IMG/VR virus record: IMGVR_UViG_3300031576_000014 | Span: 1 to 64,000 of that record | Origin: a virus | Length of the DNA stretch: 64,000 bases | Strand: one strand, 5' to 3' | Shown here: positions 1-64,000 of the stretch, piece after piece | Position numbering within the stretch: position 1 is the first letter of the stretch | Layout: each line of letters begins with the position of its first letter | The notes under the pieces: model-generated | The model's input: only the letters and a program-made list of their open reading frames with translations | Told to the model about the DNA's origin: nothing | The model's database searches: none | Program-made: the position numbers and the translations under genes

Positions 1-164
1 CCGATCGCGAACAAGCTTGCGCACGCGAGAACCAAAGAAATACCGGCTGGAAGGTGGCTTCTCATTTCTCTCCTCCGGGTCCCTGTTGCACGTGTGGATG
101 AACCGATAGTTCCTGCCGCAGTCGCGCGTGCAGCGGCATGCCTCGCAGCGCTTCTTCTGCGTCT

Positions 165-1013
165 TCATGCCGCGGAGCATTCCACCGCGCAGAAGTCCGC
201 GGCGAAAGGGTCGTTGAGGTACCCCGTCGAGCACCTGTAGAGACCACCCTCACCCCAGGACGTGCCCCAGGAGTTCAGGCAGACGAAAACGAGGCCCGAC
301 GGCGTCGTCGTGTAGCCGAGGATCAGCGTCATGTGCCCGCCAAGCCTGGGCGCGGACCCCGGCGAGTCGAGCACCTCCCCCGCCTTGTAGTCCTCGAACG
401 ACTTCGCGACCTGCGTCCCGAACGGCACCGGATGGTTCTGGGCAAGCTGGTTGCAGACGTCCTCGATCCGCTGCTGGCCCGTCGAGCGGATCTTCGAGAG
501 GAGCGCCACGCGGCCCGCGCTCGCGTTCTGCTGCGCGTCCCAGGGAAGCTCCTCGTTGATCCTCGCCTCGTCGAACGGCCAGACATCCTCGGAGGGGACG
601 CCGAACTGCGAGAGCGCGTGGTAGGCGTCCGCCGGGTAGCTCCCGTCGTCCTGGAGCTTCGACTTCTTGGTCTGCTTCTCAAGCATCCGGGCGAAGGCGT
701 AGACGCCGAGCGGGGAAGGCTCCGGGAGCGTCTTGCCGAGGAAACGCAGCCGGACGTCTACGCCGCTTGCGCACGCGTGCCCGACGCACGAGGAGGTCCC
801 TCCCTGGTCGCGCACCCGGCGCACGAGCCCGACGAGAGAGAGCGCCTCCGTCGGCAGGTTCCGGGGCGCCCCGAAGCGCGCCCTCGCGTTCGCGTAAAGC
901 TGGTCGCGCGGCGCGTCGTCCGCCTTCCAGCCGAAGCGCGTCTTCGGCTGATGCATGGCAGCCGCCGACGACCTCTTCGGCGCCGGGGGCTGATCGCTGT
1001 CGACGTCGGTCAT
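165..1013 (-). CDS. Papain-like cysteine peptidase (C1 family)
   Basis: Motifs QGGTSSCVGHA (Gln/Cys), GGHMTLILGY (His) and CLNSWGTSWGEGG (Asn). Start taken at ATG 1013, preceded by TACGCT-N6. Confidence 0.9.
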   Translation of the reverse strand: MTDVDSDQPPAPKRSSAAAMHQPKTRFGWKADDAPRDQLYANARARFGAPRNLPTEALSLVGLVRRVRDQGGTSSCVGHACASGVDVRLRFLGKTLPEPSPLGVYAFARMLEKQTKKSKLQDDGSYPADAYHALSQFGVPSEDVWPFDEARINEELPWDAQQNASAGRVALLSKIRSTGQQRIEDVCNQLAQNHPVPFGTQVAKSFEDYKAGEVLDSPGSAPRLGGHMTLILGYTTTPSGLVFVCLNSWGTSWGEGGLYRCSTGYLNDPFAADFCAVECSAA

Positions 1014-1054
1014 GCGCGAAGCGTACGACGAAACCTTCCTTGCGTCAGCGGGGT

Positions 1055-1088
1055 GCGCACCACGTAAACCGCGGTTTACGTGGTGCGC
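1055..1088. repeat. 20-bp palindrome copy 1 (core 1062-1081), extended to a 34-bp perfect palindrome
   Basis: GCGCACC-ACGTAAACCGCGGTTTACGT-GGTGCGC. Confidence 0.97.
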
Positions 1089-1282
1089 TGGATCGGGCAA
1101 CGCGGGCACGGCACGCCCTCCCGTCCTTTCAGGTCGACGCGCACCCACGCGCGCCGCTTCCCTTTAGCCGCCGTCGCGCCGCACCACGAGCACATGAACC
1201 GTCTTGGACGTCCGAAACATCCCCAAACCTTCGGCGGTTCCCGGGACTTCGACGTCGACGCCCGCCAATGACCGCGCGTCAT
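1076..1282 (-). CDS. Small Cys-rich hypothetical protein
   Basis: CSWC and CPRC pairs; its TAA stop lies inside the palindrome. Confidence 0.4.
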   Translation of the reverse strand: MTRGHWRASTSKSREPPKVWGCFGRPRRFMCSWCGATAAKGKRRAWVRVDLKGREGVPCPRCPIQRTT

Positions 1283-1714
1283 CTACTTGCGGAACCCCTT
1301 CTCGCGCGCTGCCCGGGCGATCTGCTCGCGGAACCACTGCGACATCGTCTTGTTCTCCGACGACGCGATACGCAGGAGCAGCGCGTGGTCGCCGCGCGGG
1401 ACCAGGAACCCGACCTGCTGCACGTCCATCACCTCGCCACCGATCTCGACTGGTCTCGTCCTCGACTCTATCCCGTTCGCGCGCGCGCCCTTCGGCGGCG
1501 GGAGCATCTCCCACTTCGCGCCGCACTCGTCGCACTGGAAGACCCCCGTCCTCGTCTCGTCCTCGACGCGCAGGATCGGCCTGTCCGCGTACGGGTTCCC
1601 GGGCTCGTGGACCCGCCCTTTCGTCCTCCTGCGCGTCTGCGTCGAGGCGCACAGCGGGCACTCGCCCCTGCGCGCCCGCGCGTGCGCGACGTCGAGGACG
1701 GTGCCGCCCCTCAT
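1283..1714 (-). CDS. Zn-ribbon plus ribbon-helix-helix DNA-binding protein
   Basis: CPLC/CDEC pairs; C-terminal VGFLVP...LLRIASSENKTMSQWFREQI is RHH-like; ATGA overlap with upstream gene. Confidence 0.6.
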   Translation of the reverse strand: MRGGTVLDVAHARARRGECPLCASTQTRRRTKGRVHEPGNPYADRPILRVEDETRTGVFQCDECGAKWEMLPPPKGARANGIESRTRPVEIGGEVMDVQQVGFLVPRGDHALLLRIASSENKTMSQWFREQIARAAREKGFRK

Positions 1715-2067
1715 CGTCGCCCGAACTTCCGGAACGGCGCTCCCCGTCCGCGGCCAGGCCTCAGCTTCGCGATCCGGAAGACAGGGAACCACGTCGCAAC
1801 ATCGCGCAGCGCCTGGTAGAGCCTTGCGAAGACGAGGTTGTGCTCGGGGCCGCTTGCGTCGATCCGCACCTTCGCGAGGCGGCGCTGCCCGATCTTCCGG
1901 TTCTCCGCCCGCACCAGGAACGTGATCTCAGAGGAGCCGCAGGGGACGAGATCGTCGAGCAGCTCGACCTCGAACTCCGTGTCGCGGTATCCCGGCTGCC
2001 CGCGCACGAGATCGGTGATCGCACCGAGCGTGCCCCGCATGGTCGGACGGAAGTCGATCGGGTTCAC
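1711..2067 (-). CDS. Hypothetical protein
   Basis: Coupled ORF with protein-like composition. Confidence 0.6.
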   Translation of the reverse strand: MNPIDFRPTMRGTLGAITDLVRGQPGYRDTEFEVELLDDLVPCGSSEITFLVRAENRKIGQRRLAKVRIDASGPEHNLVFARLYQALRDVATWFPVFRIAKLRPGRGRGAPFRKFGRR

Positions 2068-2133
2068 GTGAAGTAGATCCCCGCAGCCGTCGCGAGCGCG
2101 GCGATGACTCCGATGACGGCCGCGCGAAGCACG

Positions 2134-2646
2134 TCAGCCCGGCCGCTTCCTGTACGACCCGTTGTGCCCGCGCCCGCACACGTTCGAGTCTGGTTCTTCT
2201 CCGGGAAGAAGTGGTTCGTGCTCACCGGCGTAGGCGTTTCCAAGCTCGCGCTCGAGGCAGACGAGGAGATCGCGAAGGACGCAGAGAGCGATCCCGAAGT
2301 CCGCAGGAAGCGTGCTGCTCTCCGCCACACGCACCGACTGCTTCTGCCCGGCAGGGCGAACGAACGCCCGGACGCACAGCAGGCTCTCCAGGTAGCGCGC
2401 GGGTTTCTCCTGCAACCGGTCCAGGGGCCCGTAATGCTCCTGGCGAACGATGATCTCGAGCGGCGTCTCCTGTGGCGTCCCCTCCTCGCTGAACACGTAC
2501 AGCCGACCTTCCGACTTTGCACGGCAGCGGTCGTAGAGCCCGCAGATCTCCGCGATCAGGTCCTCGACGGAGCGCATGCGCAGCGACGGACCCCGCCTCG
2601 TGAAGTCGTAGTCGCACACTTCGACGCCAGTTCCGCTCCAGTGCAT
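2134..2646 (-). CDS. Hypothetical protein
   Basis: Protein-like ORF in the minus-strand gene run. Confidence 0.5.
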   Translation of the reverse strand: MHWSGTGVEVCDYDFTRRGPSLRMRSVEDLIAEICGLYDRCRAKSEGRLYVFSEEGTPQETPLEIIVRQEHYGPLDRLQEKPARYLESLLCVRAFVRPAGQKQSVRVAESSTLPADFGIALCVLRDLLVCLERELGNAYAGEHEPLLPGEEPDSNVCGRGHNGSYRKRPG

Positions 2647-2662
2647 GACGTTCCCGTTGCCG

Positions 2663-3277
2663 CTACTCGTCGCTGGCGGTGTCGGTGTCGTTGTCGTTGT
2701 CGAGGTCGACGATCCGCGCTTGGACGCTCGTCGCGCCGCTCATCTTCCGGGCCGCGATCCTGTGGTGCCCGTCGTGGATGTAGCGCTTGCCGCCGACCTG
2801 CACGATGACCGGCTTGTCGACGAGCCCCCCGTGCCCGCTCGCGCGCGTGCCCTTCTCGACCGCGTCCGGGTCGTCCGCGTACTTGCTCAGGCGCTCGACG
2901 TTGAGCGTGCGCTGGATCGCGTTCAGCCCCTCAATCGGCACGTCCGTCGGCTTCGTCTTCTCCGCCCTCTTGAAGACTCCCTTGCCTTTGACCTGCTGGA
3001 CGTACTCCGCGCGGCTCGCGACCGGAAGGGGAACCCGGATGATGCCGGGCGTTCCCCCCGGCTCCGCCGCCCGGAGAGCGTTGGTGAAGACGTCGCCCGT
3101 CGCCTGCTGCTTCGCCCACGCGCGAAGGACGTCCGGCTTCGATGCCGTCTTCGCCTGCGGGTCCGGATCCTCGCTCGTCCCCTCCGGCTCCCCGTGCTCG
3201 TGCTCCTGCGGACTGGCCACGTTGTGATTCGCCGCTTGCATCGCGTCCATCGCGGCCGCCGCGTCTCGCCGACTCAT
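2663..3277 (-). CDS. ParB/Srx-like N-terminal domain protein
   Basis: PVIVQVGGKRYIHDGHHRIAARKMSG motif. Confidence 0.75.
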   Translation of the reverse strand: MSRRDAAAAMDAMQAANHNVASPQEHEHGEPEGTSEDPDPQAKTASKPDVLRAWAKQQATGDVFTNALRAAEPGGTPGIIRVPLPVASRAEYVQQVKGKGVFKRAEKTKPTDVPIEGLNAIQRTLNVERLSKYADDPDAVEKGTRASGHGGLVDKPVIVQVGGKRYIHDGHHRIAARKMSGATSVQARIVDLDNDNDTDTASDE

Positions 3278-3427
3278 CACATCGTCGCGTTTCACTTTCC
3301 CAGGTCTATCAATCCCCGGGCTTCGCCTCAAGACGCGACGGAGCGAGCGTGTGAAACGTCTCGGCCGCAAGCCTGACGAGCGGCTTTCCGCACTGCCTGC
3401 ACCGGCCCGTCATGCGTGCTTCTCCGC

Positions 3428-3493
3428 TTCCTCTGCCGCCCGCTTCGCCGACTCGAGCGATTCCTCTGCCGCCCGCTTCGCCGACTCGAGCGA
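3428..3493. repeat. 33-bp perfect tandem duplication (SLESAKRAAEE x2 on minus strand)
   Basis: TTCCTCTGCCGCCCGCTTCGCCGACTCGAGCGA at 3428 and 3461. Confidence 0.9.
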
Positions 3494-3554
3494 GCTTGCG
3501 GAGCCCCTAGCGATGAACTCCTCGCGGCCATCGATGCCGTCGAGCGGACGATCG

Positions 3555-4025
3555 TCATGCTCGTGCGGGCGGATTCCCCAGCGGTATAGCTTCTGCCCTA
3601 TCTTGTCGACGAGGAGCGTGACCCCGCCTTTGCGCGGGATCTGTAATGCTCCGGACCTCCGCCTTCCAGTGCCGGTCAACCCGCATCTCGCCTTCGACGG
3701 ATCGTCCGCCATCATCGATCGGCTCCCACGCCAGAACACGGCGCTGGCGCTCGTTGTAAGGGATGAACTCCTCAGGGCCGTCCCAGCGCACGTGGACCTT
3801 GACGTCTGCCGACAGACCGTCGTCCTCCTCCGCGTCGTCCGCGTCGACGCAGAACGAGACACCAAGCACCTCGAACACCTCGGTTCGCCCAGAATTGTTT
3901 GGACTGCTGGGACCTACTATCTCCTCCCCGCACACGACGATCTCGTCGCCCTTCCGCGGAAGGGCGTCGCACTTCATCGTCATGATCGACGAGTCCCCGT
4001 ACACGATCTCGACGTGGACGCTCAT
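3555..4025 (-). CDS. Hypothetical protein
   Basis: Acidic, protein-like ORF. Confidence 0.5.
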   Translation of the reverse strand: MSVHVEIVYGDSSIMTMKCDALPRKGDEIVVCGEEIVGPSSPNNSGRTEVFEVLGVSFCVDADDAEEDDGLSADVKVHVRWDGPEEFIPYNERQRRVLAWEPIDDGGRSVEGEMRVDRHWKAEVRSITDPAQRRGHAPRRQDRAEAIPLGNPPARA

Positions 4026-4049
4026 GCCGAAACGTTGCCGCCGGTCAGG

Positions 4050-4316
4050 CTAGTCCGCCATGTTGTCGTAGACGTGCGCGACGACCGCCCAGGGCTCGTC
4101 GTAGGAACCCCAATTCTTCTCGACGGCCGCCTTCGCCTTTCCCCAGGCTGCTTCGTCTTCGACCCAGGCAGGAGGATTGTCCGCCCGCTTCCGGTTCTTC
4201 GGATCCTTGCGCACCCAGGCCGCCTGCTTCGCGGACAGGTCCGCGCTCGTCTTCGGCGATGCCTTCCAGCCGCCCGCCACCATCTTCTTCGCCCACGAAC
4301 GCGTCACCGACGCCAT
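4050..4316 (-). CDS. Hypothetical protein (Trp-rich)
   Basis: 88-aa ORF, PAWVEDEAAWGKAKAAVEK. Confidence 0.65.
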   Translation of the reverse strand: MASVTRSWAKKMVAGGWKASPKTSADLSAKQAAWVRKDPKNRKRADNPPAWVEDEAAWGKAKAAVEKNWGSYDEPWAVVAHVYDNMAD

Positions 4317-4654
4317 CGCGCCAGGCTAGCACTTCGGAAGCTGGCGGCGCGGCCAAGCATGCTGCACCACCTGGTCGACGTCCTTCGTCCAGCCCTGCTT
4401 CTCCGCGCGCAGGAGATCTTCCGCAAGGATGACCTGGAGCTGCCCAACCCGGTTCGGGTGCACGATCGCCACGAGCGGCGGGACCGTCTCGCTCGAGCGG
4501 CGTCCGCAAAGCACGCCCTGCACGTAGCTGGCAACCTTCCGAACGATCTCGTCGGCGTTCTTCTGCGTGACCGCCACCGCGCGCGACTCCCTCGAGACGT
4601 CCAAGACAGCCCAGCGGATGGCTCTCTCCATCAGCTTCGTCAAGCGACCTCCTG

Positions 4655-4891
4655 TCAAGCGACCTCCTCTAGGTTCCGCTCAATCCGCTCAAGCGCGCGC
4701 GGGGCAAGGCGGCCGGACCAGGAGACGACGTTGTGGAGGGTCTCGACGGACATCCGGAGAAGGCGCGCCGTCGCGCCCTGCCCGCGCAGGACGACCAGCG
4801 CTCGAACCTTCTTCTGCGTCTCCTCGGGCACGAGGACGGTCCTCTTGCGCGAGCCTGTGTTCCCCTTGGCGTGGTTCGTCTTTCTCAACAT
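4655..4891 (-). CDS. Small HTH DNA-binding protein
   Basis: GQGATARLLRMSVETLHNVV HTH-like segment; palindrome directly upstream. Confidence 0.55.
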   Translation of the reverse strand: MLRKTNHAKGNTGSRKRTVLVPEETQKKVRALVVLRGQGATARLLRMSVETLHNVVSWSGRLAPRALERIERNLEEVA

Positions 4892-4915
4892 GCTGCCCGA
4901 TCTTGCCGCGCTCCC

Positions 4916-4935
4916 ACGTAAACCGCGGTTTACGT
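4916..4935. repeat. 20-bp palindrome copy 2
   Basis: ACGTAAACCGCGGTTTACGT, intergenic. Confidence 0.97.
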
Positions 4936-4946
4936 GAGGAACCCCT

Positions 4947-5318
4947 TCAGATTGGCTTCTCCTTCGCCCCCAAAAAACGTGGAAGGTCACCGCGCGGGCC
5001 CGAGAAGAGGAGGCATCTGGCCGGACTCGTACGCGTGGGCGAGCTGCGGCGCGAGCTTCTCTCCTCGCGCGGGATCCTCTGATTCTTCATCACGCCGACG
5101 CCCTGCGCGACCGCCTCCTTCGCGACGAAGTAGCTCGCGACGGAGATGCTCGCGTTCGCCAGCTCCTCGCTCCCCGTCCCGCCGATCTCCATCGCCATCG
5201 CGATCGCCGCCGCGCGGAAGTTCGTCGCCGCAGCAGGACCGTATGTCGCCTGCCACATGCCCGCGCACCGCGCCTGGATCTCCTCCGGCGTCGTCTCCGC
5301 CTTCTTGTCCTCAGCCAT
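4947..5318 (-). CDS. Hypothetical protein (3' end uncertain)
   Basis: GAGGAG RBS; possible frameshift near 5060 with an alternative end at 4987. Confidence 0.55.
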   Translation of the reverse strand: MAEDKKAETTPEEIQARCAGMWQATYGPAAATNFRAAAIAMAMEIGGTGSEELANASISVASYFVAKEAVAQGVGVMKNQRIPREERSSRRSSPTRTSPARCLLFSGPRGDLPRFLGAKEKPI

Positions 5319-5354
5319 CGACCGGCTCCTCTTCGAGAAGAGCCGTTGCCGCGC

Positions 5355-7298
5355 CTACACCCATTCCTGCGTGGGCTTCACCTTGAAAACGAACGGCTCG
5401 GACTCGAAACGCCGCGGACCCGCGAGCGTGTCGACGGTCCCCTCGAACCGGATCTCCCAGTCTCCCGGGACAGCATAGGTGAACTCGAACGTGTACTTCC
5501 CGAGAGCCGCGCGGACGATCGTCCCGAGCTGCTCGGAGGGGATGCTGTCCTTGCGAGGCGTGCACAGCGTGACGAAGATCTGGTTCGCGTCGGCCGGAAC
5601 GACGGTCACCCCGTCGTCGACGACGACGCTGCACACCGCGAGGACTGGGACAAGCGTGCGGACCATCGTCGGCTCCATGTGGATCGTAGCCCTGACCAGT
5701 GGCAGGACCACCACGATAGTGACCGGGATCCCCGACGTCGGAAGGATCCCGAAGACGAGCGTCAGAAACGTCGCCGGATGATGTGCGACGGGAAGAAAGG
5801 GCCTCACGATGCGGTCCGGGTAATGCGGGAACGGGAACGCCTCCTCGACCGGGGCGACGGGGAAGGGGTAGAGAGCGTGGAACTGCTCAAGCGGCGGGCG
5901 GGACAACGACCGGCGCACCTCGTCGGGGAAGCTCGGGGCCCATGTCAGGGGCGGCAGCGGTGCCTGGAACTCCGGCACCACGAAGAAGCGATGGATGTTC
6001 GCCGGCACGGACGCGCGCTCGACGTGGTCCGGGAACCGTGGCGCCCAGTCAAGCGGGATTGTTTCTTCTGGTTGGGCCGACGTCGCGAACGTCTGGTGCA
6101 AGTTCGCCGGCACGGGTGCCCGAAGAACGCGCTCCGGGTAGTGCGGTTGCCAGTCGAGGGGGGCCGTCTCCTCTGGCTGGACCGGCATCGCGAAGAACGG
6201 ATGGATGGTGGTGGACGGTTTCGCACGTTCGGCTCGGTCGGAGTAGCGCGGATGCCAGTCGAGGGGGACCGTTTCTTCGGGTTGGACCGGTGCCGCGAAA
6301 GCTTGATGAGCCGAGACGGGCGTCTTCGTCCGATCCGCACGATCCGGGTAGTGCGGCTGCCAGTCGAGGGGGATCTTTTCTTCGGGTTGGACGGGCGTTG
6401 CGAAAAACGGTTGAACAGACGCGCGCTGCTTCGCCCGCTCCACGCGGTCCGGGTCCCACGGCTGCCAGTCGAGAGGGATCGTTTCTTCGGGTTGGACCGG
6501 CATCGCATGCGCTTGTTGCAGATGCGCGGGATGCGCCGGTCGATGAACGCTGTTGGGGTAGACGGGAGGCGTGATTTCCGGAACAACAGCCGCGGGGACG
6601 AGGAGCGTCTGAAACAGATGCTGCTGAAGGTGCGTCGGATGCTTCGGCCGCTCGACGCTGTCCGGGTAGTGCGTCTTGGGGAAGAAAGCTTGAGCGAAGT
6701 CGGCCGAGACGACGCGCGTCGCCGTCGTGCCGACGCGCATGTCGACGTCGGCGTTCGTCATGCCTCCCGCACCCGTGCGCTCCCAGGCAAGCTGGACGAA
6801 GATGAACTCGTTCGTGACGGAGAAGGGTCCAGGGTTGAAGGTCGCCGTGCTCGTCTGCTGCGCGCTCGTCGTCAGGTTCGTGACGAGCCCCCCGAGCTGC
6901 TGCGCGTCGGTGATCTCCGTCGCGCCCGACCCGTCCGTGTTCGGCCCGCGGAAGAGCCGGCAGCGCATGCGCCCGTCCTGCGAGCCGCCGTTCGTGACCG
7001 CGATGCAGGCGAAGTTCACGTCCCAGTTCGCGCCGGCGAACTCGCCCGAGTAGCGGTCCGTCGTCCGCAGACAGTCGCCGTCCACCGTGTCGATCGTCCC
7101 GTCGGGCGGCGCCGTGTCGACGAACGTGGCCGCCGCCCTCTCAACCTGCGAGTTGAACGCGGAGTGGTTGATCGCCCCCGTGCCGACGATCCAGCCCGTG
7201 ACCGGCGACGCCGTCGCGTCGCCGCCGGGCGAGGTCTCGCTCATCTCCTGGTGCACGGAGACGAGCGAGTTCGTGGCGAACCAGGTGATCGCCGCCAT
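5355..7298 (-). CDS. Putative virion protein with Pro-rich 35-aa repeats and C-terminal Ig-like domain
   Basis: Thr/Gly-rich beta N-terminus, PVQPEETxPLDWxPxYPDR repeats, C-terminal GKYTFEFTYAVPGDWEIRFEG. Confidence 0.75.
   Translation of the reverse strand: MAAITWFATNSLVSVHQEMSETSPGGDATASPVTGWIVGTGAINHSAFNSQVERAAATFVDTAPPDGTIDTVDGDCLRTTDRYSGEFAGANWDVNFACIAVTNGGSQDGRMRCRLFRGPNTDGSGATEITDAQQLGGLVTNLTTSAQQTSTATFNPGPFSVTNEFIFVQLAWERTGAGGMTNADVDMRVGTTATRVVSADFAQAFFPKTHYPDSVERPKHPTHLQQHLFQTLLVPAAVVPEITPPVYPNSVHRPAHPAHLQQAHAMPVQPEETIPLDWQPWDPDRVERAKQRASVQPFFATPVQPEEKIPLDWQPHYPDRADRTKTPVSAHQAFAAPVQPEETVPLDWHPRYSDRAERAKPSTTIHPFFAMPVQPEETAPLDWQPHYPERVLRAPVPANLHQTFATSAQPEETIPLDWAPRFPDHVERASVPANIHRFFVVPEFQAPLPPLTWAPSFPDEVRRSLSRPPLEQFHALYPFPVAPVEEAFPFPHYPDRIVRPFLPVAHHPATFLTLVFGILPTSGIPVTIVVVLPLVRATIHMEPTMVRTLVPVLAVCSVVVDDGVTVVPADANQIFVTLCTPRKDSIPSEQLGTIVRAALGKYTFEFTYAVPGDWEIRFEGTVDTLAGPRRFESEPFVFKVKPTQEWV
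5976..6500 (-). repeat. Five 105-bp coding tandem repeats plus degenerate flanking copies
   Basis: CAGTC(G/A)AG anchor at 6046, 6151, 6256, 6361 and 6466 (period 105). Confidence 0.92.
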
Positions 7299-7301
7299 GG
7301 G

Positions 7302-7598
7302 CTACGGGGCCTTCCATTCGCCGCGGATGCGTTCGAAGACGCGCGCCATCTTGGCGTGGCTAGTGTAGCGGCCGAACTTGAGCCAGCCGAGCGAGCGGAG
7401 GATCGTCGCCGCATCGTCTGTCGAGACAACCGTCCCATCCTCTTCGATCAGGTAGTAGTGGTCGCCCCCGGAGTGGACCGTGAGCTTGTCGCCGTGCTTC
7501 TCGACGACGGCGAGCACGCCCTCGGGCGGCGCCTCCGCCCACGCACCGTCTTCGAGGCCGTAGGTCGATCCGTCGTCGTAGTAGATCCTCCACGTCAC
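7302..7598 (-). CDS. Hypothetical protein
   Basis: Coupled ORF. Confidence 0.7.
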   Translation of the reverse strand: MTWRIYYDDGSTYGLEDGAWAEAPPEGVLAVVEKHGDKLTVHSGGDHYYLIEEDGTVVSTDDAATILRSLGWLKFGRYTSHAKMARVFERIRGEWKAP

Positions 7599-7849
7599 CG
7601 TGCTCCCACGGCGCGCAGGAACCGATAGCGCCGCTCAACCGCTTCGAGCTTCTTCTCGAAAGGCTCGCAGCGTTCGTAGCAGCGGAGCAGGTCGCAGACC
7701 GGCTTGTCGCACATCGCGCAGCGCGTCTTCGGCTGCTCGCCTGCCGGAACCGGAACGATGCGGTTGCAGTGGCAGCAGGTGAACGTGTCACGTTCGTGGT
7801 CCGGCTTCCCGGGCTCGGAAACGACCGCGTATCCGCCCGCCCGGCGCAC
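7595..7849 (-). CDS. Zn-finger protein
   Basis: CCHC...CAMC...C..C...C pattern. Confidence 0.65.
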   Translation of the reverse strand: MRRAGGYAVVSEPGKPDHERDTFTCCHCNRIVPVPAGEQPKTRCAMCDKPVCDLLRCYERCEPFEKKLEAVERRYRFLRAVGAR

Positions 7850-7853
7850 CGGT

Positions 7854-8252
7854 TTACTCCCCCGTCGGCGCTGCGCGGTCGACCGAGACGACGATGCGCT
7901 GGAAGATCCCGCCCGGGTGGTTCGAGAGGAGATGCCCCTGGACCGTCGCTGTCACCTGGCCGCCCATCGACGCGGCGATGCCCTCCGCCGCGTCGATGCC
8001 CGCGTTCATCTGCGCCTGCACCTTCGGGAGCTTCGCCTTGACCGCGTCCGACGCCGCCGACGCCGTCTTCGACATCTCGAGGATCTTCGTCGGGTCCTTC
8101 TCGCCCGGCGGAAACCTGGACGCGACTTCCCGGGCCGCCGTTTCCGGAGCCGTCTTCTCGTGGTTCTTCAGCTCGGCTTCGAGGACCTTGCGCAGATCCT
8201 TCGCGTCGCATCCCGCCGCGCCCAGCACGCCCGTGTCGATCGTCCAGTGCAT
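7854..8252 (-). CDS. Hypothetical protein
   Basis: ATG 8252 directly follows the upstream stop, with GAGGAG RBS. Confidence 0.6.
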   Translation of the reverse strand: MHWTIDTGVLGAAGCDAKDLRKVLEAELKNHEKTAPETAAREVASRFPPGEKDPTKILEMSKTASAASDAVKAKLPKVQAQMNAGIDAAEGIAASMGGQVTATVQGHLLSNHPGGIFQRIVVSVDRAAPTGE

Positions 8253-8254
8253 GT

Positions 8255-8707
8255 CTATTGCTCCTCGAATTGAGCGCCTGCGTCGAACGCCGTGGTTGTC
8301 GCGGCGGAGAGGCCGACGATGAACCCGTTGCTCGCCGTCGCCGGGATGACCAGCTCGCTGTACGGTGCCGCGACCCAGCGAAAGCTCGCCCTCTGGTTGA
8401 GGGGTTCGCCCCAGACGAACGCGCCCGCCGTGATCGTCGGGTCCACCGTGACCGTGTCCTTCGCGACGATCGTCGCCGCGACCGTGTCCGCCGGCTCGAG
8501 CGCGTTCGGCGTGAGCGCGCTGCCCGTGCCCGCCGTCGTGCAACGCTGGATGATCCAGAGGAACGCGTTGTCCCCCGGCGTCGCGCCGCTGCCGAAGCCG
8601 ATGTCGTAGATCTTCCCCCGGCTCGGCGTCGCCGCAGCGGCCACGAGGAGCAGAACGGTTTGAACGCTCGCCGCGCCCTTGCTCGCCTTCACACCGAACC
8701 GCGCCAT
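8255..8707 (-). CDS. Putative virion structural protein
   Basis: Ala/Thr/Gly-rich 150 aa; AGGAG RBS and upstream TATGGT -10-like box. Confidence 0.65.
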   Translation of the reverse strand: MARFGVKASKGAASVQTVLLLVAAAATPSRGKIYDIGFGSGATPGDNAFLWIIQRCTTAGTGSALTPNALEPADTVAATIVAKDTVTVDPTITAGAFVWGEPLNQRASFRWVAAPYSELVIPATASNGFIVGLSAATTTAFDAGAQFEEQ

Positions 8708-8919
8708 GAGATCGCTCCTGGGTTCCGATCACCATACAAGGCGACCTCTGCGGTTTCAACCCGTTCTCGTTGCGCCGCTCGCGGGCGGTCTGTAGCGGCG
8801 TCATCCGGCGAACGCGCGGACCAGCTCGTGGACGACGGCGAAGAAGATCCCTCCCGTGACGAATCCCCAGAAGAACGAGTCGATGCTCTTGACCGGCTCC
8901 ATGCCTTCTTCGAGCAGCC

Positions 8920-9423
8920 TCACGCAGCCTCTCCGGAAGACGGAACGGAGAAGATGTCGACGTAGCCGGCGAGGTCCGCCGAGTCGACGAACGCGGAGCC
9001 CAGCTCGCGCTCCTGGTCGCCCGTCAGCCTCGGCAGCTCACCTGACTCGTCGCCTTCCCCGGACGCTTCGATCGCCGCGAGAGCATGCCTGACCTTTCGG
9101 AGCGCTCCGTCGACGATCTGGCGCGCGCGCTCGCGCGTCATGTTCAGGAGCGCTCCCACCTCCTCGAGCGTCGCACCGCCCCGGTCCGCGACGTCGAGCG
9201 CGCACGAGTCCGTCATTTCGTCCGGCTCGAGGTCCGGGAAGTTCAGCTTCAGACCGCCCGTCCTCGCGACGACGTCGAGGTAGAGATTCCACCTGCACGA
9301 AATGTGCGGGCATGGCCTCGGCACTTCCCGGCAATCCCCGCGCGTGCGGGGCATCATGCGCGCGTCCGCCTCCGGGTAAAGGACGTGGAGACGCAAACGT
9401 TCCCGCTTCGACGCGCGCTTCAT
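8920..9423 (-). CDS. Sigma-70 region 4 HTH protein with Cys-rich N-domain (start may lie further upstream)
   Basis: [22 protein letters not shown]; PRTRGDC...[15 protein letters not shown]. Confidence 0.8.
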
Positions 9424-9530
9424 GTTGATGGTCGCACCCCTGACGACGCGCTTCCTCCGGGAGCGCAGGAGATCGCGCGACGTCGTCGGCGGGAGGTCGG
9501 GCCGCGTGTTTGATGCGTGATGCTTCGCCT

Positions 9531-9908
9531 TCAGGGGAAACCTCCGTCGCTCTGAGCCCCTCCATGCCGCGCAACGTTGATCGGCGCCTGGAGGTCGAGG
9601 AGGTCGAGCACCTCCGCCGCTCGCACGGTCATGTACGCGACCGCGACCTGATCGAGCGACGCGTCGACGACGACCATCTCGGAGAAGACGTGCTGCCGGT
9701 ACTGCGCGCTCCAGGTCACGAGCCGGTGGGGCATCAGCGGCGTGACGATGCACAGCTTCTGCGCCGGACACCGCTGCGCAAGGAAGTTGACCGGAGCGTC
9801 CCCCAGCGCGGTCGGGACGGAGGTGACGTTGAACTTCCCGTTCTCGCACCGCGCGACGAGCTGCGCGGTCAGCGCCGCGATCGATGCCGGGTCGAGGTTC
9901 TGGCTCAC
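9531..9908 (-). CDS. Hypothetical protein
   Basis: TAACAT-N7-GTG start. Confidence 0.6.
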   Translation of the reverse strand: MSQNLDPASIAALTAQLVARCENGKFNVTSVPTALGDAPVNFLAQRCPAQKLCIVTPLMPHRLVTWSAQYRQHVFSEMVVVDASLDQVAVAYMTVRAAEVLDLLDLQAPINVARHGGAQSDGGFP

Positions 9909-10121
9909 CCTCCGGATGTTAGCCTACGCGAGCTTTCTCCGCGTGCTCGACCCCGAGCACGCTCGCTCCCGCACAACAGTCCCCGTCTTCGTTGAGGTCG
10001 CTCGCGAGGGTCGCCCCGACCTCCGCCGGGATGCCCGCCCGCTCGTTCCGCAGGTCTTCGATCAGCTCGACGAGCTGCGTACGGCCCATGCGCTCCAGGT
10101 CCTTCGCCACCGGGATCTCGA

Positions 10122-10406
10122 TCACGAGGGCCGCCGCTCGAAGGGCTTCGAGAAGACGACCTGGAACGCGAGGTTCGGCTCCTTCAGCCGCCGCAGCCGC
10201 GCCCGCACCGCGTCTGCGATGGCCGCTGCGAAGGTCTCCCGCGAGTCCCCTCCGTGGTCGACCGTCTTCGCCGTCCCCGACGTGAGCAGCTCGTCGCCCA
10301 TCATGTCGTACTCTTGCGGCCACTCGACGCAGTCCTCCCGCCGGAAGTTTTGCTGCCACACCACGAGACCACTGTTCTCGAAGACGTAGATGACATGGAC
10401 GTCCAT
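10122..10406 (-). CDS. Hypothetical protein
   Basis: GGGGAG RBS, protein-like ORF. Confidence 0.6.
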   Translation of the reverse strand: MDVHVIYVFENSGLVVWQQNFRREDCVEWPQEYDMMGDELLTSGTAKTVDHGGDSRETFAAAIADAVRARLRRLKEPNLAFQVVFSKPFERRPS

Positions 10407-10422
10407 GACGACTCCCCTAACC

Positions 10423-11004
10423 CTAGCCCAGCTCCGCTGGACGATCTTCCCCGAGGTTCATCCGCGGCTCCCGCAGCTTGAGCATCGTGAGCACCGCCGC
10501 AAGCAGCAGCGCCGCGAGCGCCGAAGCTTCCTCTCCTGGCTTCGCGTCGACGCGCATCGCCCAGCGTTGCTCCAGGTCCCAGCTCGCGTTCGGCGCGCCC
10601 GTGATGCTCCAGACGATCTTGGTCGCGCCGCTGTGCAGCGGCCCGCACTCGACGGAGAAGGGGCGAAAGATCTCCACCCAGTCACACTGAAGCTCCCAAG
10701 CCCGCGCGTAGCGCACCGCCGCGACGAAGAACCACTCCTCGTCCGTCTTCTCGGGGCCAGCAAACCGCCTCTGAAAGTGCCTGCTCATCAACCTCTCCGC
10801 CCGCAGGTGTTCGCCCATCTCCGCGGACAGGTCGCCGAATGTCGCCCGAAGCTCCGCGAGCGCGACGCGATCAGAGCGCCGCAGAAGCTGGTCGCTGTGT
10901 GTCTGCGGATGAAGGACCATCGGCCAGGATCCGACGACCTCGCCGCCCTCCTTCAACCGCAGGACGAGCGGCTTCTCCGCGATCCCGTGCTTGTAGACGG
11001 TCAC
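10423..11004 (-). CDS. Hypothetical protein
   Basis: GTGA-coupled ORF. Confidence 0.65.
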   Translation of the reverse strand: MTVYKHGIAEKPLVLRLKEGGEVVGSWPMVLHPQTHSDQLLRRSDRVALAELRATFGDLSAEMGEHLRAERLMSRHFQRRFAGPEKTDEEWFFVAAVRYARAWELQCDWVEIFRPFSVECGPLHSGATKIVWSITGAPNASWDLEQRWAMRVDAKPGEEASALAALLLAAVLTMLKLREPRMNLGEDRPAELG

Positions 11005-11831
11005 GCCTTCCTCTCCGCGTCCCGCTTCTCACGCCAGTCGAGCGCCGCCCGCACGTCCTGCATGCGAACATCCCTGTCCCTGTACGGCGCGAGACCGACC
11101 GCGTAAACGCGGTGAGCATTTGAGTCCGTGACGCGCCCCCAATCGTCGAAGATCTCGAACGCCTTCTCCGCCTCCATGCCACCGAGGGTCGACCAGCAGA
11201 TGTTGCCCTCGTCGAAGACCACGATGCCGAGCCGGTCCTTCCAAACGAGGTTGTGCATCTCCTCCTCGTGGAAAGCGACCTGCCTCTTCGCCTCCGCAAG
11301 CGCGCCCCGGTGATGATCGAGCTGCTCCATGACGAACGTCGTCCGGTCGTAGAGCCGGAGCACGTGGTGACGTCTCCGGTCTGGCCCGGGACTGTCGGGT
11401 CTCATCTTCGCGAATTGCTCGACCTGCTTCTCGTGCTCTTCGTCCGAGCACGCCTCGACGAGCCGGACCTCGTCGAGCGGGACGTAGCCGAAGGGCCAGC
11501 CGCACCAGAAGAACTCGTTCCTCTCGTAGTCCGCGTACGCGCAGACCAAGGTTTCCTTTTTGGGCACCTGTGAACGTTCGTCGGTTCGAAGTTGGACCTC
11601 GACGACGTCCCCGCAGCGGATGCGCGCCTGGTGCACCGGGCAGAAGCGCTCCCATGGCTTGAGGTTGTCCGGGTTCGTGTCGCGCGGAGGGGTGCTGACC
11701 CAAACGGTGACGGGCGCGTTGCACGTCGCGCAGACCGTGTGGACCTTCGAGAACGGTCCCTTGTGGGGATGCACGTCGGCGCGGTTCCGCTCAATCGTCT
11801 CGCGCACCTCAGGCTTCTCTTCTTCGGGCAT
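11001..11831 (-). CDS. Hypothetical protein
   Basis: 276-aa ORF downstream of palindrome copy 3. Confidence 0.7.
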   Translation of the reverse strand: MPEEEKPEVRETIERNRADVHPHKGPFSKVHTVCATCNAPVTVWVSTPPRDTNPDNLKPWERFCPVHQARIRCGDVVEVQLRTDERSQVPKKETLVCAYADYERNEFFWCGWPFGYVPLDEVRLVEACSDEEHEKQVEQFAKMRPDSPGPDRRRHHVLRLYDRTTFVMEQLDHHRGALAEAKRQVAFHEEEMHNLVWKDRLGIVVFDEGNICWSTLGGMEAEKAFEIFDDWGRVTDSNAHRVYAVGLAPYRDRDVRMQDVRAALDWREKRDAERKA

Positions 11832-11865
11832 GGGCCCGTAGTTGCCGCCGTTCTACTTGCGTCTC

Positions 11866-11885
11866 ACGTAAACCGCGGTTTACGT
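11866..11885. repeat. 20-bp palindrome copy 3
   Basis: ACGTAAACCGCGGTTTACGT; supplies the TAA stop of ORF 11880-12140. Confidence 0.97.
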
Positions 11886-12140
11886 GGCCCTCGCCTTCGC
11901 CCGGTACGCGCGAAGCTCTGCGGCGATCTGCACCCTCTGCTGCGGGTCCCAAAACGAGCAGTCTTCCAGCCAGGCATCGGGCACCGGTCCTGCCACAGAC
12001 GGCCGTCCCGTTCCCGTTTCTCGAAAAGGCGGAGACCGGGCGCTTTCCGCGCCGCCGTGCCCGTTCGAGCAGCTGATACCGCCCGGCGTCGCGAACTGCT
12101 CCTCGCCGCACACGCCGCACCACGTCTTCCTGCGCCTCAC
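11880..12140 (-). CDS. Small Zn-binding hypothetical protein
   Basis: CGVC...CSNGH. Confidence 0.5.
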   Translation of the reverse strand: MRRRKTWCGVCGEEQFATPGGISCSNGHGGAESARSPPFRETGTGRPSVAGPVPDAWLEDCSFWDPQQRVQIAAELRAYRAKARAT

Positions 12141-12230
12141 TGCTTCAGCTCCGCGCGCGCATGCGCGATCATCTCCTTGGCCGCCTGCGGATCCTCCGGC
12201 GACGGGAGCCGCTCAATCACAACCCCGTGT

Positions 12231-12482
12231 CTATCCTTTGCCATGCTCGTCTTCATGGGCATGCTTGGCGATCATCATCGCGTTCGCGGTCTCGCGGTCT
12301 ACGCCGAAGTCGAGGAGCGCGAGGAAGATCTTGCGCTCCTCGCCCAGCTTCTCGTTCGTCTGCGAGACGCACAGGTCGCACGCGTCGAACTCGGCGACCT
12401 CCTTGCCGTCGAAGAAGACAGTGCGTTTCCGGGCAGGCGCTCCACACCTTCCGCATCTACGGATGGGAACGACGTCGCCCAT
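12231..12482 (-). CDS. Small Zn-finger hypothetical protein
   Basis: CGRC...CDLC. Confidence 0.6.
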   Translation of the reverse strand: MGDVVPIRRCGRCGAPARKRTVFFDGKEVAEFDACDLCVSQTNEKLGEERKIFLALLDFGVDRETANAMMIAKHAHEDEHGKG

Positions 12483-12483
12483 G

Positions 12484-12699
12484 TCAGCGCCAGGGAACTG
12501 AGTCGTCGATGCCGATCGCCTTGCGCACGCCCGCGATCTGCTCGTTCCGCTCGTTGACGAGGTCGCCCAGAAACGTCGCGAGCTGCACGACGGCCTCCTC
12601 GCGCGTCGTCCCGGACCCCGCCACCGAGATGCCTCCCTTGAGGAACGCGCCCCAGCTCCCGTCAGCCTGCTCCGTGATCTCGACCGTCGTCTTCGTCAT
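12484..12699 (-). CDS. HicB-like antitoxin N-terminal domain protein
   Basis: VEITEQADGSWGAFL...GSGTTREEAVVQL fits the HicB partial RNase H fold pattern. Confidence 0.6.
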   Translation of the reverse strand: MTKTTVEITEQADGSWGAFLKGGISVAGSGTTREEAVVQLATFLGDLVNERNEQIAGVRKAIGIDDSVPWR

Positions 12700-12716
12700 G
12701 CCGGTCCCCTTGCCGC

Positions 12717-15569
12717 CTAGCGCGCCATGATCTTCGCAGCGACCCCGGGCCCCTGCTGCTGGCTCTTCCTCGCCCCTGGAACGAGCATCCCCCACTTGCG
12801 CGCCTGTTGGTGGGCAAAGAAGCAGTTGTGCACCGCGATCCCCTCGACGCAGAAACTTTCGTCCTCCTCGACGTGCAGGTTGTGGACGTCGCCCTCATAG
12901 GCCACGCGCTCCGCGCGGCTCACCTTCGCCAGCACATGACCGTCGTACAGGAACATCGGCGTGTTCGTGCGCCCGCTCTTCCACTCAGGGCGCGACAGGA
13001 TGCTCCCCCAGTGCTCGTGCTCAAGCGCCGTGGCGCGCTCGAGGAACCGAACTGAATCCGTTTGCGTGAGCTTGAGCTTCCATGACTTCTGGATCTGGCA
13101 GATCTTGCCAAAAACGTGCTTCGGACCGCCCTTCTCGTGCGCGCGCATCGACGCGAGGTAGCCGTTCTCCCAGAGCGTGATCCGCGCCTGCTCGAGCCAG
13201 CCACGTGAGATGCTCGCGCCCTCCAAGTTCGCCCGCCCCCGCTGCGAGATGTAGCAGCCGTCGCCCATGAGCCAGCCCCGGACCACGTGCTCGCGAAACT
13301 CCGGAGAGAGGTCCATCCACGCCCACGGCATCTCCTTGCCCGCTCCAGAACCGAATCGCTGAAAGGTGTAGTAGGCGTCCCTGGACCACGCTGTCCAGAC
13401 CACGCACTTGCCACTCCCTCGGTGCGGCGAGCAGTTCGCGTCGAAGTGTTCCCGCATCTTCGCGCGGAAGAACTCACCTAGATGCTCTTCTCGCTCGTGC
13501 AGCGCGACGTTGACCACGTGGCGATCGCCACCTACCGAGCCTTCGGCGATGTAAAGGCCCACCAGCATCGCAACGTCCAGCTCATGCGACTCAACAATCT
13601 TGTTGTTGAAAGAAGGTATCCCCTCTCCATGCTTCTCCTTCGGAACCGTGAACTGAAGCAGGCTCCCTGAAGCGAGCTTTCCAGGGGCGATCTCGACCGC
13701 TGAACGAAACTCCCAGTCTCCCGCACAGATGACCCGATTGCTCCGCGTCTCCGTCTCGATCCTCGCGGAAGAGGACCAAACCGGATGCTCGGACGTGACC
13801 GAAAAGGCCGCGCCTCCTCGCGGCTTGATCCGCAGCACTTCCCCCTCGTGGCGCCGCTTCGTTGTCCCTGTCACCTTCCGCCACCGTCCCTTGTGCGTCA
13901 GGACTCGATCGCCCTGACAGACGTCCTCGATGGAAACGAGCCCGCGCGACGTGGTCACCGGAGTTCCAGGTACGACGCAGGCCATCAAGGTATCGTCTGG
14001 GTGCTTGGTCGGCTCGTAGTAGAGGCAAGCGTTGACCCAGCGCTCGAGCGCCTTCGGCATGCGCCCGTCCGGCGCGTTCGGGAGCAGCCACGCGCCCTGG
14101 TACATCTCGGAGAAGATCAGCGGGACGCCAAACGTCGGGTCCGCCCGCGACGCGTCCGTGCGGTGCCCCCGGACCGGCACGGAAACGTTCTGGCGCCGCG
14201 CCTCGGAGACGACGAACTGCTGCGCCCCGTTGTTCTCGACGACGACGATCGAGCCGTAGCGCCTGTTCTTGTCCGCGATCTTCTTCAAGATGGTCCCGGA
14301 GTCGAACTTGCCGGCGTCGATCTCGAGGATCTGCCGGTGCCCGGAGTCGAGCACCGCGAAGGTGAAGAACGCCGTGTCGTCGGACGCGTCCCTCTGGGAG
14401 AACGCGAGGTCGACCCCCGTGAACGTCGGCTCCGGCCGGTTCTTCCAGCCCGAAACGAACGAGAAGACGCCCCTCTCGCGCGCGTTTCTCTTGCACAGGT
14501 CGACCCACTCCTGCTTGCACATCGCCGTCGCGTCGTCGCGGCAGACGAGAAGGTAGAGCTTGTTGTACTCCGAAGGCGCCGCGACGTACTCGAGCTTCTT
14601 CTCCTCGATGCGCTCGCGCGGGAACTCCTCCGGCCAGAGAGGTGCGCAGTTGTCTTCGTCCGGATCGTGCGCGCGCAGGCGGTAGCATTCCTCGTTCGGG
14701 TCCGGCGTCGCGGGGCGGAGGTCGGGCGACTCCCACTGCTTGCCCGCGACCTGGTCGCTCCAGTCGTCCTGGACCCTGACGTTGCCCTCGACGTCCATGC
14801 GCAGGGTCGCCCAGCCCGGCCCGTCCGGCGGGACCTTCTCGCACGAGTGCAGGAGGTCGTCCTGGTCCCAGGGCGTGTTGCAGAGGACGATGCGCGCGTC
14901 GCGGTAGTCGAGCCGCGAGAGCACGAGCGTGTCGAACCACTCCTTGACCTTGATGCGCTGCTCCCTCGTCTTCGTGTTCGCCCGGTCGAGCAGGTCGTCG
15001 ACGACGATCCAGTTCAGGCGCGCGCCCGCGATCGGGCCGTCCATGCCGTAGGCGCGCATCGTCGGATCCGGGACGCCCGCCGCGCGCCTGACCGTGATCG
15101 CGTCCTCCCTCCATGGGTCGCCTATCCTGTCCGAAGGGGCCAGGTCCGGGAAGACGAGGCGCAGCTCCTGCGAGCTTTCGACCATGTCCCTGACCGTGCG
15201 CACGACCTTCTTCGCCTGGTCGTGGGTCGCGGAGACGATCGCCCCGCGCGTGTTCGGGTTCCTGCCCGTGAGCCAGAGCGAGAGCGCGACCATGCAGGCG
15301 GTCTTCGAGTGCCCCGGCGGGAGGATCAGGACGGCGCGGTCGTGCGCCATCACGAAGTCGAAGATCACCTTCTGGTGCGGCGCGGAGACGACGCGCTGGT
15401 TCGTCTTGTTGTTGCGCATCACGAATGAGAAGAAGGCCGGGAGGTCCTCCCTCGCCTTCTGCGCGACGGATGCGAGCCTCTTCTGCGCCAGCTTGATCGT
15501 CTCCGGATCGTTGCGCAGGCGCTCCCAGGCGGCCGCGTCTGCTGCTGTTTCGCGCGGCGTTTGTTCCAT
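12717..15569 (-). CDS. terL: Terminase large subunit, intein-containing
   Basis: Walker A LPPGHSKT, Walker B IVVDD, coupling motif CNTPW, nuclease motifs TGVDLA, VVENN, HPDDTLMA. Confidence 0.92.
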   Translation of the reverse strand: MEQTPRETAADAAAWERLRNDPETIKLAQKRLASVAQKAREDLPAFFSFVMRNNKTNQRVVSAPHQKVIFDFVMAHDRAVLILPPGHSKTACMVALSLWLTGRNPNTRGAIVSATHDQAKKVVRTVRDMVESSQELRLVFPDLAPSDRIGDPWREDAITVRRAAGVPDPTMRAYGMDGPIAGARLNWIVVDDLLDRANTKTREQRIKVKEWFDTLVLSRLDYRDARIVLCNTPWDQDDLLHSCEKVPPDGPGWATLRMDVEGNVRVQDDWSDQVAGKQWESPDLRPATPDPNEECYRLRAHDPDEDNCAPLWPEEFPRERIEEKKLEYVAAPSEYNKLYLLVCRDDATAMCKQEWVDLCKRNARERGVFSFVSGWKNRPEPTFTGVDLAFSQRDASDDTAFFTFAVLDSGHRQILEIDAGKFDSGTILKKIADKNRRYGSIVVVENNGAQQFVVSEARRQNVSVPVRGHRTDASRADPTFGVPLIFSEMYQGAWLLPNAPDGRMPKALERWVNACLYYEPTKHPDDTLMACVVPGTPVTTSRGLVSIEDVCQGDRVLTHKGRWRKVTGTTKRRHEGEVLRIKPRGGAAFSVTSEHPVWSSSARIETETRSNRVICAGDWEFRSAVEIAPGKLASGSLLQFTVPKEKHGEGIPSFNNKIVESHELDVAMLVGLYIAEGSVGGDRHVVNVALHEREEHLGEFFRAKMREHFDANCSPHRGSGKCVVWTAWSRDAYYTFQRFGSGAGKEMPWAWMDLSPEFREHVVRGWLMGDGCYISQRGRANLEGASISRGWLEQARITLWENGYLASMRAHEKGGPKHVFGKICQIQKSWKLKLTQTDSVRFLERATALEHEHWGSILSRPEWKSGRTNTPMFLYDGHVLAKVSRAERVAYEGDVHNLHVEEDESFCVEGIAVHNCFFAHQQARKWGMLVPGARKSQQQGPGVAAKIMAR
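12825..13979 (-). mobile_element. Intein (385 aa) with LAGLIDADG homing endonuclease in terL
   Basis: Begins CVVPGTPVTT, ends IAVHN before Cys; block B VTSEHPV; LVGLYIAEGS and VRGWLMGDG motifs. Confidence 0.93.
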
Positions 15570-15878
15570 GGGAAGGCGCTTCAGGTTACTCGCGCCCGAA
15601 GACGCACGCCTTGATCTCGTTCGCCAGGGCGACGGCGTGCGCGTTGCACAGCGTGATCGGCGTCCCGTCCCCGCTCGTCTGGTAACGGCGGCCCGGACCC
15701 ACGCACCAGACGCACCATCCCCCGTCGAAAGACTCGACCTTCGGCTTCCCCGCCAGCCGCGCATGCACGTGGCAGTACGGAGAGGCTCCCCGCGCGTTCC
15801 TCGCGCACGGACGGGGGCGCGCAAGCTTGCCGTTCGATCCCCAGCGGACGATCGCCTCGCACTTCACGGTTTCGACTG

Positions 15879-16115
15879 CTACCGGCGAGCCAAGCGCCAA
15901 GCTTTCATCGCGCCAGCGCAAGCGCGCGCCTCTTCGATCTTTTCCAGGTCGGAATCTTCGACCAACAAGCCCACACGCGCCATCCGCTTGTCCGCCCACG
16001 CGCGCACGGGCGCCGGCGCGTCTTCGTCCCTGCCGAGCAGCACGAACATCGGCTCGTCCGGGTAGGCCTTAGCGTGGCAGTCGAACTTTTCCCGGATTGT
16101 TCTTCGCGTGCTCAT
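15879..16115 (-). CDS. Conserved-looking phage hypothetical protein
   Basis: AYPDEPMFVLLGRD...AWA motif. Confidence 0.6.
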   Translation of the reverse strand: MSTRRTIREKFDCHAKAYPDEPMFVLLGRDEDAPAPVRAWADKRMARVGLLVEDSDLEKIEEARACAGAMKAWRLARR

Positions 16116-16309
16116 CCGGTTGACACACAATTCGTATGGTTGGTTTGCGAACGAAGGCCGTGGACGTGGTTCCAACACCAACCACAAATCAAAAGCCCAC
16201 AGTTCGGACAGCGCCGACGACGCGCACGCTGCTTTGCCCCGTCTTTTCGAAGGATCAACGGCATGTGCTCGCCGCAGTCCTCGCATCGTTCGCGATCGAT
16301 TGTGTCCAC
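16112..16309 (-). CDS. Small Zn-finger protein
   Basis: CEDC, CPNC, CGWC; GGAG RBS. Confidence 0.55.
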   Translation of the reverse strand: MDTIDRERCEDCGEHMPLILRKDGAKQRARRRRCPNCGLLICGWCWNHVHGLRSQTNHTNCVSTG

Positions 16310-16522
16310 TCCTCACCTACCATTGGTTCTTCGTTCCCATGCTCCCTGGTTGCCGCTACGGAGGAATCTTCGCAAGCTCTTCCCGCGCACGAGCGATCAC
16401 CACGAGCCACCTCTCGGCGCCCGAGGGGTTGTCGGCCGAGTGCACGAGGAACTGCTGGAGCGCGTGCTCGACGCACCTGTGGAGCGCCGCCCGGACCGCA
16501 GCATTATCGTTGGACAGCGTTG

Positions 16523-16915
16523 TCATGCCGACTCCGGGACGATCGTGAAACGCTGCTCGCTCGACTCCGCCACGCGCTTCCACTGCTCGGGGAAGTGTTC
16601 GAGGGCTAGGTCTCTCATCTCCGCCACCGTGTGCACCCCGTGCGCGATGAACGCTGCGTTGCTTCCTGGGCGGGCGTCGACGGTGTTGTCCCAGCCGGCG
16701 AGGATCGTCAGGAGGTTGCCGTGCGCCGCGTGGACGACGACCAGGCGCCATGTGCCCGGAACCTTCTCGACCGGGGCGAAGGTGCCGTCGAGCAGGTGGC
16801 AGGGAAAGCCCATCCTCGAATCGTTCTCCGCCGATCTGCCCGAGCGGAACTTGTCGAAAAGGTAATGCCCCTTCACACCCTCGCGCTCGCAGCCGAAGTA
16901 CCAGACGTCCTTCAT
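16523..16915 (-). CDS. Hypothetical protein
   Basis: ATGA-coupled ORF. Confidence 0.65.
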   Translation of the reverse strand: MKDVWYFGCEREGVKGHYLFDKFRSGRSAENDSRMGFPCHLLDGTFAPVEKVPGTWRLVVVHAAHGNLLTILAGWDNTVDARPGSNAAFIAHGVHTVAEMRDLALEHFPEQWKRVAESSEQRFTIVPESA

Positions 16916-17550
16916 CGGAAGTCCTTGCGCTTGATCTTCGCCATGCGCCCGTCTGGGTGATAGAAGACCAGCCCCTCCGCTGCGCAGCCCGGACTAATGC
17001 GGCTCATGAGTCCTTCTGCGACATGACCCGGGTTGATGCTGTTCATGTCGGACCCGGACCTCATCCATTTCCACAGACCAGCGAACGTGCGCGGAAAGGC
17101 CGCCTGGTACGTCGCGCGAGCGCGGAAGAGCGCTAGCGAGAACGGGAAGAGTGTGTTGACGTCCACCATGAGCGGGTTGCCTTGGATGTTCTTCCCGAAC
17201 GCCTCGCAAGGATGCTCCCCGTCCGGCATCTCACCGGGCAGCAAGCGCAGGGACGTCGACATGAACGCGAGCGCAGCCTCCCAAATGTATTTGTCGCCTG
17301 GATCGTTCTCGTCGGCGTCGACGTACCAAGGATCCTTGATGCCCTTATGCTTCTGTAACAGTGACGGGTTGCGACGCTTCTCGAGCCGCACCAGATAACC
17401 CGCGCGGACCGTGACGCGCACGTTCGTCCCGTCGACCTTCTCGACCGCGTCGCCCATGCCGTCCCGCACCCAGATGCACTCCGGCTTCCAAACGTCGACA
17501 ACGCCGTGAGTCTTCGCGTCTCTCTCGAAGATGGTCGATATCTTCTCCAT
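16912..17550 (-). CDS. ATP-dependent RNA ligase-like nucleotidyltransferase (RLIG1/DUF5565-like)
   Basis: Motif I EKVDGTN, motif IV EGLVF, motif V AKIKRKDF. Confidence 0.8.
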   Translation of the reverse strand: MEKISTIFERDAKTHGVVDVWKPECIWVRDGMGDAVEKVDGTNVRVTVRAGYLVRLEKRRNPSLLQKHKGIKDPWYVDADENDPGDKYIWEAALAFMSTSLRLLPGEMPDGEHPCEAFGKNIQGNPLMVDVNTLFPFSLALFRARATYQAAFPRTFAGLWKWMRSGSDMNSINPGHVAEGLMSRISPGCAAEGLVFYHPDGRMAKIKRKDFR

Positions 17551-17874
17551 GCGGCGCTACTTGCCGCCGCGGGACCCTCAGGTCCCCGTGAGGTCGACGT
17601 CGGTCGCCGTGCTCAGCTGAACGAACTCCGCGGGCTTCTCGAGCTTCATCTCGATCGCCACGTGCCCGCAGACGGTGCACCAGGTCCGGCGCTCGACCAC
17701 CACCCCGGCGTACGGGTACGCCTGCTCGCTCGAGACGAGGGTGCTGTCGCCCGCCATGTCCTTGTGGTCGCAGGCGCCCTCCCTCGAAACAGTCGTGCTC
17801 TCGCGGTCCTCGTCCATCGTGGGGTCCCAGACGCAGTGTAAACCGCGGTCCGGACAGGTGCCAGCCGCGCTGCC

Positions 17875-17894
17875 ACGTAAACCGCGGTTTACGT
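17875..17894. repeat. 20-bp palindrome copy 4 (partial 12-bp copy at 17838-17849)
   Basis: CC-ACGTAAACCGCGGTTTACGT-GG; GTAAACCGCGGT just before it. Confidence 0.97.
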
Positions 17895-17904
17895 GGGAAC
17901 AGGC

Positions 17905-18546
17905 CTACTCCGCCGCGCTCGGGACGGGGAGCGCGTCGAACGCCTTGGCCTTCAGCTCGACCTCCCGCTGCTCGTCGGCGAGCCTCTTCAGGTGCTCGCC
18001 GTCGACGGACCCGATGACGGCGAGCATCGCCTGCGTGTACCGGACATCGATGTCGACCCTGATCGGCTCCCGGTTCCCCTCAAGGTCCGCCAGAAAGCGC
18101 TCCCAACGTAGAAGCTTTTGGTAGTCCGGGGGCGTGCGCCAGCCGACCACCTGGTTGTTCTCGACGATCGGATCGCCCTGGAGGCGGAGGATCATGCGCC
18201 GCACGCGCCTGATCTGCTCCGCCCGCGTGAACGGCCTTTGCTGCTCCGTCTCGTCCGCCCAGCGCCGCCGCACGCGTCCCGCGAGCTTGAGCGCGTACGC
18301 CTGGCCCAGCCCGTGCTGCTCGCGCATCGCGCGCAAGAGCTGGTGGTTGCCCGCGCCCTGGAGGAGCAGTCCCTCGACCGTCTGCTCGTACAGCTCGACC
18401 TCCGCGCGCGCGTAGATGACGCGGCCTCCCTGGCGCGTCTCCGCGATCCTCTCCGGCAAGACGCGCGCGACGAAGCGCCGCTCCGCCTCCGCCGCCAAGT
18501 CCCTCTGCCCGGGCCGGTTCCCCGGTGCCCTGCGCCTTCGGGCCAT
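17905..18546 (-). CDS. Putative terminase small subunit
   Basis: HTH-like N-half, helical core, C-terminal ERFLADLEG..PIRVDIDV; upstream of terL. Confidence 0.45.
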   Translation of the reverse strand: MARRRRAPGNRPGQRDLAAEAERRFVARVLPERIAETRQGGRVIYARAEVELYEQTVEGLLLQGAGNHQLLRAMREQHGLGQAYALKLAGRVRRRWADETEQQRPFTRAEQIRRVRRMILRLQGDPIVENNQVVGWRTPPDYQKLLRWERFLADLEGNREPIRVDIDVRYTQAMLAVIGSVDGEHLKRLADEQREVELKAKAFDALPVPSAAE

Positions 18547-19228
18547 CTTCCCCCAACCTAGCGCCTATCGAGGCGCTTTGCCAAAGTCTGGAGGGCGCTC
18601 GTCGCTCCGGACGTGGCCGAGCAGCTCTCGCCATCACCATTCCTCTTGCCCGACACTGTCGGGATCTTCCCAGGTCTCGCCCGCGTCCGCCGGGTCGAAG
18701 TCCGCAGGCTGCGGCCCGAAGTACCGCCGCCTGTTCTCCTCTTCCCGCGCGAGCCGCTTCCCGCCGCACGTCTCGCAGCGCATGAAGCACTTGGTCCCGT
18801 AGCCGGGCCAGCGCGGCTCGACGCCGTGCGCTCCCCCGCAATCGATGCATCTCGGCTTCTCTTTCTCGTCGTTCACGGCGGTGTTCCTCTCCCTCCGGCT
18901 TCCTGTTCGCGCCTTCGATCCTCGTCGCACTGGCCGCACTGGCCCCGGGCACAGCTTCGCCCGTGCGTGCAGTCGTGCGGGCGGGCCGTGCGCGTCTTCT
19001 TGTGCTGTACAACCTTCCGGCCGCACCAGTGACAGGTGACTTCCCGCTTTGCTCGGTCCGCGTCCTTCGCGTCCGCCTCCTGCTTCCCGTCCGCGAGCGC
19101 CTGCGCGAGCGCTCCCCACGCTGCGCAGTCCGCACGCTCGCCAGCCAACGCTTTGCCGACCGCCTGGAGCGACAGCTCCTCCGCCTGCTTCCTCGTGAGG
19201 AAGAACCCGACATAGACGTCCGACCGCT

Positions 19229-19588
19229 TCATGACTTCACCTCGACGGTCCAGCGCTTCTTCGGATCGACGCGGCCAACGGCGCTGACGCCTTCGTCGCA
19301 TCCGAGCCACGCGTCGATCTCTGTTGCGTGCTCGCGGAGCAGCTTGAACGAGAGGCGACCTTCCGCGAGCACCTTGCTGCGCTCGGAGAAGCCCTCGACT
19401 ACGGCGAGGACCAACGTTGCGGGCGCGTAAGCTTGCGGCATGCCGAGCCCCGACCAGAAACGGCAACCTGGCCGGAACTGAAGCTCGCGCGTGCCGGCAC
19501 GGGCAAGAACGATCTGCTCCGAACCGTAGTCGACTCCACCCCACTCTCGCGGATGCTTCACGACCGGGGTGATGATCTCGAGCATCAT
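19229..19588 (-). CDS. Hypothetical protein (early-type island A)
   Basis: ATGA-coupled, AGGAGG RBS. Confidence 0.65.
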   Translation of the reverse strand: MMLEIITPVVKHPREWGGVDYGSEQIVLARAGTRELQFRPGCRFWSGLGMPQAYAPATLVLAVVEGFSERSKVLAEGRLSFKLLREHATEIDAWLGCDEGVSAVGRVDPKKRWTVEVKS

Positions 19589-19818
19589 GACTTCCTCCTG
19601 CGCTTGCGCGCCTTCATCTTCTCCGCCGCCTCCGCGCGCACGATGCGGTGGACGACCATCCCCATCACGGTGGCGAGCGGCAGCGAGTACCAGCGCCGCC
19701 TACGCTTGATGCGCGCGGAGAAGACCCCGCCGGCGCCGCGCTCAACCACGACCGTGCCGCCCTCCGGCGCGCCGATCGCGTAGAGCGGCACGTCAACCTT
19801 GAAGATCGCGCGGCTCAC
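19585..19818 (-). CDS. Small basic hypothetical protein
   Basis: GGAGG RBS, coupled. Confidence 0.6.
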   Translation of the reverse strand: MSRAIFKVDVPLYAIGAPEGGTVVVERGAGGVFSARIKRRRRWYSLPLATVMGMVVHRIVRAEAAEKMKARKRRRKS

Positions 19819-20033
19819 GCGACCTCCGTTTCTGCGTCGGAGATCGCGAGCAACAGAGAGCGCGCGTGCACGGGCGAAAGTTTGACGTTTGTCCCCGCTT
19901 CGATCGCCCTGAGCAGCACCATCGCTTCAGTTAGCTTGGCGCGCGCTTCGCGGTAACAAGGCTCGCACACTTCTTCGTCGCTGGTCGACGCATAGCTCCC
20001 GCACACACGGCACCGGTCAATCGCCTGACCCAT
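19815..20033 (-). CDS. Small Zn-finger hypothetical protein
   Basis: CRVC...CEPC; GGAGG RBS. Confidence 0.6.
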   Translation of the reverse strand: MGQAIDRCRVCGSYASTSDEEVCEPCYREARAKLTEAMVLLRAIEAGTNVKLSPVHARSLLLAISDAETEVA

Positions 20034-20232
20034 AGGTCACCTCCGGATCGAACGTCCACGCTTCGTCCAGCTTCTCCGCGTACTCCCGGACGACCTCCTG
20101 CGCGTGCGCTTCGCACATGGGTTGGATCCGCCGTCCGTCCGGCGACCGCAGCCATCCCTGGGCAGCGTGGTCGTCCGCCGCCCAGCGGCTGTCGACGTGA
20201 CCGTCGATGCAGTACGAGTAGAGGGCCATCAA
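20017..20232 (-). CDS. Hypothetical protein
   Basis: GGAGG RBS, coupled. Confidence 0.6.
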   Translation of the reverse strand: MMALYSYCIDGHVDSRWAADDHAAQGWLRSPDGRRIQPMCEAHAQEVVREYAEKLDEAWTFDPEVTYGSGD

Positions 20233-20645
20233 TCCCTCCAGTCGGCGTTGCGCTTCGCGGCCTCTGCCGCGTCGAAATCCCAGTTCCGCCAGGCGAAGTT
20301 GTAGATGCTCATGCGGTACACCTTCTCGTTGCTCGTGCCCTCGTGCTCGACGATGGTGATCGTCTTCGCCGTGATCTTCCGCACGATGCCCGTGTAGATC
20401 AGGTTGTACGAGCCGACCTCGGCGCGGTCGCCGATCCGGAACGTCTTCGTCACAATGTACGGCTCGGGGTTCGGCACGTTCCTGCCGCCCGCGTCCTTCA
20501 CGTAGCGGCCGCCAGCCTGGACAACGTGCGTCAGGGCGATCGATCCGCCCTCGACGATCTCGGCGGTCGTGTCTTTCAAAAGCTCGCCAGAACGGACGAC
20601 GCCGTACATCTTGCGGTCGCGGTCGCGGATCTCGGTGATCATCAT
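20229..20645 (-). CDS. Hypothetical protein, first gene after regulatory cassette A
   Basis: AAGGAG RBS. Confidence 0.75.
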   Translation of the reverse strand: MMITEIRDRDRKMYGVVRSGELLKDTTAEIVEGGSIALTHVVQAGGRYVKDAGGRNVPNPEPYIVTKTFRIGDRAEVGSYNLIYTGIVRKITAKTITIVEHEGTSNEKVYRMSIYNFAWRNWDFDAAEAAKRNADWRD

Positions 20646-20711
20646 CGGGGAGTCTCCTTCGAGGGCTTCGGGTGTCCGCAGGAGCAGGGCTCCTCCGGGC
20701 TGCTATCCCTT

Positions 20712-20869
20712 ATGCTAGTGCTATGCCAAGCATGACATAGCACCTAACCCCGCGTTTCCACGTCGACCGTCCAGGATTGCTATGACAAGTATGTCATAGC
20801 AATCCGCCCCTGCCGCGCTTTCTCCCTTCTTTTGCTATGACATTCGTGTCAAAGCTATGAACACTTTGC
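20712..20869 (-). promoter_or_regulatory. Regulatory cassette A: sigma54-like promoter plus three 24-bp palindromic boxes
   Basis: Minus-strand TTGGCATAGCACTAGCAT (20712-20729); boxes at 20719, 20778 (perfect 14-4-14 IR, 20774-20805) and 20833. Confidence 0.8.
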
Positions 20870-20874
20870 GGCCC

Positions 20875-20894
20875 ACGTAAACCGCGGTTTACGT
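20875..20894. repeat. 20-bp palindrome copy 5
   Basis: Abuts cassette A. Confidence 0.97.
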
Positions 20895-20899
20895 GGTGG

Positions 20900-22072
20900 T
20901 CACGCGGCTTCCTTGTCGAGCTTGCCGTCGAGGATCTCCCCCGCTACGCGCTGAAGCTCGAGCCGGCGATCCTCGTCCTCCGCCTGGCCGGCGAGCCAGG
21001 AGATCGCGTTGCTCGCGCGCCAGAGGCTCTTCTCCGGCGGGAGGTTGACGACGTCCTCGGAATCGAACGCCTTGCGCGCGTTCTCGACCTCCGTCTTCGT
21101 CAGCCGGCGGGCGAGCTTCCCCGCAACGCCCTTCCACTCGATCTTCCTCTCGTGCGCCATCGCGATCGTCGAGAGCAGGCTCTGCACCTTCTCCGGCGAG
21201 AGCGAGTGCCGGACGACGTCTCGGAGCGCGGAAACGCTCGTCTCCGTGTCGAGCCGGTAGGTCTTGTTCGAGAAGTCGACGTCCTCGGCGAGCCTGCCCC
21301 CGAGGTGGACCTGCGAGAGCACGTCCTCCATCGTCGCGCCGTTCAGGCACGTCAGCCGCAAGATGTACGCGCGCACGGAGTGCTTCGCCTTGCCGAAGTC
21401 CGAGTTGCCCCACTCGAGCCCGAGGCAGAGGACCTCTCCCGGGACCGGCTCGTAGACCTTCGGCATGAGCGCCTTGACCGCGACGCGGAGGTCGGAGACG
21501 CGCGACTCGTCCGCGACGGCCCCAAGCTCGTGGCAGCTCTCCGCGAAGGCGTGCAGGAGCGGCCGGGAGTCGAGCCGGCGGAACTTGTCCGAGAGGAAGC
21601 CGCGGACCTCGCTCACGTTCTCGACCTCCGTCTTGGCCGGCCCGACCACGCGCATGCGCGTCGAGGGGACGCTCCGCACGAGGAACCGGGAACCGGCAAC
21701 GTCCCCGTAGAGGTAGTGCTCGCGCATCGTGTGCGACGCCAGCTCCTGCTCCCACTGCGTCCCCGCCGCGGCGAGATTCGAGACGAAGGCGTACGGGACG
21801 CCCGCCCGCTCCGCCATCTGCGCGAACGCGTGCCTGTGCAGCGCGTGCTCGACCGTCCCGGGCCCGTCGAACGAGACGGTCATCTCCCCGTGCGAAGACT
21901 TGAACTTGACCGCGCGCCCGCGGACGATCATGTCGTTCGGAAGCTGGGACTCGACCCTGTCGAGCGCCGCCCTCAGGGACGCGGGCCCCGCCGCGATCCG
22001 CTTCTCCAGGACGCGGGCCTTCGCAGCGCCCGCCTCCATGCTCGTGCTCTCCTGAAACGTCTGCGTTGTCAT
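20900..22072 (-). CDS. DUF932-like protein
   Basis: VRGFLSDKFRRLD; GNSDFG...YILRLTCLNG. Confidence 0.75.
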   Translation of the reverse strand: MTTQTFQESTSMEAGAAKARVLEKRIAAGPASLRAALDRVESQLPNDMIVRGRAVKFKSSHGEMTVSFDGPGTVEHALHRHAFAQMAERAGVPYAFVSNLAAAGTQWEQELASHTMREHYLYGDVAGSRFLVRSVPSTRMRVVGPAKTEVENVSEVRGFLSDKFRRLDSRPLLHAFAESCHELGAVADESRVSDLRVAVKALMPKVYEPVPGEVLCLGLEWGNSDFGKAKHSVRAYILRLTCLNGATMEDVLSQVHLGGRLAEDVDFSNKTYRLDTETSVSALRDVVRHSLSPEKVQSLLSTIAMAHERKIEWKGVAGKLARRLTKTEVENARKAFDSEDVVNLPPEKSLWRASNAISWLAGQAEDEDRRLELQRVAGEILDGKLDKEAA

Positions 22073-22347
22073 CGTGTTTTCTCTTTCCGGCCCTTGGGGC
22101 CTTTCTTTTCTTCCGTCTTCGCCCGCCGCCCGCGCTTGCCGTCCCGGCCCAGCCCGTTCGCGACGCGCGGAACGTCCCGCAGCAGGTCGTCGTCGAGCCA
22201 GCGGAAGAGCGTGCGGTCGCTCACGCCGAGAGCGCGCGCCGCGTCCGGGATCCGTCCTCCCGCGCCCCGCATCGCGTCCGCGACCAGGCGCGCCCACATA
22301 GGCGGGTTCGCCACCTTCATCGCCCCGATCTTGGTCTGCGCTCCCAT
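22069..22347 (-). CDS. Fis-type HTH protein
   Basis: AMRGAGGRIPDAARALGVSDRTLFRWL. Confidence 0.75.
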   Translation of the reverse strand: MGAQTKIGAMKVANPPMWARLVADAMRGAGGRIPDAARALGVSDRTLFRWLDDDLLRDVPRVANGLGRDGKRGRRAKTEEKKGPKGRKEKTR

Positions 22348-22426
22348 GGTCAAACCTTGCCGCCCGCGTCCCGGACCGCGCTCCGAACGATCCCGACCTC
22401 GCGCTCCGCATCATCGAAGTAGCTCG

Positions 22427-23137
22427 TCATGGCTCCACCTTCTTCTTTCTGTCGTAGTAACGGACCTTCTCCTTCCAACGCTTCACGCCCGCCGCCGAGA
22501 GCTTCAAACCGTGCTCGAAATGCGCGAGCATCTTCCGCGCCCGCTCCTCTCGCTTGCCCGCCTGCGTCGCCGCGCACGCCGCGATCCGCTCCCGCCGCTC
22601 TTCGGGCGCGAGCTTCGCCGGCTCGGGCCGGACGTGTAGGGGGATCTCGATCCCTTCCGCCCACCCCGGAAGCTCCGCGCCAACCCGTGGCCAGTCGAGC
22701 AGCATGCCGCTCATCTGCCGGTGCCGGAGCCCGCGCCAGTGCCCGACCTCGTGCCGGACCAGGAGGGCCACCTGCGCCGGGTCGAGCTTGCTGTCAACGT
22801 GCTCCGGGTGCGGGAGGCGGAGAAGCATCGCGCAGCCGTGCTTCCCCGTGCGGCGCCCGTCGCCGCCGTGGCCCGCCCCGTATCTTGCCCAGCCCGAGTA
22901 GGTCGGCTTCGTCCCGCGGACGGAGCCGCGGCCGACGGTCATCACGCCGGCCGAATCGACGGAGTGGAAAACCTCCTTCCCCTTCTGGGAATAGACGAGC
23001 CGGCGGTCATGCTTGCGCGAGTAGACGATCCGGACGACGGCGCCCGCCGGCGGCTGAAAGTCATCGTGCACGAGGCACGCGCCGAGCACCCGCGAGATCG
23101 CCTCTGTGCTCCAGACGGTTTGGTTGTCGAACTTCAC
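22427..23137 (-). CDS. Putative zinc metallopeptidase-like protein
   Basis: RHEVGHWRGLRH (HExxHxxGxxH). Confidence 0.6.
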   Translation of the reverse strand: MKFDNQTVWSTEAISRVLGACLVHDDFQPPAGAVVRIVYSRKHDRRLVYSQKGKEVFHSVDSAGVMTVGRGSVRGTKPTYSGWARYGAGHGGDGRRTGKHGCAMLLRLPHPEHVDSKLDPAQVALLVRHEVGHWRGLRHRQMSGMLLDWPRVGAELPGWAEGIEIPLHVRPEPAKLAPEERRERIAACAATQAGKREERARKMLAHFEHGLKLSAAGVKRWKEKVRYYDRKKKVEP

Positions 23138-23638
23138 GACGACGTCTCCTCTCGATGTTGGCACTCGCCGAACGCCGCGTTGACGAACGCGCCCGTCGGC
23201 TTCTTCCCGAACCAGTCCCTCCAGTCGAAGTCGCCGAGCACGTTCTGGTCGACAAAGATCCAGACGTCCGACATGTGAAGGGAACGCGCCCACTCGACGC
23301 CTTGCTTGCGCTCGCGCATGCGCTCCCTGACAGTTAGTTCCCGCTTCACGATCTCCTCCATTCGCCGACGTGGACGCCGGCCTTCCTGAGCTTTCTCGCG
23401 CACGCGGAACCGACCGGGAAACAGCCCATGTCTCCCGCGTCGTGCTCGCCCTCGTGCTCGTGCTCCTCCTTCGTGGCCGCGTAACGGGCACCGCCGCCAA
23501 GGACCCGGACCGTGTACTCCCACGGATCCGTGACCGGCTTCCCGCAGCGCGCGCACGGCGTCTCCCGATCCCTGCACCGGCCTTCGTTCTCCCGGTACCG
23601 GGATCCGGAGAACGGTGTCTCCGCGTTCGCTGCGCGCG

Positions 23639-24067
23639 TCATGGTCCCGCCGGTCCGCGGCGGTAGCCGACGGAGCTGAAGACGTGCCCGCGCGGACGGG
23701 AGACGTCCGTGACCTTCGTCTCTGTCGCCGTGTAGTGGGCGATCGCCTCGACGATGTCCGCCGCCGTCACGCCCACGTCCGCGAGCTGCTCCGCCGTCAC
23801 GAACGCGTCGATCTCCTCTCGCCAATCCTTCGGCGCGACGAGGTTGAACGCTTTCTCCAGACGCGCAGCATTGGCGTGAGCGCGCACAGCTTCGAGCGTC
23901 CAAACCTTGTCCCCGCTCTCGACGCAGACGCGGTCGCCCGCGAGAAGAGCTTCCCGCTCCTCTTCGCTCAGCTGCACCGGCAGCGTCGCCATGGTGCACG
24001 TCCGGACGCGGCCGTCCTCGACCGTGCGCGCGGAAACCTTGACCTCGATGTCCGTCTTCGTCTGCAT
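23639..24067 (-). CDS. Hypothetical protein, first gene after cassette B (probably leaderless)
   Basis: ATG 13 nt after the -12 GC; no RBS. Confidence 0.65.
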   Translation of the reverse strand: MQTKTDIEVKVSARTVEDGRVRTCTMATLPVQLSEEEREALLAGDRVCVESGDKVWTLEAVRAHANAARLEKAFNLVAPKDWREEIDAFVTAEQLADVGVTAADIVEAIAHYTATETKVTDVSRPRGHVFSSVGYRRGPAGP

Positions 24068-24078
24068 GCCAGGGAGTA

Positions 24079-24260
24079 ATGCTAATGCTATGCCAACCAT
24101 GACGGAGCACGCAAGTGCCCGCGAACACGCGGCAGTCGTCTAGATGCTATGACATAGGTGTCATAGCTAAGTAGATTCTGCGGCCTTTTAGCTATGACAT
24201 TCGTGTCAAAGCTATGAACACTTTGCATGCTCTCCTGGAGGTGCGCACGATCTTGCCGCG
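24079..24260 (-). promoter_or_regulatory. Regulatory cassette B
   Basis: TTGGCATAGCATTAGCAT (24079-24096); boxes at 24086, 24145, 24190; distal 50 bp similar to cassette C. Confidence 0.8.
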
Positions 24261-24443
24261 CTGGCCAAGCCGCTTCTCTCGCCTGATGACGTGGACGACT
24301 AAGGACCTCCGCAAGGCGTGCGAGGTGGCCACACCGGGCCGTTCGTGGGCCTTCTGCCCGAAGGCCGAGATGGCCGGATTCCTCGCCGACCGCGACCCCG
24401 ACGTCGTCCGCTTGCGCACGATCTGCCGAGGGAGGAGCCGTGT

Positions 24444-25073
24444 CTAAGCCGCCGGAGGGCGCTCCGTGTCCGGCCGGTAACGGTCGACCCATGCGACGAC
24501 CTTCCAGAAGAGATCGTCGACGCTCTCCTCTGCGTCGAATTCCCGCGACCCGCCGCACGGCGCCATCGCGTTCGCTCGCACCCAGACGTAGCGCTCGGCC
24601 ACGCGCTCGACCAGCTCCGGCCGTTCGTAGATCTCCGGCTTCTTGTCCCGCTTCGCCATGCGCAGGACGAGCGTCGTCGGCGACGCTTTCAGGACCACGT
24701 AGACGGTCGGACTGACGACCGGCGCGTTGATGCGCAGAAGCCACTGCGTGTGCGCCGCCGCCTTTCTCTTGTCTTCGAGGTGGAGCGCGCCGTAGACGAG
24801 AGCGCTCATCGTCCAGCGGTCCGCGACCAGGCACCTGCCCGCGTTCTTCATCTCCCAGATCCCCGCGTCGCGCGCGAGCCTGTCCGCCGTGTACGCGCAT
24901 TGCATTTCGACCGGGTCTAGCGGCTCTTCGCCGGAGAGCCCGCGCCTGACCAGCCTGCCGATCGGCGACGCGCTGCACCCCGGCACCAGCTCTCCGCCGT
25001 AATGCTCGAGCAGCCGCTCGACCTGGGTACTTTTTCCAGAACCATCCGGTCCCTCTACAGCGATGAAAGTCAT
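24444..25073 (-). CDS. tmk: Thymidylate (dTMP) kinase
   Basis: FIAVEGPDGSGKST P-loop; ADRW motif. Confidence 0.9.
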   Translation of the reverse strand: MTFIAVEGPDGSGKSTQVERLLEHYGGELVPGCSASPIGRLVRRGLSGEEPLDPVEMQCAYTADRLARDAGIWEMKNAGRCLVADRWTMSALVYGALHLEDKRKAAAHTQWLLRINAPVVSPTVYVVLKASPTTLVLRMAKRDKKPEIYERPELVERVAERYVWVRANAMAPCGGSREFDAEESVDDLFWKVVAWVDRYRPDTERPPAA

Positions 25074-25329
25074 TCTGCGCGTCTCCTTCGAACGATCACT
25101 TCTTTGAGCGGGTTGTCCTTGTGAAGATGCACCCGGGCGAACGTCAGCACGTGCTGCCGCACGGCGCCCGTCCCGCATGTCGTCTTGAACTCCGTGCCGC
25201 AGACGGTGCAGCGCGCGCGCACGATCCTCGGAAGGAGCACCCCGTCCTCGACCTCGACGGGCGAGAATCGCCCGAACACGTGCGGACACCATCTCGGGGA
25301 GTACGTCTCCCAGGCTGCGTCCGGCTCGC

Positions 25330-25680
25330 TCATCCGGGCAGCGCCTTCAGAAGCCGCGCGCGCGAGCGCGCCAGCCATCCCTTCCAGACGATGCGGAACC
25401 GGCGCGCGTGCGCCTTCTTCCCCGTCACCTCCTCCGCGCTCCAGCCCTCCCTCCGCCGCAGGAAGTCGACGGCGAGCGCGAACCAGAACGGAAGCTCCTT
25501 GACCGTGTACGGCACAACCACGTCGAACGCCCCGCGACGATGCAGGAGCCGCTTGTGCTTCCTGACCAGCCAGGCCGCGCACGCCGGCCCGTGGCGCTCG
25601 ACCACCGCGTCGCGCGCAACGTTCTCCGCCGGCTCCGGCGCGGCCAGCGCGAGCAGCTTGTCGCGGTGCGCAGCGCGCAT
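25330..25680 (-). CDS. Hypothetical protein
   Basis: Coupled ORF. Confidence 0.5.
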   Translation of the reverse strand: MRAAHRDKLLALAAPEPAENVARDAVVERHGPACAAWLVRKHKRLLHRRGAFDVVVPYTVKELPFWFALAVDFLRRREGWSAEEVTGKKAHARRFRIVWKGWLARSRARLLKALPG

Positions 25681-26233
25681 CAGATCCTCTCGAACACTGC
25701 CCGGGCGCGCAACTCATCCTGGAGTCTGTTTTTCAAGACCACCTCGACCAGCGGCCCCTGGTCCCGGATACTCCGAAGCCGGACACGTCGAAGAAGGGCA
25801 GTGAACGGCAGCTTGGCCGCCCCTGCGAACAACAAACGGTGAAGGTTGCCGTCGCCGAGAACGCCGAGAACGATGCGCACCTCTACGTCCTCGTCCCGTT
25901 CGAGCGCGCCCATGCGCGCGTCCGCTTCGCCCCCTTCGCCCCCTTCGCCTTCCTCTTGAACATCTCCACCTGCGCGAGGCGCTTCTCCGCCTGCTCCCTG
26001 GTCAGGTCGTCCGCCGAGAGGTTTTTCCCGGCCTCGCTCCGCACCTGGTGGCCGCGCTTCGTCTTGACGATCACGCTTCCCAGCGTAGCGCCTCAGCTCC
26101 GCGCGCAGAAGGTCGCACTCGCGATCCTTGTCCGCGAGCATCGCGCCGTAGAGCGCGATGAGGTGGAAGACCGCGTTGTGCACGGCCGGCGCCTTCAGGT
26201 TCGGCCCGAGCGCCGCCGCGACCTGCTCGGGCG

Positions 26234-26845
26234 TCAGCACGCGCTCTCCGCCTCGATCGCCGCCCGGTTCGCCTGGAGGACCGCGAGGACGAGCAGCGCG
26301 GCCGTGCGCGGCGCCACCTCCGCCTGACGGCCCGTCTCGAGGAGGGCTGCCACGACCTTGGCGATCTTCTCGACCGCGAGCTTCGCCAGCCAGACCTCCT
26401 TCGCCTCCATCTCGACGAAGACCGCGGGCGAGCGCGCGTCGAGAGCGTGGCCCGTCGCGAGAAGAAGCACCGGCCCGGGGACGGCCACGCCGTTCACGGT
26501 CGAGACCCACTGCTCCTCGACCCCGTCGAAGAACTTCTCGACCGGCCCCATCGCCATCGTCGGCGCGTGGAACACCCAAGCCTTGCGCTTCTCCAGGTCG
26601 CGGCCCCATACGATCGGGTCCGGAGCCGGAGCGTCGGGCAGACCGTCGTTGTCCTCGTCCTTCAGAAGCCTCTCCGTCGCCTCGATCGACGGCGTTGGTG
26701 CTGGGACGCTCGGGTCAGCGGGGACGCAGCCTTCGTGGATGCATCCTGGCCCGCACGCGCAACCCTCGACGGTGCACGCCATCACGCCTCCCCGCCGCTC
26801 GTGCAGGAGGCTGCTGTGGCCGCAAACGCACGCGGCGCTGCTCAT
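26234..26845 (-). CDS. Hypothetical protein, Cys-rich N-terminus
   Basis: CVCGH...C...CAC; ATGA overlap. Confidence 0.6.
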   Translation of the reverse strand: MSSAACVCGHSSLLHERRGGVMACTVEGCACGPGCIHEGCVPADPSVPAPTPSIEATERLLKDEDNDGLPDAPAPDPIVWGRDLEKRKAWVFHAPTMAMGPVEKFFDGVEEQWVSTVNGVAVPGPVLLLATGHALDARSPAVFVEMEAKEVWLAKLAVEKIAKVVAALLETGRQAEVAPRTAALLVLAVLQANRAAIEAESAC

Positions 26846-27258
26846 GCCCTTCTCCTCGCGATCCTGTTGATGAACGCCATGTGATCCTCCGCGTCCCTTG
26901 CCGCGTCGCGCACGCCCTCGACCGGGACGTCGACCTCGCCCGAGAGCATGATCCCGGGCTGCCACTTCCAGTCCGGATCGAGGTGGTTCGCGACCACGTC
27001 CGGCGGAACCTTGCCGGCGAAGAAGTCCGCCGTCCGCTCGACGTGCTCGTAGCCCCTCTGGTAGCCCGCCTGGTAGCAGATCCTCCCGTGCTCCTGCGAG
27101 AGCCTCACCCAGTCCGCGCGCGTCGCCTTCGGGTACGCGTTCGCGAAGGCGACCACGACCTCCGAGAGCCTCTTCGGGAGCTGCGGACCCTCCTCGAACG
27201 TGCCGAAGAGCTTCTCTTTGACCCTGCGCAGCCACCTGACGACGGGCGTCTCGCTCAT
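26842..27258 (-). CDS. Hypothetical protein
   Basis: ATGA overlap with the UDG-like gene. Confidence 0.65.
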   Translation of the reverse strand: MSETPVVRWLRRVKEKLFGTFEEGPQLPKRLSEVVVAFANAYPKATRADWVRLSQEHGRICYQAGYQRGYEHVERTADFFAGKVPPDVVANHLDPDWKWQPGIMLSGEVDVPVEGVRDAARDAEDHMAFINRIARRRA

Positions 27259-27731
27259 GCGAAGACTTCCCTGAGGAACTTCTCCGCGCGCGCCCGGTTG
27301 CCGACGTCGTTCCACCAGCGGTTGACGCCCGACGGATGCGGGACGACCACCGCGTCCACCCAGCGCCCGCCTTTCCAAATCACGAACCACCGGAAGTACT
27401 CGGCTCTCCTGGGCGGGCACGCACCCACGCTGAACGTCGCCCCGTCCATGAACGCGCGGTAGACGTTCTTCCCAAGAAGGACGACCACCCTGGCCTTCCC
27501 GAACCGCATCAGGCGCGCCGCCCTGGAAGCGTCTCCCCTCGGAAAGCAGTCGCCCTTGCCGTTCTTGCCGTGATAGCGGCCGAGGAGGTTCACGCACCGC
27601 GCGCTGCCGCGCAGATCCCCGACGCCGGCGATCTGCTCGAGCCTCCGCCCGGAGCGTCCGTCGAGGACCCTGCGCCTCCCCGCCCTCCGCGAGGGAGCCT
27701 GCCCGACTACGAGGATCTTCGGGCGATCCAT
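27255..27731 (-). CDS. Uracil-DNA glycosylase superfamily protein
   Basis: ILVVGQAPS, GRSGRRL, VVLLGK, PHPSGVNRWWN. Confidence 0.8.
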   Translation of the reverse strand: MDRPKILVVGQAPSRRAGRRRVLDGRSGRRLEQIAGVGDLRGSARCVNLLGRYHGKNGKGDCFPRGDASRAARLMRFGKARVVVLLGKNVYRAFMDGATFSVGACPPRRAEYFRWFVIWKGGRWVDAVVVPHPSGVNRWWNDVGNRARAEKFLREVFA

Positions 27732-28441
27732 GCGGCGAAGCCCAGGCTCCTCCAGAAGCAGTCGACGTCGTCGAAGCCGCTCGCGCGCAGCATCTCCTCG
27801 TTCCAGCGCGCCGTCAGGGGCACCAGCACGCCCTCGAGCGAGAGCTTCTTCCTCGCGATCTGGTCGTCCGTGTACCCCGCGACGCGCTTCCTGTCCTCGT
27901 GCGCGGCCACGAGCAGCGCATCGATCGCCGCGCTCGCCCCGATGACCTTCTCGACGAGGATCAACGCTCCTCCGCCCTCCGTATGCTCCCAGACGTCGCG
28001 CAGGATCCGCAGGCGATGCTCGAGCGGCGTGAACTGGAGCGTGAGCACGCACATCGTCAGCGCGGCGGAGGATCGGATCGGGTAGCCCGCCCGCACGAGA
28101 TCGTGCCGGAATATCTGCACATGCTGCTCCTTCGCGAAGCGGGAGCACGCTGCCTCGATCATCGGCTCCGAGACGTCGACGCCGTAGAACTCGTCCCAGC
28201 CGGCGGACGCGGCCACCAGATCAGCGATGGCGTCCCCGCGCGAGCAGCCGAGGTCGACCACCTTGTGCACGACCCTGACCTTGTGGCGCAGCCCGAGCAC
28301 GTGGGAGGCGACCTCGTGCACGAGCTTCCTCATCAGCGCGTAGTCCGGGATCGAGCGCTCGAGCATGTCCGGGAAGGAGTCGGCCACGCTCTGGTCGAAC
28401 TTCCAGCGCCCCTCCGGCATCGTCTCGTCCTTGACCGTCAT
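27707..28441 (-). CDS. cmoA: CmoA-like carboxy-S-adenosylmethionine synthase
   Basis: WKFDQSVADSFPDMLERSIPDY, VDLGCSRG, LTLQF, LILVEK, KKLSLEGVL, GF..VDCFWRSLGF match CmoA along its length. Confidence 0.85.
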   Translation of the reverse strand: MTVKDETMPEGRWKFDQSVADSFPDMLERSIPDYALMRKLVHEVASHVLGLRHKVRVVHKVVDLGCSRGDAIADLVAASAGWDEFYGVDVSEPMIEAACSRFAKEQHVQIFRHDLVRAGYPIRSSAALTMCVLTLQFTPLEHRLRILRDVWEHTEGGGALILVEKVIGASAAIDALLVAAHEDRKRVAGYTDDQIARKKLSLEGVLVPLTARWNEEMLRASGFDDVDCFWRSLGFAAWIARRSS

Positions 28442-29817
28442 CGCCGTTTCTTTGCCGCCAGCAGCCCGTCCCGGACCACGGCGGCCACGGCCCGCATCAT
28501 GAGGGGAGGAACCGCCCTCCCGCACCTCTCCCACATCTGCTGGTACGTGCCCGTGAGCACGAAGTCGTCCGGGAACGAGCAGATGCGCTTCAGCTCCGCG
28601 ATCGTGAACTTCCGCGGCTCCGTCGGGTGCGTCGGGCCCGCTGCTCCAGCGTTTCCTCCCTTTGCCGTGATCGCCGGCGAAGACTCGTTCGTGCCCCCCC
28701 TGACCAGGTTTAGATACTTCTCTGACTTTCCACCCTCCGCCAGCCGATGCCACTCCGGACCGATCACGAAGCGCTCGATATTCGACGCGTCCTCTTCCTC
28801 GACTTGGAACTGGAACGGCGCGCACCCGATCGTGTCCCCGCCGAGCACGGTCGGACACGGATCATCAAGCGGGATCTCCTTCCCCTTCATGTCGAAGGGC
28901 GCCTTGTTGCCGTGCCGCACGCGCACCTGCGACGCAAACCCAGTCCCCATCCCGGCCGCGGACACTGTCGGCGCCGGTTCGTCAGACGACAACATCCTCT
29001 CGCGTGCCGGCGCTCCTCCCGGCCTATACCGGGTCGTAATCTGCGGACCCTCTGATGGTTCGTCGTCGACCGCCATGATCTGGGAGAAAGTTCTGGGTCT
29101 ATTATGCGTCATCACCGTCGGCGCCGGTTCGTTGCTTCGTTCTCCTTTCTTGGTGACAACCCGCAGGGACTCGAAAACGTCGCGCAGCGTGTAGAAATAC
29201 GGGAGCGGCGTCGGGTGCGCGGGCTCGATGTCGAGATCCTCGCGGAAGCCGACGAAGAACAAGCGCTGCCGCGACTGCGGAACGCCGAGCCACTTCGCAT
29301 CGAGAACACGCGCAGCGACTCGGTAGCCGGACTCCTTCAGCTCCTTCAAGATCTCAAGGAAGTAGCCCTTCGCGACGCCCTTCACGAGCCCTGAGACGTT
29401 CTCCGCGACGAACGCGCGCGGCTTCAACCCTCGAAGGATCCGCACGAACTCGAAGAAGAGATCGTCCGTCCTCTGGCGAGTGTCGCTGTACGCCTTGACC
29501 GCTCCCCAGTCGCGCTCGCGCTTGCCGCTCGTTGAAAAAGCCGCGCATGGGGGTGACCCGTCAAGCACGTCCAGCTCGCCGATCTTCATCCCGGTCTGCG
29601 CAAGGATCTCCTTCGGCTCGACCTTCCTGACGTCCCTGTCGTCGACCGGCGTCCCGGGGAAGTTCGCCGCGTACGTTTCTCGCGCTGCCTTGACGAACTC
29701 GCTCGCCCAAACGACGTGCATGCCGGCCATCGCGTAGCCGAGCGAGGAGCCGCCCCCTCCAGAGAAGAGGCTAACGACCTTGAGCCCGTTGCGCGGGACT
29801 GCGCGGACCTCGGCCAT
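28438..29817 (-). CDS. DNA cytosine-C5 methyltransferase family enzyme, predicted carboxymethyltransferase
   Basis: Motif I LFSGGGG, IV GSPPC, VI ENV, VIII QSRQR; motif X reads GRAVPP instead of GNAV. Confidence 0.9.
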   Translation of the reverse strand: MAEVRAVPRNGLKVVSLFSGGGGSSLGYAMAGMHVVWASEFVKAARETYAANFPGTPVDDRDVRKVEPKEILAQTGMKIGELDVLDGSPPCAAFSTSGKRERDWGAVKAYSDTRQRTDDLFFEFVRILRGLKPRAFVAENVSGLVKGVAKGYFLEILKELKESGYRVAARVLDAKWLGVPQSRQRLFFVGFREDLDIEPAHPTPLPYFYTLRDVFESLRVVTKKGERSNEPAPTVMTHNRPRTFSQIMAVDDEPSEGPQITTRYRPGGAPARERMLSSDEPAPTVSAAGMGTGFASQVRVRHGNKAPFDMKGKEIPLDDPCPTVLGGDTIGCAPFQFQVEEEDASNIERFVIGPEWHRLAEGGKSEKYLNLVRGGTNESSPAITAKGGNAGAAGPTHPTEPRKFTIAELKRICSFPDDFVLTGTYQQMWERCGRAVPPLMMRAVAAVVRDGLLAAKKRR

Positions 29818-30088
29818 CGACGGCAACCGGTACGAGGGCTTCGACGGCGCGGATGGACTCGTCCCGGCACCGGGCGACGAGCGCGGCGTAGACGTTCCTG
29901 ACAGGGCCCTCGACGACGCGCGACGCAAGCTGCTCCTCCCTCTTCGGATCGTACACCGGCAGCCCGGACTCCGCCTTCGCCCGCGCGGCCTCCAGGCTCA
30001 GCTCGAGCCGACGCTTGAGCAGGAAGAGGATCCGGATGTCGAGGTTGTCGATGTCGTGGCGGACCTGCTCGAGCGCGCGCGTGTTCAT
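29771..30088 (-). CDS. Chorismate mutase (AroQ, type II)
   Basis: LEQVRHDIDNLDIRILFLLKRRLELSLEAARAKAESGLPVYDPKRE has the AroQ R..ID..D, R, K and D..RE residues. Confidence 0.88.
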   Translation of the reverse strand: MNTRALEQVRHDIDNLDIRILFLLKRRLELSLEAARAKAESGLPVYDPKREEQLASRVVEGPVRNVYAALVARCRDESIRAVEALVPVAVDGRGPRSPAQRAQGR

Positions 30089-30705
30089 CCCGCGCCCTTT
30101 GCCGCCCTCCCGTTCTTGCCGCCGCCGCGAAGCTCCGTCTTGCCCCCGCTCCATTTGTAGCCGCACTTCGGGCAGCGGAAGTCGACCTGGATGTTCTCGT
30201 TGAACATCGGGAAGCTCTCTGGCGGCTGCACTACCAGCCGGTCAACGTCGCCCCCCGCGAAGCCTGTCCCGTAGAGGTCGCCGGCGGTCGCCCTTTCACG
30301 GAGAAGGACGAGCAGGATCGTGTTGTCGTAGCCCGCCCGGTCGCTCGTCCGGTTGTCCGCAAGCATGATCCGCATCGCCGTCGCATCGTCGACGTCGACG
30401 AAGATCGCCGGAACGCGCTTTAGCCCTTTGACGCTCGCGCTCTTCCAGCGATGGTTGCCGACGAGGATCAGGTTGGTCGACTTCTGAACAAGGCACGCGC
30501 CGTAGAAGCCGTTCGCCTCGACGGACTCGTCGATCAGCCCCTGCGCACCACGGCGGGGGTTGCGCGGGTGAGGGGCTATCGAGCCCGTGGGCACGACGCG
30601 GTAGCGCTGCTTGACGATCTCCGCCGCGACTGCCGCCGACGCGTCGTTCGAGGGCGCCGCCGGCGAGGTCACGGCCTCCGGGGCAGCCTCTTTCGCTCTC
30701 CGCAT
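30085..30705 (-). CDS. ParB-like N-terminal domain protein with C-terminal Zn ribbon
   Basis: PHPRNPR, ILVGNHR, LADNRT, CPKCGYKW. Confidence 0.8.
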   Translation of the reverse strand: MRRAKEAAPEAVTSPAAPSNDASAAVAAEIVKQRYRVVPTGSIAPHPRNPRRGAQGLIDESVEANGFYGACLVQKSTNLILVGNHRWKSASVKGLKRVPAIFVDVDDATAMRIMLADNRTSDRAGYDNTILLVLLRERATAGDLYGTGFAGGDVDRLVVQPPESFPMFNENIQVDFRCPKCGYKWSGGKTELRGGGKNGRAAKGAG

Positions 30706-31286
30706 CCCGCGCTCGCCTCCTGCCTGGCAGCATCCCCCTGCGCGTTCCAACCTTCAAGCGTCATCGACGGCATCCCGAGACGCGCGCGCCCTGCGTTCGC
30801 GACGGCGAACGCGTCGACCTGGTCCGCCGTCCACTTCTCCCCAGGCTGGGGGAAAGCTGCGAAGAACGCGCGCTGCACCGCCTCCCCGGACCTCTCGTGG
30901 GGCACTTTTCCGAGCAGCGCCTTGCGGATCGTCGGGATCGCGATCGGCCGCGCGACGATGCCCTTCTCCCGGTAGAGCGCCAGCTTGATGCACCCGGTCA
31001 GCTCCGCCACGCCGCGCGCGTGCGCGAGCGCGGAACCGAAGCTGTAGTCCTCGACGAAGACGACGACGTCCGACGAGATCAGGCCCACGACCGCGCGCGA
31101 GATCTCGCCCAGGCGCACGCAGCGGTCCTCCAGCGTGTGCTCCTTCGGAAGCGCGTGCGCGCAAGAAAAGACGGACACTTCCTCGATACTCTTCGCGTCC
31201 CAGCTGCAAAGGACGAGCGCCGCCGCCGTCCCCCGGAGCGACACGTCGAGCCCCCAAACATCGACGGTGGCTCGGCGACGCGTCAC
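30669..31286 (-). CDS. RuvC-like Holliday junction resolvase
   Basis: VWGLDVSLRGT, VFVEDY, DQVDAFAVA. Confidence 0.75.
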   Translation of the reverse strand: MTRRRATVDVWGLDVSLRGTAAALVLCSWDAKSIEEVSVFSCAHALPKEHTLEDRCVRLGEISRAVVGLISSDVVVFVEDYSFGSALAHARGVAELTGCIKLALYREKGIVARPIAIPTIRKALLGKVPHERSGEAVQRAFFAAFPQPGEKWTADQVDAFAVANAGRARLGMPSMTLEGWNAQGDAARQEASAGCGERKRLPRRP

Positions 31287-33178
31287 GCGACCACCTCCGC
31301 GCGCGACCAACCGCCCTCGCTCACGATCTCGATCCGCCCGGGCAAGCCGTGCATGGTCTGGGGATCGTGCGAGACGACGAACGCCTGCTCGACCCCGCCG
31401 CGGAGCACGAGCGCGCCGAGGTGCCGCGCAAACGCCCGCCGTTTCGACGTGTCGAGCGACCCGAACGGCTCGTCGAGGACGACGACGCCCCACGGGCTCC
31501 CGCGCTCCCCGCGCAGCCAGCCCCCCGCCGCGAGCCCGACCGCTGCGCCGGCGAGGTCGTCCGCCCCGCCAGAGTCGTGCGACCTGTTGAACTCGAGCTT
31601 CGCCACGATGTTCGGACCCCTGCCCGCACCGCAGCGCGTGCAAACCTTCGCCGTCCTCGACGACGGGAACAGCATGCCGCACCCGTCGCACGCGTGCGCC
31701 AGCCCTTGGCCCTCGCGCGACCAGCGGACGTCGACGCGCAGGTCGATCCCTGCCTCCGCCAGCCCCGCGTTCGCATCCTCCTCGATCTCCGCCAGCGCGT
31801 CTTCCGCAATCTTCCTCTGCGCACCGTTGCGCCCGAAGACCACCGCGGCCTCTCTCATGATCTCCGCGAAAGGCCGCGACACCTCGATCTCCTTCTCGAT
31901 CTCCGCGATCCTTCTCCTGGTCTCCGCTGCGCGCGAGACCGCCACCGCAGCCTCTGCGACCGCGCTCGTGGCCGCCCGCACCTGCTCGTACGCCTCGTCG
32001 TGCGCCCGCCGCAGCGCTGCCGCGTCCCCGGCCTCCGGAACGTTCCTCGCCGCCTCGGCGGCCGGCAGCATCCCCGCGATCTGCCCCCTCAGCGCATCGC
32101 CCTTGGCCTGCTGCCGCTCCGCCGCCTGGGTCTGCGCCTGCGCGCGCCCGTGCGCGGCCAGCGCCTTCTCGTGGACCGCCTTCGCCTCCTCGTAGGCATG
32201 CTGGAAGCGCTCCGCCTCCGTCCGGCACCTTTCCCTGTTCTCCTCGATGAACGCCCGCGCCGGGCACGGCGCCGAGACGACGGGACAAAGGCCGGCGAAG
32301 TCGCCGCCCGCGATCCCGCGGAAATGGTCGCGTCTCTTCATGTGGGCGCGCATCGCTTCCCCCGTCTCGTTCGCCTCCCTCCACCGGTCCTTCGCGTCCG
32401 CCGGCGCCTTCGCCTGCACATGCTTCGCCAGCTCCTCGGACAACCGCACGAACTCCACGCGCACGTGCCGCGCCTTCTCCCGTGCCCCGTTCTCCTCAAG
32501 GTCCGCCGCAGCGTCCGACAGCTTCGCCCGGGCATGCTTCTCGCTGACCTTGGCCGCCTCGTGGGTCTTCAGAAGGGCCCCCTGGTCCCCGTCCTGGCTC
32601 CGCAGCACCTTCAGGAGCGCCTCCTTCTCCGCCGTCCCGTCCGTCGACGCTGCGAGCTTCGCGCGCGCGATCTCCGCGCAGCGCTCGACGGGCGCGAGCG
32701 ACAGCCAAGAGACGACCACCTGCGTCCGGACCTCCGGCCGCGCGACGACGAGCTGCGAGAGCTTTTTTTGCTCGAAGAAGCTCGCCGTCATGAAGTCCTC
32801 CGACGAAAGCCCGACGAGGTCGTGGATCTTCTTCTGGGCCTCGTCCTTCCAGAGAACGCGCCCGCCGTCGTGGAGGGAAAGCTTCGTCGGCTTCCCCCGC
32901 TCGCGCGAGCGGCTCAGCACCTCGCCCGTGCTCAGAAGAACGACGACGCGGCCGTGGGCCTGCCCGTTCGAGATGAGCCCGTCCTCCGTCCGGTGCCGGT
33001 GCCAGCCGTCGAACGCGAAGCGGAGAGCCTCGAGCAGGTGCGTCTTGCCGAGCCAGTTCGAACACTCCGGATCGTCCACGCTCCTCGCGACGACGCCGTG
33101 CGCGCGCGCTCCTAGCCGGAGACGGTGCTCGCCGCGGAACGGACCCCAGTTCTCGACGAGCAGCTCGCGGACGTGCAT
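31283..33178 (-). CDS. SbcC/Rad50-like ATPase
   Basis: ENWGPF, NWLGKT, coiled coil with CP...CP hook, SGG, LDEPFGSLD, VVSH. Confidence 0.88.
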   Translation of the reverse strand: MHVRELLVENWGPFRGEHRLRLGARAHGVVARSVDDPECSNWLGKTHLLEALRFAFDGWHRHRTEDGLISNGQAHGRVVVLLSTGEVLSRSRERGKPTKLSLHDGGRVLWKDEAQKKIHDLVGLSSEDFMTASFFEQKKLSQLVVARPEVRTQVVVSWLSLAPVERCAEIARAKLAASTDGTAEKEALLKVLRSQDGDQGALLKTHEAAKVSEKHARAKLSDAAADLEENGAREKARHVRVEFVRLSEELAKHVQAKAPADAKDRWREANETGEAMRAHMKRRDHFRGIAGGDFAGLCPVVSAPCPARAFIEENRERCRTEAERFQHAYEEAKAVHEKALAAHGRAQAQTQAAERQQAKGDALRGQIAGMLPAAEAARNVPEAGDAAALRRAHDEAYEQVRAATSAVAEAAVAVSRAAETRRRIAEIEKEIEVSRPFAEIMREAAVVFGRNGAQRKIAEDALAEIEEDANAGLAEAGIDLRVDVRWSREGQGLAHACDGCGMLFPSSRTAKVCTRCGAGRGPNIVAKLEFNRSHDSGGADDLAGAAVGLAAGGWLRGERGSPWGVVVLDEPFGSLDTSKRRAFARHLGALVLRGGVEQAFVVSHDPQTMHGLPGRIEIVSEGGWSRAEVVA

Positions 33179-33588
33179 CAGAGACCGGCCTCGTCCATGA
33201 TCGCCTCGCACGCCTCGCGCAGCGCCTTCTTGTCCTCGAACGAGCACGCCTCGACGACCTCGAGCACGACGTCCCGCGCCCTTGCCCGCTTCTTCCGGAC
33301 GCGCGCGAGCGCCTCGTCGGGAAGCCTCGCCCGCCTCCGGCGCAGAACCCGTATCTCCCCCTCCGCGCCCATCTTCCGGGCCCACGCCCGCACGGCCTCG
33401 ACCTGCTCGTCCGCGACGTCCGGGGGCGCGCGCACACGCACGAGCGCGCCCGCCGTCATCTGGTCGAACGCCATGTCTCCGTCCCAGACCGGACTGTCCT
33501 CGCCGATCGTCACGAGCCGCCTCGTCTCGACAGGGAAGAACTCCGTCTTCGGGACGAGCCGGATCGCGGGGTTTCTCCGGCGCGTCAA
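33178..33588 (-). CDS. Hypothetical protein, possibly detached SbcD C-terminal domain
   Basis: Lies between sbcD-like and sbcC-like genes; ALVRVR motif. Confidence 0.55.
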   Translation of the reverse strand: MTRRRNPAIRLVPKTEFFPVETRRLVTIGEDSPVWDGDMAFDQMTAGALVRVRAPPDVADEQVEAVRAWARKMGAEGEIRVLRRRRARLPDEALARVRKKRARARDVVLEVVEACSFEDKKALREACEAIMDEAGL

Positions 33589-34304
33589 GCGACCTCGGAG
33601 ACGATGAAGCCCGGATCGTTCCCTTCCTCCGCGAACGTCAACCGCACGAGGGAGCCCGGGATCTCGATTCCGTCCGGCGTCGTCTGCCGGCGGTGGTAGT
33701 GCCCGTTGATCATGAGACGCGCCTTGCCGCGAAGCTGCTCGACGGGAAAGAGCACCTCCCGCCCGCGGGGCATCTCCGCCGTCTCCTCCCCCGGGATCAC
33801 GCCCGGGACGTGCAGGTGTCCTAAGACGACCAGCGGCAGCTCAGAGCTTTCCTTCACCGCGGCCGCCGCCGCCGCCGCCGGATCGTAGGCGCAGGACCGC
33901 GCGGTGTACGGAAGCGTCAAGAACCTGGTGCTCCTCCAGACGAAGCTCTCCGCCTTCTCGAAAACCCCCGTCAGCCCTGCGCACGAGCCCAGCGAGCAGA
34001 GCGGCTCGAGCGTGGTCCTTCCCCGCCCGTCCTCGATCACGTCGTGGTTGCCCGCCACCCAGAACGACATGATGCCCCGGGACCGAAGCTCGCGCGCGGC
34101 GTCGAGCGCGAGCGCGACGCACCGGAAGACCGAGGACCCGGAGTCCGGGTCGCAGAGGTCGCCCGTCATCGCGTAGAGGTCGACCTTCCTGTCGACCGCC
34201 TCCTTGACCGTCTGCTCGACGGCGCGCGCGACGTCGTCGAAGCGGTCGACGCCCCGCGTGCTCCAGTCGGCGTGCCAATCGCTACAGGTCAGGATGCGGA
34301 GCAC
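33585..34304 (-). CDS. SbcD/Mre11-like metallophosphoesterase
   Basis: SDWH, GDLCD, GNHD, GHYH, PGSL. Confidence 0.88.
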   Translation of the reverse strand: MLRILTCSDWHADWSTRGVDRFDDVARAVEQTVKEAVDRKVDLYAMTGDLCDPDSGSSVFRCVALALDAARELRSRGIMSFWVAGNHDVIEDGRGRTTLEPLCSLGSCAGLTGVFEKAESFVWRSTRFLTLPYTARSCAYDPAAAAAAAVKESSELPLVVLGHLHVPGVIPGEETAEMPRGREVLFPVEQLRGKARLMINGHYHRRQTTPDGIEIPGSLVRLTFAEEGNDPGFIVSEVA

Positions 34305-34649
34305 GCGTTCCCCGGCTTCATGGTCTCATCCCGTGCCGCCCGAGCAGCTCGAGCAGCAGGAGCCTGTCCGTCGAGTTCCACGCGTTGCGGCGCAGCGACT
34401 CGACGGCGTGGCGCGGCGGCGTCTGCACGCGATCCCAATCGTCCAGCGTGAACCCCGGGGCCCGCGCGTACACCCTGACCGGCCCGTCCTGCTCGTCCCT
34501 GCGAACAGCGGTCAAAAGGTCGCCGCTCGACCGTTCCGAGAACACCTCGTAACGGAACCTCCGGTGGCCGCGCAACGCCTGGAAACTGTCGGGCCACTCG
34601 CGCCACCACGGCGAAACGGCCAACAGCCTGCAACCCTCGAACGCGCGGG

Positions 34650-35279
34650 TCACGCCTCGCACTCCGCCTGCACCAGCGGCAGCCGCGTCCAGGTCCCCGC
34701 CTTCGCGTCCGGGCCCCAGAAATACCAGGAGTAGGCCGTCGCGTCGTGCTTCCCGTCACCCGTGAACGACGGCCGCTTGTCGAGCATGCCCAGCTCCGGC
34801 GGATGCTTGGCGAGGAACCGGGCCCTCTCCTGGATGCGCGGGTACTTCGACCACGGGCAGGATTCCATCCAGCCCGTGCGGCAGAGCATCGCCACCGTCT
34901 TGGCGATCTCCATCGCCCGCGCGGCGAACTCGCGCGCAAGCTCGAACGGCGGGTTGAAGATCGCGTAGTCGTAGGAGCCCGCGAGGCGTGCGCGGTCGAG
35001 GACGTCGCCCCGGAGAACGTGCCAGTCCCCGTTGATGCTCTGCATCTTCTTCTCCGCCGCGTCGGCCAACCTGGGTTGAAGTTCGACCCCTGTGATGATC
35101 GCCGACGGGACGAAGCGGAGAACCTCCGCCATGACGGCGCCCCCTCCGCAACCGAGATCGATCATCCTTGGCCCGTTGTCCCGCATGTCGAGGCGTCCGA
35201 GCGCCGCGCGCGTGCACCAGCCCGGCGTCGCGTAATGCCCGCCCTTCCTGCTCCTCTCCCCCCTGCCCCTCGCGCTCAT
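34650..35279 (-). CDS. DNA amino-methyltransferase (N6A-type)
   Basis: YATP, IDLGCGGG, NPPF, RPSF..DG..D...Y.W. Confidence 0.85.
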   Translation of the reverse strand: MSARGRGERSRKGGHYATPGWCTRAALGRLDMRDNGPRMIDLGCGGGAVMAEVLRFVPSAIITGVELQPRLADAAEKKMQSINGDWHVLRGDVLDRARLAGSYDYAIFNPPFELAREFAARAMEIAKTVAMLCRTGWMESCPWSKYPRIQERARFLAKHPPELGMLDKRPSFTGDGKHDATAYSWYFWGPDAKAGTWTRLPLVQAECEA

Positions 35280-36436
35280 GCCTTCTCCCTCTCGTCGCTC
35301 TCCGCGCAGCGCTGCCGGATCTCCGCGACGATCTCCGCCAAAATCTCCGGCTCCCCGCGCATCGCCTCGACGAACACCGCCTCCGTCCTCCAACGCTTGC
35401 CGCCCTTCTTCCAGGCGACGGACGAGCCCGAGCGCTCGACCACGCGCATGCGCTGCCCGAAGTCGGCCGCGTCGCGCGCGAGGTCGAAGGCCGGCGGCGA
35501 GAGCTGCGAGTGGAAGTAGGTCACCACGTTCCGCTCGTCCCGCTCCGCGATCTTCGTCTTCTTCACGGTCAGGCGGTGCCGCTCGCCGACCGTCGCCAGC
35601 GTGCCGGCGTCCTTGCTTCCGGTCGTGACGTACGCGTCGCGCTCGACGCGCACGAGCAGGCTCGACTCGTAGACGACCGACCTGCCTCCCCCGATCCTGT
35701 AATCGTTGCCGAACTTCCTCGTCCACGCGTCCGCGTCCGGGTCCTCGTACTCGCGCGTCACGGCGATCCAGGTGCAGCCCGTGCGCTCCATCAGGGGGAC
35801 AAGCTCGTCGTACCACTCGGAGTTGAGCTTCGCGCGGAGCTGGCCAGCGCGGCCCCCCAGCACCCGCCCGCCTTTTTTCTTGTCGTCCTTCCCCTCCTCC
35901 TTCTGGAGACGCTTCATCAGGTCCTTCGGCACAAGCTTGCGCAGCGAGTCGACCACGACGATCCCTGTCGCGTCTGCCGGAACCTGCCGAGCGTCCCGCA
36001 TGCGCGCGACCGTCTCGCAGAACTCCCGCACCCGCTCGACGCACGCCTCGTAGCTCTCCGGCCGGATCGCGAGGAAGCGGTCGCTCTCGGCGAGATCGCC
36101 GAAGAGCTGCCGGACCCAGGTGATCGGCGTCGTCCGCTCCGCGTCGACGAGGAGCGCGAAGTGGCCCTGCGCGAGGAACGAGTAGACGAGCCCGAGCATC
36201 ATCAGCGTCTTCCCCTCCGCAGAGGGTCCGTGGATCGCGCAGCACCGCTCGAGCGGCCAACCGCCGACGCCGAGGGCGTGGTCGACCTGCGGCCAGATCG
36301 TGCGGACGGCTCGCACGACCGTCAAGGCGTCGCGCGCGGTCCTCAAGCGCGCGAACCCCGAAGCGGCGGCTCCCAAAGCCGCGCTCGTTTTCCCGCGCGC
36401 CGCTCGCATCTCCGCCGTCAACTTCCGTCTGGCCAT
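35276..36436 (-). CDS. recA: RecA-like recombinase
   Basis: DHALGVGGWP, GPSAEGKT, DAE, VVDSL, GGR. Confidence 0.88.
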   Translation of the reverse strand: MARRKLTAEMRAARGKTSAALGAAASGFARLRTARDALTVVRAVRTIWPQVDHALGVGGWPLERCCAIHGPSAEGKTLMMLGLVYSFLAQGHFALLVDAERTTPITWVRQLFGDLAESDRFLAIRPESYEACVERVREFCETVARMRDARQVPADATGIVVVDSLRKLVPKDLMKRLQKEEGKDDKKKGGRVLGGRAGQLRAKLNSEWYDELVPLMERTGCTWIAVTREYEDPDADAWTRKFGNDYRIGGGRSVVYESSLLVRVERDAYVTTGSKDAGTLATVGERHRLTVKKTKIAERDERNVVTYFHSQLSPPAFDLARDAADFGQRMRVVERSGSSVAWKKGGKRWRTEAVFVEAMRGEPEILAEIVAEIRQRCAESDEREKA

Positions 36437-36440
36437 CGGT

Positions 36441-36908
36441 TCATCTCGAATATTTTCGATGCTCGAGTCCGTGACAGCGAGTGCAAAGCCATCGGACGTC
36501 GAGCGGCTTGCTGTAATCGTGATGGTGAGCCTGCGCCTTCTTCTTCCCGCATTTCTGGCAGGGTTTCTTCTTGATTCGTCCGCACTCTACCGCATGCCCG
36601 AGAACGACTCGTGCCTTGCGCCGCTCCGGATAGCGTGCGTGATGCTCGCGGTGATAGCGCGCAAAACGTTCTGGATCGCGGTGCCGCGCATTCTTCTGAT
36701 AGCGCGACACAGCTCGGCGCCGCACTGGTCGATCCTGACGTTCGCTTTCGTATTGTTTTCGATTCGCGCTCCGGTTGATTACGTGCACGTCTTTCTTCGT
36801 GCACTCTTTGCACTTGCCGAGATGCCCATCCGCCATCTGCGGATGCTTGTAAAACGCGCTGAGAGAAAGAACTTTCCCACACTTGAAACATTGCTTCCGC
36901 CTTCGCAT
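36441..36908 (-). CDS. Zn-finger/HNH-like endonuclease
   Basis: CFKC..FYK...CKEC; CQKC..AHHHDYSKPLDVRWLCTRCH; lower GC than neighbours. Confidence 0.75.
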   Translation of the reverse strand: MRRRKQCFKCGKVLSLSAFYKHPQMADGHLGKCKECTKKDVHVINRSANRKQYESERQDRPVRRRAVSRYQKNARHRDPERFARYHREHHARYPERRKARVVLGHAVECGRIKKKPCQKCGKKKAQAHHHDYSKPLDVRWLCTRCHGLEHRKYSR

Positions 36909-36954
36909 TCCACAAGCGAATCATGAGATAAAACCCTTGTCTAGAAAGGAATTA

Positions 36955-38218
36955 TCAAAACGGGATGTCGTCCCCGCGATCGACCGTGCCTGGTGGTGGA
37001 CGTTCGTCACCTGCGCCCGCTTTTTTTGCCGTCCTTCTTGGACGCCACCTCTTTTTCCGACGCCGGTGCGTCCTCGTCGACCTCGTACTCGCACCCGCAG
37101 CGCGGGCACTTGTCCATCTTCGGATGCATCGGCTCGTTGCAGTCGTCGCACGGGATCCACCCTGTCTTGTCCTCCTCCCCTTTCGGCTTCTCCGCTTTCT
37201 TGCGGCCGGAGCGGGCGCGGTCCTGCCTCTCCTCTTCGCCGCCGCCGCGGCGCTCGACTTCTCTGTCGTGCTCCCTCTTCGCAGCCACCTTCCTGAAAAG
37301 CTTCTCCCAGGGAAAATCGACGACCGCGTACTTCTCCATCACGGCGCGGAGCGTTGCCTGGTTCATCGGTTCGAGGAAGACGGACAGGTCCGGGGGCTCT
37401 CCCCGGATCAGCTTCTCGATCTCCGGCGTGATCTTCGCGCGCTCGTACGGCCGCGCATGGTAGCGCTTGTTGAACGCGATCCCCTTCGACCCGTCGTACG
37501 TCAGCTCGATCGCGTACGGCCGGATCATCGGGTTGCCATCCTCCTCGCGGTCGAGCGTCGCCATCCGGTCGCTGATGACCGTCTTGATCTTGTCGCCCAC
37601 GTCCTGCGGCTGGATCGCGATCTGGACGCCGTCGCTCGCCTTCTCGTTGTTGACCACGGTCATCGCGTACTGGAGCTTCGCCATGCCGTTCTCGCGCCAG
37701 GCCTCGCTCGGGCGTATCCCGTGCTCCTTCAGGTCCTCCTCCTCCTCCTCGTCCAGCTCCCGCCCGAAGAGCGCGAGCATCCCGCCGGCGTGCAGCGTGA
37801 CGTTGTCGTCGTCGCTCGTCGCCCCCGTGAACTCGAAGACCGGGTCCGTCCAGGCGAGATCGCCCGCCTCGACCGCCACGGAGAGGTGCTCGAGCAAGAA
37901 GCACATCCCGCACTCCTGCGGCCTCTCCTTCCGGCTCCCGTCGTCGTGCGTCTTGTACTGCCTGCGGAGCACCTGCTCGTTCTCCGGGCAGTTGTGCACC
38001 AACGAAACCCAGCGGACCGTTGTTTTCCCCCTCTCTTCCTTGACGATTTGCTTCGGAAACCGGTGGCCCCACTTCGCCACCGGGAACCGCTTCGTGTGCA
38101 GCCAGACGACGATGCGTCCGTCGTCCTTCCAGTCCTCCAGCAGATCCCCTCCTCCGCGCTCGACGCCGCGGTGCTTGAGGAAGTCGTCGATAGAGTTGAA
38201 CTCTCCCCTGTCTGCCAT
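36955..38218 (-). CDS. Single-stranded DNA-binding protein (ORF as read ends at 37007; DDIPF tail in +1 frame ends at 36955)
   Basis: Acidic protein between PolB and RecA; GDDIPF-stop lies just beyond an A7 run. Confidence 0.65.
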
Positions 38219-38966
38219 CTGCTTTTTCTCCCGCGCCTCTAGTTCGATCTAGGGGGTCCTTGGGGCCCTCGAAGTCACAGATGCCGCCCTATCGGCGTCC
38301 CGGGGGCCTCAGCGGACGGTTCTTGAGCACCTCCGGGGTCGGGACCTCCTTCCCCCTCGGAGGCTTCTCGCTCCACCAAGCCGGCGGAGCCGGGTCGATC
38401 TCCCGCTGCCCGCGCGTCCGCTCGACGAACCAGGCGTGGACGACGAGGTTGCCGGCGGTGCCCTTCCCGAAAACCTCCGAGTCGTCGTGCAGGGCGCTCT
38501 TCGGGATCCAGCGGACGTCGTCGTGGCGCTCGCGCGAGCGCGGAACGACCCTCAGGTCCGGCCCGCTCGCCAGGATCGCTTCCTCCGTCTCGACCGCGCA
38601 CTCGCACCCGGGAAAGACGTAGACCGGTGCGTCGTCAGACGCACGGCTCATTCTTCACCAGACCCGCCAAAGGATCCCCTTCGCCTGCCTCGACCGCCCG
38701 GGAACGCCACGTCTCTGATTCGACGATGTAGTTCGCACAGACCAGCGCGGCCTCTTCGTCGTGCGGCTTGAACGCGACCTCCGCGATCGCCCTCCGCTGC
38801 ACCGCCATGTAGCGGTTCGACGGACGCTTGTCGCTCTCCTGACCCGGTCGATACTCCTTCCAGACCGCGCGCCGGAGCAGGGCCGGCACGCGGTACCAGT
38901 GGTTCTTGCACATGAACATGTGCGGCGGGATCTCCTTCGCGCACCCGTGAGCGTGGCAAGCGTGCC

Positions 38967-39752
38967 TCAACGGCGGCCCGCCATCGTGTTCAGGGAACGG
39001 CACCGGCTCTCCCATGCCTCGACGAGATGCTTGAGCGATTCGACCGTCGCCTTCGCGCGCGAGCGGGAGCGCTCCTGCGAGCGGTACTCGTCCGGGAAAA
39101 GCTCGGCGCACTTCATCTCGACGTCCTTGTCCGTGATCGTCTTGTTGCGCCGGCCCGCCTCCTTCTCCGCCTGGAGGAGCTTCGTCGACTCCGCCCAGAG
39201 CGTCGCGAAGACGACGTTGTTCTCCCTCTCGTAGTCCTCCTGCACGACCTTCGCCGTCACGTAGAGCTTGTTCGCCTGCCGCGAGTTCTTCTCCGCCTCG
39301 TCGAGCGCGCGCAGGACGAGCCCGTGCTCCGTCCGCCCGTCGCCCAGCTTGAGGATCTTCTCGAGCCGCTCCCAGACCTTCGGGATCTCCGCGTCCTGGA
39401 GAAAGATGCGCTCGACCGCGTACGCGAACCCTCCTGGCAGCGGAACCTTCTTCGGCGCGTTCGCGCTCTCCCAGACGAGGGCGCGCGTCGACTCCGCGCG
39501 GTCCTTCTCCTCCCGCTTCGCTCCGCTCTCGAGCGCGCGCCCCAGGTCCGCGCTCGTCTCGTCCACCTTCTTCTTCTTGTCGCCCATCTCACGGTGAAGC
39601 CTCGACGCCTCCTCGTCGCAGCGGGGACAGTACTCCGCATAGTCGATCTTGTGGCGCTCGCAGAAGCGGTCGAGCGGTGTTGTTTCCGTCGAAGACGCCG
39701 GCGGGGCCGGGTCGATGATCTGAGCCGCGGCCACCGCCTTTTTCCTTCTCAC
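38967..39752 (-). CDS. Coiled-coil protein, possibly UvsY-like recombination mediator
   Basis: ITDKDVE...DEY...AWESR; genomic context. Confidence 0.4.
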   Translation of the reverse strand: MRRKKAVAAAQIIDPAPPASSTETTPLDRFCERHKIDYAEYCPRCDEEASRLHREMGDKKKKVDETSADLGRALESGAKREEKDRAESTRALVWESANAPKKVPLPGGFAYAVERIFLQDAEIPKVWERLEKILKLGDGRTEHGLVLRALDEAEKNSRQANKLYVTAKVVQEDYERENNVVFATLWAESTKLLQAEKEAGRRNKTITDKDVEMKCAELFPDEYRSQERSRSRAKATVESLKHLVEAWESRCRSLNTMAGRR

Positions 39753-42331
39753 AGCAAGCTCGCCTCCCAGGCTTCCGTTGCCGCCCGCGCTGCCAGGCGA
39801 AGCCCGTAGATCTCCGCGAGCATCCGCTGCGACCCGGAGACGCGCAGCCTCGAATCAAGGACAGCAAGGGCACCGGACGCGAGCCGCACGTGAAGGACAA
39901 GCTGCTTCGTGCCCGGGTAGCGGACGACCGCGGCCTTGATGTCCTCGAACACGCCCTCCTCGCTCTCCAGGAGATCGACGACGCACGCGCCCGCTGCCGG
40001 CGTCGACGCCTCGAAGCCGAGCTGCCCTTCGAGGACGCGCGCCTTCCGCCCGCGCGCCTTCGGGGGACGCACACGCTCGTAGCCCGTCTTCCAGTCGACG
40101 TCCGGGAAGGCCGCCTCGAGCAGCGCCTGCGTCGGCTTGTAGACCTGCTTCTCCCAGTAATAGAAGCGGTCGACGTCGACGTCCCCGTACTGGTCGATCG
40201 GCAGCACGACCTGCGGCGAGACGGAACCGTCTGCGACGAAGTATTCGACCCTCGTCCCCTCCCCGACGTGCTCCCCACGCTCGCGCAAGGCGCGCGCGAC
40301 GCGCACGTGCGCCGGCTCCGTGCCCTTTTCGTCATCGTCCCCGCCGCCCTTGCCGTACTCGTGAAGGGGCTTCGAGATCCCCTTCACGATCACGATCTCC
40401 TCGACAGGCAGTTGATCGTTGAGCACGTGCCGGAGTGCGCGGTCGAGCGCCTCGCGGTAGGGCTCCGCCCGGAGATGCCCCTTCCCGATGAGGTCGATCA
40501 TCTCTCCCTGAAGCCTGCGCGTCAGGAGGGCTGCGTCGCCGCGCTTGTACGCGAGTCCTTTGATCTCCGGTTTCGCCCCCGCCTCCGCCTGCTTGCCCTT
40601 GTAGTGCTCCCAGAACCCGACGTAGCTCTTGGCAGCGACGATCACGAGAGACCTGAACTTCTTCTCGTACGCGAGCTTGACCTCGTTGCGGACGCAGCCG
40701 GCCTCCCTCAGCATGGCCGGGAACAGCTCCGCGTTGCACCACGCGACGAAGGCCGCGAACTCCGTGTCCGAGACGTTGTCGACGAAGATGGCGTCCGTGT
40801 CGCCGTACCCGACGCGCAGGCTCCGCTCCGCCGCCGCCGCGATCGTGCTCTTCAGCAACCAAACGCCGTTCTGCGTGATCGACTCCGCGACGCGCTTGTC
40901 GAAGTAGCGCGAGAACATCGACCCGACGACCCCGTAGAACGCGAGCCCTACGACCTTGTACGCCGCCGACTTCCTGCCCGCCGCGTGCCACGCTTCCGTG
41001 CCCGGCGGAAGCTCCGCCTTCTTCTCGACCCAAACCTGGCGCTTGCTCATCAGGTCGCGCAGCGCCGTCGGCAAGATGCCCTCCGCACCGTTGTCGAAGT
41101 GGTGGCCGGTGAGGGGACAGCGGCAGAGACCTTCGGGGACCGGGCCCGCCGGGGACGCGTCCCGCCAGGTCTCTGGGCTCATGTTCCACGTCAAGATGAT
41201 CGACGGGTAGATCGACGCGAAGTCCGCGACGTGGACGCCGCGGGCGATCCCGCGAAACTCCGGCTCCATCACGTGCGCGCCCTCGTACTGCTCCGGCTTC
41301 AGACCCTCCTTGTAGAACTTCGTCGGGAAGCGCACGCCGCGCTCCTGCCCGAGCCGGAGCATGTAGCCGTCCATCTGCTGCGTCGGAAGGAGCCCGCGCG
41401 AGTCCGGGAGCACGCGGCAGACCTCCGCGATCGTGTTGAAGAGGTCGCCGAAGCCGGTCTTCTCCTCGATCTCGCGGAGAAGCACCGCATCCTTCAGGTT
41501 GTACTTCGGAAGGCGAGGATCCTTCGCCGCCCACGACTCGTACGTCCGGGACGCGTCGAAGTCGTCCTTCCCGTGTCCGAGGATCGCCGTCGCGATGCTG
41601 TGGAGCTTCATCGACTGCTTCTCGTCGCCGCTCTCCGCGCTCATCTTGTTCATGCGCTCGAAGAGCGCGAGATGGTCGAGGTAGTGGAGCCTCCGCGTCT
41701 CGACTCCGAGGTTCAGGAGGTCCGTTCGCGCCCACCAGACGGGAAAGTCGAAACCGTCGCCGGACCAGGCGAGAACCTGGTCGTAGCCCTCCATCAGCTC
41801 CCAAAGCTCGCCGAGCAGGTCGCCCTCGGCGCCGTTCGTCTCCTCCGCGAGCACGCGCACGAGAGCGGTCTCCCCGTCGTCGACGACCGCCCAGGAAAGG
41901 ACGCGCGCGTCCTCTTTGCGCGAGAAGGGCACGCGCGAGTCGATCTCGAAGTCGACGTAGCAGCGGCGCGGCTTCTCGATCGTCGCTCCCGTGTCGGTGA
42001 ACCATCGCCGCACCGCTCCGACGTCTGCCTCGTACGTCTTGACGCCCTTCGAGTCGAAGAAGGACGTGTTCTCCCCGCGCGTCCGGCACATCTGGGATCG
42101 CACGTAGTCGTCCTTGAAGCCGAGCCTTGCCCAGCTCCCCTCGACCTTGAACTCCCGCGTGAAGCGCGAGCTGCGAAGCTGGCGCGCGAGCGCTTCGTCG
42201 ACGTCCGCGGCGCGGAGGTACGCGACCCACTCCGCGCGCTCGCGGCGCTCGAAGAGCTTCCCCTGCGCGTCGCGCCGCCAGATCGAGACCTGGTTGCCGT
42301 CGACGAACGCGCTCAGGATCGGGTCGGTCAT
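39749..42331 (-). CDS. Family B DNA polymerase
   Basis: Exo motifs DFE, FDF, YNLKD; Pol motifs DFASIYPSII, K..GLAFYG, YGDTD. Confidence 0.95.
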   Translation of the reverse strand: MTDPILSAFVDGNQVSIWRRDAQGKLFERRERAEWVAYLRAADVDEALARQLRSSRFTREFKVEGSWARLGFKDDYVRSQMCRTRGENTSFFDSKGVKTYEADVGAVRRWFTDTGATIEKPRRCYVDFEIDSRVPFSRKEDARVLSWAVVDDGETALVRVLAEETNGAEGDLLGELWELMEGYDQVLAWSGDGFDFPVWWARTDLLNLGVETRRLHYLDHLALFERMNKMSAESGDEKQSMKLHSIATAILGHGKDDFDASRTYESWAAKDPRLPKYNLKDAVLLREIEEKTGFGDLFNTIAEVCRVLPDSRGLLPTQQMDGYMLRLGQERGVRFPTKFYKEGLKPEQYEGAHVMEPEFRGIARGVHVADFASIYPSIILTWNMSPETWRDASPAGPVPEGLCRCPLTGHHFDNGAEGILPTALRDLMSKRQVWVEKKAELPPGTEAWHAAGRKSAAYKVVGLAFYGVVGSMFSRYFDKRVAESITQNGVWLLKSTIAAAAERSLRVGYGDTDAIFVDNVSDTEFAAFVAWCNAELFPAMLREAGCVRNEVKLAYEKKFRSLVIVAAKSYVGFWEHYKGKQAEAGAKPEIKGLAYKRGDAALLTRRLQGEMIDLIGKGHLRAEPYREALDRALRHVLNDQLPVEEIVIVKGISKPLHEYGKGGGDDDEKGTEPAHVRVARALRERGEHVGEGTRVEYFVADGSVSPQVVLPIDQYGDVDVDRFYYWEKQVYKPTQALLEAAFPDVDWKTGYERVRPPKARGRKARVLEGQLGFEASTPAAGACVVDLLESEEGVFEDIKAAVVRYPGTKQLVLHVRLASGALAVLDSRLRVSGSQRMLAEIYGLRLAARAATEAWEASLL

Positions 42332-42353
42332 CTCTGCGTTGGTTTGCCGCCCC

Positions 42354-42373
42354 ACGTAAACCGCGGTTTACGT
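42354..42373. repeat. 20-bp palindrome copy 6
   Basis: Intergenic, upstream of PolB. Confidence 0.97.
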
Positions 42374-42384
42374 CGACCGCCTGG

Positions 42385-43488
42385 CTATTCTTCGCGCCTG
42401 TCGACCGGGACGACGGAAAGCTCGAGCTGCCCGGTGCTGCTCTCCCGGACGGCGATCTCGAGGTGGACCCCGTTCGTCCCCTCGACGACGCCGTACGGTT
42501 GGTCGGCGAGCCTCCGCGCCGGCTTCGGCTCCTGGCCCCTCTTCGCCGGCCTCGCCCAGAGCTTGACGCGCTGGCGCTCCGCCGGGACGAGGATGGTGAG
42601 CGTCTTCTCCCGCCTGTTCTTCTCCGTCGACGCCCTCGTCGCCGCCTCCGTCCGCGCCCCCGCCTTCGCCTTGCGCCGCTTGCCCTTCTCGAGCTGCTCG
42701 CGCACCTGCTGGTGGGACGGCACCGCTCCCCCCTCCGTCAGCTTGCCCCGCGTCTCGACGTCGAGCTTGACCATCAGCCGGAGCGTCTTCCCGCTGTTGA
42801 ACTTCTTCGCCTGCTCCTCCGTGAAGTTCTCCGCAACCTCCATCAGCGAGTAGATGTACTGCGGCGTGAAGTTCAGCTCGCCCTCGCAGAACTGGTTGAA
42901 GCCCTTGTACTTCGGCTTCCCTGCGTCGTCGCTGCGCTGCTTCCAAAGCTCCGTCTTGTAGACGGCGCGGAAGATGTAGTCGCCGAGCTTCCACGCCCAG
43001 AGTGCCCCGTCGCCCTTCATCTGCTGGATGCGCGCGACCGCCTCGTCGAGGGCGCGCGTGCCCGCCGTCGTTCCTCCCCCGCCCGCGAGCGCGAGCGACC
43101 TCGTCTGCTGCTGCTTCTCCGCGTTCTCCATCTTCAGCTCCTCTTCTTCGGGTTCGTCGCCCGCGTCCTCGTCGCTTTCCTTCTCCCCGCTGAGCGGGGC
43201 ACGGTCCGCGTCGCCGCAGAACGGACAGTGGTCGAGCGCGGCGTCCGAGTCGCCCCCGCACCGGTCACACGTCGCGCGGTCCTCTGTCGGGATCGATTCG
43301 TAGAACTTCGCGAGGTCGGCCACCGCCCTCGCGACCCCGGCCTCGTCCGTCGAGATCTCCGTGCCCAGGGCGTCCAGACACGCCTTTTTGAGCACCTCGA
43401 CGGAGACCTCCCCGAGGTCGACGTCGGCGACCTTTCCATGAAGCTTCTTCTTCGCTGCGCTCGTTTTCTTCTTCCGGCGGCTGCTCAC
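42385..43488 (-). CDS. Hypothetical DNA-binding protein with Zn ribbon
   Basis: CDRC...CPFC; FNQFCEGELNFTPQYIYSLM HTH-like segment. Confidence 0.65.
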   Translation of the reverse strand: MSSRRKKKTSAAKKKLHGKVADVDLGEVSVEVLKKACLDALGTEISTDEAGVARAVADLAKFYESIPTEDRATCDRCGGDSDAALDHCPFCGDADRAPLSGEKESDEDAGDEPEEEELKMENAEKQQQTRSLALAGGGGTTAGTRALDEAVARIQQMKGDGALWAWKLGDYIFRAVYKTELWKQRSDDAGKPKYKGFNQFCEGELNFTPQYIYSLMEVAENFTEEQAKKFNSGKTLRLMVKLDVETRGKLTEGGAVPSHQQVREQLEKGKRRKAKAGARTEAATRASTEKNRREKTLTILVPAERQRVKLWARPAKRGQEPKPARRLADQPYGVVEGTNGVHLEIAVRESSTGQLELSVVPVDRREE

Positions 43489-44138
43489 GGGGACACCTCC
43501 ATCGCGATGCTCCTCACTATGCCGCGCACGTCCGCCCGCGCGTGCTCCCGGCTCTGCCAGCGGTAGCGGAGCCTTTCGCGGCAGTCGTCGTAGATCTCGT
43601 CCGCCGCGGCGTCCGCGTCGCGCGCGCCCGCGTACGCGCGCAGGACGTCCTGGAAAGGCAGCCTCGCTATCGCGCGCCGGAGGTCGAGCGCCTCCTCCTG
43701 GCCGTCCTCGACCGGGATCTCCACGTCCCCCGCCTCTTCTCCGGCCTTCGCAAGGCTGCTCATGGGTGCCTCGAACCGGGACGGACCCTTCCTCCGGTGC
43801 TGCTCCGCCCCGCGCGCCTTGTGCGCGACCTTGATCGTCGCCTTGATGGCCGCGAAAGAAACGAAGGACCAGGCCGGACAGCCGCGCGCCGCGTCGAACT
43901 TCCCGACCGCCTTCCACGCGAAGAAAAGCAGTTCCTGATAAAGGTCCTCCGCCGTCATCCAGGTCGGCAGACGGAACGAGCGCGCGATCGCGTGCGCGCG
44001 GCCCCTCCACGCCGGCGCTGTCCCGCGCACGAACTGCTCGAAGGTGACGGACCCGTCTCTCGCCCCGCGGGCGATCTCCTCGTTGTTCATCTTCCACGCT
44101 CCCGGCGCCTTGGGCGCCCTCTGCGAAAACGACTGCAC
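43485..44138 (-). CDS. Sigma-70 family sigma factor (region 2)
   Basis: AEDLYQE...WKAVGKFDAARG...FVSFA. Confidence 0.75.
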   Translation of the reverse strand: MQSFSQRAPKAPGAWKMNNEEIARGARDGSVTFEQFVRGTAPAWRGRAHAIARSFRLPTWMTAEDLYQELLFFAWKAVGKFDAARGCPAWSFVSFAAIKATIKVAHKARGAEQHRRKGPSRFEAPMSSLAKAGEEAGDVEIPVEDGQEEALDLRRAIARLPFQDVLRAYAGARDADAAADEIYDDCRERLRYRWQSREHARADVRGIVRSIAMEVSP

Positions 44139-44209
44139 GATCCCTTGGGGATCGATCCATTCTTAGCCGCCGCGCACTGCGTTTGGAAGCGCTTTCTCGG
44201 CCTGTTCCG

Positions 44210-44229
44210 ACGTAAACCGCGGTTTACGT
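44210..44229. repeat. 20-bp palindrome copy 7
   Basis: Intergenic, upstream of the sigma factor. Confidence 0.97.
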
Positions 44230-44300
44230 GAGGGCGGTCATCGAAGTCCCGCGCGAACGCGCGGTGTTCGCCCGCAATGCCTTACGATCCGCTTCAACTG

Positions 44301-44843
44301 TCACTTTTCGGCCGTCTCCCTGAGCCGACGAGCGAGGTCGGCGAGCTGGTCGAGCGACGCTTCGCGCTGCTCCGTCCTCTCCACGTGGATCTCGAGCGCC
44401 TGCGCGACCGTCTCCCGGAAGCCGTCGAGCACGTCCGCCGTCAGGTCCTCGTCGACGGGCGCGCGGAACACGAGCCTCTCGCGGTTCGTCCGCCGCACGA
44501 AGAGGAGCCGCCCGAGCCGCCCGAGCACGAGCACCTCTGGATCGTCGTAGCGGACCGGCTTGTCCCGGTTCTGCTCCGCGCTGAGCACCCGCAGCCCCTG
44601 GAAAGGCTCGAACGTCCCGGGGATCGTCTTGCCGGCGTCGATCCCCCGGGTCTCTGTGTAGGAGCACGTCAGGTTCGGCAGCCCCCGGAGCGGCTCGCCG
44701 CGGAGCGCCTCGACCAGCCGATCCTCGAGCGCCCTGACAGCCTTCCTCGCCTCGTCGTTCGCCATCGCCCGTTTCTCCGAGAGCCGGCGCGAGCCCCGCG
44801 AGGTCTCGTCGAAGAGAAGATCGAGAGCCGCGCTCGTGCCCAT
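44301..44843 (-). CDS. Hypothetical protein
   Basis: Protein-like ORF. Confidence 0.55.
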   Translation of the reverse strand: MGTSAALDLLFDETSRGSRRLSEKRAMANDEARKAVRALEDRLVEALRGEPLRGLPNLTCSYTETRGIDAGKTIPGTFEPFQGLRVLSAEQNRDKPVRYDDPEVLVLGRLGRLLFVRRTNRERLVFRAPVDEDLTADVLDGFRETVAQALEIHVERTEQREASLDQLADLARRLRETAEK

Positions 44844-44869
44844 GCCTCTAGTGGAGAACAATGCCGCCT

Positions 44870-45067
44870 TCAGGGCAAGCTCGGCAGCCGGTAGCGCCGC
44901 CGCCAACGGTCGCGCACCTCGTTGACGCGCGCCCCCAGCCCCCGGACGGTCAGGGTCTTCTTCAGGCACCCGTACGTCGTGCGCAGCTCCTCCGCCGCCT
45001 TCCTCGCGTCACCCTTGCACGCTTCGAACGCCGAGAGAATCTCCTCGTCCGTTATCGCCGAGCGCAT
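44870..45067 (-). CDS. Small Fis-like HTH protein
   Basis: ILSAFEACKGDARKAAEELRTTYGCL. Confidence 0.55.
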   Translation of the reverse strand: MRSAITDEEILSAFEACKGDARKAAEELRTTYGCLKKTLTVRGLGARVNEVRDRWRRRYRLPSLP

Positions 45068-46007
45068 CGATGATCCTTTGCCTCAAGGCCGGCCTTCCGA
45101 GGTCGGCCGCGTCCGTGCCCTCCGGCAATCTTACCCGCAACGTCTTCGCATGGCGCGCGAGCGCCCCCTCGAGCGCCTTCGCCGCCTTCTCCCCCGCCGC
45201 GTCCGGGTCGGTCAGGAGAAGGACGAGCTTCCAGGTCGAGAGCTTGCGCACGTACTCGCCGACGCGCGCGTCCGCGAGCGGGTTCGAGCCCGCGATGGCC
45301 GCGACGCAGAACGACGTCGCCTTCTCGACCGCGAGCGCGTTGACCGCCCCCTCGACGACCGCGACCGTGTGCCGGATCTCCTTGCGCACCCACCGCGCCT
45401 CGCCGAACATCACCCCCGTGTCCGCGCCCTCCTTCGGGTGCGGTTCCAGGTAGCGTTTGAGCTGCCCCGTGAACGTCCTGGCCGTGTACCCGCGAAGATC
45501 CCCGCGCGCGTCCCTGTACGGGAAAACGATGCGGCCCGCGAGCCTGCCCGAGAGCGCGTAGCCGATCCCCCAACACTTGACCTGCCAGTCATCGATCCCG
45601 CGCGAGAGCACGTAATCGCGCGCGGACGCCGGCCAACGCTCGAACGGGTCCCAGCAAACGCCCGGCGGGTCCCTCACCGGGTCGCTCCTCCGCAGAGGAC
45701 GGCGATCCCGCACCTCCAACCGCGTCGAACCGGGGAGTGGTGACGTGTCCTCTTCGCCCTTCAGCCAGACCCGCGCCTCCTCTCGCGGGACACCGAGGAC
45801 GTGCTCGGCGAGATCGAGCAGCGTGCCCCCGAACGAGCATGGATAGCAGTTGTGCCATCCGTCTTTCTTCGTCCCAGGCGCGTCGACGATGCGCCAGCTC
45901 GGCGTGCGGTCCGCGTGCCTCTTGTTCGGGCAGAGCGCCGTCCACTCCCGCCCGCGCTTCTTCGCGTCGATGCCGAGCCTCTTCAAAACGCGTTCGACTC
46001 GCGTCAT
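45009..46007 (-). CDS. DNA primase (Zn finger plus TOPRIM)
   Basis: CP...H.DRTPSW...CYPC; VVEG; DPDAAG. Confidence 0.88.
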   Translation of the reverse strand: MTRVERVLKRLGIDAKKRGREWTALCPNKRHADRTPSWRIVDAPGTKKDGWHNCYPCSFGGTLLDLAEHVLGVPREEARVWLKGEEDTSPLPGSTRLEVRDRRPLRRSDPVRDPPGVCWDPFERWPASARDYVLSRGIDDWQVKCWGIGYALSGRLAGRIVFPYRDARGDLRGYTARTFTGQLKRYLEPHPKEGADTGVMFGEARWVRKEIRHTVAVVEGAVNALAVEKATSFCVAAIAGSNPLADARVGEYVRKLSTWKLVLLLTDPDAAGEKAAKALEGALARHAKTLRVRLPEGTDAADLGRPALRQRIIDALGDNGRGDSLGVRSVQG

Positions 46008-46030
46008 GCGTCGTTTCTCACCTGCAATGC

Positions 46031-46396
46031 TCATCGGGCGTGTTCTGGATCGGGTTCCCTCAACCGCTCGAACAGGCTCGCAACGGCTTGCTCTACGCGG
46101 GAATCTTTGGAAACGAGCCTTCTGCGGATCTCGCGCTCCGCCAGAAGGACTGTCGTGTGGTTGCGCCGTTTGAACGCGCGGGCCAGCATCGGGTAGGACG
46201 CGTCCGTCCTCATGCGCGCCACGTACATCGCCACGTGCCGGGCGAAGGCGACCGGCCTCACGCGGCTCGGGCCGAGGAGATCGTCCAGCGAAACACCGAG
46301 CTGCTCGGCCGCCAAGCGCTGGATCCGGTCGACGATCGGCTCGGCCTGCATCCATTTTTGGCGCCACTCTCCGGCACGCTGTCTTTTGATGATCAC
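46031..46396 (-). CDS. DnaA C-terminal (domain IV) HTH protein
   Basis: SR..PVAFARHVAMY...SYPMLARAFKRRNHTTV. Confidence 0.85.
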   Translation of the reverse strand: MIIKRQRAGEWRQKWMQAEPIVDRIQRLAAEQLGVSLDDLLGPSRVRPVAFARHVAMYVARMRTDASYPMLARAFKRRNHTTVLLAEREIRRRLVSKDSRVEQAVASLFERLREPDPEHAR

Positions 46397-46547
46397 CGCC
46401 GCACCTTCGATCGCTTGCGCTTGAGCGTGCGCGCGCGGACGAGGATCGAGTACTCCGCATCTTTCTCGCACTCGCGCAGCAGCTCATCGTAATCCAAACG
46501 CCGCCATCGTCCCCCGGCTGCGTCGAGCATCTCCAGCACTCGCTTGC

Positions 46548-48095
46548 TCATAGCTGACCTCTCCCGCTCTTACGCTTGCCGCCCTTCTGCCTGAGAAATG
46601 ATCCGGCGACGGACACGTCCATGTCGTTGCCGTCTCCGGGGCGGTCGTACTCGATGCTGCGTCCTCCCCAGACCGCGCCGCGGTCCGGGTCCCAGTCGAA
46701 CTCGATCCCGAGCGGCCAGATCCCCCAACGCTGCTTGAGCACGAAGATCTCGAGCTTGTTGTCCTCGAGCTTCTTCCAAAGCGCAGGCCGGTGCGGGGCG
46801 ACGATGTTGTCCGATATCTCGATCCACGCTCCGCTGCCTTTGATGCCCTCCCGCGTCGGACGCTTGTCCGGCCGCATCTCGATGTCCTTCAGGCGCTGCT
46901 GCTGGAGAAGCACCGCGTGCATGCGCAGCTCTTCGATCATCGCCTGCTGGTGAACGAGCGCCTCCTCCTCCGACTCCGGGTCCGTGTACCGCAGGCACCG
47001 CTTCCAGAGGTCGGCGACGAAGACGTCGCAGCCCGAGTCCGCGAGGTAGCCGTGTACGAGGTCGAGGTTCCTCTCGTTCGACGGCTTCTCGCCGCGCCGC
47101 TTGCGGAACGGGTTCGCCCAGAAGCGCACGCGGTCCGTGATCTCGTCCATGCGCGCGCGCAAGACCTCGCGCCCCTCCGGCGTGCGGATCGGCGAGCCCT
47201 CGACGTTCTGCGGATCGCTCATGGCGGTGCGGCTCCAGCCGAGCGAGATCGTCGCGAGAAGCTCCAGCGTCATCCCGCCGGACGGCTCCCAGGCCCCGTA
47301 GATCACGCGGCGCCCTTCCGGGCTCTCCGGCGGATCGTAGCCTGACCCGTCCGCGCGGTGCTCCCAGCCCGCAAGCCCGAGCGTCAGGTGCGCCGTCAAG
47401 GTCGACTTGCCCGCTCCCGAAACCGCCGTGACCGTCGTGACCATCCCCGGCTTCGCTCCCGGAAGCATGCGGCGGCGGCCGTCCTCGTAGCGGTCGAGGC
47501 CCGGCAGCCCGAACGGGAACGTCGCGCGACCGGCCACGCGCTCTTCGACCTCCCGCATCTGGTCGCGCACGAGCTGCTTCGGCTCGAGCAGATGCGAGCG
47601 TTCCTCGTAGCCGTCGAACGCGACGACGATCGACCGCGCGAGCGCCCGCACGCGTTCCGGCTCCGCCCGCGGATCGCGCAGGGCTTCCAGGAAGGCCGGC
47701 ACCGGACCCCTTGCTGCGCCTGCGCGCGCGGAGTCCCAAAGCAGGTTCTCGAGATGCCAGGCCGGGTTCTGGGGAGCGCCGTCCTCCGCCACGCGCGCGA
47801 GCGCCCGTGCGGCGTCCTCGCCGGCGAGCTTCTCGACGACGGCGATGTCGACGGAGAGCTTTCTCCTGCGCGCCTCCGCGATCGCCTGCCACGCGTCGGC
47901 GAAGAGCCTTGTCTGGAAATGGTCCGCGCGCGCGCGCAGGAGCAGCTTGTCGAGCTGCTCCTCGGAGGACGCGAGGGCTGCCGCGAGGAGGGCCGCCTCG
48001 TTGACCGGATCGTGCGGGATGACGATCGGCTCAGGCGCGTCGTTGCGCTTTCGATCTTCCCTGTCGTCGCCGGGCCTTCTGCGTTTTCTCCTCAC
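46548..48095 (-). CDS. DnaB-like replicative helicase
   Basis: PHDPVNEAALL, AVSGAGKST, RPTREGIKGSGAW, KQRWG. Confidence 0.85.
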   Translation of the reverse strand: MRRKRRRPGDDREDRKRNDAPEPIVIPHDPVNEAALLAAALASSEEQLDKLLLRARADHFQTRLFADAWQAIAEARRRKLSVDIAVVEKLAGEDAARALARVAEDGAPQNPAWHLENLLWDSARAGAARGPVPAFLEALRDPRAEPERVRALARSIVVAFDGYEERSHLLEPKQLVRDQMREVEERVAGRATFPFGLPGLDRYEDGRRRMLPGAKPGMVTTVTAVSGAGKSTLTAHLTLGLAGWEHRADGSGYDPPESPEGRRVIYGAWEPSGGMTLELLATISLGWSRTAMSDPQNVEGSPIRTPEGREVLRARMDEITDRVRFWANPFRKRRGEKPSNERNLDLVHGYLADSGCDVFVADLWKRCLRYTDPESEEEALVHQQAMIEELRMHAVLLQQQRLKDIEMRPDKRPTREGIKGSGAWIEISDNIVAPHRPALWKKLEDNKLEIFVLKQRWGIWPLGIEFDWDPDRGAVWGGRSIEYDRPGDGNDMDVSVAGSFLRQKGGKRKSGRGQL

Positions 48096-48182
48096 GGGGC
48101 CCGGCGATCGTTGCCGCCAACGCGCGCCACTCGAACCACGACGCCTTGCTAACGCGCATCAGGTCGCGAAGCACGCCGAGCA

Positions 48183-48587
48183 TCAGGCCCAGGGATGCCT
48201 GACGGGGTCGGCGCTGGCCTGACCGTTCATCCAACCGAGCGCGAGCGCCGTCGATCGGACGACGCGCAGGAAGAGCAGGTCTTTCTCGCGCTGCTCCTTC
48301 AGGAGATCATCGTAGGGCATCATGCACGGGTGTTCCTTCTTCTCCGGATCCTTGACCGGCCCGTGCGTCCAGCCGTCCGCGATCTTCTGCGCGAGCCAGC
48401 CCGCATGCGACTCCTCCGGCGTGTTGCCTGCGAGCGCCCCTTTGACGCCCGCGATGGCGCTGTCCTTCTGCCATTGCGGCGCGGCCTCCCACGCTGCCTG
48501 GCTCGCGTCGCCGATCGCCAGGCAGTACGCCCGGTTGACCTCGTGCGCGGCCCGCGCGCACGCTTCGATCTTCTTCTCGTCGTTCAT
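48183..48587 (-). CDS. RyR-domain protein
   Basis: HAGWLAQKIADGWTHGPVKDPEKKEHPCMMPYDDL. Confidence 0.85.
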   Translation of the reverse strand: MNDEKKIEACARAAHEVNRAYCLAIGDASQAAWEAAPQWQKDSAIAGVKGALAGNTPEESHAGWLAQKIADGWTHGPVKDPEKKEHPCMMPYDDLLKEQREKDLLFLRVVRSTALALGWMNGQASADPVRHPWA

Positions 48588-49099
48588 CTCGTCTTCTCCT
48601 TCGCGCCTCGCCTCGCTTTATCAAGCCGATAGTCCGTGAGGATCGCCCCGGAGAAGAGCAGGCGCCAGCCGAGCCGGCCTCCCGGCCTCCCGTTCTCGCG
48701 GCGCCACTCCTCGCGGTCCTTCTCCCGCAACCATGCCCAGCGGACGAAGTCCGCCATCGCGTCCGCGTCGCCGTCGAACTGCGAGCGGAGCATGCGCGCG
48801 GCCGCCGCGGCGGCGTCCATGCGCTCGCGCGGCCCGACCTCGTCCGCCACGCCGTAGACCTTCCCGTGGAGCATCGCGCAGAGGGCGACGAAGTGCTTGC
48901 CCGTCGCCCCCGCGAAGCTCTCGATCCGGATCATCCCCTCGACGTCGCGCTCCGCGGAGAGGACGGTCGAGCGGCTCATCGCCCGCCGCTTCTCCCTCCT
49001 GCGCCGGAAGAAGTCGTTCTTCTCGACGTCGCTCGGCTCCTCGTCCGACCAGTGGTCGGCTGCCGGCGGAGGGACGCGCGCGCCTGCGGACACCGTCAC
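48584..49099 (-). CDS. Hypothetical protein
   Basis: Coupled ORF. Confidence 0.55.
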   Translation of the reverse strand: MTVSAGARVPPPAADHWSDEEPSDVEKNDFFRRRREKRRAMSRSTVLSAERDVEGMIRIESFAGATGKHFVALCAMLHGKVYGVADEVGPRERMDAAAAAARMLRSQFDGDADAMADFVRWAWLREKDREEWRRENGRPGGRLGWRLLFSGAILTDYRLDKARRGAKEKTR

Positions 49100-49647
49100 G
49101 ACCGCTCGCCGTACGTGTCGCCGATCGCCTTCAGGTACGCCTTCCACTTTCGGGGAATCTCTTCGTCGCGGAAGGCGCGCAGGTCGACCATCAGGCGCGC
49201 CATCGCCTGCGCGTGCGTCTCGCCCGGCCGGAGCGTCGTCGACCCCTCGAACGGGCCGACCTCGAAAGAATGGAACTGCTTCGGGCTGAAAAGTTCCTTC
49301 CCCCAGACCACGCGCACCACGTTCGCCGGATCGGGCGCGTCCGTCTTCGCATGGTGCTGCTTGTCCGACGCGCGGGAATCTTCGGGCCGAGATGCTGTTG
49401 CGTTGCCTTCGTGGCCGCACGGCCACGCCACCACGGAGCCTCTCGTGGTCGTGAGGCGCTGCCCGCAGCGCCCGCACTCCGGCTTCCCGTCCGCGCTCAA
49501 GACGGCCCCCGGCGGCAAGCTGTCGAACGCGTACGGCGGGTCCTTGCGATCCTCGAAGAGCGATCCGGTCCTGGCCTCGGCCGGGAGCGACCCGATGTTC
49601 GCCGTGTTCGTCTCCGCCGCGCCGCCGCTGTTCTTCTTCCTTCGCAT
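49096..49647 (-). CDS. Hypothetical protein
   Basis: Coupled ORF, CGRC...CGH. Confidence 0.6.
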   Translation of the reverse strand: MRRKKNSGGAAETNTANIGSLPAEARTGSLFEDRKDPPYAFDSLPPGAVLSADGKPECGRCGQRLTTTRGSVVAWPCGHEGNATASRPEDSRASDKQHHAKTDAPDPANVVRVVWGKELFSPKQFHSFEVGPFEGSTTLRPGETHAQAMARLMVDLRAFRDEEIPRKWKAYLKAIGDTYGERS

Positions 49648-49656
49648 GGTTCCCTT

Positions 49657-51735
49657 CTATGCCGCCGCCGCGCGCCTCTTGATGTACTCCTTCGCGGGCG
49701 TCCATCCGCCGTCCTCGAAGACGACGACGCGGGGGAACCACGTCTTCAGGTTCTTCAGGTGCTTCGGGAAAACGTGCCTGTCCCAGAGATAGTAAAACCT
49801 CGCGCCTCCCTTGCCCGTCGACGTCCGGCAGAAGCGGCCGCGCACCTGCCGGAAGAGCTGGCGGTTCGCCCCGATCGGCGTCGCGCCGATTCCCGTCCCG
49901 ATCTTCGGGACGTCGATGCCCGTGCCGAACGCCTGGTACGTAGCGGAACCGGCCTTGAGCGTGCCGGCCTTCAGCCCGGACTTCGTCCTCTCGAACTCGA
50001 CGGCGAAGTCCGGGCCGCCGATCAGGTAGCCACAGGGCGTTCCCATCGCGGAGATCGCCTGCCCGAAAGTCATCACGTGCTCGCGGTACTGCGCGAGCAC
50101 GACGACCTGCTCGCCCTCCGCGATCGCCTCCCTGGCGAGCCGGAGCACGAGCCGGTTCCGGTCGTCGTCGCCCATCATCTCGACGAGCAGACGGTGCCTG
50201 TCGACCCCGCGGTCCTCCCCGCCACGTAAACCGCGGTTTACGTCGTCGAAGCCCCCGTTCTCCGCGTCCGGGAGCCCGTACCAGTCCGCGCGGAAGTCCG
50301 TCGGCACGACCCGGACCTCGACGTCGAGGATGTGCCCGCTCTCGACAAGCTCCTTCTCGTCGACCTTCGCGGCCGTCGGACCGAACAGCTCCTTGATCAG
50401 GAACTCCTTCCGGTCCTTGCGACGCACGTCCGCCGTCGCGCCGATCCTGTACCTGGCCGGCAGCGGGTCGATTGCATCGAAGAGCGTCTTGCTTGCGAAG
50501 AGATGGCAGTTGTGAACGAGCACGCCGCCCACGACGAAGACACCACCCTCCGTTTCTAGATTGCAGACCGACGCGATCTCCGCGATGAAGCTTCGATCGA
50601 TCCGCGCTCGGCCACGTCGAAGTCGAACTCCCCCCGGAAGCGGAGCACCAGCCAGCCCTTCGATTCGAGGAAGCAGGTTTTTCGTTCGTCGGCCGCCCCG
50701 CGGCTCTGCGCGATCATCGCCGGCCGTCGGGACCTCCACCGCTGACCCGATGAAAGCGCTGGCGCCCACTTCGCGCGCATCGACGGATCTTTCCAAAGCT
50801 CTTTGAACATGAAGAGGATCACACCAAAGAACGTCATCGCAGCGAACACTTGAGACGCCGACCCATCCTTCACCCTCGACCGCAACCGGATGTTCGTCCG
50901 TCGCTCGCCATCCGGCCAACCGGACAGCCACGACGGCACGGCGTCGAGAAACGACGAGCACCGAACCTCCCGCCGCGACGCGTTCGCCAGGCCGGACCTC
51001 GCCGATCGATTTGAGCGTTCCGTCTTCCATCAGAACAGGCGCTCTCTCTTCAAAACACTCGTCCGCGAAGACCGCCCCGAAGTAGCGCTGGACGCCTGCC
51101 TCGCCCGAGCACTTCGCAAGCGTCTTGCCCATCGCGAGCGTCACGGGCCGCAGTCGCTGCGTCTGCCCCTGCACGACGCCGATCTGGTCCGCCCGCATGC
51201 CGAGCTGCTCGCCGAGCTGCTCCCGCCACTGCCGGAGCAAGGCCGACGCATGCACGACGATGAGCACCGGGCACCGCACGCGCGGGATGAGCGAGATCAA
51301 TGCGCACGTTTTTCCGCTGCCTTGCGGAGCTTCGATCAGGCAGCTCTCGCGCCCGAACGCGAGGTCGGCGAGCCGCGCCTGGTACGGGTAAAGCTCCCAG
51401 GCGTACTCCCCCGGCATGTTCGACTCCGCCGCGTCGACGAACCCTGTGTTCCTCTGGTCGCGGACCGTCCAGTCGATCTGATGCTCGTCGAGCACCTCCC
51501 GCACCTTCGCGATCCCTCCGCGCGGGACGGAGAGGAATCGGTTCTTCCCGTCCTTCTCCTTCCGCCAGGTCACGATCGTTCTCGGCTCGTCCCAAACCGG
51601 GAGCCCGAGCCGGCGCTTCATCGCGTGCTGCGGGTTCTTGTGCTCGAAACGCTCCCGGAGCGCTGCCTGCGCGTTCTCCGGCACGTCGTCGACGCAGAGC
51701 CGCGTCCGCGAGTCGACGACGATCAGGGCTGCCAC
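49657..51735 (-). CDS. Superfamily 2 (DExH) helicase, intein-containing
   Basis: APQGSGKT, ADE-[intein]-CH, ATA, GTGIDVP, QVRGR. Confidence 0.9.
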   Translation of the reverse strand: MAALIVVDSRTRLCVDDVPENAQAALRERFEHKNPQHAMKRRLGLPVWDEPRTIVTWRKEKDGKNRFLSVPRGGIAKVREVLDEHQIDWTVRDQRNTGFVDAAESNMPGEYAWELYPYQARLADLAFGRESCLIEAPQGSGKTCALISLIPRVRCPVLIVVHASALLRQWREQLGEQLGMRADQIGVVQGQTQRLRPVTLAMGKTLAKCSGEAGVQRYFGAVFADECFEERAPVLMEDGTLKSIGEVRPGERVAAGGSVLVVSRRRAVVAVRLAGWRATDEHPVAVEGEGWVGVSSVRCDDVLWCDPLHVQRALERSVDAREVGASAFIGSAVEVPTAGDDRAEPRGGRRTKNLLPRIEGLAGAPLPGGVRLRRGRARIDRSFIAEIASVCNLETEGGVFVVGGVLVHNCHLFASKTLFDAIDPLPARYRIGATADVRRKDRKEFLIKELFGPTAAKVDEKELVESGHILDVEVRVVPTDFRADWYGLPDAENGGFDDVNRGLRGGEDRGVDRHRLLVEMMGDDDRNRLVLRLAREAIAEGEQVVVLAQYREHVMTFGQAISAMGTPCGYLIGGPDFAVEFERTKSGLKAGTLKAGSATYQAFGTGIDVPKIGTGIGATPIGANRQLFRQVRGRFCRTSTGKGGARFYYLWDRHVFPKHLKNLKTWFPRVVVFEDGGWTPAKEYIKRRAAAA
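50224..50243. repeat. 20-bp palindrome copy 8, inside helicase CDS
   Basis: Read in frame as DVNRGLR. Confidence 0.97.
50509..51057 (-). mobile_element. Mini-intein (183 aa) in helicase Walker B motif
   Basis: Starts CFEERAPVLMEDG, block B ATDEHPV, ends VLVHN before Cys. Confidence 0.9.
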
Positions 51736-51925
51736 GCTCTCCTCTTTGCCGCCCGCTTCTTAGGTTCTTCTCCCCGCTACGTGCGCGCGTCCCCGCGCCC
51801 GCGTGTTCCGTAGGAACACGCAAGGATCTCTTTCTGATCGAGATCGATCGTCTCTAAATAATACACAGCTAAGCATAGTGGCGCGCGCGCACGCGCGCGT
51901 CCGTGATCCCGGGCTCGAAGTCCAG

Positions 51926-52306
51926 CTAGTTCTTCGGCGTGGGCGGAACAGCCTCTTTCTCCAGGTCCTTCTGCTCGGAGACGAGCGCGAGAAGGGCAAG
52001 AAAGCGGGGGGGGTTTCCACCGAGCGCGGCCTTGATGACGACGGCGTAGAGGCCCATCGCGAAGAGCGCCGCCTCGAAGCCGTCGCGCAGCGCTTCCGGC
52101 CACGGCTCGCCCCCGGAGACCGCGACGAGCGCGCCGTACGCGAGCCCGAGAAGGACGACGGCGAACGGTCTCCAGCGCTCCGGCACCGTGAGCGGGAAGC
52201 GGCTGTCCTTCTTGAGCATGCGCGCGAGCCAACCGATGACGACGACGGCGAGCGCGAGATAGTTGTGCGACTTCGCGAGGGTCCAGACCTGGAGAAAGAG
52301 CGACAT
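51926..52306 (-). CDS. Membrane protein, holin-like
   Basis: Three hydrophobic segments; TATCAT-N6-ATG. Confidence 0.55.
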   Translation of the reverse strand: MSLFLQVWTLAKSHNYLALAVVVIGWLARMLKKDSRFPLTVPERWRPFAVVLLGLAYGALVAVSGGEPWPEALRDGFEAALFAMGLYAVVIKAALGGNPPRFLALLALVSEQKDLEKEAVPPTPKN

Positions 52307-52323
52307 CCCCGGATGATACGCCG

Positions 52324-52806
52324 TCAATGCTGGGAAACGAGGGCCGTGACGACGACGCCCGCGAGCGTCGCGAAGATCCCGAGAAGAGCCGCGATGGCGG
52401 TGATCCGCTTCACGCGCGCGTCCGAGAGGACGGCGACCTCGTTCTGGCGGACCTTCTCCTCCTCGATCGTGAGCCGCCTGTCCTTGCGGTCCGTCTCCTC
52501 GCGGGCTGCGCGGCCGCGAAGCTCGCCCCGCGCCTCCGCGACCTCGACGAGCAGCCTCGTCTGGTTCTCGTTCTGCGCGTGTATCTGGTCGACCTTCCCG
52601 GCGATCTCCGCGACCTTCGCCCCGAGCGGCCTGACGGCCTCGTCGACGTGGCGCGCGGCCGAGTCGGTCATGGCGCGCACCTCGTGCGCCGTCTCGATCC
52701 CTGCCGTGCGCAGCTCGGCGCGGAGGTCCCCGATCGCCTGCCTGAGGCCGGCGATCTGCCGTTCGTGCTCGCGCAGACGCTTCTCGTGTTCGTCGATCGT
52801 CGCCAT
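52324..52806 (-). CDS. Coiled-coil protein with C-terminal TM helix
   Basis: Heptad pattern and hydrophobic C-terminus. Confidence 0.6.
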   Translation of the reverse strand: MATIDEHEKRLREHERQIAGLRQAIGDLRAELRTAGIETAHEVRAMTDSAARHVDEAVRPLGAKVAEIAGKVDQIHAQNENQTRLLVEVAEARGELRGRAAREETDRKDRRLTIEEEKVRQNEVAVLSDARVKRITAIAALLGIFATLAGVVVTALVSQH

Positions 52807-52824
52807 CGGCGCATCAACGCGATC

Positions 52825-54453
52825 CTACATCCTCCAGCCGAGGACGCGCACGAAAGCGGACGCGGCCGCCGTCACGAAGCCCGCGTTCGAGGAGAGGATC
52901 GTCACGCGGATGTTCCCCGGCGACGTCGACGGGTAGAGCGTGTTGATCGGGACCCAGCGCAGGAGCCTGTGCGAGCCCGCGCCGACGGGCTCGTTCGCTT
53001 GCCCCTCGCTCTCGAGGAGCGCCGCGATCTGTGTGCCGACCCCGCCGTTCCCGAACAGCCTGATCTCGTGCAGGTAGTTTCCTCCCCCAGCCGCGACCGT
53101 GATCGAGTTGCGCATCTCGAGATAGACCGCGCGCGCGTTTGCCGGGTAGTGGACGTTCGCCGTCAGGTCGAAGATCCAGGTCACGCTGCCGGCCGCCACG
53201 ACGTTCGACGTTGCCGCCGCCTCGATCGGCTGCACCGTGGTGGCGATGTTCACGAGGATCGCTCCTGTTTCGTCGGAGAAGTAGCCGACGAGGAGCGGTC
53301 CGATGTCGACCCAGCCGGCGCCGACGCAGACGCCGTTCGCCGTCGTGCCCGCGAGGCCGGTCGAGGTCGGCAGGGCGATCGCCGCGGTCGGCTGCCCGTC
53401 CTCCTTCGGCCCGACGGACGAAACAACAGGGATGCCCCTGGGCGAGCGCGGCTTCCGGACGCCTGCCGCCGCCGTCGTGTAACGGGCCCAGCGCGGGAGC
53501 CCGAAGGGCGTCAGGAGGTACCAGTACCAGGGTCGGCCAACGACGGGGGCGAACCCGGACTCCTGGTTGAGCACGTCCGTCGCCGTCATGAAGTCCCCGT
53601 CCGGAACCGCCTGGCGCGTCCCGGAACGAACGCGCCCGCCGAGCCGCCGCCCGTCGATCGATTCTGCCTCGACGAGCCCCAAGACCGGCGTCGCTCCGAG
53701 CGCGGTGATCGCCTGGACGACCTGCTTTCTCTGGAGAGTGCGGTTCTGCGTCAGGTCGAACGGGGCGCGCACGCGGTCCGAGAGGAGCGGCCGCACGTCC
53801 CAGAACATCATGTCGTCGCACGACGCGGACGCGACCGGGTTGCGGACCACGGCGAGAGGGAGCCACCCCGCCGCCGTGCCCGGGAACCCGCCTCCCGGCG
53901 CGCCGGCGCGCATGCGGAGCGTTCCCGGGACGGCGTTCGCCACGCGGGCGCGGAGGGCCTTCGTCAGGGGCGTCGCGGAGAAGAGGCCAGTCGTCGGGTT
54001 GAAGACGTCGCGGTTGTCCGTCTCCGCGATCTCTTCGACGACCTGGCACTCGACGACGTCGATCCGGTCGCCCGGCCCGGGGTTCGTCGTCTCGAGCAGC
54101 GTCCCCAGCGCGGTGATCCCCGCGTCCCTGACGTACTTGTAGTTCGACGCGTCCGCCGCGAGGTCCGGCGCGATCGCGAGGAGGACGCCCGGGTCGACGA
54201 GCAGGCTGAACGACGCAAGCTGCGGCCGAACAAGGAGCCCGTTGATGATCTCCGCGCGGAGCGGGTTGCCGAGCCCGGAGAACTCCGTGACGACCGCCCC
54301 CGCGTCGAGGTCGTCGTTCGCCTGGACGTCGAGCATGTAGCGGAGAAGCTCCGCCTGATCGTTGCCGGCGAAGGCTTGCAGCCGGTTGATGTCCGTGGAG
54401 ACCGCCCGCTCCTGCGTGTTGATGACCACACTTTTCCACCCACCACCGGGCAT
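52825..54453 (-). CDS. Virion tail/baseplate protein
   Basis: Follows baseplate genes; DRIDVV motif typical of tail-fibre N-termini; AGGAG RBS. Confidence 0.7.
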   Translation of the reverse strand: MPGGGWKSVVINTQERAVSTDINRLQAFAGNDQAELLRYMLDVQANDDLDAGAVVTEFSGLGNPLRAEIINGLLVRPQLASFSLLVDPGVLLAIAPDLAADASNYKYVRDAGITALGTLLETTNPGPGDRIDVVECQVVEEIAETDNRDVFNPTTGLFSATPLTKALRARVANAVPGTLRMRAGAPGGGFPGTAAGWLPLAVVRNPVASASCDDMMFWDVRPLLSDRVRAPFDLTQNRTLQRKQVVQAITALGATPVLGLVEAESIDGRRLGGRVRSGTRQAVPDGDFMTATDVLNQESGFAPVVGRPWYWYLLTPFGLPRWARYTTAAAGVRKPRSPRGIPVVSSVGPKEDGQPTAAIALPTSTGLAGTTANGVCVGAGWVDIGPLLVGYFSDETGAILVNIATTVQPIEAAATSNVVAAGSVTWIFDLTANVHYPANARAVYLEMRNSITVAAGGGNYLHEIRLFGNGGVGTQIAALLESEGQANEPVGAGSHRLLRWVPINTLYPSTSPGNIRVTILSSNAGFVTAAASAFVRVLGWRM

Positions 54454-54504
54454 GCCGTGTCTCCTGTCTCCGGGGATGTTACTCGGACTCGGTCGCGCTC
54501 ACAC

Positions 54505-57129
54505 CTAGAGGTTGAACCTCGTCGCGAGGTACTGCTCGACGAGCATCCGGTCCGAGTCGAGGAGCGCCTTGCTGTAGACGATCATCGCCGCGAGTTCGTG
54601 GTCGAGGATGTTCAGTCCGACACCCTCGCCCCCGAGGAAGAAGTCGGCCGTGATCGTTGCGGTGCCTGGCACGGCCGTCGTGTTGTCCGTGAGGACCTGC
54701 GCGGCACCGTCGAGCCACGACGCCTGCGTCGCGTGCGAACCGTCGAAGCGGTACGTCCAAACGTGCCCGTTCGTGTCCGGGATCGTGGCGCCCCCGTTCG
54801 CCGCCCAGGATGAGTCGCCTCCCGGGGGCGCGCCCGACGTTCGCGCCTCCTGGAACGAGGCGAAGCCCCCGTGCCGGGCGAAGCTGTAGTCGGCGACGCC
54901 CTGCACCTGTGAAAAGATCCGGCCGGCGACGCCAGACCGCTTGAGCACGACGAAGACCGTGCGCGGGCCGATCGCACCACCCGCCGCCGCCGTGATGCGC
55001 AGGACCGCGGACCCCGCGGCCAGGATCGTGATCGTCGGTTGCCCGCCCGCCCACGCCTGCACCGGGTTCAGGACGGGCTGTGAGCCGCCCCCCGGCACCG
55101 TCGCGTGCCGGAGGTTCCCGCTCTTGTCGTTGACCTGCGAGACGTCCGGCGAGAGGACGACGCTGTCCATCTCGAACCACGCCCAGAGGCCGGCGAGCTT
55201 CGCCGGCGTGAACGTCAGCTCGTCGTCGATGAACAGGCTGTAGCCGACCCCTCCCGCCTTCGCAGCGTCGAGCGACGCCGCGACCCTTTTGTAGAGCGTC
55301 GCTGCCGCCTGCGGGAACCCGTCGAAGAACGCGCTGAACGGCGACGCGTCGTACGCGCCGAGCGAGTAGCCGGGCGATCCCGCGGGCAGCCCTGCGTAGA
55401 AGAAGCCGAACTCGCCCGCGTCGCTGCGCGGGACGCCGACGAAGAAGAACGCGCGGAACTGCTCGTAGTCGAGCCAGACGTGGAAGCGCCGCGCCGCGAA
55501 GGACGGGCTGGGCGTGACCGACGTGATCCCGTCGAAGAACGCGCCCGTGTGCAGGCCGAGGATCTTCAGGCCGAGCGGAAGCGTGGAAGGGAACGTGCCC
55601 GCGCGCCTGATGAACGTCAGCGTCGTCGGGCCCGCACCGTCCTGCCTGCCGACCCAGCCGAGGGCGTAGAGGTTGTTCGCCGCGTCGATCACCTGCGCGG
55701 CCTCCTGGAAGGCGAACGCGCTCGGGCCGAAGGCGTGGACGACCGCGAACGTGTCGAAGTCGTAGGCGTCGTTGGCGCCTCCTCCGGGGACGAAGTGAGG
55801 GGGGCTCACGTCGCCGTCGAAGTAGAAGCCCGGGAAGTCGAGCGAGCCGACCTCGCGGAAGCTCCAGGGGAGCGTGCCGAGCGCGCGGTTCAGGGCTCTC
55901 CGTATCGCGTTCGGCGAGACCACGTCGGCGATCTGCGCGACCCGCTTCCTGTAGGAGTCGTCCGTCTCGCCAGAAGACCGGTCGATCGCCCTCTCCGCCC
56001 CTGCTTCGTCGAGCATCGGCGACTTCCCCCCGGCAGGGCTCGCCGCGTTCGTGCAAGAGAGGTCCCAGTCGTCGACCCAGTCGAGGATCCTCCAGGTCGC
56101 CGCGGCGACCTCGCTCGAGAAGGTCTCCGAGAAAGAGACGCGGGAGACCGTCAGGGTCGCGCCGCTCGCGGCCCCCGTGACCGTGTTGCCGACCCCGAAC
56201 GGGGGCGCGAGGCTCCCGTCGAGGAAGATGAACGTCAACTTCTTCGTCCCGGCCGCCGTGCGCGTGCCGAGCGCCGTCCCCTCGACGATGGTGGTCGGCC
56301 CGTTCTTGACGATCACCTTCTCCCCGACCGCGAACGCGCCCGCGAAGACCGTCGCCTCGACGGAGACGTCGGGCTCGAGGAGAACGGCGCTGCCGACCGG
56401 GGGCAGGCCAGAGGGCTGCGGCGCGAAGAACGCGTCGACGCGGCCGACCTTGCCCGCGTTCGCCCCCGCCGTGAAGAGCAACGCCTGCCCAACGTGCTCC
56501 GGGATGAACATGTCCGTCTTGTTCGGTGCCGTGACCTTGATCTGCGCGGCAGGCACAGACCCGAGCGGCGCCGGGTAGGTCGCAACGACGGTCGCCGTGT
56601 CGTTCGTGAAGTTCGCGCCCGGCTTCTCGACCTCGACGATCGTCCCCGGCATCGGGTTGTCGTACCCGCGCCCCGGCCTGGCCGCCTCGCCCGGAACGGT
56701 GAACGGCCCCGCATCCCCCGGGTGAAAGACGAGGTCCTCCTTGAGCACGTAGCGCCGCCCCGTGACGACCCGCTCGCCTCCCTGCGGGCCCCAGTCCGTC
56801 TGCACCTCGTCGGCGAAGACCTGGCCCGCCCGGAGCCTTAGGGGGCGCTCCAGGAGCTTCGAACGCGCGATCGAGAGGACGACCTGGCTCTTCGCCTCGC
56901 CCGCCGCCGGCGCCGCCGTCTGACCGCTCCACGGCTGGACGTACAGCTCCTGCGTCGTCTCGTCGATCGCGCGCGAGACGCGCGCGAAGGTCGCCCACAT
57001 CTGCCCGTGGGCCTCGAGCCCTTCCCCGTCGCCGGCCGCGAGGAAAGGGTCGCGGTAAGACGGGTCGAGCGCGGCCGACCAGATCGCCTGGAAATCCTCC
57101 GCCGTCAGGGGCCCGGTCTTCAGCGGCAT
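54505..57129 (-). CDS. Baseplate wedge / tail-fibre protein with LamG-like C-terminus
   Basis: LDEAGAERAIDR..GETDDSYRKR; C-terminal DKSGNLRHA...VEQYLATRF. Confidence 0.72.
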   Translation of the reverse strand: MPLKTGPLTAEDFQAIWSAALDPSYRDPFLAAGDGEGLEAHGQMWATFARVSRAIDETTQELYVQPWSGQTAAPAAGEAKSQVVLSIARSKLLERPLRLRAGQVFADEVQTDWGPQGGERVVTGRRYVLKEDLVFHPGDAGPFTVPGEAARPGRGYDNPMPGTIVEVEKPGANFTNDTATVVATYPAPLGSVPAAQIKVTAPNKTDMFIPEHVGQALLFTAGANAGKVGRVDAFFAPQPSGLPPVGSAVLLEPDVSVEATVFAGAFAVGEKVIVKNGPTTIVEGTALGTRTAAGTKKLTFIFLDGSLAPPFGVGNTVTGAASGATLTVSRVSFSETFSSEVAAATWRILDWVDDWDLSCTNAASPAGGKSPMLDEAGAERAIDRSSGETDDSYRKRVAQIADVVSPNAIRRALNRALGTLPWSFREVGSLDFPGFYFDGDVSPPHFVPGGGANDAYDFDTFAVVHAFGPSAFAFQEAAQVIDAANNLYALGWVGRQDGAGPTTLTFIRRAGTFPSTLPLGLKILGLHTGAFFDGITSVTPSPSFAARRFHVWLDYEQFRAFFFVGVPRSDAGEFGFFYAGLPAGSPGYSLGAYDASPFSAFFDGFPQAAATLYKRVAASLDAAKAGGVGYSLFIDDELTFTPAKLAGLWAWFEMDSVVLSPDVSQVNDKSGNLRHATVPGGGSQPVLNPVQAWAGGQPTITILAAGSAVLRITAAAGGAIGPRTVFVVLKRSGVAGRIFSQVQGVADYSFARHGGFASFQEARTSGAPPGGDSSWAANGGATIPDTNGHVWTYRFDGSHATQASWLDGAAQVLTDNTTAVPGTATITADFFLGGEGVGLNILDHELAAMIVYSKALLDSDRMLVEQYLATRFNL

Positions 57130-57141
57130 GGCGATCCTCCT

Positions 57142-57169
57142 CCCCACGTAAACCGCGGTTTACGTGGGG
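57142..57169. repeat. 20-bp palindrome copy 9 (core 57146-57165; 28 bp perfect)
   Basis: CCCC-ACGTAAACCGCGGTTTACGT-GGGG next to the RBS of the wedge gene. Confidence 0.97.
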
Positions 57170-57286
57170 GAGCCGTGCCGCTGGCCCCGGGATCCTGCCG
57201 GAACAGGACGAAGACCGTGCAGCCGCCTACCGCGTACTCGGCAACCAGCTGGCCGCCCACGTCGCGCACGCGCACCGCCGCGAGCA

Positions 57287-58411
57287 TCAGGACACCGTTT
57301 GCACGAGTTCGGGCAGCGTGCGGAGCGTCTGCCCGACGTCGGGCACGAGGTCGCCCGTCGGCGCGACGATCGTGCCCTCCGGCGTCAAGAGCCCGTCTTC
57401 CGAGAAGCGGCGCAGCACAGCGCCGAGGTCGAGGCGGTTCAGGCGTCCGTTGACGGGCAGCGAGTTGACGAACGCGACGATCGCCGCGCGGACCTGGTCG
57501 GTCAGCGACGCCGTGTCGACGTTCGCGCGGAAGGTCAACTTCAGCGTGATCGTCACGAGCAACGGCAGGCTGGTGAAGATGATGACCGCGATCCCGGCCG
57601 CCCTGAAGTCGTCGAGCGCCGTCTGCACCCTCTGCGCGAGCGCGCGGGAGGCGAGACCGGACGAATCCGCGACGTAGAGCTGCACGACGCGCGCGGGCAG
57701 CCCGCCCGCGATCGGCGTGACGACCTCGATCGCGCGCGCGGAGACGATGCCCGGCACCGTGGTGGCGCCGAACTCGATCGCCCCGAGCACGCCCCTCCTC
57801 GCCGTCCGCCAGAAGTCGCGGACGCGGGCCTTGAACACGTCGTCGTTCTCCGCGTCCTCGCCGCCCGCCGCGGGCTCCTCGTCGTTCGTGCACTGGAGCG
57901 TCTTGTCGAAGAGCGCGCCCGGGTCAGCGAAGCGCTTGATCGCCCCGAGCCCGACCTGCGTCGCCTTCCCGGCCTGCACCGCGCGCACGTCCGCCCGCGA
58001 CGTCTTGTCGCCGGCACCGAAGTTCGCCGTCGTGATCGTGACGTACTCGACCCCCGTGTCCGTGACCGTCCGCGTGCCTACCGGGACAGAGCCGGCGCCG
58101 GCGGCCGTCGTCGCACGCGTGACCGAGACGGTTGTCAGGGCGGCGCTCGCGCCTTTGCGCGTGAGCGTGTAGCGGTCGTACGCGAAGCGGTCGAGGTCGT
58201 CGCCCTCGCTCCCGTCGAGCAGGTGCGCCGCCGTGCGGAAACCGAGCTGCTTGATGCACGCGTCCGCCATGACGGACGCGACCCCGACGATGATGTTTGC
58301 GTCTGAGCCCTCGACGTCGACCATCGCCGGGTCGATCTTGGTCGACCGCTGGACCACGTAGTCCCTGCCTATCGCGTAAAGATCAAGCCTCGATGGCAGA
58401 TCCGGGGGCAT
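57287..58411 (-). CDS. Baseplate J-like protein
   Basis: GDDLD...RKGA, GGEDAENDDVFKAR, VPGIVSA, RAAG. Confidence 0.9.
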   Translation of the reverse strand: MPPDLPSRLDLYAIGRDYVVQRSTKIDPAMVDVEGSDANIIVGVASVMADACIKQLGFRTAAHLLDGSEGDDLDRFAYDRYTLTRKGASAALTTVSVTRATTAAGAGSVPVGTRTVTDTGVEYVTITTANFGAGDKTSRADVRAVQAGKATQVGLGAIKRFADPGALFDKTLQCTNDEEPAAGGEDAENDDVFKARVRDFWRTARRGVLGAIEFGATTVPGIVSARAIEVVTPIAGGLPARVVQLYVADSSGLASRALAQRVQTALDDFRAAGIAVIIFTSLPLLVTITLKLTFRANVDTASLTDQVRAAIVAFVNSLPVNGRLNRLDLGAVLRRFSEDGLLTPEGTIVAPTGDLVPDVGQTLRTLPELVQTVS

Positions 58412-58464
58412 GCCGTCGATGTTCGCGCGACGACCACGCGCGCACAAGCGGCAAGCAAAGACGC

Positions 58465-59619
58465 ATGGGAGAGAACGAAATCAAGGTTCTGGCTGCATAT
58501 GAAGAGTTCGGCGATGGGCGCCCTGTTCGCGAGCTTCTCGCCGAGTACGCCGAGCGCATCTACCAGATCGAAAAGAACATCGAGGCCGCTCCGGACGACA
58601 TCGTCGAGGGCACCGTCGCAGAACGGCTTGCGCACGTCGAAGACGCCGTCGCGCAGTGGCAGCGAGAGAAAAATTCGTCTTTCGTCGTCCTGCCGAAGTC
58701 GCCGCTCTCACCGCTCGTCGATGCAATCAAGGCGAGCCCGCCGACCGGCAACATCGATTGGCCCGCGCACGCGAAGGCTGTTAGCGCTTCGACGGCGACT
58801 TCGACGGCGACGCGTGCAGCTCGGGCTGGAGCCGCCGCGATGAAAAAGGAAGTCCTTGACCACGGATACTTGCAGCTCGTCGAAACGTGGGGCTCCGACG
58901 AGCGCATCATCGAGGCCGCGCGCATGTCGACGCAGAAGGGCTTCCAGGGGTGGGGGCATCCCGATGGGGCGTGCCAGAACTGTCACGGACAGGGGGAAAC
59001 GCCTCGGCATGGCGTCTGCTCGCGCTGCGGCGGGACGAAGGTCCAGAAGGCCGGCGACGAGAAGCTCCTTAAGTTCCTCTGGGAGAACGCGCACCATACG
59101 CCCTTCGAGATGACGGGGATGACCATCGAAGTGCAGGCCCCGATCTTCGTCTTCCGCGAGTGGCACCGCCACCGCGTGCCCTTCGGGTACAACGAGATGA
59201 GCGCCCGCTACGCACCGCTCCCGGACGTGAACTACATCCCGACCGTTGAGCGACTCATGATGCAGGGAGGCAGAAACAAGCAGGCCCAGGGGACCGGCGT
59301 TGCGCTCACTGAGGACCAGGCGCAGACCTTCCGCGCGATGCTCTTCGCCTCGTACAAGGATCTGGAGTTCCAGTACCAGAGCGCGCTGGATGCCGGGGTC
59401 CCCAAGGAACTTGCCAGGATCATCCTCCCCGTCGGGCGCTACAGCCGGATGATGGCGACGGGGAACCTCCGCGGGTGGCTTGCGTTTTTGAAACTGCGCC
59501 AAGCACCGAACGCGCAATACGAAATTCGCGTCTACGCCGAAGCCGTTCACGACATGCTCGCGGAGAGGTTCCCCCGCACGCTCGCGCTCTTCGACGAAGG
59601 TACTTCCAAGACGCTCTAG
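58465..59619 (+). CDS. thyX: FAD-dependent thymidylate synthase (alternative start 58840)
   Basis: HHTPFE, APIFVFREWHRHR, NEMSARY, ELARIILP, AQYEIR. Confidence 0.93.
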   Translation: MGENEIKVLAAYEEFGDGRPVRELLAEYAERIYQIEKNIEAAPDDIVEGTVAERLAHVEDAVAQWQREKNSSFVVLPKSPLSPLVDAIKASPPTGNIDWPAHAKAVSASTATSTATRAARAGAAAMKKEVLDHGYLQLVETWGSDERIIEAARMSTQKGFQGWGHPDGACQNCHGQGETPRHGVCSRCGGTKVQKAGDEKLLKFLWENAHHTPFEMTGMTIEVQAPIFVFREWHRHRVPFGYNEMSARYAPLPDVNYIPTVERLMMQGGRNKQAQGTGVALTEDQAQTFRAMLFASYKDLEFQYQSALDAGVPKELARIILPVGRYSRMMATGNLRGWLAFLKLRQAPNAQYEIRVYAEAVHDMLAERFPRTLALFDEGTSKTL

Positions 59620-60497
59620 GCCGCCTGGGAGAGCGGAACAGGCACGTCGAAGCGCGTGGCCGCCCCGTCGCGCGTGCGCACGGCCACGATGAACCGGACA
59701 AGCTCCGGGTGCTGCTCGTCGAGGACTACGCGGACCCTCGCCTGCGCGACCTCCGGTTCGAGCCGGATCTGCGCCTCCGCGTCCGCCGTCACGCGCGCGA
59801 GCGTGCTCGCGAGCACGAGCTGCTTGCCGTACGTGGTCACGCCGACGCCGTAGCCGAGAAGGTGCGCGAAGCGGTTCTTGATCGTCAGGAGGCGCCGGAC
59901 GATGCGCTTCTTCAGGCCGTCGTCGCCCTCGTCGAACGCGTAGTCGCCGTCCGCCCCGACGGCGAACGTGCCGAGCGCAATCTGCCCAGCCTGGATCCCT
60001 ACCGGCTGTCCTCCTCCGGGGGCGTTCCCGATGTCGCGCGCGGGCCGGGGGTTGTTGAACTGCGGCGGTTGAACTTCCTTGAACGCCGCGTCGAACGCGC
60101 GGGCCGCCGACGCAAGCTGCTGCAAGAGGTCCGCCGAGTAGACGTTCGAGACGGCCGCCGTGTACCGGGTCGGCCAGGCGCTCATCGGACGGTCGAGCAC
60201 GAGGTCGACGAACCGCCCGACGTCGTTCGAGGGAAGCTCCTCGATGGTCGGAAGCTCAACGGCGACGACGGAGACGGCCCGCACGGCTTCCCCGTCGAGT
60301 CCGACCCCGCCCATGACGGGGACCACCGTGTACTTCGACGGATCGCTCGCGTCCCTCGGGTCGAGCAGCCCGGAGAAGAAGACCGTCTTCCCAAACGCGA
60401 GGCGCACGACGTTCTCGTCGAGCGCGAGCGCGTCGTCGAGCGCGAGCGCGCCCGAAGGGGTGGCGCCCCACGAGAGGAAGTCCCAGGGACCGCTCAC
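59616..60497 (-). CDS. Baseplate gp25/W-like protein with N-terminal Ig-like domain
   Basis: C-terminal LKKRIVRRLLT...YGVG...QIRLEPEV. Confidence 0.7.
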   Translation of the reverse strand: MSGPWDFLSWGATPSGALALDDALALDENVVRLAFGKTVFFSGLLDPRDASDPSKYTVVPVMGGVGLDGEAVRAVSVVAVELPTIEELPSNDVGRFVDLVLDRPMSAWPTRYTAAVSNVYSADLLQQLASAARAFDAAFKEVQPPQFNNPRPARDIGNAPGGGQPVGIQAGQIALGTFAVGADGDYAFDEGDDGLKKRIVRRLLTIKNRFAHLLGYGVGVTTYGKQLVLASTLARVTADAEAQIRLEPEVAQARVRVVLDEQHPELVRFIVAVRTRDGAATRFDVPVPLSQAA

Positions 60498-60766
60498 GTG
60501 TCCTTCAGGTCAGGGTCGGGGTCCGTGCGGCTGACACGGCCCCCTCCGTAGGAGAGCCCGGCAGAGACGTCGATCGGCTTCGACGGATCGCATGAGAGGG
60601 CGAAGGAGAAGCTCGGGATCGGGAGCTTGGGCGGGAAGGCGATTGCCGGCAGGAGGAACTTCAGGGAGAACTTCGGAAGCTGGATCGAGAAACCGCAAAG
60701 CTGCGCGTTGACCGTCGGCGTCGCGAAGTCCGCCCCGCCGAACCCCCCAGGAAGAGCCTGCGTCAT
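60494..60766 (-). CDS. Small Pro-rich protein, probably structural
   Basis: TAGCCT-N6-ATG; coupled to the gp25-like gene. Confidence 0.55.
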   Translation of the reverse strand: MTQALPGGFGGADFATPTVNAQLCGFSIQLPKFSLKFLLPAIAFPPKLPIPSFSFALSCDPSKPIDVSAGLSYGGGRVSRTDPDPDLKDT

Positions 60767-60822
60767 GCCTCAAGGCTAACGCACCGCCGCGCAGGGGTCG
60801 ACCGCGACAGGCGTCCGCTTCA

Positions 60823-61128
60823 TCAGTAGATCCTGATCCCGAGCCGTCCGATCGCCTCGTCCTCGCGAACGCCGAAGAGCGTGTTCACCTCGAGCCGGAT
60901 GGTCCCTACGTGTGCCTTGCATTTGAGGCACCCAGCATCGGCTTCCCACGCTCGGTCATCTTTGCTCGGCCGCCGGCCTGAGCCGGCGATGGCGAACGGC
61001 TTGTCACCGCAGTAGGGGCAGGCCGCGTCGACGACTACTGCGTGGTCCGCCTCATGGAACGGTTTCTCGCACCGTTGCCGTGCGCTCCCGTCCTTCGGCA
61101 ACAAATAGATCTTCTCTCGGTGCGTCAT
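60823..61128 (-). CDS. Zn-binding hypothetical protein
   Basis: CPYC...CLKC. Confidence 0.65.
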   Translation of the reverse strand: MTHREKIYLLPKDGSARQRCEKPFHEADHAVVVDAACPYCGDKPFAIAGSGRRPSKDDRAWEADAGCLKCKAHVGTIRLEVNTLFGVREDEAIGRLGIRIY

Positions 61129-61550
61129 GTTGTCTTCCTTTTCCGGCTTGTCGGGATGCTCGCGAGCTTCGCTTTCAGCGTCGCGTTTTCGAGGAGCAGA
61201 GCTTCGTTCGTGCGCAGGAAATGCGCTCTTGCCTCGCCGGCTTTCTCCAGCTCGTCTTTCAACGTGTCGAGCTTCGTATGCAGCTCATCGTACTCTTTGC
61301 AGAGCTTCGACTTTTCCTCTTCACACTCCCCGCGCGCTTCATTGAGTTTCTCTTCCCAGCCATCGCCTTCGTCGGCCAGCTCTTGGATCGCGCTGAAGAT
61401 CTCGTCCGTGGTTTCGCAGTCGATTCCCTCGCGTCCGCTAAGGTCGGCGCGGATCTCGTGGAGAAGCTCCAGGGCCGCGTGCAGCCGATCGCGCAAGTCT
61501 TCCTCGCGTGTGTCTTTGACGTCGCACCATGCTTGCGTGTACGCGCTCAT
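61125..61550 (-). CDS. Acidic coiled-coil hypothetical protein
   Basis: GAGG RBS, coupled. Confidence 0.65.
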   Translation of the reverse strand: MSAYTQAWCDVKDTREEDLRDRLHAALELLHEIRADLSGREGIDCETTDEIFSAIQELADEGDGWEEKLNEARGECEEEKSKLCKEYDELHTKLDTLKDELEKAGEARAHFLRTNEALLLENATLKAKLASIPTSRKRKTT

Positions 61551-61777
61551 GGCGCCACCTCGGGGAAAACAAATTCGACCGTCGTATCCGCGTCGCGGTA
61601 CGCAACGACTAGATACCCGTTGTGTCCGCGCGAAACCTGTACGAGGTGCCCGCGACAACCATCGGGGAAGAGTGCTCCGGTCCAAACCGCTCGACCGCGT
61701 GCGAGCCGAAACCCGATCGACCCTTTGGGCCAGCTATCAATACTGTCGATGACATCAATCACTTCGAACAGTTTCAT
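61547..61777 (-). CDS. Hypothetical protein
   Basis: ATGA overlaps at both ends. Confidence 0.55.
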   Translation of the reverse strand: MKLFEVIDVIDSIDSWPKGSIGFRLARGRAVWTGALFPDGCRGHLVQVSRGHNGYLVVAYRDADTTVEFVFPEVAP

Positions 61778-63045
61778 GACGCCCCCACGTATTCCCCGAT
61801 CGCCTTCGAATCGGTGTCCTCGACGACGACTTCCGCCGCGCAGCGGGAGAGGACAGTCTGCTTGCGCCCCTTGTACTCTTCGTGCTTCTTCACCGTCGCC
61901 TTGACCGAGTAGCGCTTGCCCACGTCGAGCCGCGCGCTCGTTGTCCCCCACTTCGCCGCGTTGCCGCCCGCGTCCTCGAAGAGGTGAAGGTGGAGCGTCC
62001 CGTACTCCCCGTCGAAGTCGAGCACCTTCATCAAGGTGAGCACGAAGACCTCGCGCTTGCCCACCGTGCCGAAGTGGTCGTTCGCGGCGCTGCCCGCAGC
62101 CTTGCGCCGGACCGCGTCGCGGCCCATCGCGCGCTCGTACGCGTTGACGAGGGAGACCGCGTAGCCGTAGTGGCGCGGACCCACGAACCCGGCCCGCGCG
62201 ATCGCGCAGACGTTGTGCTCGAAGTCGCTCGCCGGCACGATCGCGGCGAAGTGCTCCGCGATCTGCGTCGCCTTCGCGATCTCCTCCGGGGTCGCCTGGG
62301 ACGGCATCGGGAAGAGACGATCGTACGGACCGCAGACCATCCGCTGGACCGTGTCCGCGGTGAAGGGCGGCTTGCCCGACGACTTCGGGACGTAGCCGTT
62401 CTCCCCAACCTCGCGCACGGCGTACGCGAGCACCGCGACGAGACCATGGACGTTCTCGCCCCCTCCGCCGAACCCGAACCCGTCCTCGTCGCCGCCTCCG
62501 CGGAGAAGCTCAGCGACGAACATCGCCGCCTCCGCGATCTTCTCCGGCGACGCGCGCCCGAGGAAGTCCCGCACGCACTGGCGGCCCACCTGGATCGTCC
62601 GGCCGTCCTCGTGCACGAGCACGAACGTGTCCTTGCGGTGGCGGGCAAGCTTGCAGTGCTCGCAGCGCGGCTTCGCCGTCCGGTACTCCTCCGGCAGGTC
62701 CGTCCCGGAGATGCTCCGGACGAGGTTGACGCCGTCCGCCAGGGGTTCGAGCGTCGCCGCGAACGTCCACCCGTCGAACTTGGGCGACTCGCCGAAGACC
62801 GTCACCTCGACGTACTCTGCCGCGCGGGTGTGCGGCTCGTGCCCCGACGTCCCGGAGAACTCGCACGTGGGAAGCGTGTCGGACTTCCTGCCGCACCCGC
62901 ACGAGAATTGAACGCCGGCCGCGCCCTTCCGGTAGCCGACCACCCCGCACGCGAGCTTCGCGGCCTTGCGCGTCAGGGACGCCATCTTCTTCTCGAACGC
63001 GTGAAGGTTGGAGGGGGCGATGCGGAACGTGGCTTCGGTGGGCAT
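61774..63045 (-). CDS. Phage protein with Zn finger and C-terminal OB-fold-like domain; first gene after cassette C
   Basis: CEHC...R.DTF...QVGRQC; C-terminal ATVKKHEEYKGRKQTVLSR. Confidence 0.75.
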   Translation of the reverse strand: MPTEATFRIAPSNLHAFEKKMASLTRKAAKLACGVVGYRKGAAGVQFSCGCGRKSDTLPTCEFSGTSGHEPHTRAAEYVEVTVFGESPKFDGWTFAATLEPLADGVNLVRSISGTDLPEEYRTAKPRCEHCKLARHRKDTFVLVHEDGRTIQVGRQCVRDFLGRASPEKIAEAAMFVAELLRGGGDEDGFGFGGGGENVHGLVAVLAYAVREVGENGYVPKSSGKPPFTADTVQRMVCGPYDRLFPMPSQATPEEIAKATQIAEHFAAIVPASDFEHNVCAIARAGFVGPRHYGYAVSLVNAYERAMGRDAVRRKAAGSAANDHFGTVGKREVFVLTLMKVLDFDGEYGTLHLHLFEDAGGNAAKWGTTSARLDVGKRYSVKATVKKHEEYKGRKQTVLSRCAAEVVVEDTDSKAIGEYVGAS

Positions 63046-63056
63046 GGCTACCCTTT

Positions 63057-63237
63057 ATGCTAATGCTATGCCAAGTATGTCAGAGCATCTATCAGGGACT
63101 CGCCGGACGGTAGCTATGACATGCATGTCATAGCACTTAGACGAAGGCTTGTTTCGTCGGCCTTTTTGCTATGACATCCGTGTCAAAGCTATGATGTCTT
63201 TGCATGCTCTCTTGAAGGTGCGCACAACCTTGCCGCG
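63057..63237 (-). promoter_or_regulatory. Regulatory cassette C
   Basis: TTGGCATAGCATTAGCAT (63057-63074); boxes at 63064, 63112, 63167. Confidence 0.8.
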
Positions 63238-63260
63238 TAAAGATTGCGCTTTTCACGCTC

Positions 63261-64000
63261 TCAGAACAGAAAGCTCTGCCGCCCGATGCCCGGCGTGTAC
63301 GGCGTCGGAACGCCCGTCAGGCCGGCGAGGTCCGGGGGCTGCGTCAGGAGCGTGGCCGGGATCAGCGCCGCGAGCCCTATGCTGTCGAGCGCGCCCCCCG
63401 GCGTCGTGGCGGTCGGGGTGGCCGGCGACGCAGCACCCTGGAGCAGGGTCGTCATGATCGCCGCGAGCGTTCCAGGAAAACCCGCGTTGAAGGAAACCGT
63501 GAACGGCATCGCCCACGCCCCCAGGGCGTTCATCACGATCACGAAGTTCGCGATGAGGTTCGAGACCTGCTCGAGCGTGATCGCGTGGCCGGTCGCCCCG
63601 AGCCCGCCCGTCGCGACCGCGAGCGTGCCCTGCGTCAGGAACTGGGAGCCGTCCGCAGCCATCGTCAGCTGCGTCGTCCCCGCAGCCTGGAGGAGGAGCT
63701 GGTTCGACGCGACCTGCACCTGCACCGTCGTGTCGCCGTCCGCGCTCGAAAACCCGACCGCGTCCGCCCCGAGGAAGATGCGCGCGCCGTCCCCGTCGTT
63801 GACCAGGAACTGCCCCTTCTCGTCGAGCGCGATCTGCGAGCCGGTCGCCGCGTTGCGCACGAGGTACGCGTGAGCCGTCTCGAAGACGTACGGCGTGCGC
63901 ACGCGCCGGAAAGCGAACGTGTTCTTCGTCGCGTCCATGCCGGCAACGGTGCGGGGCCAAGCGTCGATCGCGTTCGAGAGCCGCTTGACCACGATCGGCC
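63261..64000 (-). CDS. Putative baseplate spike (gpV-like), 5' end outside window
   Basis: Repetitive beta-strand pattern; upstream of gp25/J genes. Confidence 0.5.
   Translation of the reverse strand, partial: PIVVKRLSNAIDAWPRTVAGMDATKNTFAFRRVRTPYVFETAHAYLVRNAATGSQIALDEKGQFLVNDGDGARIFLGADAVGFSSADGDTTVQVQVASNQLLLQAAGTTQLTMAADGSQFLTQGTLAVATGGLGATGHAITLEQVSNLIANFVIVMNALGAWAMPFTVSFNAGFPGTLAAIMTTLLQGAASPATPTATTPGGALDSIGLAALIPATLLTQPPDLAGLTGVPTPYTPGIGRQSFLF

Follow-up and report, generated by a model that had tools for sequence, protein, structure and literature searches.

The genome of an uncultured cave phage (94,582 bp) contains 12 exact copies of the perfect 20-bp palindrome ACGTAAACCGCGGTTTACGT, nine of which lie in the window analysed here, i.e. 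the first 64 kb of this genome. The copies are located almost exclusively between genes, most related phages carry private palindromes of their own, the copies within a genome change symmetrically and in concert, and the sequence is absent from host genomes. The explanation that we favour, and to which we would give about an even chance of being correct, is that the palindromes constitute a dispersed cis-element which is read as double-stranded DNA by a putative phage-encoded homodimer and modulates transcription at the boundaries of transcription units. A site for a dimeric protein was one of several options raised in the first-pass annotation of this DNA. It is the best supported of them because more than 30 symmetric variants exist in the lineage, copies are identical within each genome and change in concert, hosts lack the sequence, and a ParB/KorB-like core protein with a predicted homodimer is encoded; the binding partner itself stays a candidate.

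Identical palindromes at gene boundaries

The nine cores listed by the first-pass annotation were all recovered at their positions without mismatches (Table 1), as was a partial copy, GTAAACCGCGG. Three further exact copies are found beyond the window at positions 76990, 82528 and 94146, which brings the full-genome count that had been called for to 12. No copies with one to three mismatches were detected in the window, 100 shuffled sequences yielded no match, and the number expected by chance is approximately zero. On recount, the region between 20.9 and 42.3 kb is indeed free of copies. Some palindromes extend beyond 20 bp, as had been noted: the 24-mer CC-ACGTAAACCGCGGTTTACGT-GG is present at six of the 12 positions, and the longest extension of the dyad by its flanks amounts to 7 bp per side (copy 1). 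An adapter or assembly artefact had been named as one way in which the observation might fail. However, positions 41618-58000 are also covered, without any differences and at a depth of ~83x, by an independent Logan contig of this sample. Four copies are internal to that contig, and the palindrome is thus not an assembly artefact. The second such possibility, a known host repeat placed at random, is contradicted by the absence of the 20-mer from the host genomes searched.

Table 1. Palindrome copies and associated features in the 64-kb window
Feature	Position	Strand	Context
Copy 1	1062..1081		48 nt upstream of papain-like peptidase gene (start 1013, minus strand); dyad extended by 7 bp per side
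Promoter-like CTGACG-17-TACGCT	1020..1048	-	13 nt downstream of copy 1; ATG 6 nt past the -10 box
Copy 2	4916..4935		11 nt past stop of gene 4947-5318; 24 nt before start of gene 4655-4891
Copy 3	11866..11885		start of gene 11001-11831 34 nt further on
Copy 4	17875..17894		10 nt past stop of basic 213-aa core gene 17905-18546; 57 nt before gene 17578-17817
Partial copy GTAAACCGCGG	17838..17848		overlaps TACACT -10-like box
Copy 5	20875..20894		5 nt past stop of gene 20900-22039
Copy 6	42354..42373		11 nt past p367 stop; 22 nt before PolB ATG (42331)
p367	42385..43488	-	367-aa core protein, candidate reader; between sigma-factor and PolB genes
Phage sigma factor (Sigma70_r2)	43485..44138	-	core gene; 4-nt overlap with p367 start
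Copy 7	44210..44229		71 nt past stop of gene 44301-44843; 71 nt before sigma-factor gene start
Copy 8	50224..50243		in-frame (D-V-N-R-G-L-R) in hypervariable linker of helicase gene 49657-51735
Copy 9	57146..57165		121 nt past stop of baseplate-wedge gene 57287-58357; GGAGGAGG and ATG of 874-aa gene 16 nt downstream

Essentially all real genes of the phage are encoded on the minus strand, and 11 of the 12 copies lie between co-directional genes, although the non-coding share of the genome amounts to only ~9-10% (binomial P about 1e-10). The exception is located in-frame in a variable linker of the helicase gene, where the relative G001 carries its own palindrome; eight of the nine copies in the window are therefore intergenic, in agreement with the eight gene junctions reported previously. 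The usual arrangement is a stop codon before the palindrome and a promoter or start codon after it. Among the genes cited earlier as lying downstream of a copy, the peptidase, PolB and sigma factor genes were named correctly, whereas copy 9 is located downstream, not upstream, of the baseplate wedge gene. The statement that two copies supply a TAA stop had to be abandoned: with essentially all real genes on the minus strand, these stops belong only to shadow ORFs on the plus strand, and none of the copies contains the end of a real gene. Copy 5 heads a 229-nt, AT-richer gap that contains another family of dyads. Most small proteins of the phage showed no match in Pfam or PHROGs. The window also encodes a sigma-r4-like protein of 167 aa (8920-9423) and an HTH protein of 94 aa (22069-22353).

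The promoter-like sequence following copy 1 has a leaderless geometry with the dyad centre near -60, and this layout is repeated after the three copies beyond the window; a -35/-10 pair is found 13-14 nt beyond four copies in this genome. The motif TANNNT occurs 0-9 nt downstream of the palindrome at 28 sites, compared to two sites on the mirror side, and in G004, G008 and G009 the palindrome is followed by a -10 box and then by a leaderless start. The position of the dyad centre relative to the promoter differs between genomes (near -25 in some, near -60 here), and a recognisable -10 box adjoins only about a quarter of the sites. Many such promoters occur without a palindrome, and the two are separable modules. 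A function solely as a sigma-dependent promoter was rejected for this reason, and an ECF-sigma promoter (AAC...CGT) was ruled out by its misfitting spacing.

Private palindromes across the phage lineage

Twelve out of 13 near-complete relatives carry their own perfect palindrome of 20-24 bp in 8-26 copies each, the exception being G013, which has none. Further palindrome-bearing relatives were found among partial contigs at loci anchored on PolB. Altogether, the lineage contains over 30 distinct variants, every one of which is symmetric through its central bases, and some copies are located inside essential genes. No cultured relative was found by megablast, and the best PolB match is about 25% identical. 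For the capsid protein, 673 homologues were recovered.

Comparison of orthologous loci, as proposed in the first-pass annotation, showed symmetric changes of sites that keep their positions, and not the arrival of new insertions. Between phages that are 75-80% identical at the DNA level, orthologous sites differ by symmetric substitutions common to all copies, for example at positions 4/17 (L111 compared with L130) or 2/19 (L118 compared with L119). A difference at one symmetric position likewise distinguishes G008-type sites (ACGCCGG...) from L130-type sites (ACGTCGG...) in close relatives. Conversely, G003 and G004 have an identical 20-mer despite a median protein identity of about 38%, and its persistence over such a deep divergence implies purifying selection. 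The exact ACGTAAACCGCGGTTTACGT sequence was found neither in 185,579 species genomes nor in JGI metagenome contigs or other IMG/VR contigs. A search with the palindrome common to G003 and G004 produced only two single-copy matches, and a search with the 14-mer core only single chance matches. Recognition by a host factor of the LexA-box or LacI type, to which GAAC-N4-GTTC and the central CG bear some resemblance, was set aside, as the motifs are private to each individual phage and absent from host genomes.

The first-pass annotation had also considered an RNA-processing hairpin and a tiny selfish element; both options are weakened by these findings and are retained at lower confidence. As RNA, the copies could form a stem of 8-10 bp with a 4-nt loop and act as terminators or attenuators devoid of a U-tract, as stabilisers of mRNA 3' ends, or as processing sites between cistrons. 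Many copies are indeed found 0-12 nt past a stop codon. In six genomes a copy is located just past the major capsid gene, and a canonical terminator (GC stem plus TTTT) occupies this position in G011, the closest relative. Some copies have longer stems (the region at 76990 folds at -31.7 kcal/mol), and A- and T-tracts flank some of the copies in G007. We nevertheless regard such a role as improbable. Structure alone explains neither the identity of the copies within a genome nor the private sequences of different genomes, and the palindromic centre found in all variants would not be needed for an RNA loop. The core hairpin is of low stability (-8.0 kcal/mol), the copies are not followed by a U-tract but by a G-rich flank (GG at 10 of 12), features of Rho-independent terminators (GC stem-loop plus U-tract) were not found at the copies, and none of them was called terminator-like. 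Rfam returned no match for the palindrome, and mRNAs of the helicase, PolB and SbcC genes would be cut short by the copies that lie in-frame within them. In addition, broken pairs on the sense strand show no bias towards G·U over A·C (26 vs 20, P=0.46). Together with the consistently symmetric centre, this favours a homodimer on double-stranded DNA over an RNA hairpin.

Alternatively, the palindrome might be a tiny cassette, sometimes including a -10 box, that is spread and homogenised by recombination or template switching, with any regulatory effect being secondary, comparable to the PeSL cassettes of T4-type phages or to REP-like elements. Such an element would account for copies wherever they are tolerated, including in-frame positions in variable linkers and, in G003, a conserved stretch of SbcC into which a copy inserts 4 aa, for the repeat unit of G008 and G010, which is lengthened asymmetrically to 32-38 nt and comprises a -10-like box, and for the turnover of site positions between genomes; recombination between such repeats has been documented in Cluster O phages (PMC4351075). 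On the other hand, neither a RAYT/Y1 transposase (PF01797, no match at E<=1) nor an integrase (Phage_integrase) was detected in the genome, and target-site duplications are lacking at the copies, as had been observed before. The in-place, symmetric alteration of orthologous sites and the purifying selection implied by the 20-mer of G003 and G004 also speak against this reading. A selfish origin thus appears quite improbable.

A candidate reader

If the palindromes are read by a dimeric protein, p367 is the best, though tentative, candidate, with a rather modest chance of being the right one. It is a core protein of the lineage and comprises an N-terminal helical domain, a zinc ribbon (CxxC..CxxC), an acidic linker, a central helical domain and a C-terminal beta domain. 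The five best structural matches of the predicted central domain are KorB, KorB with its operator, ParB-parS, Spo0J and SopB (Z 7.0-4.9). Residues 164-271 match KorB with a Z-score of 7.0, a value common among helical domains, and an rmsd of 2.5 A over 92 residues. Foldseek gave E>1 for the fold matches; with a second model, restricted to the domain, Spo0J, Noc, ParB and KorB were the only matches with TM 0.4-0.6. At the sequence level p367 showed no match to KorB or ParB, and no N-terminal CTPase domain of ParB (ParB_N) was found in it. The protein is predicted to form a homodimer (ipSAE 0.66, compared to 0.00 for the best control; contact agreement at least 83%, pLDDT at least 77), and while 20 of 30 solved homo-pairs attain an ipSAE of 0.66, one of 23 single chains does so.

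The distances between palindromes correlate with those between p367 proteins (r=0.32, P=0.001), also when controlled for PolB (partial r=0.30, P=0.0015). A correlation was, however, likewise observed for the sigma factor (r=0.25, P=0.011), and mutual information at the level of alignment columns did not single out p367 over sigma. A crude test based on C-terminal motifs gave 14/11 vs 3/12, a weak result that is confounded by phylogeny. The sigma-p367 operon is flanked by palindrome copies in this phage, and in about 4-5 of 13 genomes a copy immediately precedes it. The p367 proteins of G003 and G004 are only 26% identical despite their common palindrome, and no unusually similar protein marks a reader in this pair. 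Presence and absence patterns are equally silent: no gene is found in all palindrome-bearing genomes and missing from G013, which encodes the sigma factor, p367, the 213-aa protein and a 90-aa protein.

The similarity of the central domain to DNA-binding domains of the ParB family, together with the dispersal of sites irrespective of gene class, could also point to parS-like sites without a transcriptional role, at which a ParB-fold protein is loaded or anchored for genome organisation, plasmid-prophage segregation, packaging or replication. Dispersed centromere sites occur in the phage-plasmid N15. The palindrome differs from canonical parS, as stated previously (TGTTTCACGTGAAACA, by inspection), and neither a ParA-type ATPase (AAA_31/ParA) nor an integrase was found in the genome; a true partition system, another of the initial suggestions, is therefore unsupported. 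Given also that p367 lacks the N-terminal CTPase domain, that the sole ParB_N protein (30085-30705) is accessory, with a weak match in just one relative among those compared, and that neither the marked preference for intergenic positions nor the directional association with promoters would be expected, we consider this alternative very improbable.

Returning to control sites bound by a dimer, the effective unit would be the 24-bp form that is present in half of the copies. The sites would mark transcription-unit boundaries, just past a stop codon and just ahead of a promoter or ribosome-binding site, where the bound dimer would most likely modulate transcription, either by repressing or tuning the adjacent promoter or by insulating neighbouring units, much as KorB and its OB sites act as a global operator system on RK2. 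The candidate reader p367 would be co-transcribed with the phage sigma factor, and the private palindrome of each phage would co-evolve with its reader. It is also conceivable, though in our view unlikely, that these phages of ~90-100 kb use a lineage-wide private address code, in which a CTPase-less reader with a ParB/KorB fold and genome-specific palindromes of 20-24 bp drift together. If so, the reader and its about 10-25 sites would represent an orthogonal global control circuit in each phage, by which its own DNA could possibly be told apart from that of co-infecting relatives.

A few clusters of actinophages are known to carry dispersed invariant palindromes, which have lacked a functional explanation for a decade. 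The lineage described here offers dozens of natural variants, including private sequences, single symmetric substitutions in close relatives and members without the element; with one concrete candidate reader at hand, the question becomes directly testable. Confirmed reader-site pairs would provide a set of orthogonal operator/regulator pairs of 20-24 bp, and would illustrate how the specificity of a regulator can shift jointly with that of about 20 sites.

Comparison with known systems

The PeSL (promoter-early stem-loop) cassettes of T4-type phages also consist of a repeated intergenic stem-loop beside a promoter, which could promote modular shuffling. Their stem-loops are neither perfect palindromes nor invariant, in contrast to the palindrome described here, which is both and is separable from the promoter.

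In Cluster A mycobacteriophages, which are temperate, stoperators of 13 bp lack symmetry and follow the direction of transcription (PMC6550527). They number in the dozens and, similar to the sites in the cave phage, reside in short intergenic regions of genomes transcribed largely in one direction. They also co-evolve with the phage's own repressor, resulting in a private specificity for each phage, as is proposed here. The cave phage differs in the perfect symmetry of its sites, and its genome yielded neither an integrase nor a recognisable immunity repressor.

KorB of the IncP plasmid RK2 is a dimeric global transcriptional repressor that reads OB operators through a ParB-type helix-turn-helix domain and possesses a C-terminal dimerisation domain (PMC11790492). 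The 12 copies spread over 94.6 kb in this phage resemble the arrangement on RK2, a mobile replicon along which identical palindromic operators are scattered, some closer to promoters and some farther away. The likeness between p367 and KorB exists at the fold level only and with modest scores. In p367 a zinc ribbon takes the place of the N-terminal CTPase (sliding-clamp) domain, neither a ParA/IncC partner nor a KorA-like co-repressor was found, and the site is unrelated in sequence to the KorB operator TTTAGCGGCTAAA.

Short inverted repeats present in many invariant copies per phage genome, as observed here, have been described for Cluster O mycobacteriophages (a 17-bp dyad, TGTTCGG-N3-CCGAACA; PMC4351075) and for Microbacterium phages of Cluster EG (an 18-bp repeat, GATCAACC-N2-GGTTGATC; PMC7302621), and in both cases the authors suggested binding sites for a dimeric protein. 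Like the palindromes of the cave phage, these repeats are absent from host genomes and mostly occupy short gaps between genes, with some intragenic copies; in the published cases, the gaps place most copies 14-30 bp ahead of a start codon. The published motifs have arms of 7-8 bp and a spacer of 2-3 bp, while the dyads analysed here (20-24 bp) have arms of 10-12 bp without any spacer, are unrelated in sequence, and belong to an unrelated uncultured lineage with an unrelated host, represented by a myovirus-like phage encoding PolB and a sigma factor. The repeats of Clusters O and EG are conserved within one cluster, whereas the palindromes of this lineage are private to each genome across a deep divergence and change symmetrically and in concert.

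Copy number, authenticity and distribution among relatives

The first-pass annotation had reported nine identical copies of the 20-mer ACGTAAACCGCGGTTTACGT, and an exact search recovered all of them at the window positions listed in the table; versions with one to three mismatches were absent from the window, and 100 shuffles of the sequence yielded no copy. The source is an IMG/VR virus record of 94,582 bp graded complete, of which the window is the initial 64 kb, and the full-genome count that had been proposed gave 12 exact copies, the additional three at 76990, 82528 and 94146. Half of them (6/12) have the 24-mer form CC...GG, and the longest dyad extension, seen in one copy, is 7 bp per side. 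The genome has a G+C content of ~67%, and GC3-based calling finds ~126 genes covering ~90% of it, essentially all on the minus strand. An independent Logan contig from the same cave sample (~83x depth) is identical to 41618-58000 throughout; the copies are therefore not assembly artefacts, as had been considered. The other doubt raised, a host repeat placed at random, fails as well, neither 185,579 species genomes nor JGI metagenome contigs containing the 20-mer.

No close cultured phage was found; the major capsid protein has hundreds of metagenomic homologues, through which we fetched 69 IMG/VR loci (L-numbers). In about half of these a perfect palindrome peculiar to the locus recurs within 21 kb. 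Fourteen relatives were retrieved in full or part, 13 of them near-complete, and 12 of these 13 each have 8-26 copies of a private palindrome, 20-24 bp long (examples in the table); PolB-anchored loci added a dozen variants. The palindrome common to G003 and G004 had only two matches in MAGs, each single-copy. No repeated palindrome occurs in G013 (IMGVR_UViG_3300043446_003867; 97% complete), and a distant subclade (L232, L236-L240, L244) likewise shows no repeated dyad. Comparison of orthologous loci, also suggested at first pass, uncovered both empty sites, in G011 (a 30-kb fragment and the nearest relative, its capsid protein being 81% identical), and variants in place: between phages 75-80% identical in DNA, L111 and L130 differ symmetrically at positions 4/17, and L118 and L119 at positions 2/19, each difference being common to all copies. 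Across genomes, ~65% of 236 sites fall outside crude gene calls, compared with ~10% non-coding DNA. The palindrome is a real, selected cis-element, lineage-wide in occurrence and private to each genome.

Features of the phage genome and private palindromes of relatives (copies are named by the start of the 20-bp core)
Feature	Location	Detail
Palindrome copies, window	1062, 4916, 11866, 17875, 20875, 42354, 44210, 50224, 57146	ACGTAAACCGCGGTTTACGT
p367 (367 aa)	42385-43488, minus strand	core gene
Sigma-r4-like protein, 167 aa	8920-9423	Sigma70 region-4-type HTH, 32.7 bits
HTH protein, 94 aa	22069-22353	candidate DNA-binding
ParB_N protein	30085-30705	candidate DNA-binding
ParBc_2-like protein	2663-3295	weak match
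Peptidase_C1 (papain-like) paralogues	165-1013; genome 93249-94097	
Helicase	49657-51735	
Terminase large subunit, 950 aa	12717-15569	matches phrog_36001
DNA methyltransferase	28438-29826	matches phrog_36001
Uracil-DNA-glycosylase-superfamily protein, thymidylate kinase	27255-27731, 24444-24986	accessory genes
-35/-10 pair	after four copies	TTGTGC or CTGACG, 17 nt, TACGTT, TACGTA or TACGCT
TGCTATGACA-N4-TGTCATAGCA boxes	20712-20850, 24086-24200, 63064-63180	gaps in window
Private palindrome	G003 and G004	TTGGAAACCCGGGTTTCCAA
Private palindrome	G007	ACCGCACGGCGCCGTGCGGT
Private palindrome	G008	ACGCCGGATCGATCCGGCGT
Private palindrome	G010	AGATAACACCGGTGTTATCT

Placement and adjoining promoters

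Read on the minus strand, 11 of the 12 copies occupy gaps between co-directional genes (binomial P ~1e-10, assuming 10% non-coding DNA), 16-71 nt ahead of the next start; copies 4916, 17875, 20875 and 42354 follow a stop codon by 5-11 nt. The genes that follow a copy are, among others, PolB, a sigma factor, a pair of papain-like peptidase paralogues, the one succeeding the major capsid gene and, past the baseplate-wedge gene, an 874-aa gene. GG opens the downstream flank in 10/12 copies. A -35/-10 pair stands 13-14 nt beyond copies 1062, 76990, 82528 and 94146, which places the dyad centre at about -60; these four pairs are the sole matches to the pattern in the genome. Other copies adjoin a Shine-Dalgarno sequence, for example 57146 (GGAGGAGG, ATG 16 nt after the copy). 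The peptidase paralogues, which would be ~1.5 kb apart if the genome is circularly permuted, have duplicated upstream regions of ~150 nt including the palindrome and a leaderless promoter (CTGACG-17-TACGCT); the flanks have diverged at 46 of 226 columns, the 20-mer being unaltered in both (P ~0.01).

A -10-like TANNNT lies 0-9 nt downstream of 28 sites, as against 2 on the mirror side. In G004, G008, G009, L120 and L130 a -10 box stands 1-8 nt beyond the palindrome, and ATG/GTG 6-9 nt beyond the box; these are leaderless promoters whose -35 region the dyad covers. The preferred -10-like hexamer differs by relative (TAAGCT in G004, CATAGT in G008, TAGC(C/G)T in G009). Promoter motifs show strand bias and can also stand without a palindrome; in G002, which has 18 boxes (17 GGCATAAG, one GGTATAAG), 5/18 stand behind one. 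Only roughly one palindrome in four has such a box next to it. Palindrome and promoter are therefore separate modules, often juxtaposed, a pattern which an operator or modulator fits better than a core promoter element does. In G002 (IMGVR_UViG_3300050821_016057; loci L136-L140), ~17 copies of a GGCATAAGG box stand 6-8 nt ahead of leaderless ATG starts and are strongly strand-biased (19 vs 5), probably a phage-specific promoter consensus.

Recognition as DNA or RNA

Every variant is symmetric through its centre, which a hairpin loop would not need, and copies within one genome are identical, where structure alone would tolerate variation; both favour a symmetric reader of double-stranded DNA, as do the symmetric substitutions at orthologous sites and the base pairs of imperfect copies given below. 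A role as an RNA hairpin is unlikely, although copies do occupy terminator positions, including downstream of the capsid gene in six genomes, a position at which G011 carries a canonical terminator. The core folds into a weak hairpin (-8.0 kcal/mol), an Rfam search with the palindrome gave no match, and on the sense strand of imperfect copies G·U pairs (26) are no commoner than A·C (20; P=0.46), non-wobble mismatches being as frequent (45). No U-tract follows the copies and terminator calling flagged none, which sets them apart from terminators.

The most likely explanation, in which we place about even confidence, is that the palindrome serves as operator for a homodimeric DNA-binding regulator encoded by the phage, which would bind it and, once bound, regulate at transcription-unit boundaries.

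Copies within genes

Copy 50224 is read in-frame (D-V-N-R-G-L-R) in a hypervariable helicase linker, where the relative G001 likewise has a palindrome of its own. In six genomes one lies in PolB's variable C-terminal tail, and in G010 the palindrome replaces a conserved PolB motif. In G003 (IMGVR_UViG_3300032893_000015) it inserts four residues into a segment of an SbcC-like gene that is otherwise conserved, immediately ahead of the DEPFG motif (oriented coordinate ~52056, encoding L-E-T-R-V-S-N), a clean example of site origin within an essential gene. Sites therefore arise wherever tolerated, which keeps a selfish or recombinational component alive; as the whole explanation it is improbable, the genome having neither an integrase nor a RAYT (REP-associated) transposase, the latter absence also separating the palindromes from REP/RAYT elements. 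The helicase further contains a mini-intein splitting its DE-CH motif (C...HN/C boundaries, weak Hint-domain match), and the common phrog_36001 match suggests further intein-like inserts in the terminase and methyltransferase.

Candidate readers

The leading, though unproven, candidate reader for the proposed operator is p367, whose start overlaps the sigma-factor gene end, with PolB directly downstream; copies 44210 and 42354 flank the sigma-p367 pair. In its alignment the CxxC..CxxC zinc ribbon is invariant and the helical domain conserved, and there are also an acidic linker and a C-terminal beta domain. Foldseek with the AlphaFold model of p367 (mean pLDDT 76.6) gave no significant match; with a domain-only model, TM 0.4-0.6 was reached only for Spo0J, Noc, ParB and KorB. 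In a full-library structural alignment the top five matches of residues 164-271 were KorB, a KorB-operator complex, ParB-parS, Spo0J and SopB (Z 7.0-4.9; best rmsd 2.5 A over 92 residues). Modelling supports a homodimer of residues 142-367: ipSAE was 0.66 (best control 0.00), a value reached by 20/30 solved homo-pairs and 1/23 single chains, with contact agreement of at least 83% and pLDDT of at least 77. Distances between palindrome half-sites correlate with those between p367 proteins (r=0.32, P=0.001; partial on PolB r=0.30, P=0.0015); the correlation is lower for sigma (r=0.25, P=0.011) and slight for PolB (r=0.12). Against p367, G013 retains it yet has no palindromes, G003 and G004 have a palindrome in common but divergent p367 proteins, and column-level covariation did not single it out. 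An otherwise nearly invariant C-terminal A-K-R-L-A-D-x-P-x-G is degenerate in the orthologues of G013, L232, L236-L240 and L244; the association with palindrome absence (14/11 vs 3/12) is weak and phylogeny-confounded.

The remaining DNA-binding candidates are accessory genes. The 167-aa protein, predicted to be a second sigma-like or LuxR-like DNA-binding protein, is common to only three relatives; the ParB_N gene adjoins a chorismate-mutase/C5-methyltransferase/CmoA-like cluster. A second, unrelated dyad family, TGCTATGACA-N4-TGTCATAGCA, occupies three AT-richer intergenic gaps with three boxes each, one cassette lying directly downstream of copy 20875 in transcription order; it was not found in relatives, and its boxes are probably operators of an accessory regulator.

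A parS-like, non-transcriptional role is the least probable reading despite the ParB-family structural matches of p367, since the genome has no ParA-type ATPase and a partition system is thus not supported.

Comparison with known systems

Cluster A stoperators offer an earlier example of numerous sites that co-evolve with a single repressor; they are asymmetric, so the symmetric palindromes do not belong among them. The closest published case is the 17-bp dyad repeats of Cluster O mycobacteriophages (34 copies), for which the authors proposed dimeric regulators (PMC4351075), and the 18-bp repeats in Cluster EG phages of Microbacterium resemble them (PMC7302621). The nearest mechanistic model is KorB of RK2 with its dispersed OB operators (PMC11790492), from which the present case differs in that p367 has no CTPase domain and the genome no ParA.

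Follow-up and report, generated by a model that had tools for sequence, protein, structure and literature searches.

A five-gene operon of an uncultured tailed phage appears to encode a route from chorismate, by way of prephenate and carboxy-SAM (Cx-SAM), to 5-carboxymethylcytosine (5cxmC) in the phage's own DNA, and from its sequence we put the probability of this reading at about 0.66. In the first step a chorismate mutase (CM) would turn host chorismate into prephenate; CmoA would then combine prephenate with SAM to give Cx-SAM; and CmoX, which has an Arg in place of Asn in motif X, would move the carboxymethyl group to cytosine C5 of phage DNA, producing 5cxmC. The CM, not subject to feedback control by the host, would enlarge the supply of prephenate to match the genome-wide demand of the modification, and 5cxmC would serve as an anti-restriction measure, likely shielding phage DNA from host restriction.

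The CmoA-CmoX pathway has been published (Yang et al., Nat Commun 2025, December 2025; PMC12783734), and the chemistry of the two enzymes is established for relatives of the proteins described here. For the phage proteins described here, the sequence shows which families they belong to, their diagnostic residues, the order of the genes and the recurrence of the linkage, while their activity is inferred. A first-pass annotation had proposed the route from chorismate to 5cxmC, and all computational tests that we ran lend it support. The annotation took pairs of CmoA and a C5-cytosine methyltransferase (MTase) to have been reported in phages, correctly in view of the published pathway, and was likewise right to name no reported case of a dedicated CM feeding them; the word 'chorismate' does not occur in PMC12783734, whose authors call prephenate availability an open issue. 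What is new here is the CM add-on, a rare accessory to a core pathway that is already known.

Layout of the operon and its flanking genes

The window, a stretch of 64 kb, is the start (first 64 kb) of the complete 94.6-kb genome of the phage, whose host is a high-GC organism. The sole cultured relative of its DNA polymerase is from a Halorubrum virus (27% identity). Three overlapping minus-strand genes had been described in the window, encoding a CM, a C5-MTase and a CmoA-like protein. The HMM searches suggested with that description confirmed all three families (Pfam CM_2, E 6e-15; Pfam DNA_methylase, E 2e-58; TIGR00740, E 3.5e-34), but the unit proved to comprise five genes rather than three, with a ParB_N gene upstream and a uracil-DNA glycosylase (UDG)-superfamily gene downstream:

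27255-30750, minus strand: operon of five genes (ParB_N, CM, CmoX, CmoA, UDG-fold protein)
30085-30750, minus strand: ParB N-terminal-domain protein, the operon's first gene (Pfam ParB_N, E 6e-7)
29771-30088, minus strand: predicted small AroQ-class chorismate mutase, 105 aa (P0003; Pfam CM_2)
28438-29928 (probable start at TTG 29928), minus strand: predicted CmoX-type DNA cytosine C5-carboxymethyltransferase (Pfam DNA_methylase; likeness to SpCmoX)
29545-29556, minus strand: SPPC motif, which includes the catalytic Cys (Cys91 when numbered from ATG 29817; GSPPC, P0002 residues 87-91)
28516-28518, minus strand: Arg434 codon in motif X (GRAVPP), equivalent of SpCmoX Arg350
27707-28441, minus strand: predicted CmoA-type carboxy-SAM synthase, 244 aa (P0001; TIGR00740)
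27845-27847, minus strand: Lys199 codon of CmoA (RKKLSLE), at the position of E. coli Arg199
27255-27731, minus strand: small UDG-superfamily protein, 158 aa, the operon's last gene (Pfam UDG)

The operon is a translationally coupled unit. Each of the five genes overlaps the next, through an ATGA or a longer overlap, and no promoter-like sites were seen between them. An ATGA at 30085-30088 couples the ParB_N stop to the CM start; the ATGA reported earlier at 28438-28441 is present and couples the CmoX stop to the CmoA start; and the UDG gene overlaps the 3' end of the CmoA gene by 25 nt. Codon-position GC is coding-like in the CM, MTase and CmoA genes (GC3 0.82-0.94, GC2 0.43-0.48), with a GC3 of 0.85 for CM.

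Both outer genes have counterparts at other CmoX or CmoA loci. The ParB_N protein matches PHROG ParB-like families at E values as low as 8e-29, and of the 79 closest CmoX loci 68 include a relative of ParB; ParBc proteins are also frequent CmoX neighbours in the published work (PMC12783734). The UDG-fold protein matches Pfam UDG (PF03167) at E 2e-9 and conserves VGQAPS and HPSGxN, corresponding to motif A and motif B of the UDG fold. A sequence search returned no solved relative, and it was only the fold search that placed the protein: Foldseek with a predicted model (mean pLDDT 70) retrieved UdgX and family 4 UDGs (E about 1e-5, TM about 0.6). At 13 further loci a relative adjoins CmoA or CmoX, and P0118 is a fusion of such a relative to CmoA. 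The gene that follows CmoA in phage PaBG was considered as a further UDG-like relative and rejected, as it is not related.

The predicted chorismate mutase and its association with CmoA and CmoX

The CM scores 55.7 bits against CM_2 (PF01817; gathering cut-off 27), the same match being recovered in a whole-genome search, and it matches solved chorismate mutases at E values from 4e-8 to 1e-3. The possibility that it is an artefact ORF of a high-GC genome was rejected on the strength of the Pfam score, the GC3 pattern and relatives that keep even the C-terminal tail. Residues R10, R27, K38, D47, R50 and E51 align with the catalytic residues R11, R28, K39, D48, R51 and E52 of the E. coli enzyme (EcCM, 1ECM). 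In an alignment of the 20 closest relatives R10, R27, K38, R50 and E51 are invariant and D47 is nearly so. Most of the nine CmoA-linked CMs likewise keep these residues of helices 1 and 2; the exceptions are the Bacteroidales copies L161 and L164, in which Tyr replaces E51 (E. coli E52) and Asp is missing at D47.

In helix 3, whose register the sequence alone does not fix, no residues stand out as clear counterparts of Ser84 and Gln88 in the E. coli enzyme; the Pfam and PDB matches end at about residue 73. The subfamily keeps Cys74-Arg75 in this helix and has its own signature, GPVR...Y...CR, together with a conserved DGRDP-like C-terminal tail, and the CM reaches the cut-off of none of the chorismate mutase equivalog models in NCBIfam. 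Without evident Ser84 and Gln88 equivalents, its activity could be weak or partner-dependent.

The conserved tail also enters a more elaborate proposal, rather unlikely in our estimation, in which the module is self-sufficient in that it writes, supplies and proofreads the modification. The CM would be physically coupled to CmoA/CmoX and would pass labile prephenate directly to CmoA; the tail could be a docking peptide, and the CM gene would share DNA, in another frame, with the CmoX N-terminus. The role of the UDG-fold protein would be to keep the modified genome clean, as a glycosylase or reader of a new kind acting on carboxymethylated or deaminated pyrimidines.

The peculiarities of helix 3, the subfamily signature and tail, and the low equivalog scores would also fit an AroQ-fold protein that is not a working CM but carries out a related pericyclic reaction (isochorismate-pyruvate lyase), or acts as a non-catalytic or partner-dependent subunit on CmoA or CmoX. 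There is a mycobacterial precedent, the short intracellular AroQ being weak until DAHP synthase binds. We regard this explanation as unlikely, since the equivalents of R11, R28, K39, D48, R51 and E52 are invariant in the CmoA-linked CMs apart from the two Bacteroidales copies, the score exceeds the Pfam gathering cut-off, and prephenate is the one metabolite that accounts for a link to CmoA. Judged by its sequence, the phage CM most likely makes the scarce precursor prephenate for CmoA.

To see how often this linkage recurs, 239 loci surrounding relatives of CmoA/CmoX (2.64 Mb in total) were surveyed, and a metagenome contig (L167) was added. A CM is present in 7 of the 239 loci (about 3%). 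The eighth CM locus, L167, came from a search with a CM alignment and not from CmoA/CmoX; the same alignment gave no match in IMG/VR, and locus searches of IMG/VR with CM alone or with CmoA alone likewise found nothing. Absence of a linked mutase from related phages had been named at the outset as grounds for abandoning the proposed route; a CM is found in eight other loci. In six of the eight a same-strand CM directly abuts CmoX or CmoA. The order is ParB-CM-CmoX-CmoA in the present phage, L167, L176 and L240, and ParB-CmoX-...-CmoA-CM in L004, L005 and L183. The CmoA-linked CMs share only 17-45% identity, and the contigs that carry them span 46% to 74% GC. Chance adjacency was rejected given such divergent CMs on the same strand, in two orders and on six contigs; the abutting of divergent CMs in two gene orders instead suggests that the link is functional, but rare.

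No tblastn match to the CM was found among 50,697 cultured phage records, and HMM searches detected no CM_2 in five cultured CmoA phages (TurkishDelight, Afa-NA1, Yoloswag, PaBG and a Staphylococcus SPbeta-like phage). None of 18 long CM relatives contained CmoA, and none of the long CmoA relatives contained CM_2, those proteins being CmoX fusions. With the CM lacking from about 97% of the sampled CmoA/CmoX clusters and from the five cultured CmoA phages, host prephenate would usually seem to be sufficient.

This scarcity, along with the interpretation of viral chorismate mutases as auxiliary genes of amino-acid synthesis (PMC10465536), could be taken to mean that CmoA-CmoX makes 5cxmC while the CM is an unrelated auxiliary gene that boosts host Phe/Tyr synthesis and was placed by chance. 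We consider this quite unlikely. Highly divergent CMs abut CmoX/CmoA on six independent contigs as described, no other CM was found in the 2.64 Mb of flanks, and in the present genome the reading frame of the CM overlaps those of ParB and CmoX on its two sides, with no prephenate dehydratase or dehydrogenase partner adjoining it.

The predicted carboxymethyltransferase and carboxy-SAM synthase

The MTase (PF00145) is the only C5-MTase in the phage genome. Its best solved relative is SpCmoX (PDB 8YF3), matched at E 6.8e-66 with 45% identity across the catalytic domain, whereas M.HaeIII matches at E 8.5e-28 and the ordinary C5-MTases are all at about 1e-27 or weaker. The published criteria for a Cx-SAM-using CmoX are an SPPC motif and an Arg in motif X, and in SpCmoX this residue, Arg350, binds the Cx-SAM carboxylate (PMC12783734). 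Both are present in the phage protein: positions 29548-29559 translate as GSPP, followed by Cys, and GRAVPP aligns with GRMVPP of SpCmoX, where ordinary C5-MTases have GN. The position (SpCmoX R350, M.HhaI N304) is occupied by Arg in 75 of the 79 closest CmoX relatives. SpCmoX has nothing equivalent to the large variable region of the phage MTase, which spans about 170 residues (roughly 196-368).

The gene had been placed at 28438-29817. Its family assignment stands, but the start probably has to be moved from ATG 29817 (459 aa, P0002) to TTG 29928 (496 aa), because a GGAGG lies 6 nt 5' of the TTG and a KPPY..P.M.E motif conserved among relatives is encoded upstream of the ATG. With the TTG start the CM and CmoX genes would overlap by 158 nt instead of 47 nt.

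The match of CmoA to TIGR00740 is full-length, and its 118.5 bits fall short of NCBI's trusted cut-off (193.3). SpCmoA, whose activity has been shown by experiment, reaches no more than 115.6 bits against the same model, so the cut-off leaves out true phage CmoAs. The phage protein also matches the solved CmoA/YecO structures 1IM8 (E 9e-25) and 4GEK (E 9e-22), as well as PHROG 4752 (E 3e-58). Relatives occur in MAGs from many phyla, and CmoA is present in 76 of the 79 closest CmoX loci. A caveat raised by the first-pass annotation was the Lys in RKKLSLE at the position of E. coli Arg199, a residue that contacts the Cx-SAM carboxylate. The substitution is real but not disqualifying: among the 120 closest CmoA relatives the position is Lys in 14 and Arg in 106, and the active enzyme SpCmoA, aligned by BLASTP, shows no Arg there but a Glu flanked on either side by Lys. 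Arg199 is therefore not strictly defining.

That the MTase writes plain 5mC with SAM, the Cx-SAM of CmoA going to host tRNA cmo5U or CmoA serving for SAM depletion, is very unlikely: although tRNA modification is the classical role of CmoA, SAM depletion is raised as a possibility in PMC12783734 and the variable region of the MTase lacks an SpCmoX counterpart, the motif X residue is Arg rather than Asn, SpCmoX takes Cx-SAM but not SAM and the R350N mutant can use neither cofactor (PMC12783734), CmoB was not found in the phage genome, the CmoX and CmoA genes overlap in an ATGA, and CmoX-CmoA fusion proteins exist (P0276, P0278, P0281).

Under the proposed route from chorismate, 5cxmC is probably the final base, as the genome lacks a CmoY-type ligase. 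The earlier observation that no amide-ligase-like gene is visible in the window holds, and it extends to the whole 94.6-kb genome, which gave no Asn_synthase match and no match to three CmoY-type queries.

Comparison with known systems and significance

The closest described system is CmoA-CmoX-CmoY of Synechococcus phage S-B43 (PMC12783734; 8YF3). In both phages a Cx-SAM synthase gene sits beside that of a C5-MTase homologue carrying SPPC and an Arg in motif X, both systems often have neighbours with a ParB domain, and 5cxmC would be expected in the phage DNA of each. They share 27% identity in CmoA, and CmoX of the present phage, at the 45% given above, has a far larger variable region than SpCmoX. 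The gene order is CmoA-CmoY-CmoX in S-B43 and CmoX-CmoA here. Unlike S-B43, the present phage has no CmoY ligase, and the glycine amide step is not expected; it adds a CM and a UDG-fold gene, neither of which is mentioned in the S-B43 paper.

A cultured phage of similar size, Streptomyces phage TurkishDelight (NC_073473; 93.6 kb), encodes in gp121-125 two ParB proteins, a CmoX-like MTase (50% identical) and then a CmoA-like MTase. In contrast to the present phage, a glutamine-amidotransferase/asparagine-synthetase-type gene lies between its CmoX-like and CmoA-like genes, and its whole genome has no CM_2. The E. coli CmoA/CmoB pathway for tRNA cmo5U34 uses the same cofactor chemistry, prephenate and SAM giving Cx-SAM, and the matches to CmoA relatives have E values of 1e-22 to 1e-25. 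The acceptor in E. coli is tRNA ho5U, through CmoB, whereas the present phage has a DNA C5-MTase homologue and no CmoB.

As for the CM, the AroQ enzymes of known structure, namely EcCM of PheA (1ECM), the archaeal and thermophile monofunctional CMs 1YBZ and 2D8D, and the actinobacterial intracellular CMs 5MPV and 2QBV, resemble it in having a CM_2 domain that is small and entirely helical, and in the catalytic set of Arg, Lys and Glu residues on helices 1 and 2. The phage CM differs in its short loop between helix 2 and helix 3, in the Cys-Arg and DGR-rich tail that replace the Ser84/Gln88 pattern, and in its setting, a DNA-modification operon with neither fusion to nor adjacency with an aromatic amino-acid enzyme.

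PMC12783734 left open where phages that modify their whole genome get sufficient prephenate. A CM wired into the CmoX-CmoA operons of several unrelated phage lineages suggests that prephenate can be limiting in some hosts; the phage-encoded enzyme is presumably free of regulation. The route, in which three enzymes lead from chorismate and SAM to DNA carrying the modification, is directly testable, and it would be useful for producing Cx-SAM or 5cxmC DNA in vivo where hosts lack CmoA or tightly feedback-control aromatics. The UDG-fold partner is an additional, unstudied component of the operon. More generally, viral genes annotated as chorismate mutase, asparagine synthase or DNMT have been catalogued as auxiliary metabolic genes of amino-acid and nitrogen metabolism (e.g. 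PMC10465536), and such genes may instead form one DNA-modification pathway.

Gene layout around the CmoA-CmoX pair

The IMG/VR record is 94,582 bp long and 100% complete by CheckV, and the window is its first 64 kb, with a GC content of ~67% and coding-like frames almost all on the minus strand. We assign the genome to a tailed phage because its products include a large terminase and a baseplate wedge protein, together with a primase, helicases and a family B DNA polymerase. No close cultured relative was found; the top DNA polymerase match is a Halorubrum virus (27% identity). The large terminase gene (12717-15824, minus strand) encodes 1035 residues, well above the usual length. The terminase match is limited to residues 96-547, PHROG 36001 (function unknown) matches separately at 615-684, and this arrangement would fit an inserted element, e.g. 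an intein.

Genes of the operon, in order of transcription
30085-30750, minus strand: ParB_N gene (Pfam E 6e-7; PHROG ParB families down to E 8e-29)
29771-30088, minus strand: chorismate mutase (CM), P0003, 105 aa (Pfam CM_2 E 6e-15; 55.7 bits, gathering score 27)
28438-29817, minus strand: C5-cytosine methyltransferase (MTase), P0002, 459 aa counted from ATG 29817 (Pfam DNA_methylase E 2e-58)
27707-28441, minus strand: CmoA-like protein, P0001, 244 aa (TIGR00740 over its full length, E 3.5e-34; PHROG 4752 E 3e-58)
27255-27731, minus strand: UDG-superfamily gene (Pfam E 2e-9), overlapping the CmoA 3' end by 25 nt

The first-pass annotation had described a three-gene unit of mutase, MTase and CmoA. 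These genes exist in the families it named, as judged from the CM_2, DNA_methylase and TIGR00740 matches and from the high GC3 and low GC2 that they share with this genome's real genes, and the ATGA overlap that it described does join the MTase stop to the CmoA start. The unit itself is larger, however, with two more overlapping genes: ParB_N upstream, whose 3' end is joined to the CM start by another ATGA overlap, and the UDG-superfamily gene downstream. Together they form one five-gene operon, surrounded by replication and recombination genes (dTMP kinase, RuvC-like resolvase, SbcCD-like genes). Between 26000 and 35000, a consensus scan revealed no promoter-like sites and terminator-like sites were not in excess over shuffled sequence.

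The MTase start assigned to ATG 29817 probably lies too far downstream. An N-terminal motif, KPPY-x-x-P-x-M-x-E-I...PWNG, is kept in MTase relatives and its first half precedes that Met; the window frame upstream of the ATG reads KPSYRLPS-MAEV and opens at TTG 29928, with GGAGG 6 nt before it. The MTase start is thus probably at TTG 29928, giving a protein of 496 aa whose gene would overlap that of CM by 158 nt in another frame. If so, 29771-29928 (minus strand) would be double-read, as CM helix 3 and tail and as a putative Ser/Pro/Thr-rich N-terminal extension of the MTase with the conserved KPSY motif at its end. The same overlap pattern occurs in the metagenome contig L167. In the CmoX relatives of loci L168-L246 the motif reads KPPY-x-(V/I)-P-(S/T)-M-x-E-I-x-x-(I/V)-P-W-N-G and lies directly ahead of motif I; the N-terminus of SpCmoX, the Synechococcus phage S-B43 enzyme, differs.

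The MTase as a probable CmoX, and the CmoA-like protein

Surveying all solved structures with the MTase returned 8YF3, CmoX of Synechococcus phage S-B43, as the top match (E 6.8e-66), followed by the ordinary C5-MTases HaeIII and HhaI (1e-27 to 1e-22). SpCmoX produces 5-carboxymethylcytosine (5cxmC) (Yang et al., Nat Commun 2025, PMC12783734, describing 8YF3). Its sole accepted cofactor is carboxy-SAM (Cx-SAM), and Arg350, in place of the M.HhaI motif X Asn, touches the carboxymethyl group; the R350N variant is dead (PMC12783734). The published search criteria for CmoX are an SPPC motif and R350 (PMC12783734). The window MTase contains GSPPC (Cys91) and ERCGRAVPP, in which Arg434 aligns with SpCmoX GRMVPP. 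Arg occupies the motif X position in 75 of its 79 closest IMG/VR relatives, and the genome encodes no other C5-MTase. The window MTase departs from SpCmoX in its variable region, which spans about residues 196-368 and is much longer; its target sequence therefore cannot be inferred. Natural fusions of a C5-MTase domain to a CmoA domain, 610-758 aa long, are found in P0276, P0278 and P0281.

The CmoA-like protein aligns end to end with solved CmoA/YecO structures (1IM8, E 9e-25; 4GEK, E 9e-22). Its TIGR00740 score of 118.5 bits is under the NCBI trusted cut-off of 193.3; SpCmoA, active in experiments, reaches 115.6 bits, so the cut-off simply excludes phage CmoAs. The earlier caveat of a Lys at the Cx-SAM-binding Arg was accurate, as Lys199 is at the E. 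coli Arg199 position. Among the 120 closest relatives this column holds Arg in 106 and Lys in 14, and active SpCmoA, when aligned by BLASTP, has D-K-E-K-E-L-R here, without Arg in that column. Lys199 thus appears to be a recurrent conservative variant and no mark of a dead enzyme. Since CmoB was not found in the phage genome and CmoX-CmoA fusions exist elsewhere, CmoX would be the evident consumer of Cx-SAM.

Phage-type CmoA relatives (44-54% identical) also occur in GTDB loci L085-L164, on contigs binned into metagenome-assembled genomes (MAGs) from a wide range of phyla, Chloroflexota, Verrucomicrobiota, Actinomycetota, Planctomycetota, Acidobacteriota and Bacteroidota among them. As a close CmoX relative could be detected near CmoA in just 13/80 of these loci, Cx-SAM is likely to have further acceptors.

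The chorismate mutase and its linkage to the pair

CM matches solved AroQ mutases of Pyrococcus, Thermus, actinobacteria and E. coli, with E values from 4e-8 to 1e-3. Searched exhaustively against 1.84 billion representatives, it has 654 relatives at E <=0.001, only seven of them at E <=1e-10. The closest are 40-55% identical and define a subfamily of 77-105 aa that has the signature GPVR..Y..V..CR and a short loop between helices 2 and 3. Several share a C-terminal tail similar to that of the window CM (A-V-D-G-R-D/G-P...), which argues that this tail is real coding sequence. The D-G-R-D-P-rich tail extends beyond the AroQ domain in P0126, P0127, P0129-P0132 and the window protein (29771-29830), and may be a docking element; the closest relatives with it are all rare, in clusters of 1-3 sequences.

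In the close-relative alignment R10, R27, K38, R50 and E51 are invariant and D47 nearly so; we take R10, R27, K38, D47, R50 and E51 to correspond to E. coli R11, R28, K39, D48, R51 and E52 (1ECM numbering). Helix 3 counterparts of Ser84 and Gln88 are not evident in the alignment, a trait presumably shared with the short intracellular mutases of actinobacteria, whose activity is weak unless a partner activates them. CM is therefore likely active as a chorismate mutase, at an uncertain level.

Linkage was surveyed in 80 IMG/VR and 80 GTDB-genome loci collected by CmoA similarity, 79 further IMG/VR loci collected by CmoX similarity, and L167, recovered with the CM subfamily itself as query. Whole records of the first set were scanned with Pfam CM_2, and an HMM of the <=135-aa members of 150 CM relatives was run on every set. 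A CM was present in 7/239 loci (2.64 Mb) and the extra contig, and nowhere else in their flanks. L176 and L240 have the window order, ParB-CM-CmoX-CmoA. In L167, a ParB matching that of the window (E 1e-47) comes first, then a CM with 45% identity to the window CM; the tail of this CM overlaps a CmoX N-terminus (KPPYRVPSMAEVGRIPSNG...SLFSGGGG), after which the contig stops. L005, L183 and L004, the last a complete phage of 59.7 kb that has terminal repeats, share the order ParB-CmoX-...-CmoA-CM, with the CM start 3-21 nt past the end of the CmoA match. In the Bacteroidales MAG loci L161 and L164 CmoA has a canonical CM ~6 kb upstream of it. The mutase thus adjoins CmoX/CmoA in L167, L176, L240, L004, L005 and L183, which removes one objection that the first-pass annotation had raised against its own reading, namely a mutase unlinked to the pair in related phages.

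By a rough estimate, the chance of same-strand direct adjacency to the pair in most CM-bearing loci is far below 1e-4. Given this, the low identity among these CMs (just 17-45%) and the spread of contig GC (46% to 74%), the linkage appears to be functional, and old or repeatedly reinvented. It is also rare (about 3% of sampled clusters): none of five cultured CmoA phages carries a CM, and tblastn of the window CM against 50,697 cultured-phage records gave no match.

Accessory genes and the prephenate question

The 79 closest CmoX loci contain CmoA in 76, a ParB relative in 68, a CmoY-like asparagine-synthetase-type ligase in 40, a UDG-like gene in 6 and CM in 3. L183 has CM together with CmoY and a UDG-like gene, so CM can coexist with both. 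The window genome, as first noted for the window, appears to lack an amide ligase: neither Asn_synthase nor three CmoY-type queries matched anywhere in it, and the pathway for this reason probably ends at 5cxmC, barring extension by an enzyme that went unrecognised.

The cultured Streptomyces phage TurkishDelight (L165; NC_073473, 93.6-kb genome) carries at 89.5-93.5 kb a cluster of ParB, ParB, a CmoX-like MTase, a glutamine-amidotransferase/asparagine-synthetase-type gene and a CmoA-like MTase. The CmoX-like and CmoA-like genes are annotated merely as methyltransferases, and the phage could serve in the laboratory as a model for the amidated form of the modification.

The UDG-superfamily protein, which carries conserved VGQAPS and HPSGxNxWWN motifs, is predicted to fold like UdgX and family 4 UDGs; in 13 other viral loci such a protein is the immediate neighbour of CmoA or CmoX. 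UDG-like neighbours were recorded at L009, L015, L016, L054, L056, L172-L174, L183 and L244, and in P0118 (381 aa) a UDG-like domain is fused to the CmoA N-terminus.

Already published are the CmoA-CmoX(-CmoY) pathway, its diagnostic Arg and the association with ParB (PMC12783734), so the phage pairs named in the first-pass annotation match the literature and the CmoA-CmoX core is a known system. Its point that no dedicated mutase was known to feed them also agrees with the literature: 'chorismate', 'glycosylase' and 'UDG' have zero occurrences in PMC12783734, and full-text searches of a collection of papers found none that connects phage-encoded chorismate mutase with CmoA or Cx-SAM. In a rumen virome paper, viral genes for chorismate mutase, asparagine synthase and DNMT are listed as auxiliary genes of amino-acid metabolism, nitrogen metabolism and defence (PMC10465536); seen against the CmoA-CmoX pathway, they may belong to a single route of DNA modification.

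As far as sequence goes, the proposed route from chorismate to carboxymethylated DNA is supported. Dedicated prephenate supply by CM would be an unpublished, recurrent accessory of the core, and the UDG-fold partner is possibly another. Prephenate availability across hosts has been named as needing investigation (PMC12783734); CM would offer a neat, directly testable answer to that question, with no new principle.

Follow-up and report, generated by a model that had tools for sequence, protein, structure and literature searches.

The question raised by this locus is whether a viral protein with the fold of a DNA cytosine-C5 methyltransferase, in which the Asn of motif X is replaced by Arg, uses Cx-SAM instead of SAM. 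We conclude that it very probably does, and that the open reading frame encodes an enzyme of the CmoX family that converts cytosines of the phage's own DNA to 5-carboxymethylcytosine (5cxmC). The evidence gathered here comes from sequence, alignments, fold, gene order and the co-occurrence of the Arg with CmoA in related loci, while for the chemistry, and for what the homologous Arg does, we rely on the literature on SpCmoX.

The stretch of DNA analysed (the window, 64,000 nucleotides) belongs to a 94,582-bp IMG/VR virus record of an uncultured phage, rated 100% complete by CheckV. It has a GC content of ~67%, carries nearly all of its genes on the minus strand and contains no tRNA genes. A megablast search of the 10 kb around the transferase against cultured phages was empty, and the family B DNA polymerase (39749–42355, minus strand) has at most 27.5% identity to cultured phages and viruses among the matches listed. 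This polymerase lies in the replication and recombination module (31283–48095, minus strand) of the phage, which has no close relative in culture. The other members of the module, all on the minus strand, are an SbcC-like ATPase (31283–33385, a weak match), a metallophosphatase (33585–34304), a RecA-like protein (35276–36436), a sigma-70-like factor (43485–44138), a primase (45009–46487) and a DnaB-like helicase (46548–48095). A thymidylate kinase is found at 24444–25292.

The transferase is encoded by a minus-strand open reading frame at 28438–29928, which gives a 496-residue protein (P0001) with the C5-cytosine methyltransferase fold, matching Pfam PF00145 with E = 3e-58. Read on the minus strand, it contains ...YQQMWERCGRAVPPLMMRAV... 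and all of the C5-methyltransferase motifs I, IV, VI, VIII, IX and X. These are FSGGGG (motif I, 29749–29766), GSPPC with the catalytic Cys128 (motif IV, 29545–29559), ENV (motif VI, 29395–29403), QSRQR (motif VIII, 29263–29277), RKFTIAELKRICSFPDDF (motif IX, 28561–28614) and ERCGRAVPP (motif X, residues 467–475, 28504–28530), the last preceded by W466 to give WERCGRAVPP. The minus-strand reading bears out the original prediction of ERCGRAVPP with an Arg codon at 28516–28518; the codon is AGG and encodes Arg471, the residue that stands where motif X canonically has Asn and is predicted to contact the Cx-SAM carboxylate.

The database gene call for this protein begins at ATG 29817 and is 459 residues long (P0003). 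A (K)PxY[RK]xP motif is found in 84 of 119 homologues, 24 residues ahead of motif I, and its version in the window, KPSYRLPSM (29815–29841, minus strand), is encoded upstream of ATG 29817. This ATG is the conserved Met of the KPxY[RK]xPxM motif, so the database call removes the motif. Residues 31–40 have a pLDDT of 95 in the AlphaFold2 model. TTG 29928 is the only canonical start codon upstream of ATG 29817, with GGGAGGAG located 6 nt before it, and is likely to be the true start. A start at this TTG produces a 158-nt out-of-frame overlap with the tail of the chorismate mutase gene. A fusion of chorismate mutase to the methyltransferase, or recoding, was considered and is unnecessary, as TTG 29928 with GGGAGGAG opens the frame with the N-terminal motif. 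A fusion is also at odds with the related locus L012, where chorismate mutase and CmoX are encoded by distinct genes that share just 11 nt.

Alignment of the protein with canonical enzymes places R471 in the same column as the Asn of M.HaeIII (GNAVP; pairwise HMMER) and of DNMT1 (GNAVPP), and opposite N436 in the GNSV of E. coli Dcm (MAFFT alignment A1). The replacement of the motif X Asn by Arg, as originally proposed, thus holds against all three enzymes, and the precedent then invoked for a gain of carboxymethyltransferase activity, M.MpeI N374K, is confirmed in the literature (PMC13288465). In an alignment of 70 homologues W466, E467, R468, G470, R471, V473, P474 and P475 are invariant. 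Of the 120 best database homologues, a motif search found 118 with Arg at the R471 position, and in a re-check only P0025 was without it; the classifiable loci, a count that takes in the window and the two reference phages, have it in 112 of 119 cases. Because of its invariance in the 70 homologues and its frequency in the best homologues and in the loci, R471 is no chance substitution, as judged from the sequences.

The closest solved relative by sequence is 8YF3 (E = 7e-66; the next structure scores 1e-27). This is SpCmoX, a natural DNA carboxymethyltransferase of Synechococcus phage S-B43, which produces 5-carboxymethylcytosine at GC sites (Yang et al., Nat Commun 2025, PMC12783734). The wild-type enzyme accepts Cx-SAM and refuses SAM; its Cx-SAM is made by the phage CmoA, and cmoA is required for 5cxmC in E. 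coli (PMC12783734). The 1.9 Å structure shows direct contact between the carboxymethyl group of Cx-SAM and Arg350, which stands in for Asn304 of M.HhaI, and the mutant R350N is inactive with both cofactors (PMC12783734). The same authors assembled 5,615 candidate CmoX from IMG/VR, UniProt and MGnify with two sequence criteria, R350 and, as the second, SPPC; many of the candidates adjoin CmoA, an AMP-forming ligase (CmoY) and a ParB-domain protein (PMC12783734).

Both features are found in the window protein, where R471 aligns to Arg350 of SpCmoX (pairwise HMMER and MAFFT alignment A1) and SPPC is formed by S125-P126-P127-C128. We built an AlphaFold2 model from the 70-sequence alignment, in which the catalytic core has a pLDDT above 90. 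Its best fold match in the PDB is again 8YF3 (E = 2e-27, TM 0.77 on the target), with HaeIII and HhaI ranking next. All of the published SpCmoX contacts with Cx-SAM (F25, E47, F48, D69, S95-P96-P97-C98 and R350) are conserved, and correspond in the alignment to F55, E77, F78, D99, S125-P126-P127-C128 and R471. The proposal that the Arg marks a Cx-SAM user and forms a salt bridge with the carboxylate is therefore supported by analogy with the homologous Arg350. By the same analogy, one would not expect the mutation R471N to make the enzyme use SAM: since R350N of SpCmoX is dead with both cofactors, the pocket would differ from that of the methyltransferases in more than the motif X residue, for example in SPPC as against the GFPC of Dcm.

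The transferase is the third gene in a cassette of four coupled minus-strand genes, in the order ParB, chorismate mutase, CmoX and CmoA. The first encodes a ParB_N-domain protein (30085–30750; PF02195, E = 6e-7) with a C-terminal CxxC...W-S-G tail resembling a zinc ribbon. The last, whose ATG shares the ATGA at 28438–28441 with the stop codon of CmoX, encodes a 244-residue homologue of CmoA (27707–28441) with a full-length match to TIGR00740 (E = 3.5e-34, 118.5 bits) and matches to the PDB entries 1IM8 and 4GEK. A gene for a predicted Cx-SAM synthase, as expected of a CmoX system, is thus present in the same genome. The homologue falls below the TIGR00740 equivalog cut-off (118.5 against 193.3 bits), which is tuned to the CmoA of the bacterial tRNA pathway. 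SpCmoA, whose activity has been validated by experiment and which served as a positive control, scores 115.6 bits, likewise under the cut-off. Because a proven Cx-SAM synthase scores alike, the cut-off is uninformative for phage CmoAs.

The E. coli CmoA residues Y39, D62, G64, S66, D89 and F137 are conserved in the window homologue. In the E. coli enzyme Arg199 forms a salt bridge with the cofactor carboxylate (PMC3663124); this residue is replaced by Lys in the window (the K198 region of P0002), and a Glu is aligned to it in SpCmoA. The Lys at the preceding position (K198 in E. coli) is invariant in all 82 CmoA sequences aligned, and this pattern suggests that the phage enzymes may depend on its equivalent. 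A gene of the UDG superfamily (27255–27731, minus strand; PF03167, E = 2e-9), with the first motif GQAPS, overlaps the end of cmoA. Homologues of it adjoin CmoX in 5 of 80 related loci, among them L020 and L006.

We examined the association of the Arg with CmoA in 125 related viral loci collected in three scans. For each locus we recorded which residue aligns with R471 and whether a CmoA homologue is encoded there. The 116 loci with a classifiable motif X that were used consist of 109 with Arg and seven with another residue (two Asn, four Lys in an IGKYM-GMSVPP context and one Met). CmoA is present in 106 of the 109 Arg-type loci, the three exceptions being short contigs of 4–7 kb, and in none of the seven others. 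Fisher's test gives p = 2.6e-9 for this association between loci that are related and hence not phylogenetically independent. The nearest Asn-type relative, L096, has no CmoA anywhere in its 46.8-kb record. A ParB gene is near CmoX in 82 of the 109 Arg-type loci, and a ligase of CmoY type is found in 55 of them.

The relatives of CmoX that are without the Arg are natural contrasts for the choice of cofactor. In P0025, SPPC is retained, motif X reads GNSVPP and the C-terminal end is duplicated; the Asn-type protein of L096 (10001–11110) reads GNSVAPP; and a small group among L121, L123–L125 and L132 has the motif IGKYM(V/I)GMSVPP, with ParB present and CmoA absent.

The second gene of the cassette, directly upstream of CmoX and with its ATG overlapping the ParB stop codon (ATGA), encodes a 105-residue AroQ-type chorismate mutase (29771–30088, minus strand), which matches PF01817 (CM_2) with E = 8.8e-15 and 55 bits against a cut-off of 27. 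It matches the PDB entries 1YBZ and 1ECM. In an alignment with 1YBZ, 2D8D and 1ECM the conserved Arg, Lys and Glu positions of AroQ helices 1 and 2 are present, and the Gln of helix 3 has no confident placement. Of 50 related viral records, two also have a CM_2 gene adjoining the cassette: L012, where ParB and CmoX flank it just as they do in the window, and the L020 record, where it directly follows cmoA. It is thus a rare but recurrent addition to the cassette. The enzyme likely supplies the prephenate used by CmoA, and its presence is an argument for the use of Cx-SAM that does not depend on the Arg. Yang et al. make no mention of chorismate and flag the supply of prephenate as an open question (PMC12783734). 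The chorismate mutase bears on this question and gives further genomic evidence for a cassette centred on Cx-SAM.

Taken together, these features allow a route to be proposed in which the activity of the window protein, its target sequence and its biological role are all inferred. Chorismate mutase would convert chorismate to prephenate, which the CmoA homologue would combine with SAM to make Cx-SAM on the spot. Cys128 of the SPPC in motif IV would attack C6 of a flipped-out cytosine, and the resulting C5 carbanion would take the carboxymethyl group from Cx-SAM. Arg471, placed beside the sulfonium in the position of the motif X Asn, would hold the carboxylate of that group. The 5cxmC formed would presumably shield the phage DNA from host nucleases.

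It might be argued that the protein is an ordinary SAM-dependent C5 methyltransferase, in which the Arg is an incidental feature of the lineage and CmoA acts elsewhere, for example on host tRNA. The databases do label the homologues as plain DNA cytosine methyltransferases, and CmoA genes in phages frequently carry the annotation tRNA methyltransferase. Against this stand the invariance of the Arg across the family, the way in which it tracks CmoA (106 of 109 loci as against 0 of 7), the crystal structure in which the homologous Arg sits on the carboxymethyl group of Cx-SAM (PMC12783734), and the report by Yang et al. that phage S-B43 is without CmoB (PMC12783734), which together make this explanation extremely improbable. 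An enzyme that takes both cofactors, like the engineered M.MpeI N374K, and leaves a mixture of 5mC and 5cxmC in the phage DNA is also very unlikely. A single change from Asn to a basic residue does suffice for the use of Cx-SAM in engineered CpG and GpC methyltransferases (PMC13288465), but the natural homologue SpCmoX accepted Cx-SAM only (PMC12783734), the window protein shares its pocket, including SPPC and all of the contact residues, and a dedicated CmoA and chorismate mutase point to a high supply of Cx-SAM.

A further possibility, which concerns the product rather than the cofactor, is that 5cxmC is an intermediate from which an unrecognised tailoring enzyme makes a hypermodified base, as CmoY does in S-B43. 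The CmoY-type ligases in about half of the Arg-type loci (55 of 109) favour this, as do the UDG-superfamily gene that follows cmoA and three open reading frames near the cassette that match no family (25330–25680, 26234–26851 and 26842–27261). On the other hand, PF00733 (the asparagine-synthase family) is absent from the whole of the 94,582-bp record, complete according to CheckV; tblastn with SpCmoY and with gp124 of Streptomyces phage TurkishDelight, the two CmoY types, finds no match in the genome (best E = 0.7); and about half of the related loci are also without a ligase. We regard such tailoring as unlikely, with some small chance of being right. Because no ligase of CmoY type was found by these searches, the final base is, on the genes present, probably plain 5cxmC.

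The region of the transferase in which the window protein departs most from SpCmoX is the variable, target-recognition region between motifs VIII and IX (28654–29127, minus strand). It is ~190 residues long and contains four copies of the element (D/E)-x-P-x-P-T-(V/I), starting at residues 268, 318, 357 and 417, whereas that of SpCmoX is ~80 residues long with a single D-x-P-x-P-T element. When the four modules are compared profile against profile, the probabilities are 75–97%. Among homologues the copy number ranges from 0 to 5 and rises with the length of the region. The AlphaFold pLDDT is below 50 for residues 256–337 and 361–376. Because the region is longer and has four elements rather than one, the target need not be GC and may differ from that of SpCmoX.

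The C5-methyltransferases of Bacillus phages that are multispecific carry stacked target-recognition domains. On the basis of the sequence repeats, there is a slender chance that the four tandem modules here are stacked domains of this kind and that, fed by a self-sufficient route from chorismate mutase through CmoA to CmoX with no ligase, one enzyme carboxymethylates several sequence contexts. If so, it would be a multispecific carboxymethyltransferase found in nature, and could provide new specificities for marking DNA in a form resistant to deamination.

The rule relating the Arg to Cx-SAM was published, and structurally explained, in December 2025 (PMC12783734), and the copy in the window adds little to it. 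What may be new is the coupling to chorismate mutase and the unusual variable region. The latter is unlike that of SpCmoX, the only characterised natural example, and natural enzymes that use Cx-SAM only and have other target sequences would widen the toolbox.

In comparison with known systems, the window enzyme resembles the canonical C5-methyltransferases E. coli Dcm, M.HaeIII and M.HhaI in its fold, its catalytic Cys and its ENV and QxRxR motifs. It differs from them in that they use SAM and have Asn in motif X, and from Dcm also in motif IV, where Dcm has GFPC in place of SPPC; the Dcm locus that we retrieved has no CmoA partner. The engineered M.MpeI N374K and M.CviPI variants share with it the change of the motif X Asn to a basic residue, and they accept Cx-SAM and yield 5cxmC (PMC13288465). 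They were derived from SAM-dependent enzymes and carry Lys, whereas the window enzyme is natural and carries Arg, and its characterised relative rejects SAM.

The likeness to SpCmoX extends to the fold, the motifs, SPPC, the motif X Arg and all of the Cx-SAM contacts, as well as to the N-terminal K-P-x-Y-K/R motif and a CmoA partner encoded by the phage. Their identity of ~40% (alignment A1) is confined to the catalytic core and does not include the variable region. The gene order is ParB, chorismate mutase, CmoX, CmoA in the window as against CmoA, CmoY, CmoX in S-B43, so that CmoY is missing and chorismate mutase is added. The closest match in a cultured phage is found in Streptomyces phage TurkishDelight (48% identity over 92% of the window transferase), which has the motif X sequence ERIGRAVPP and a genome of ~94 kb, similar in size to that of the window phage. 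Its genes gp122–gp125 encode, in turn, ParB, a methyltransferase, a protein with a glutamine-amidotransferase domain (homologous to ligases of CmoY type) and a second methyltransferase. As in the window, a ParB protein with a zinc-ribbon tail is located upstream and a CmoA homologue downstream; unlike in the window, gp124 ('glutamine amidotransferase domain') lies between CmoX and CmoA, and the retrieved locus is without the chorismate mutase that the window cassette carries.
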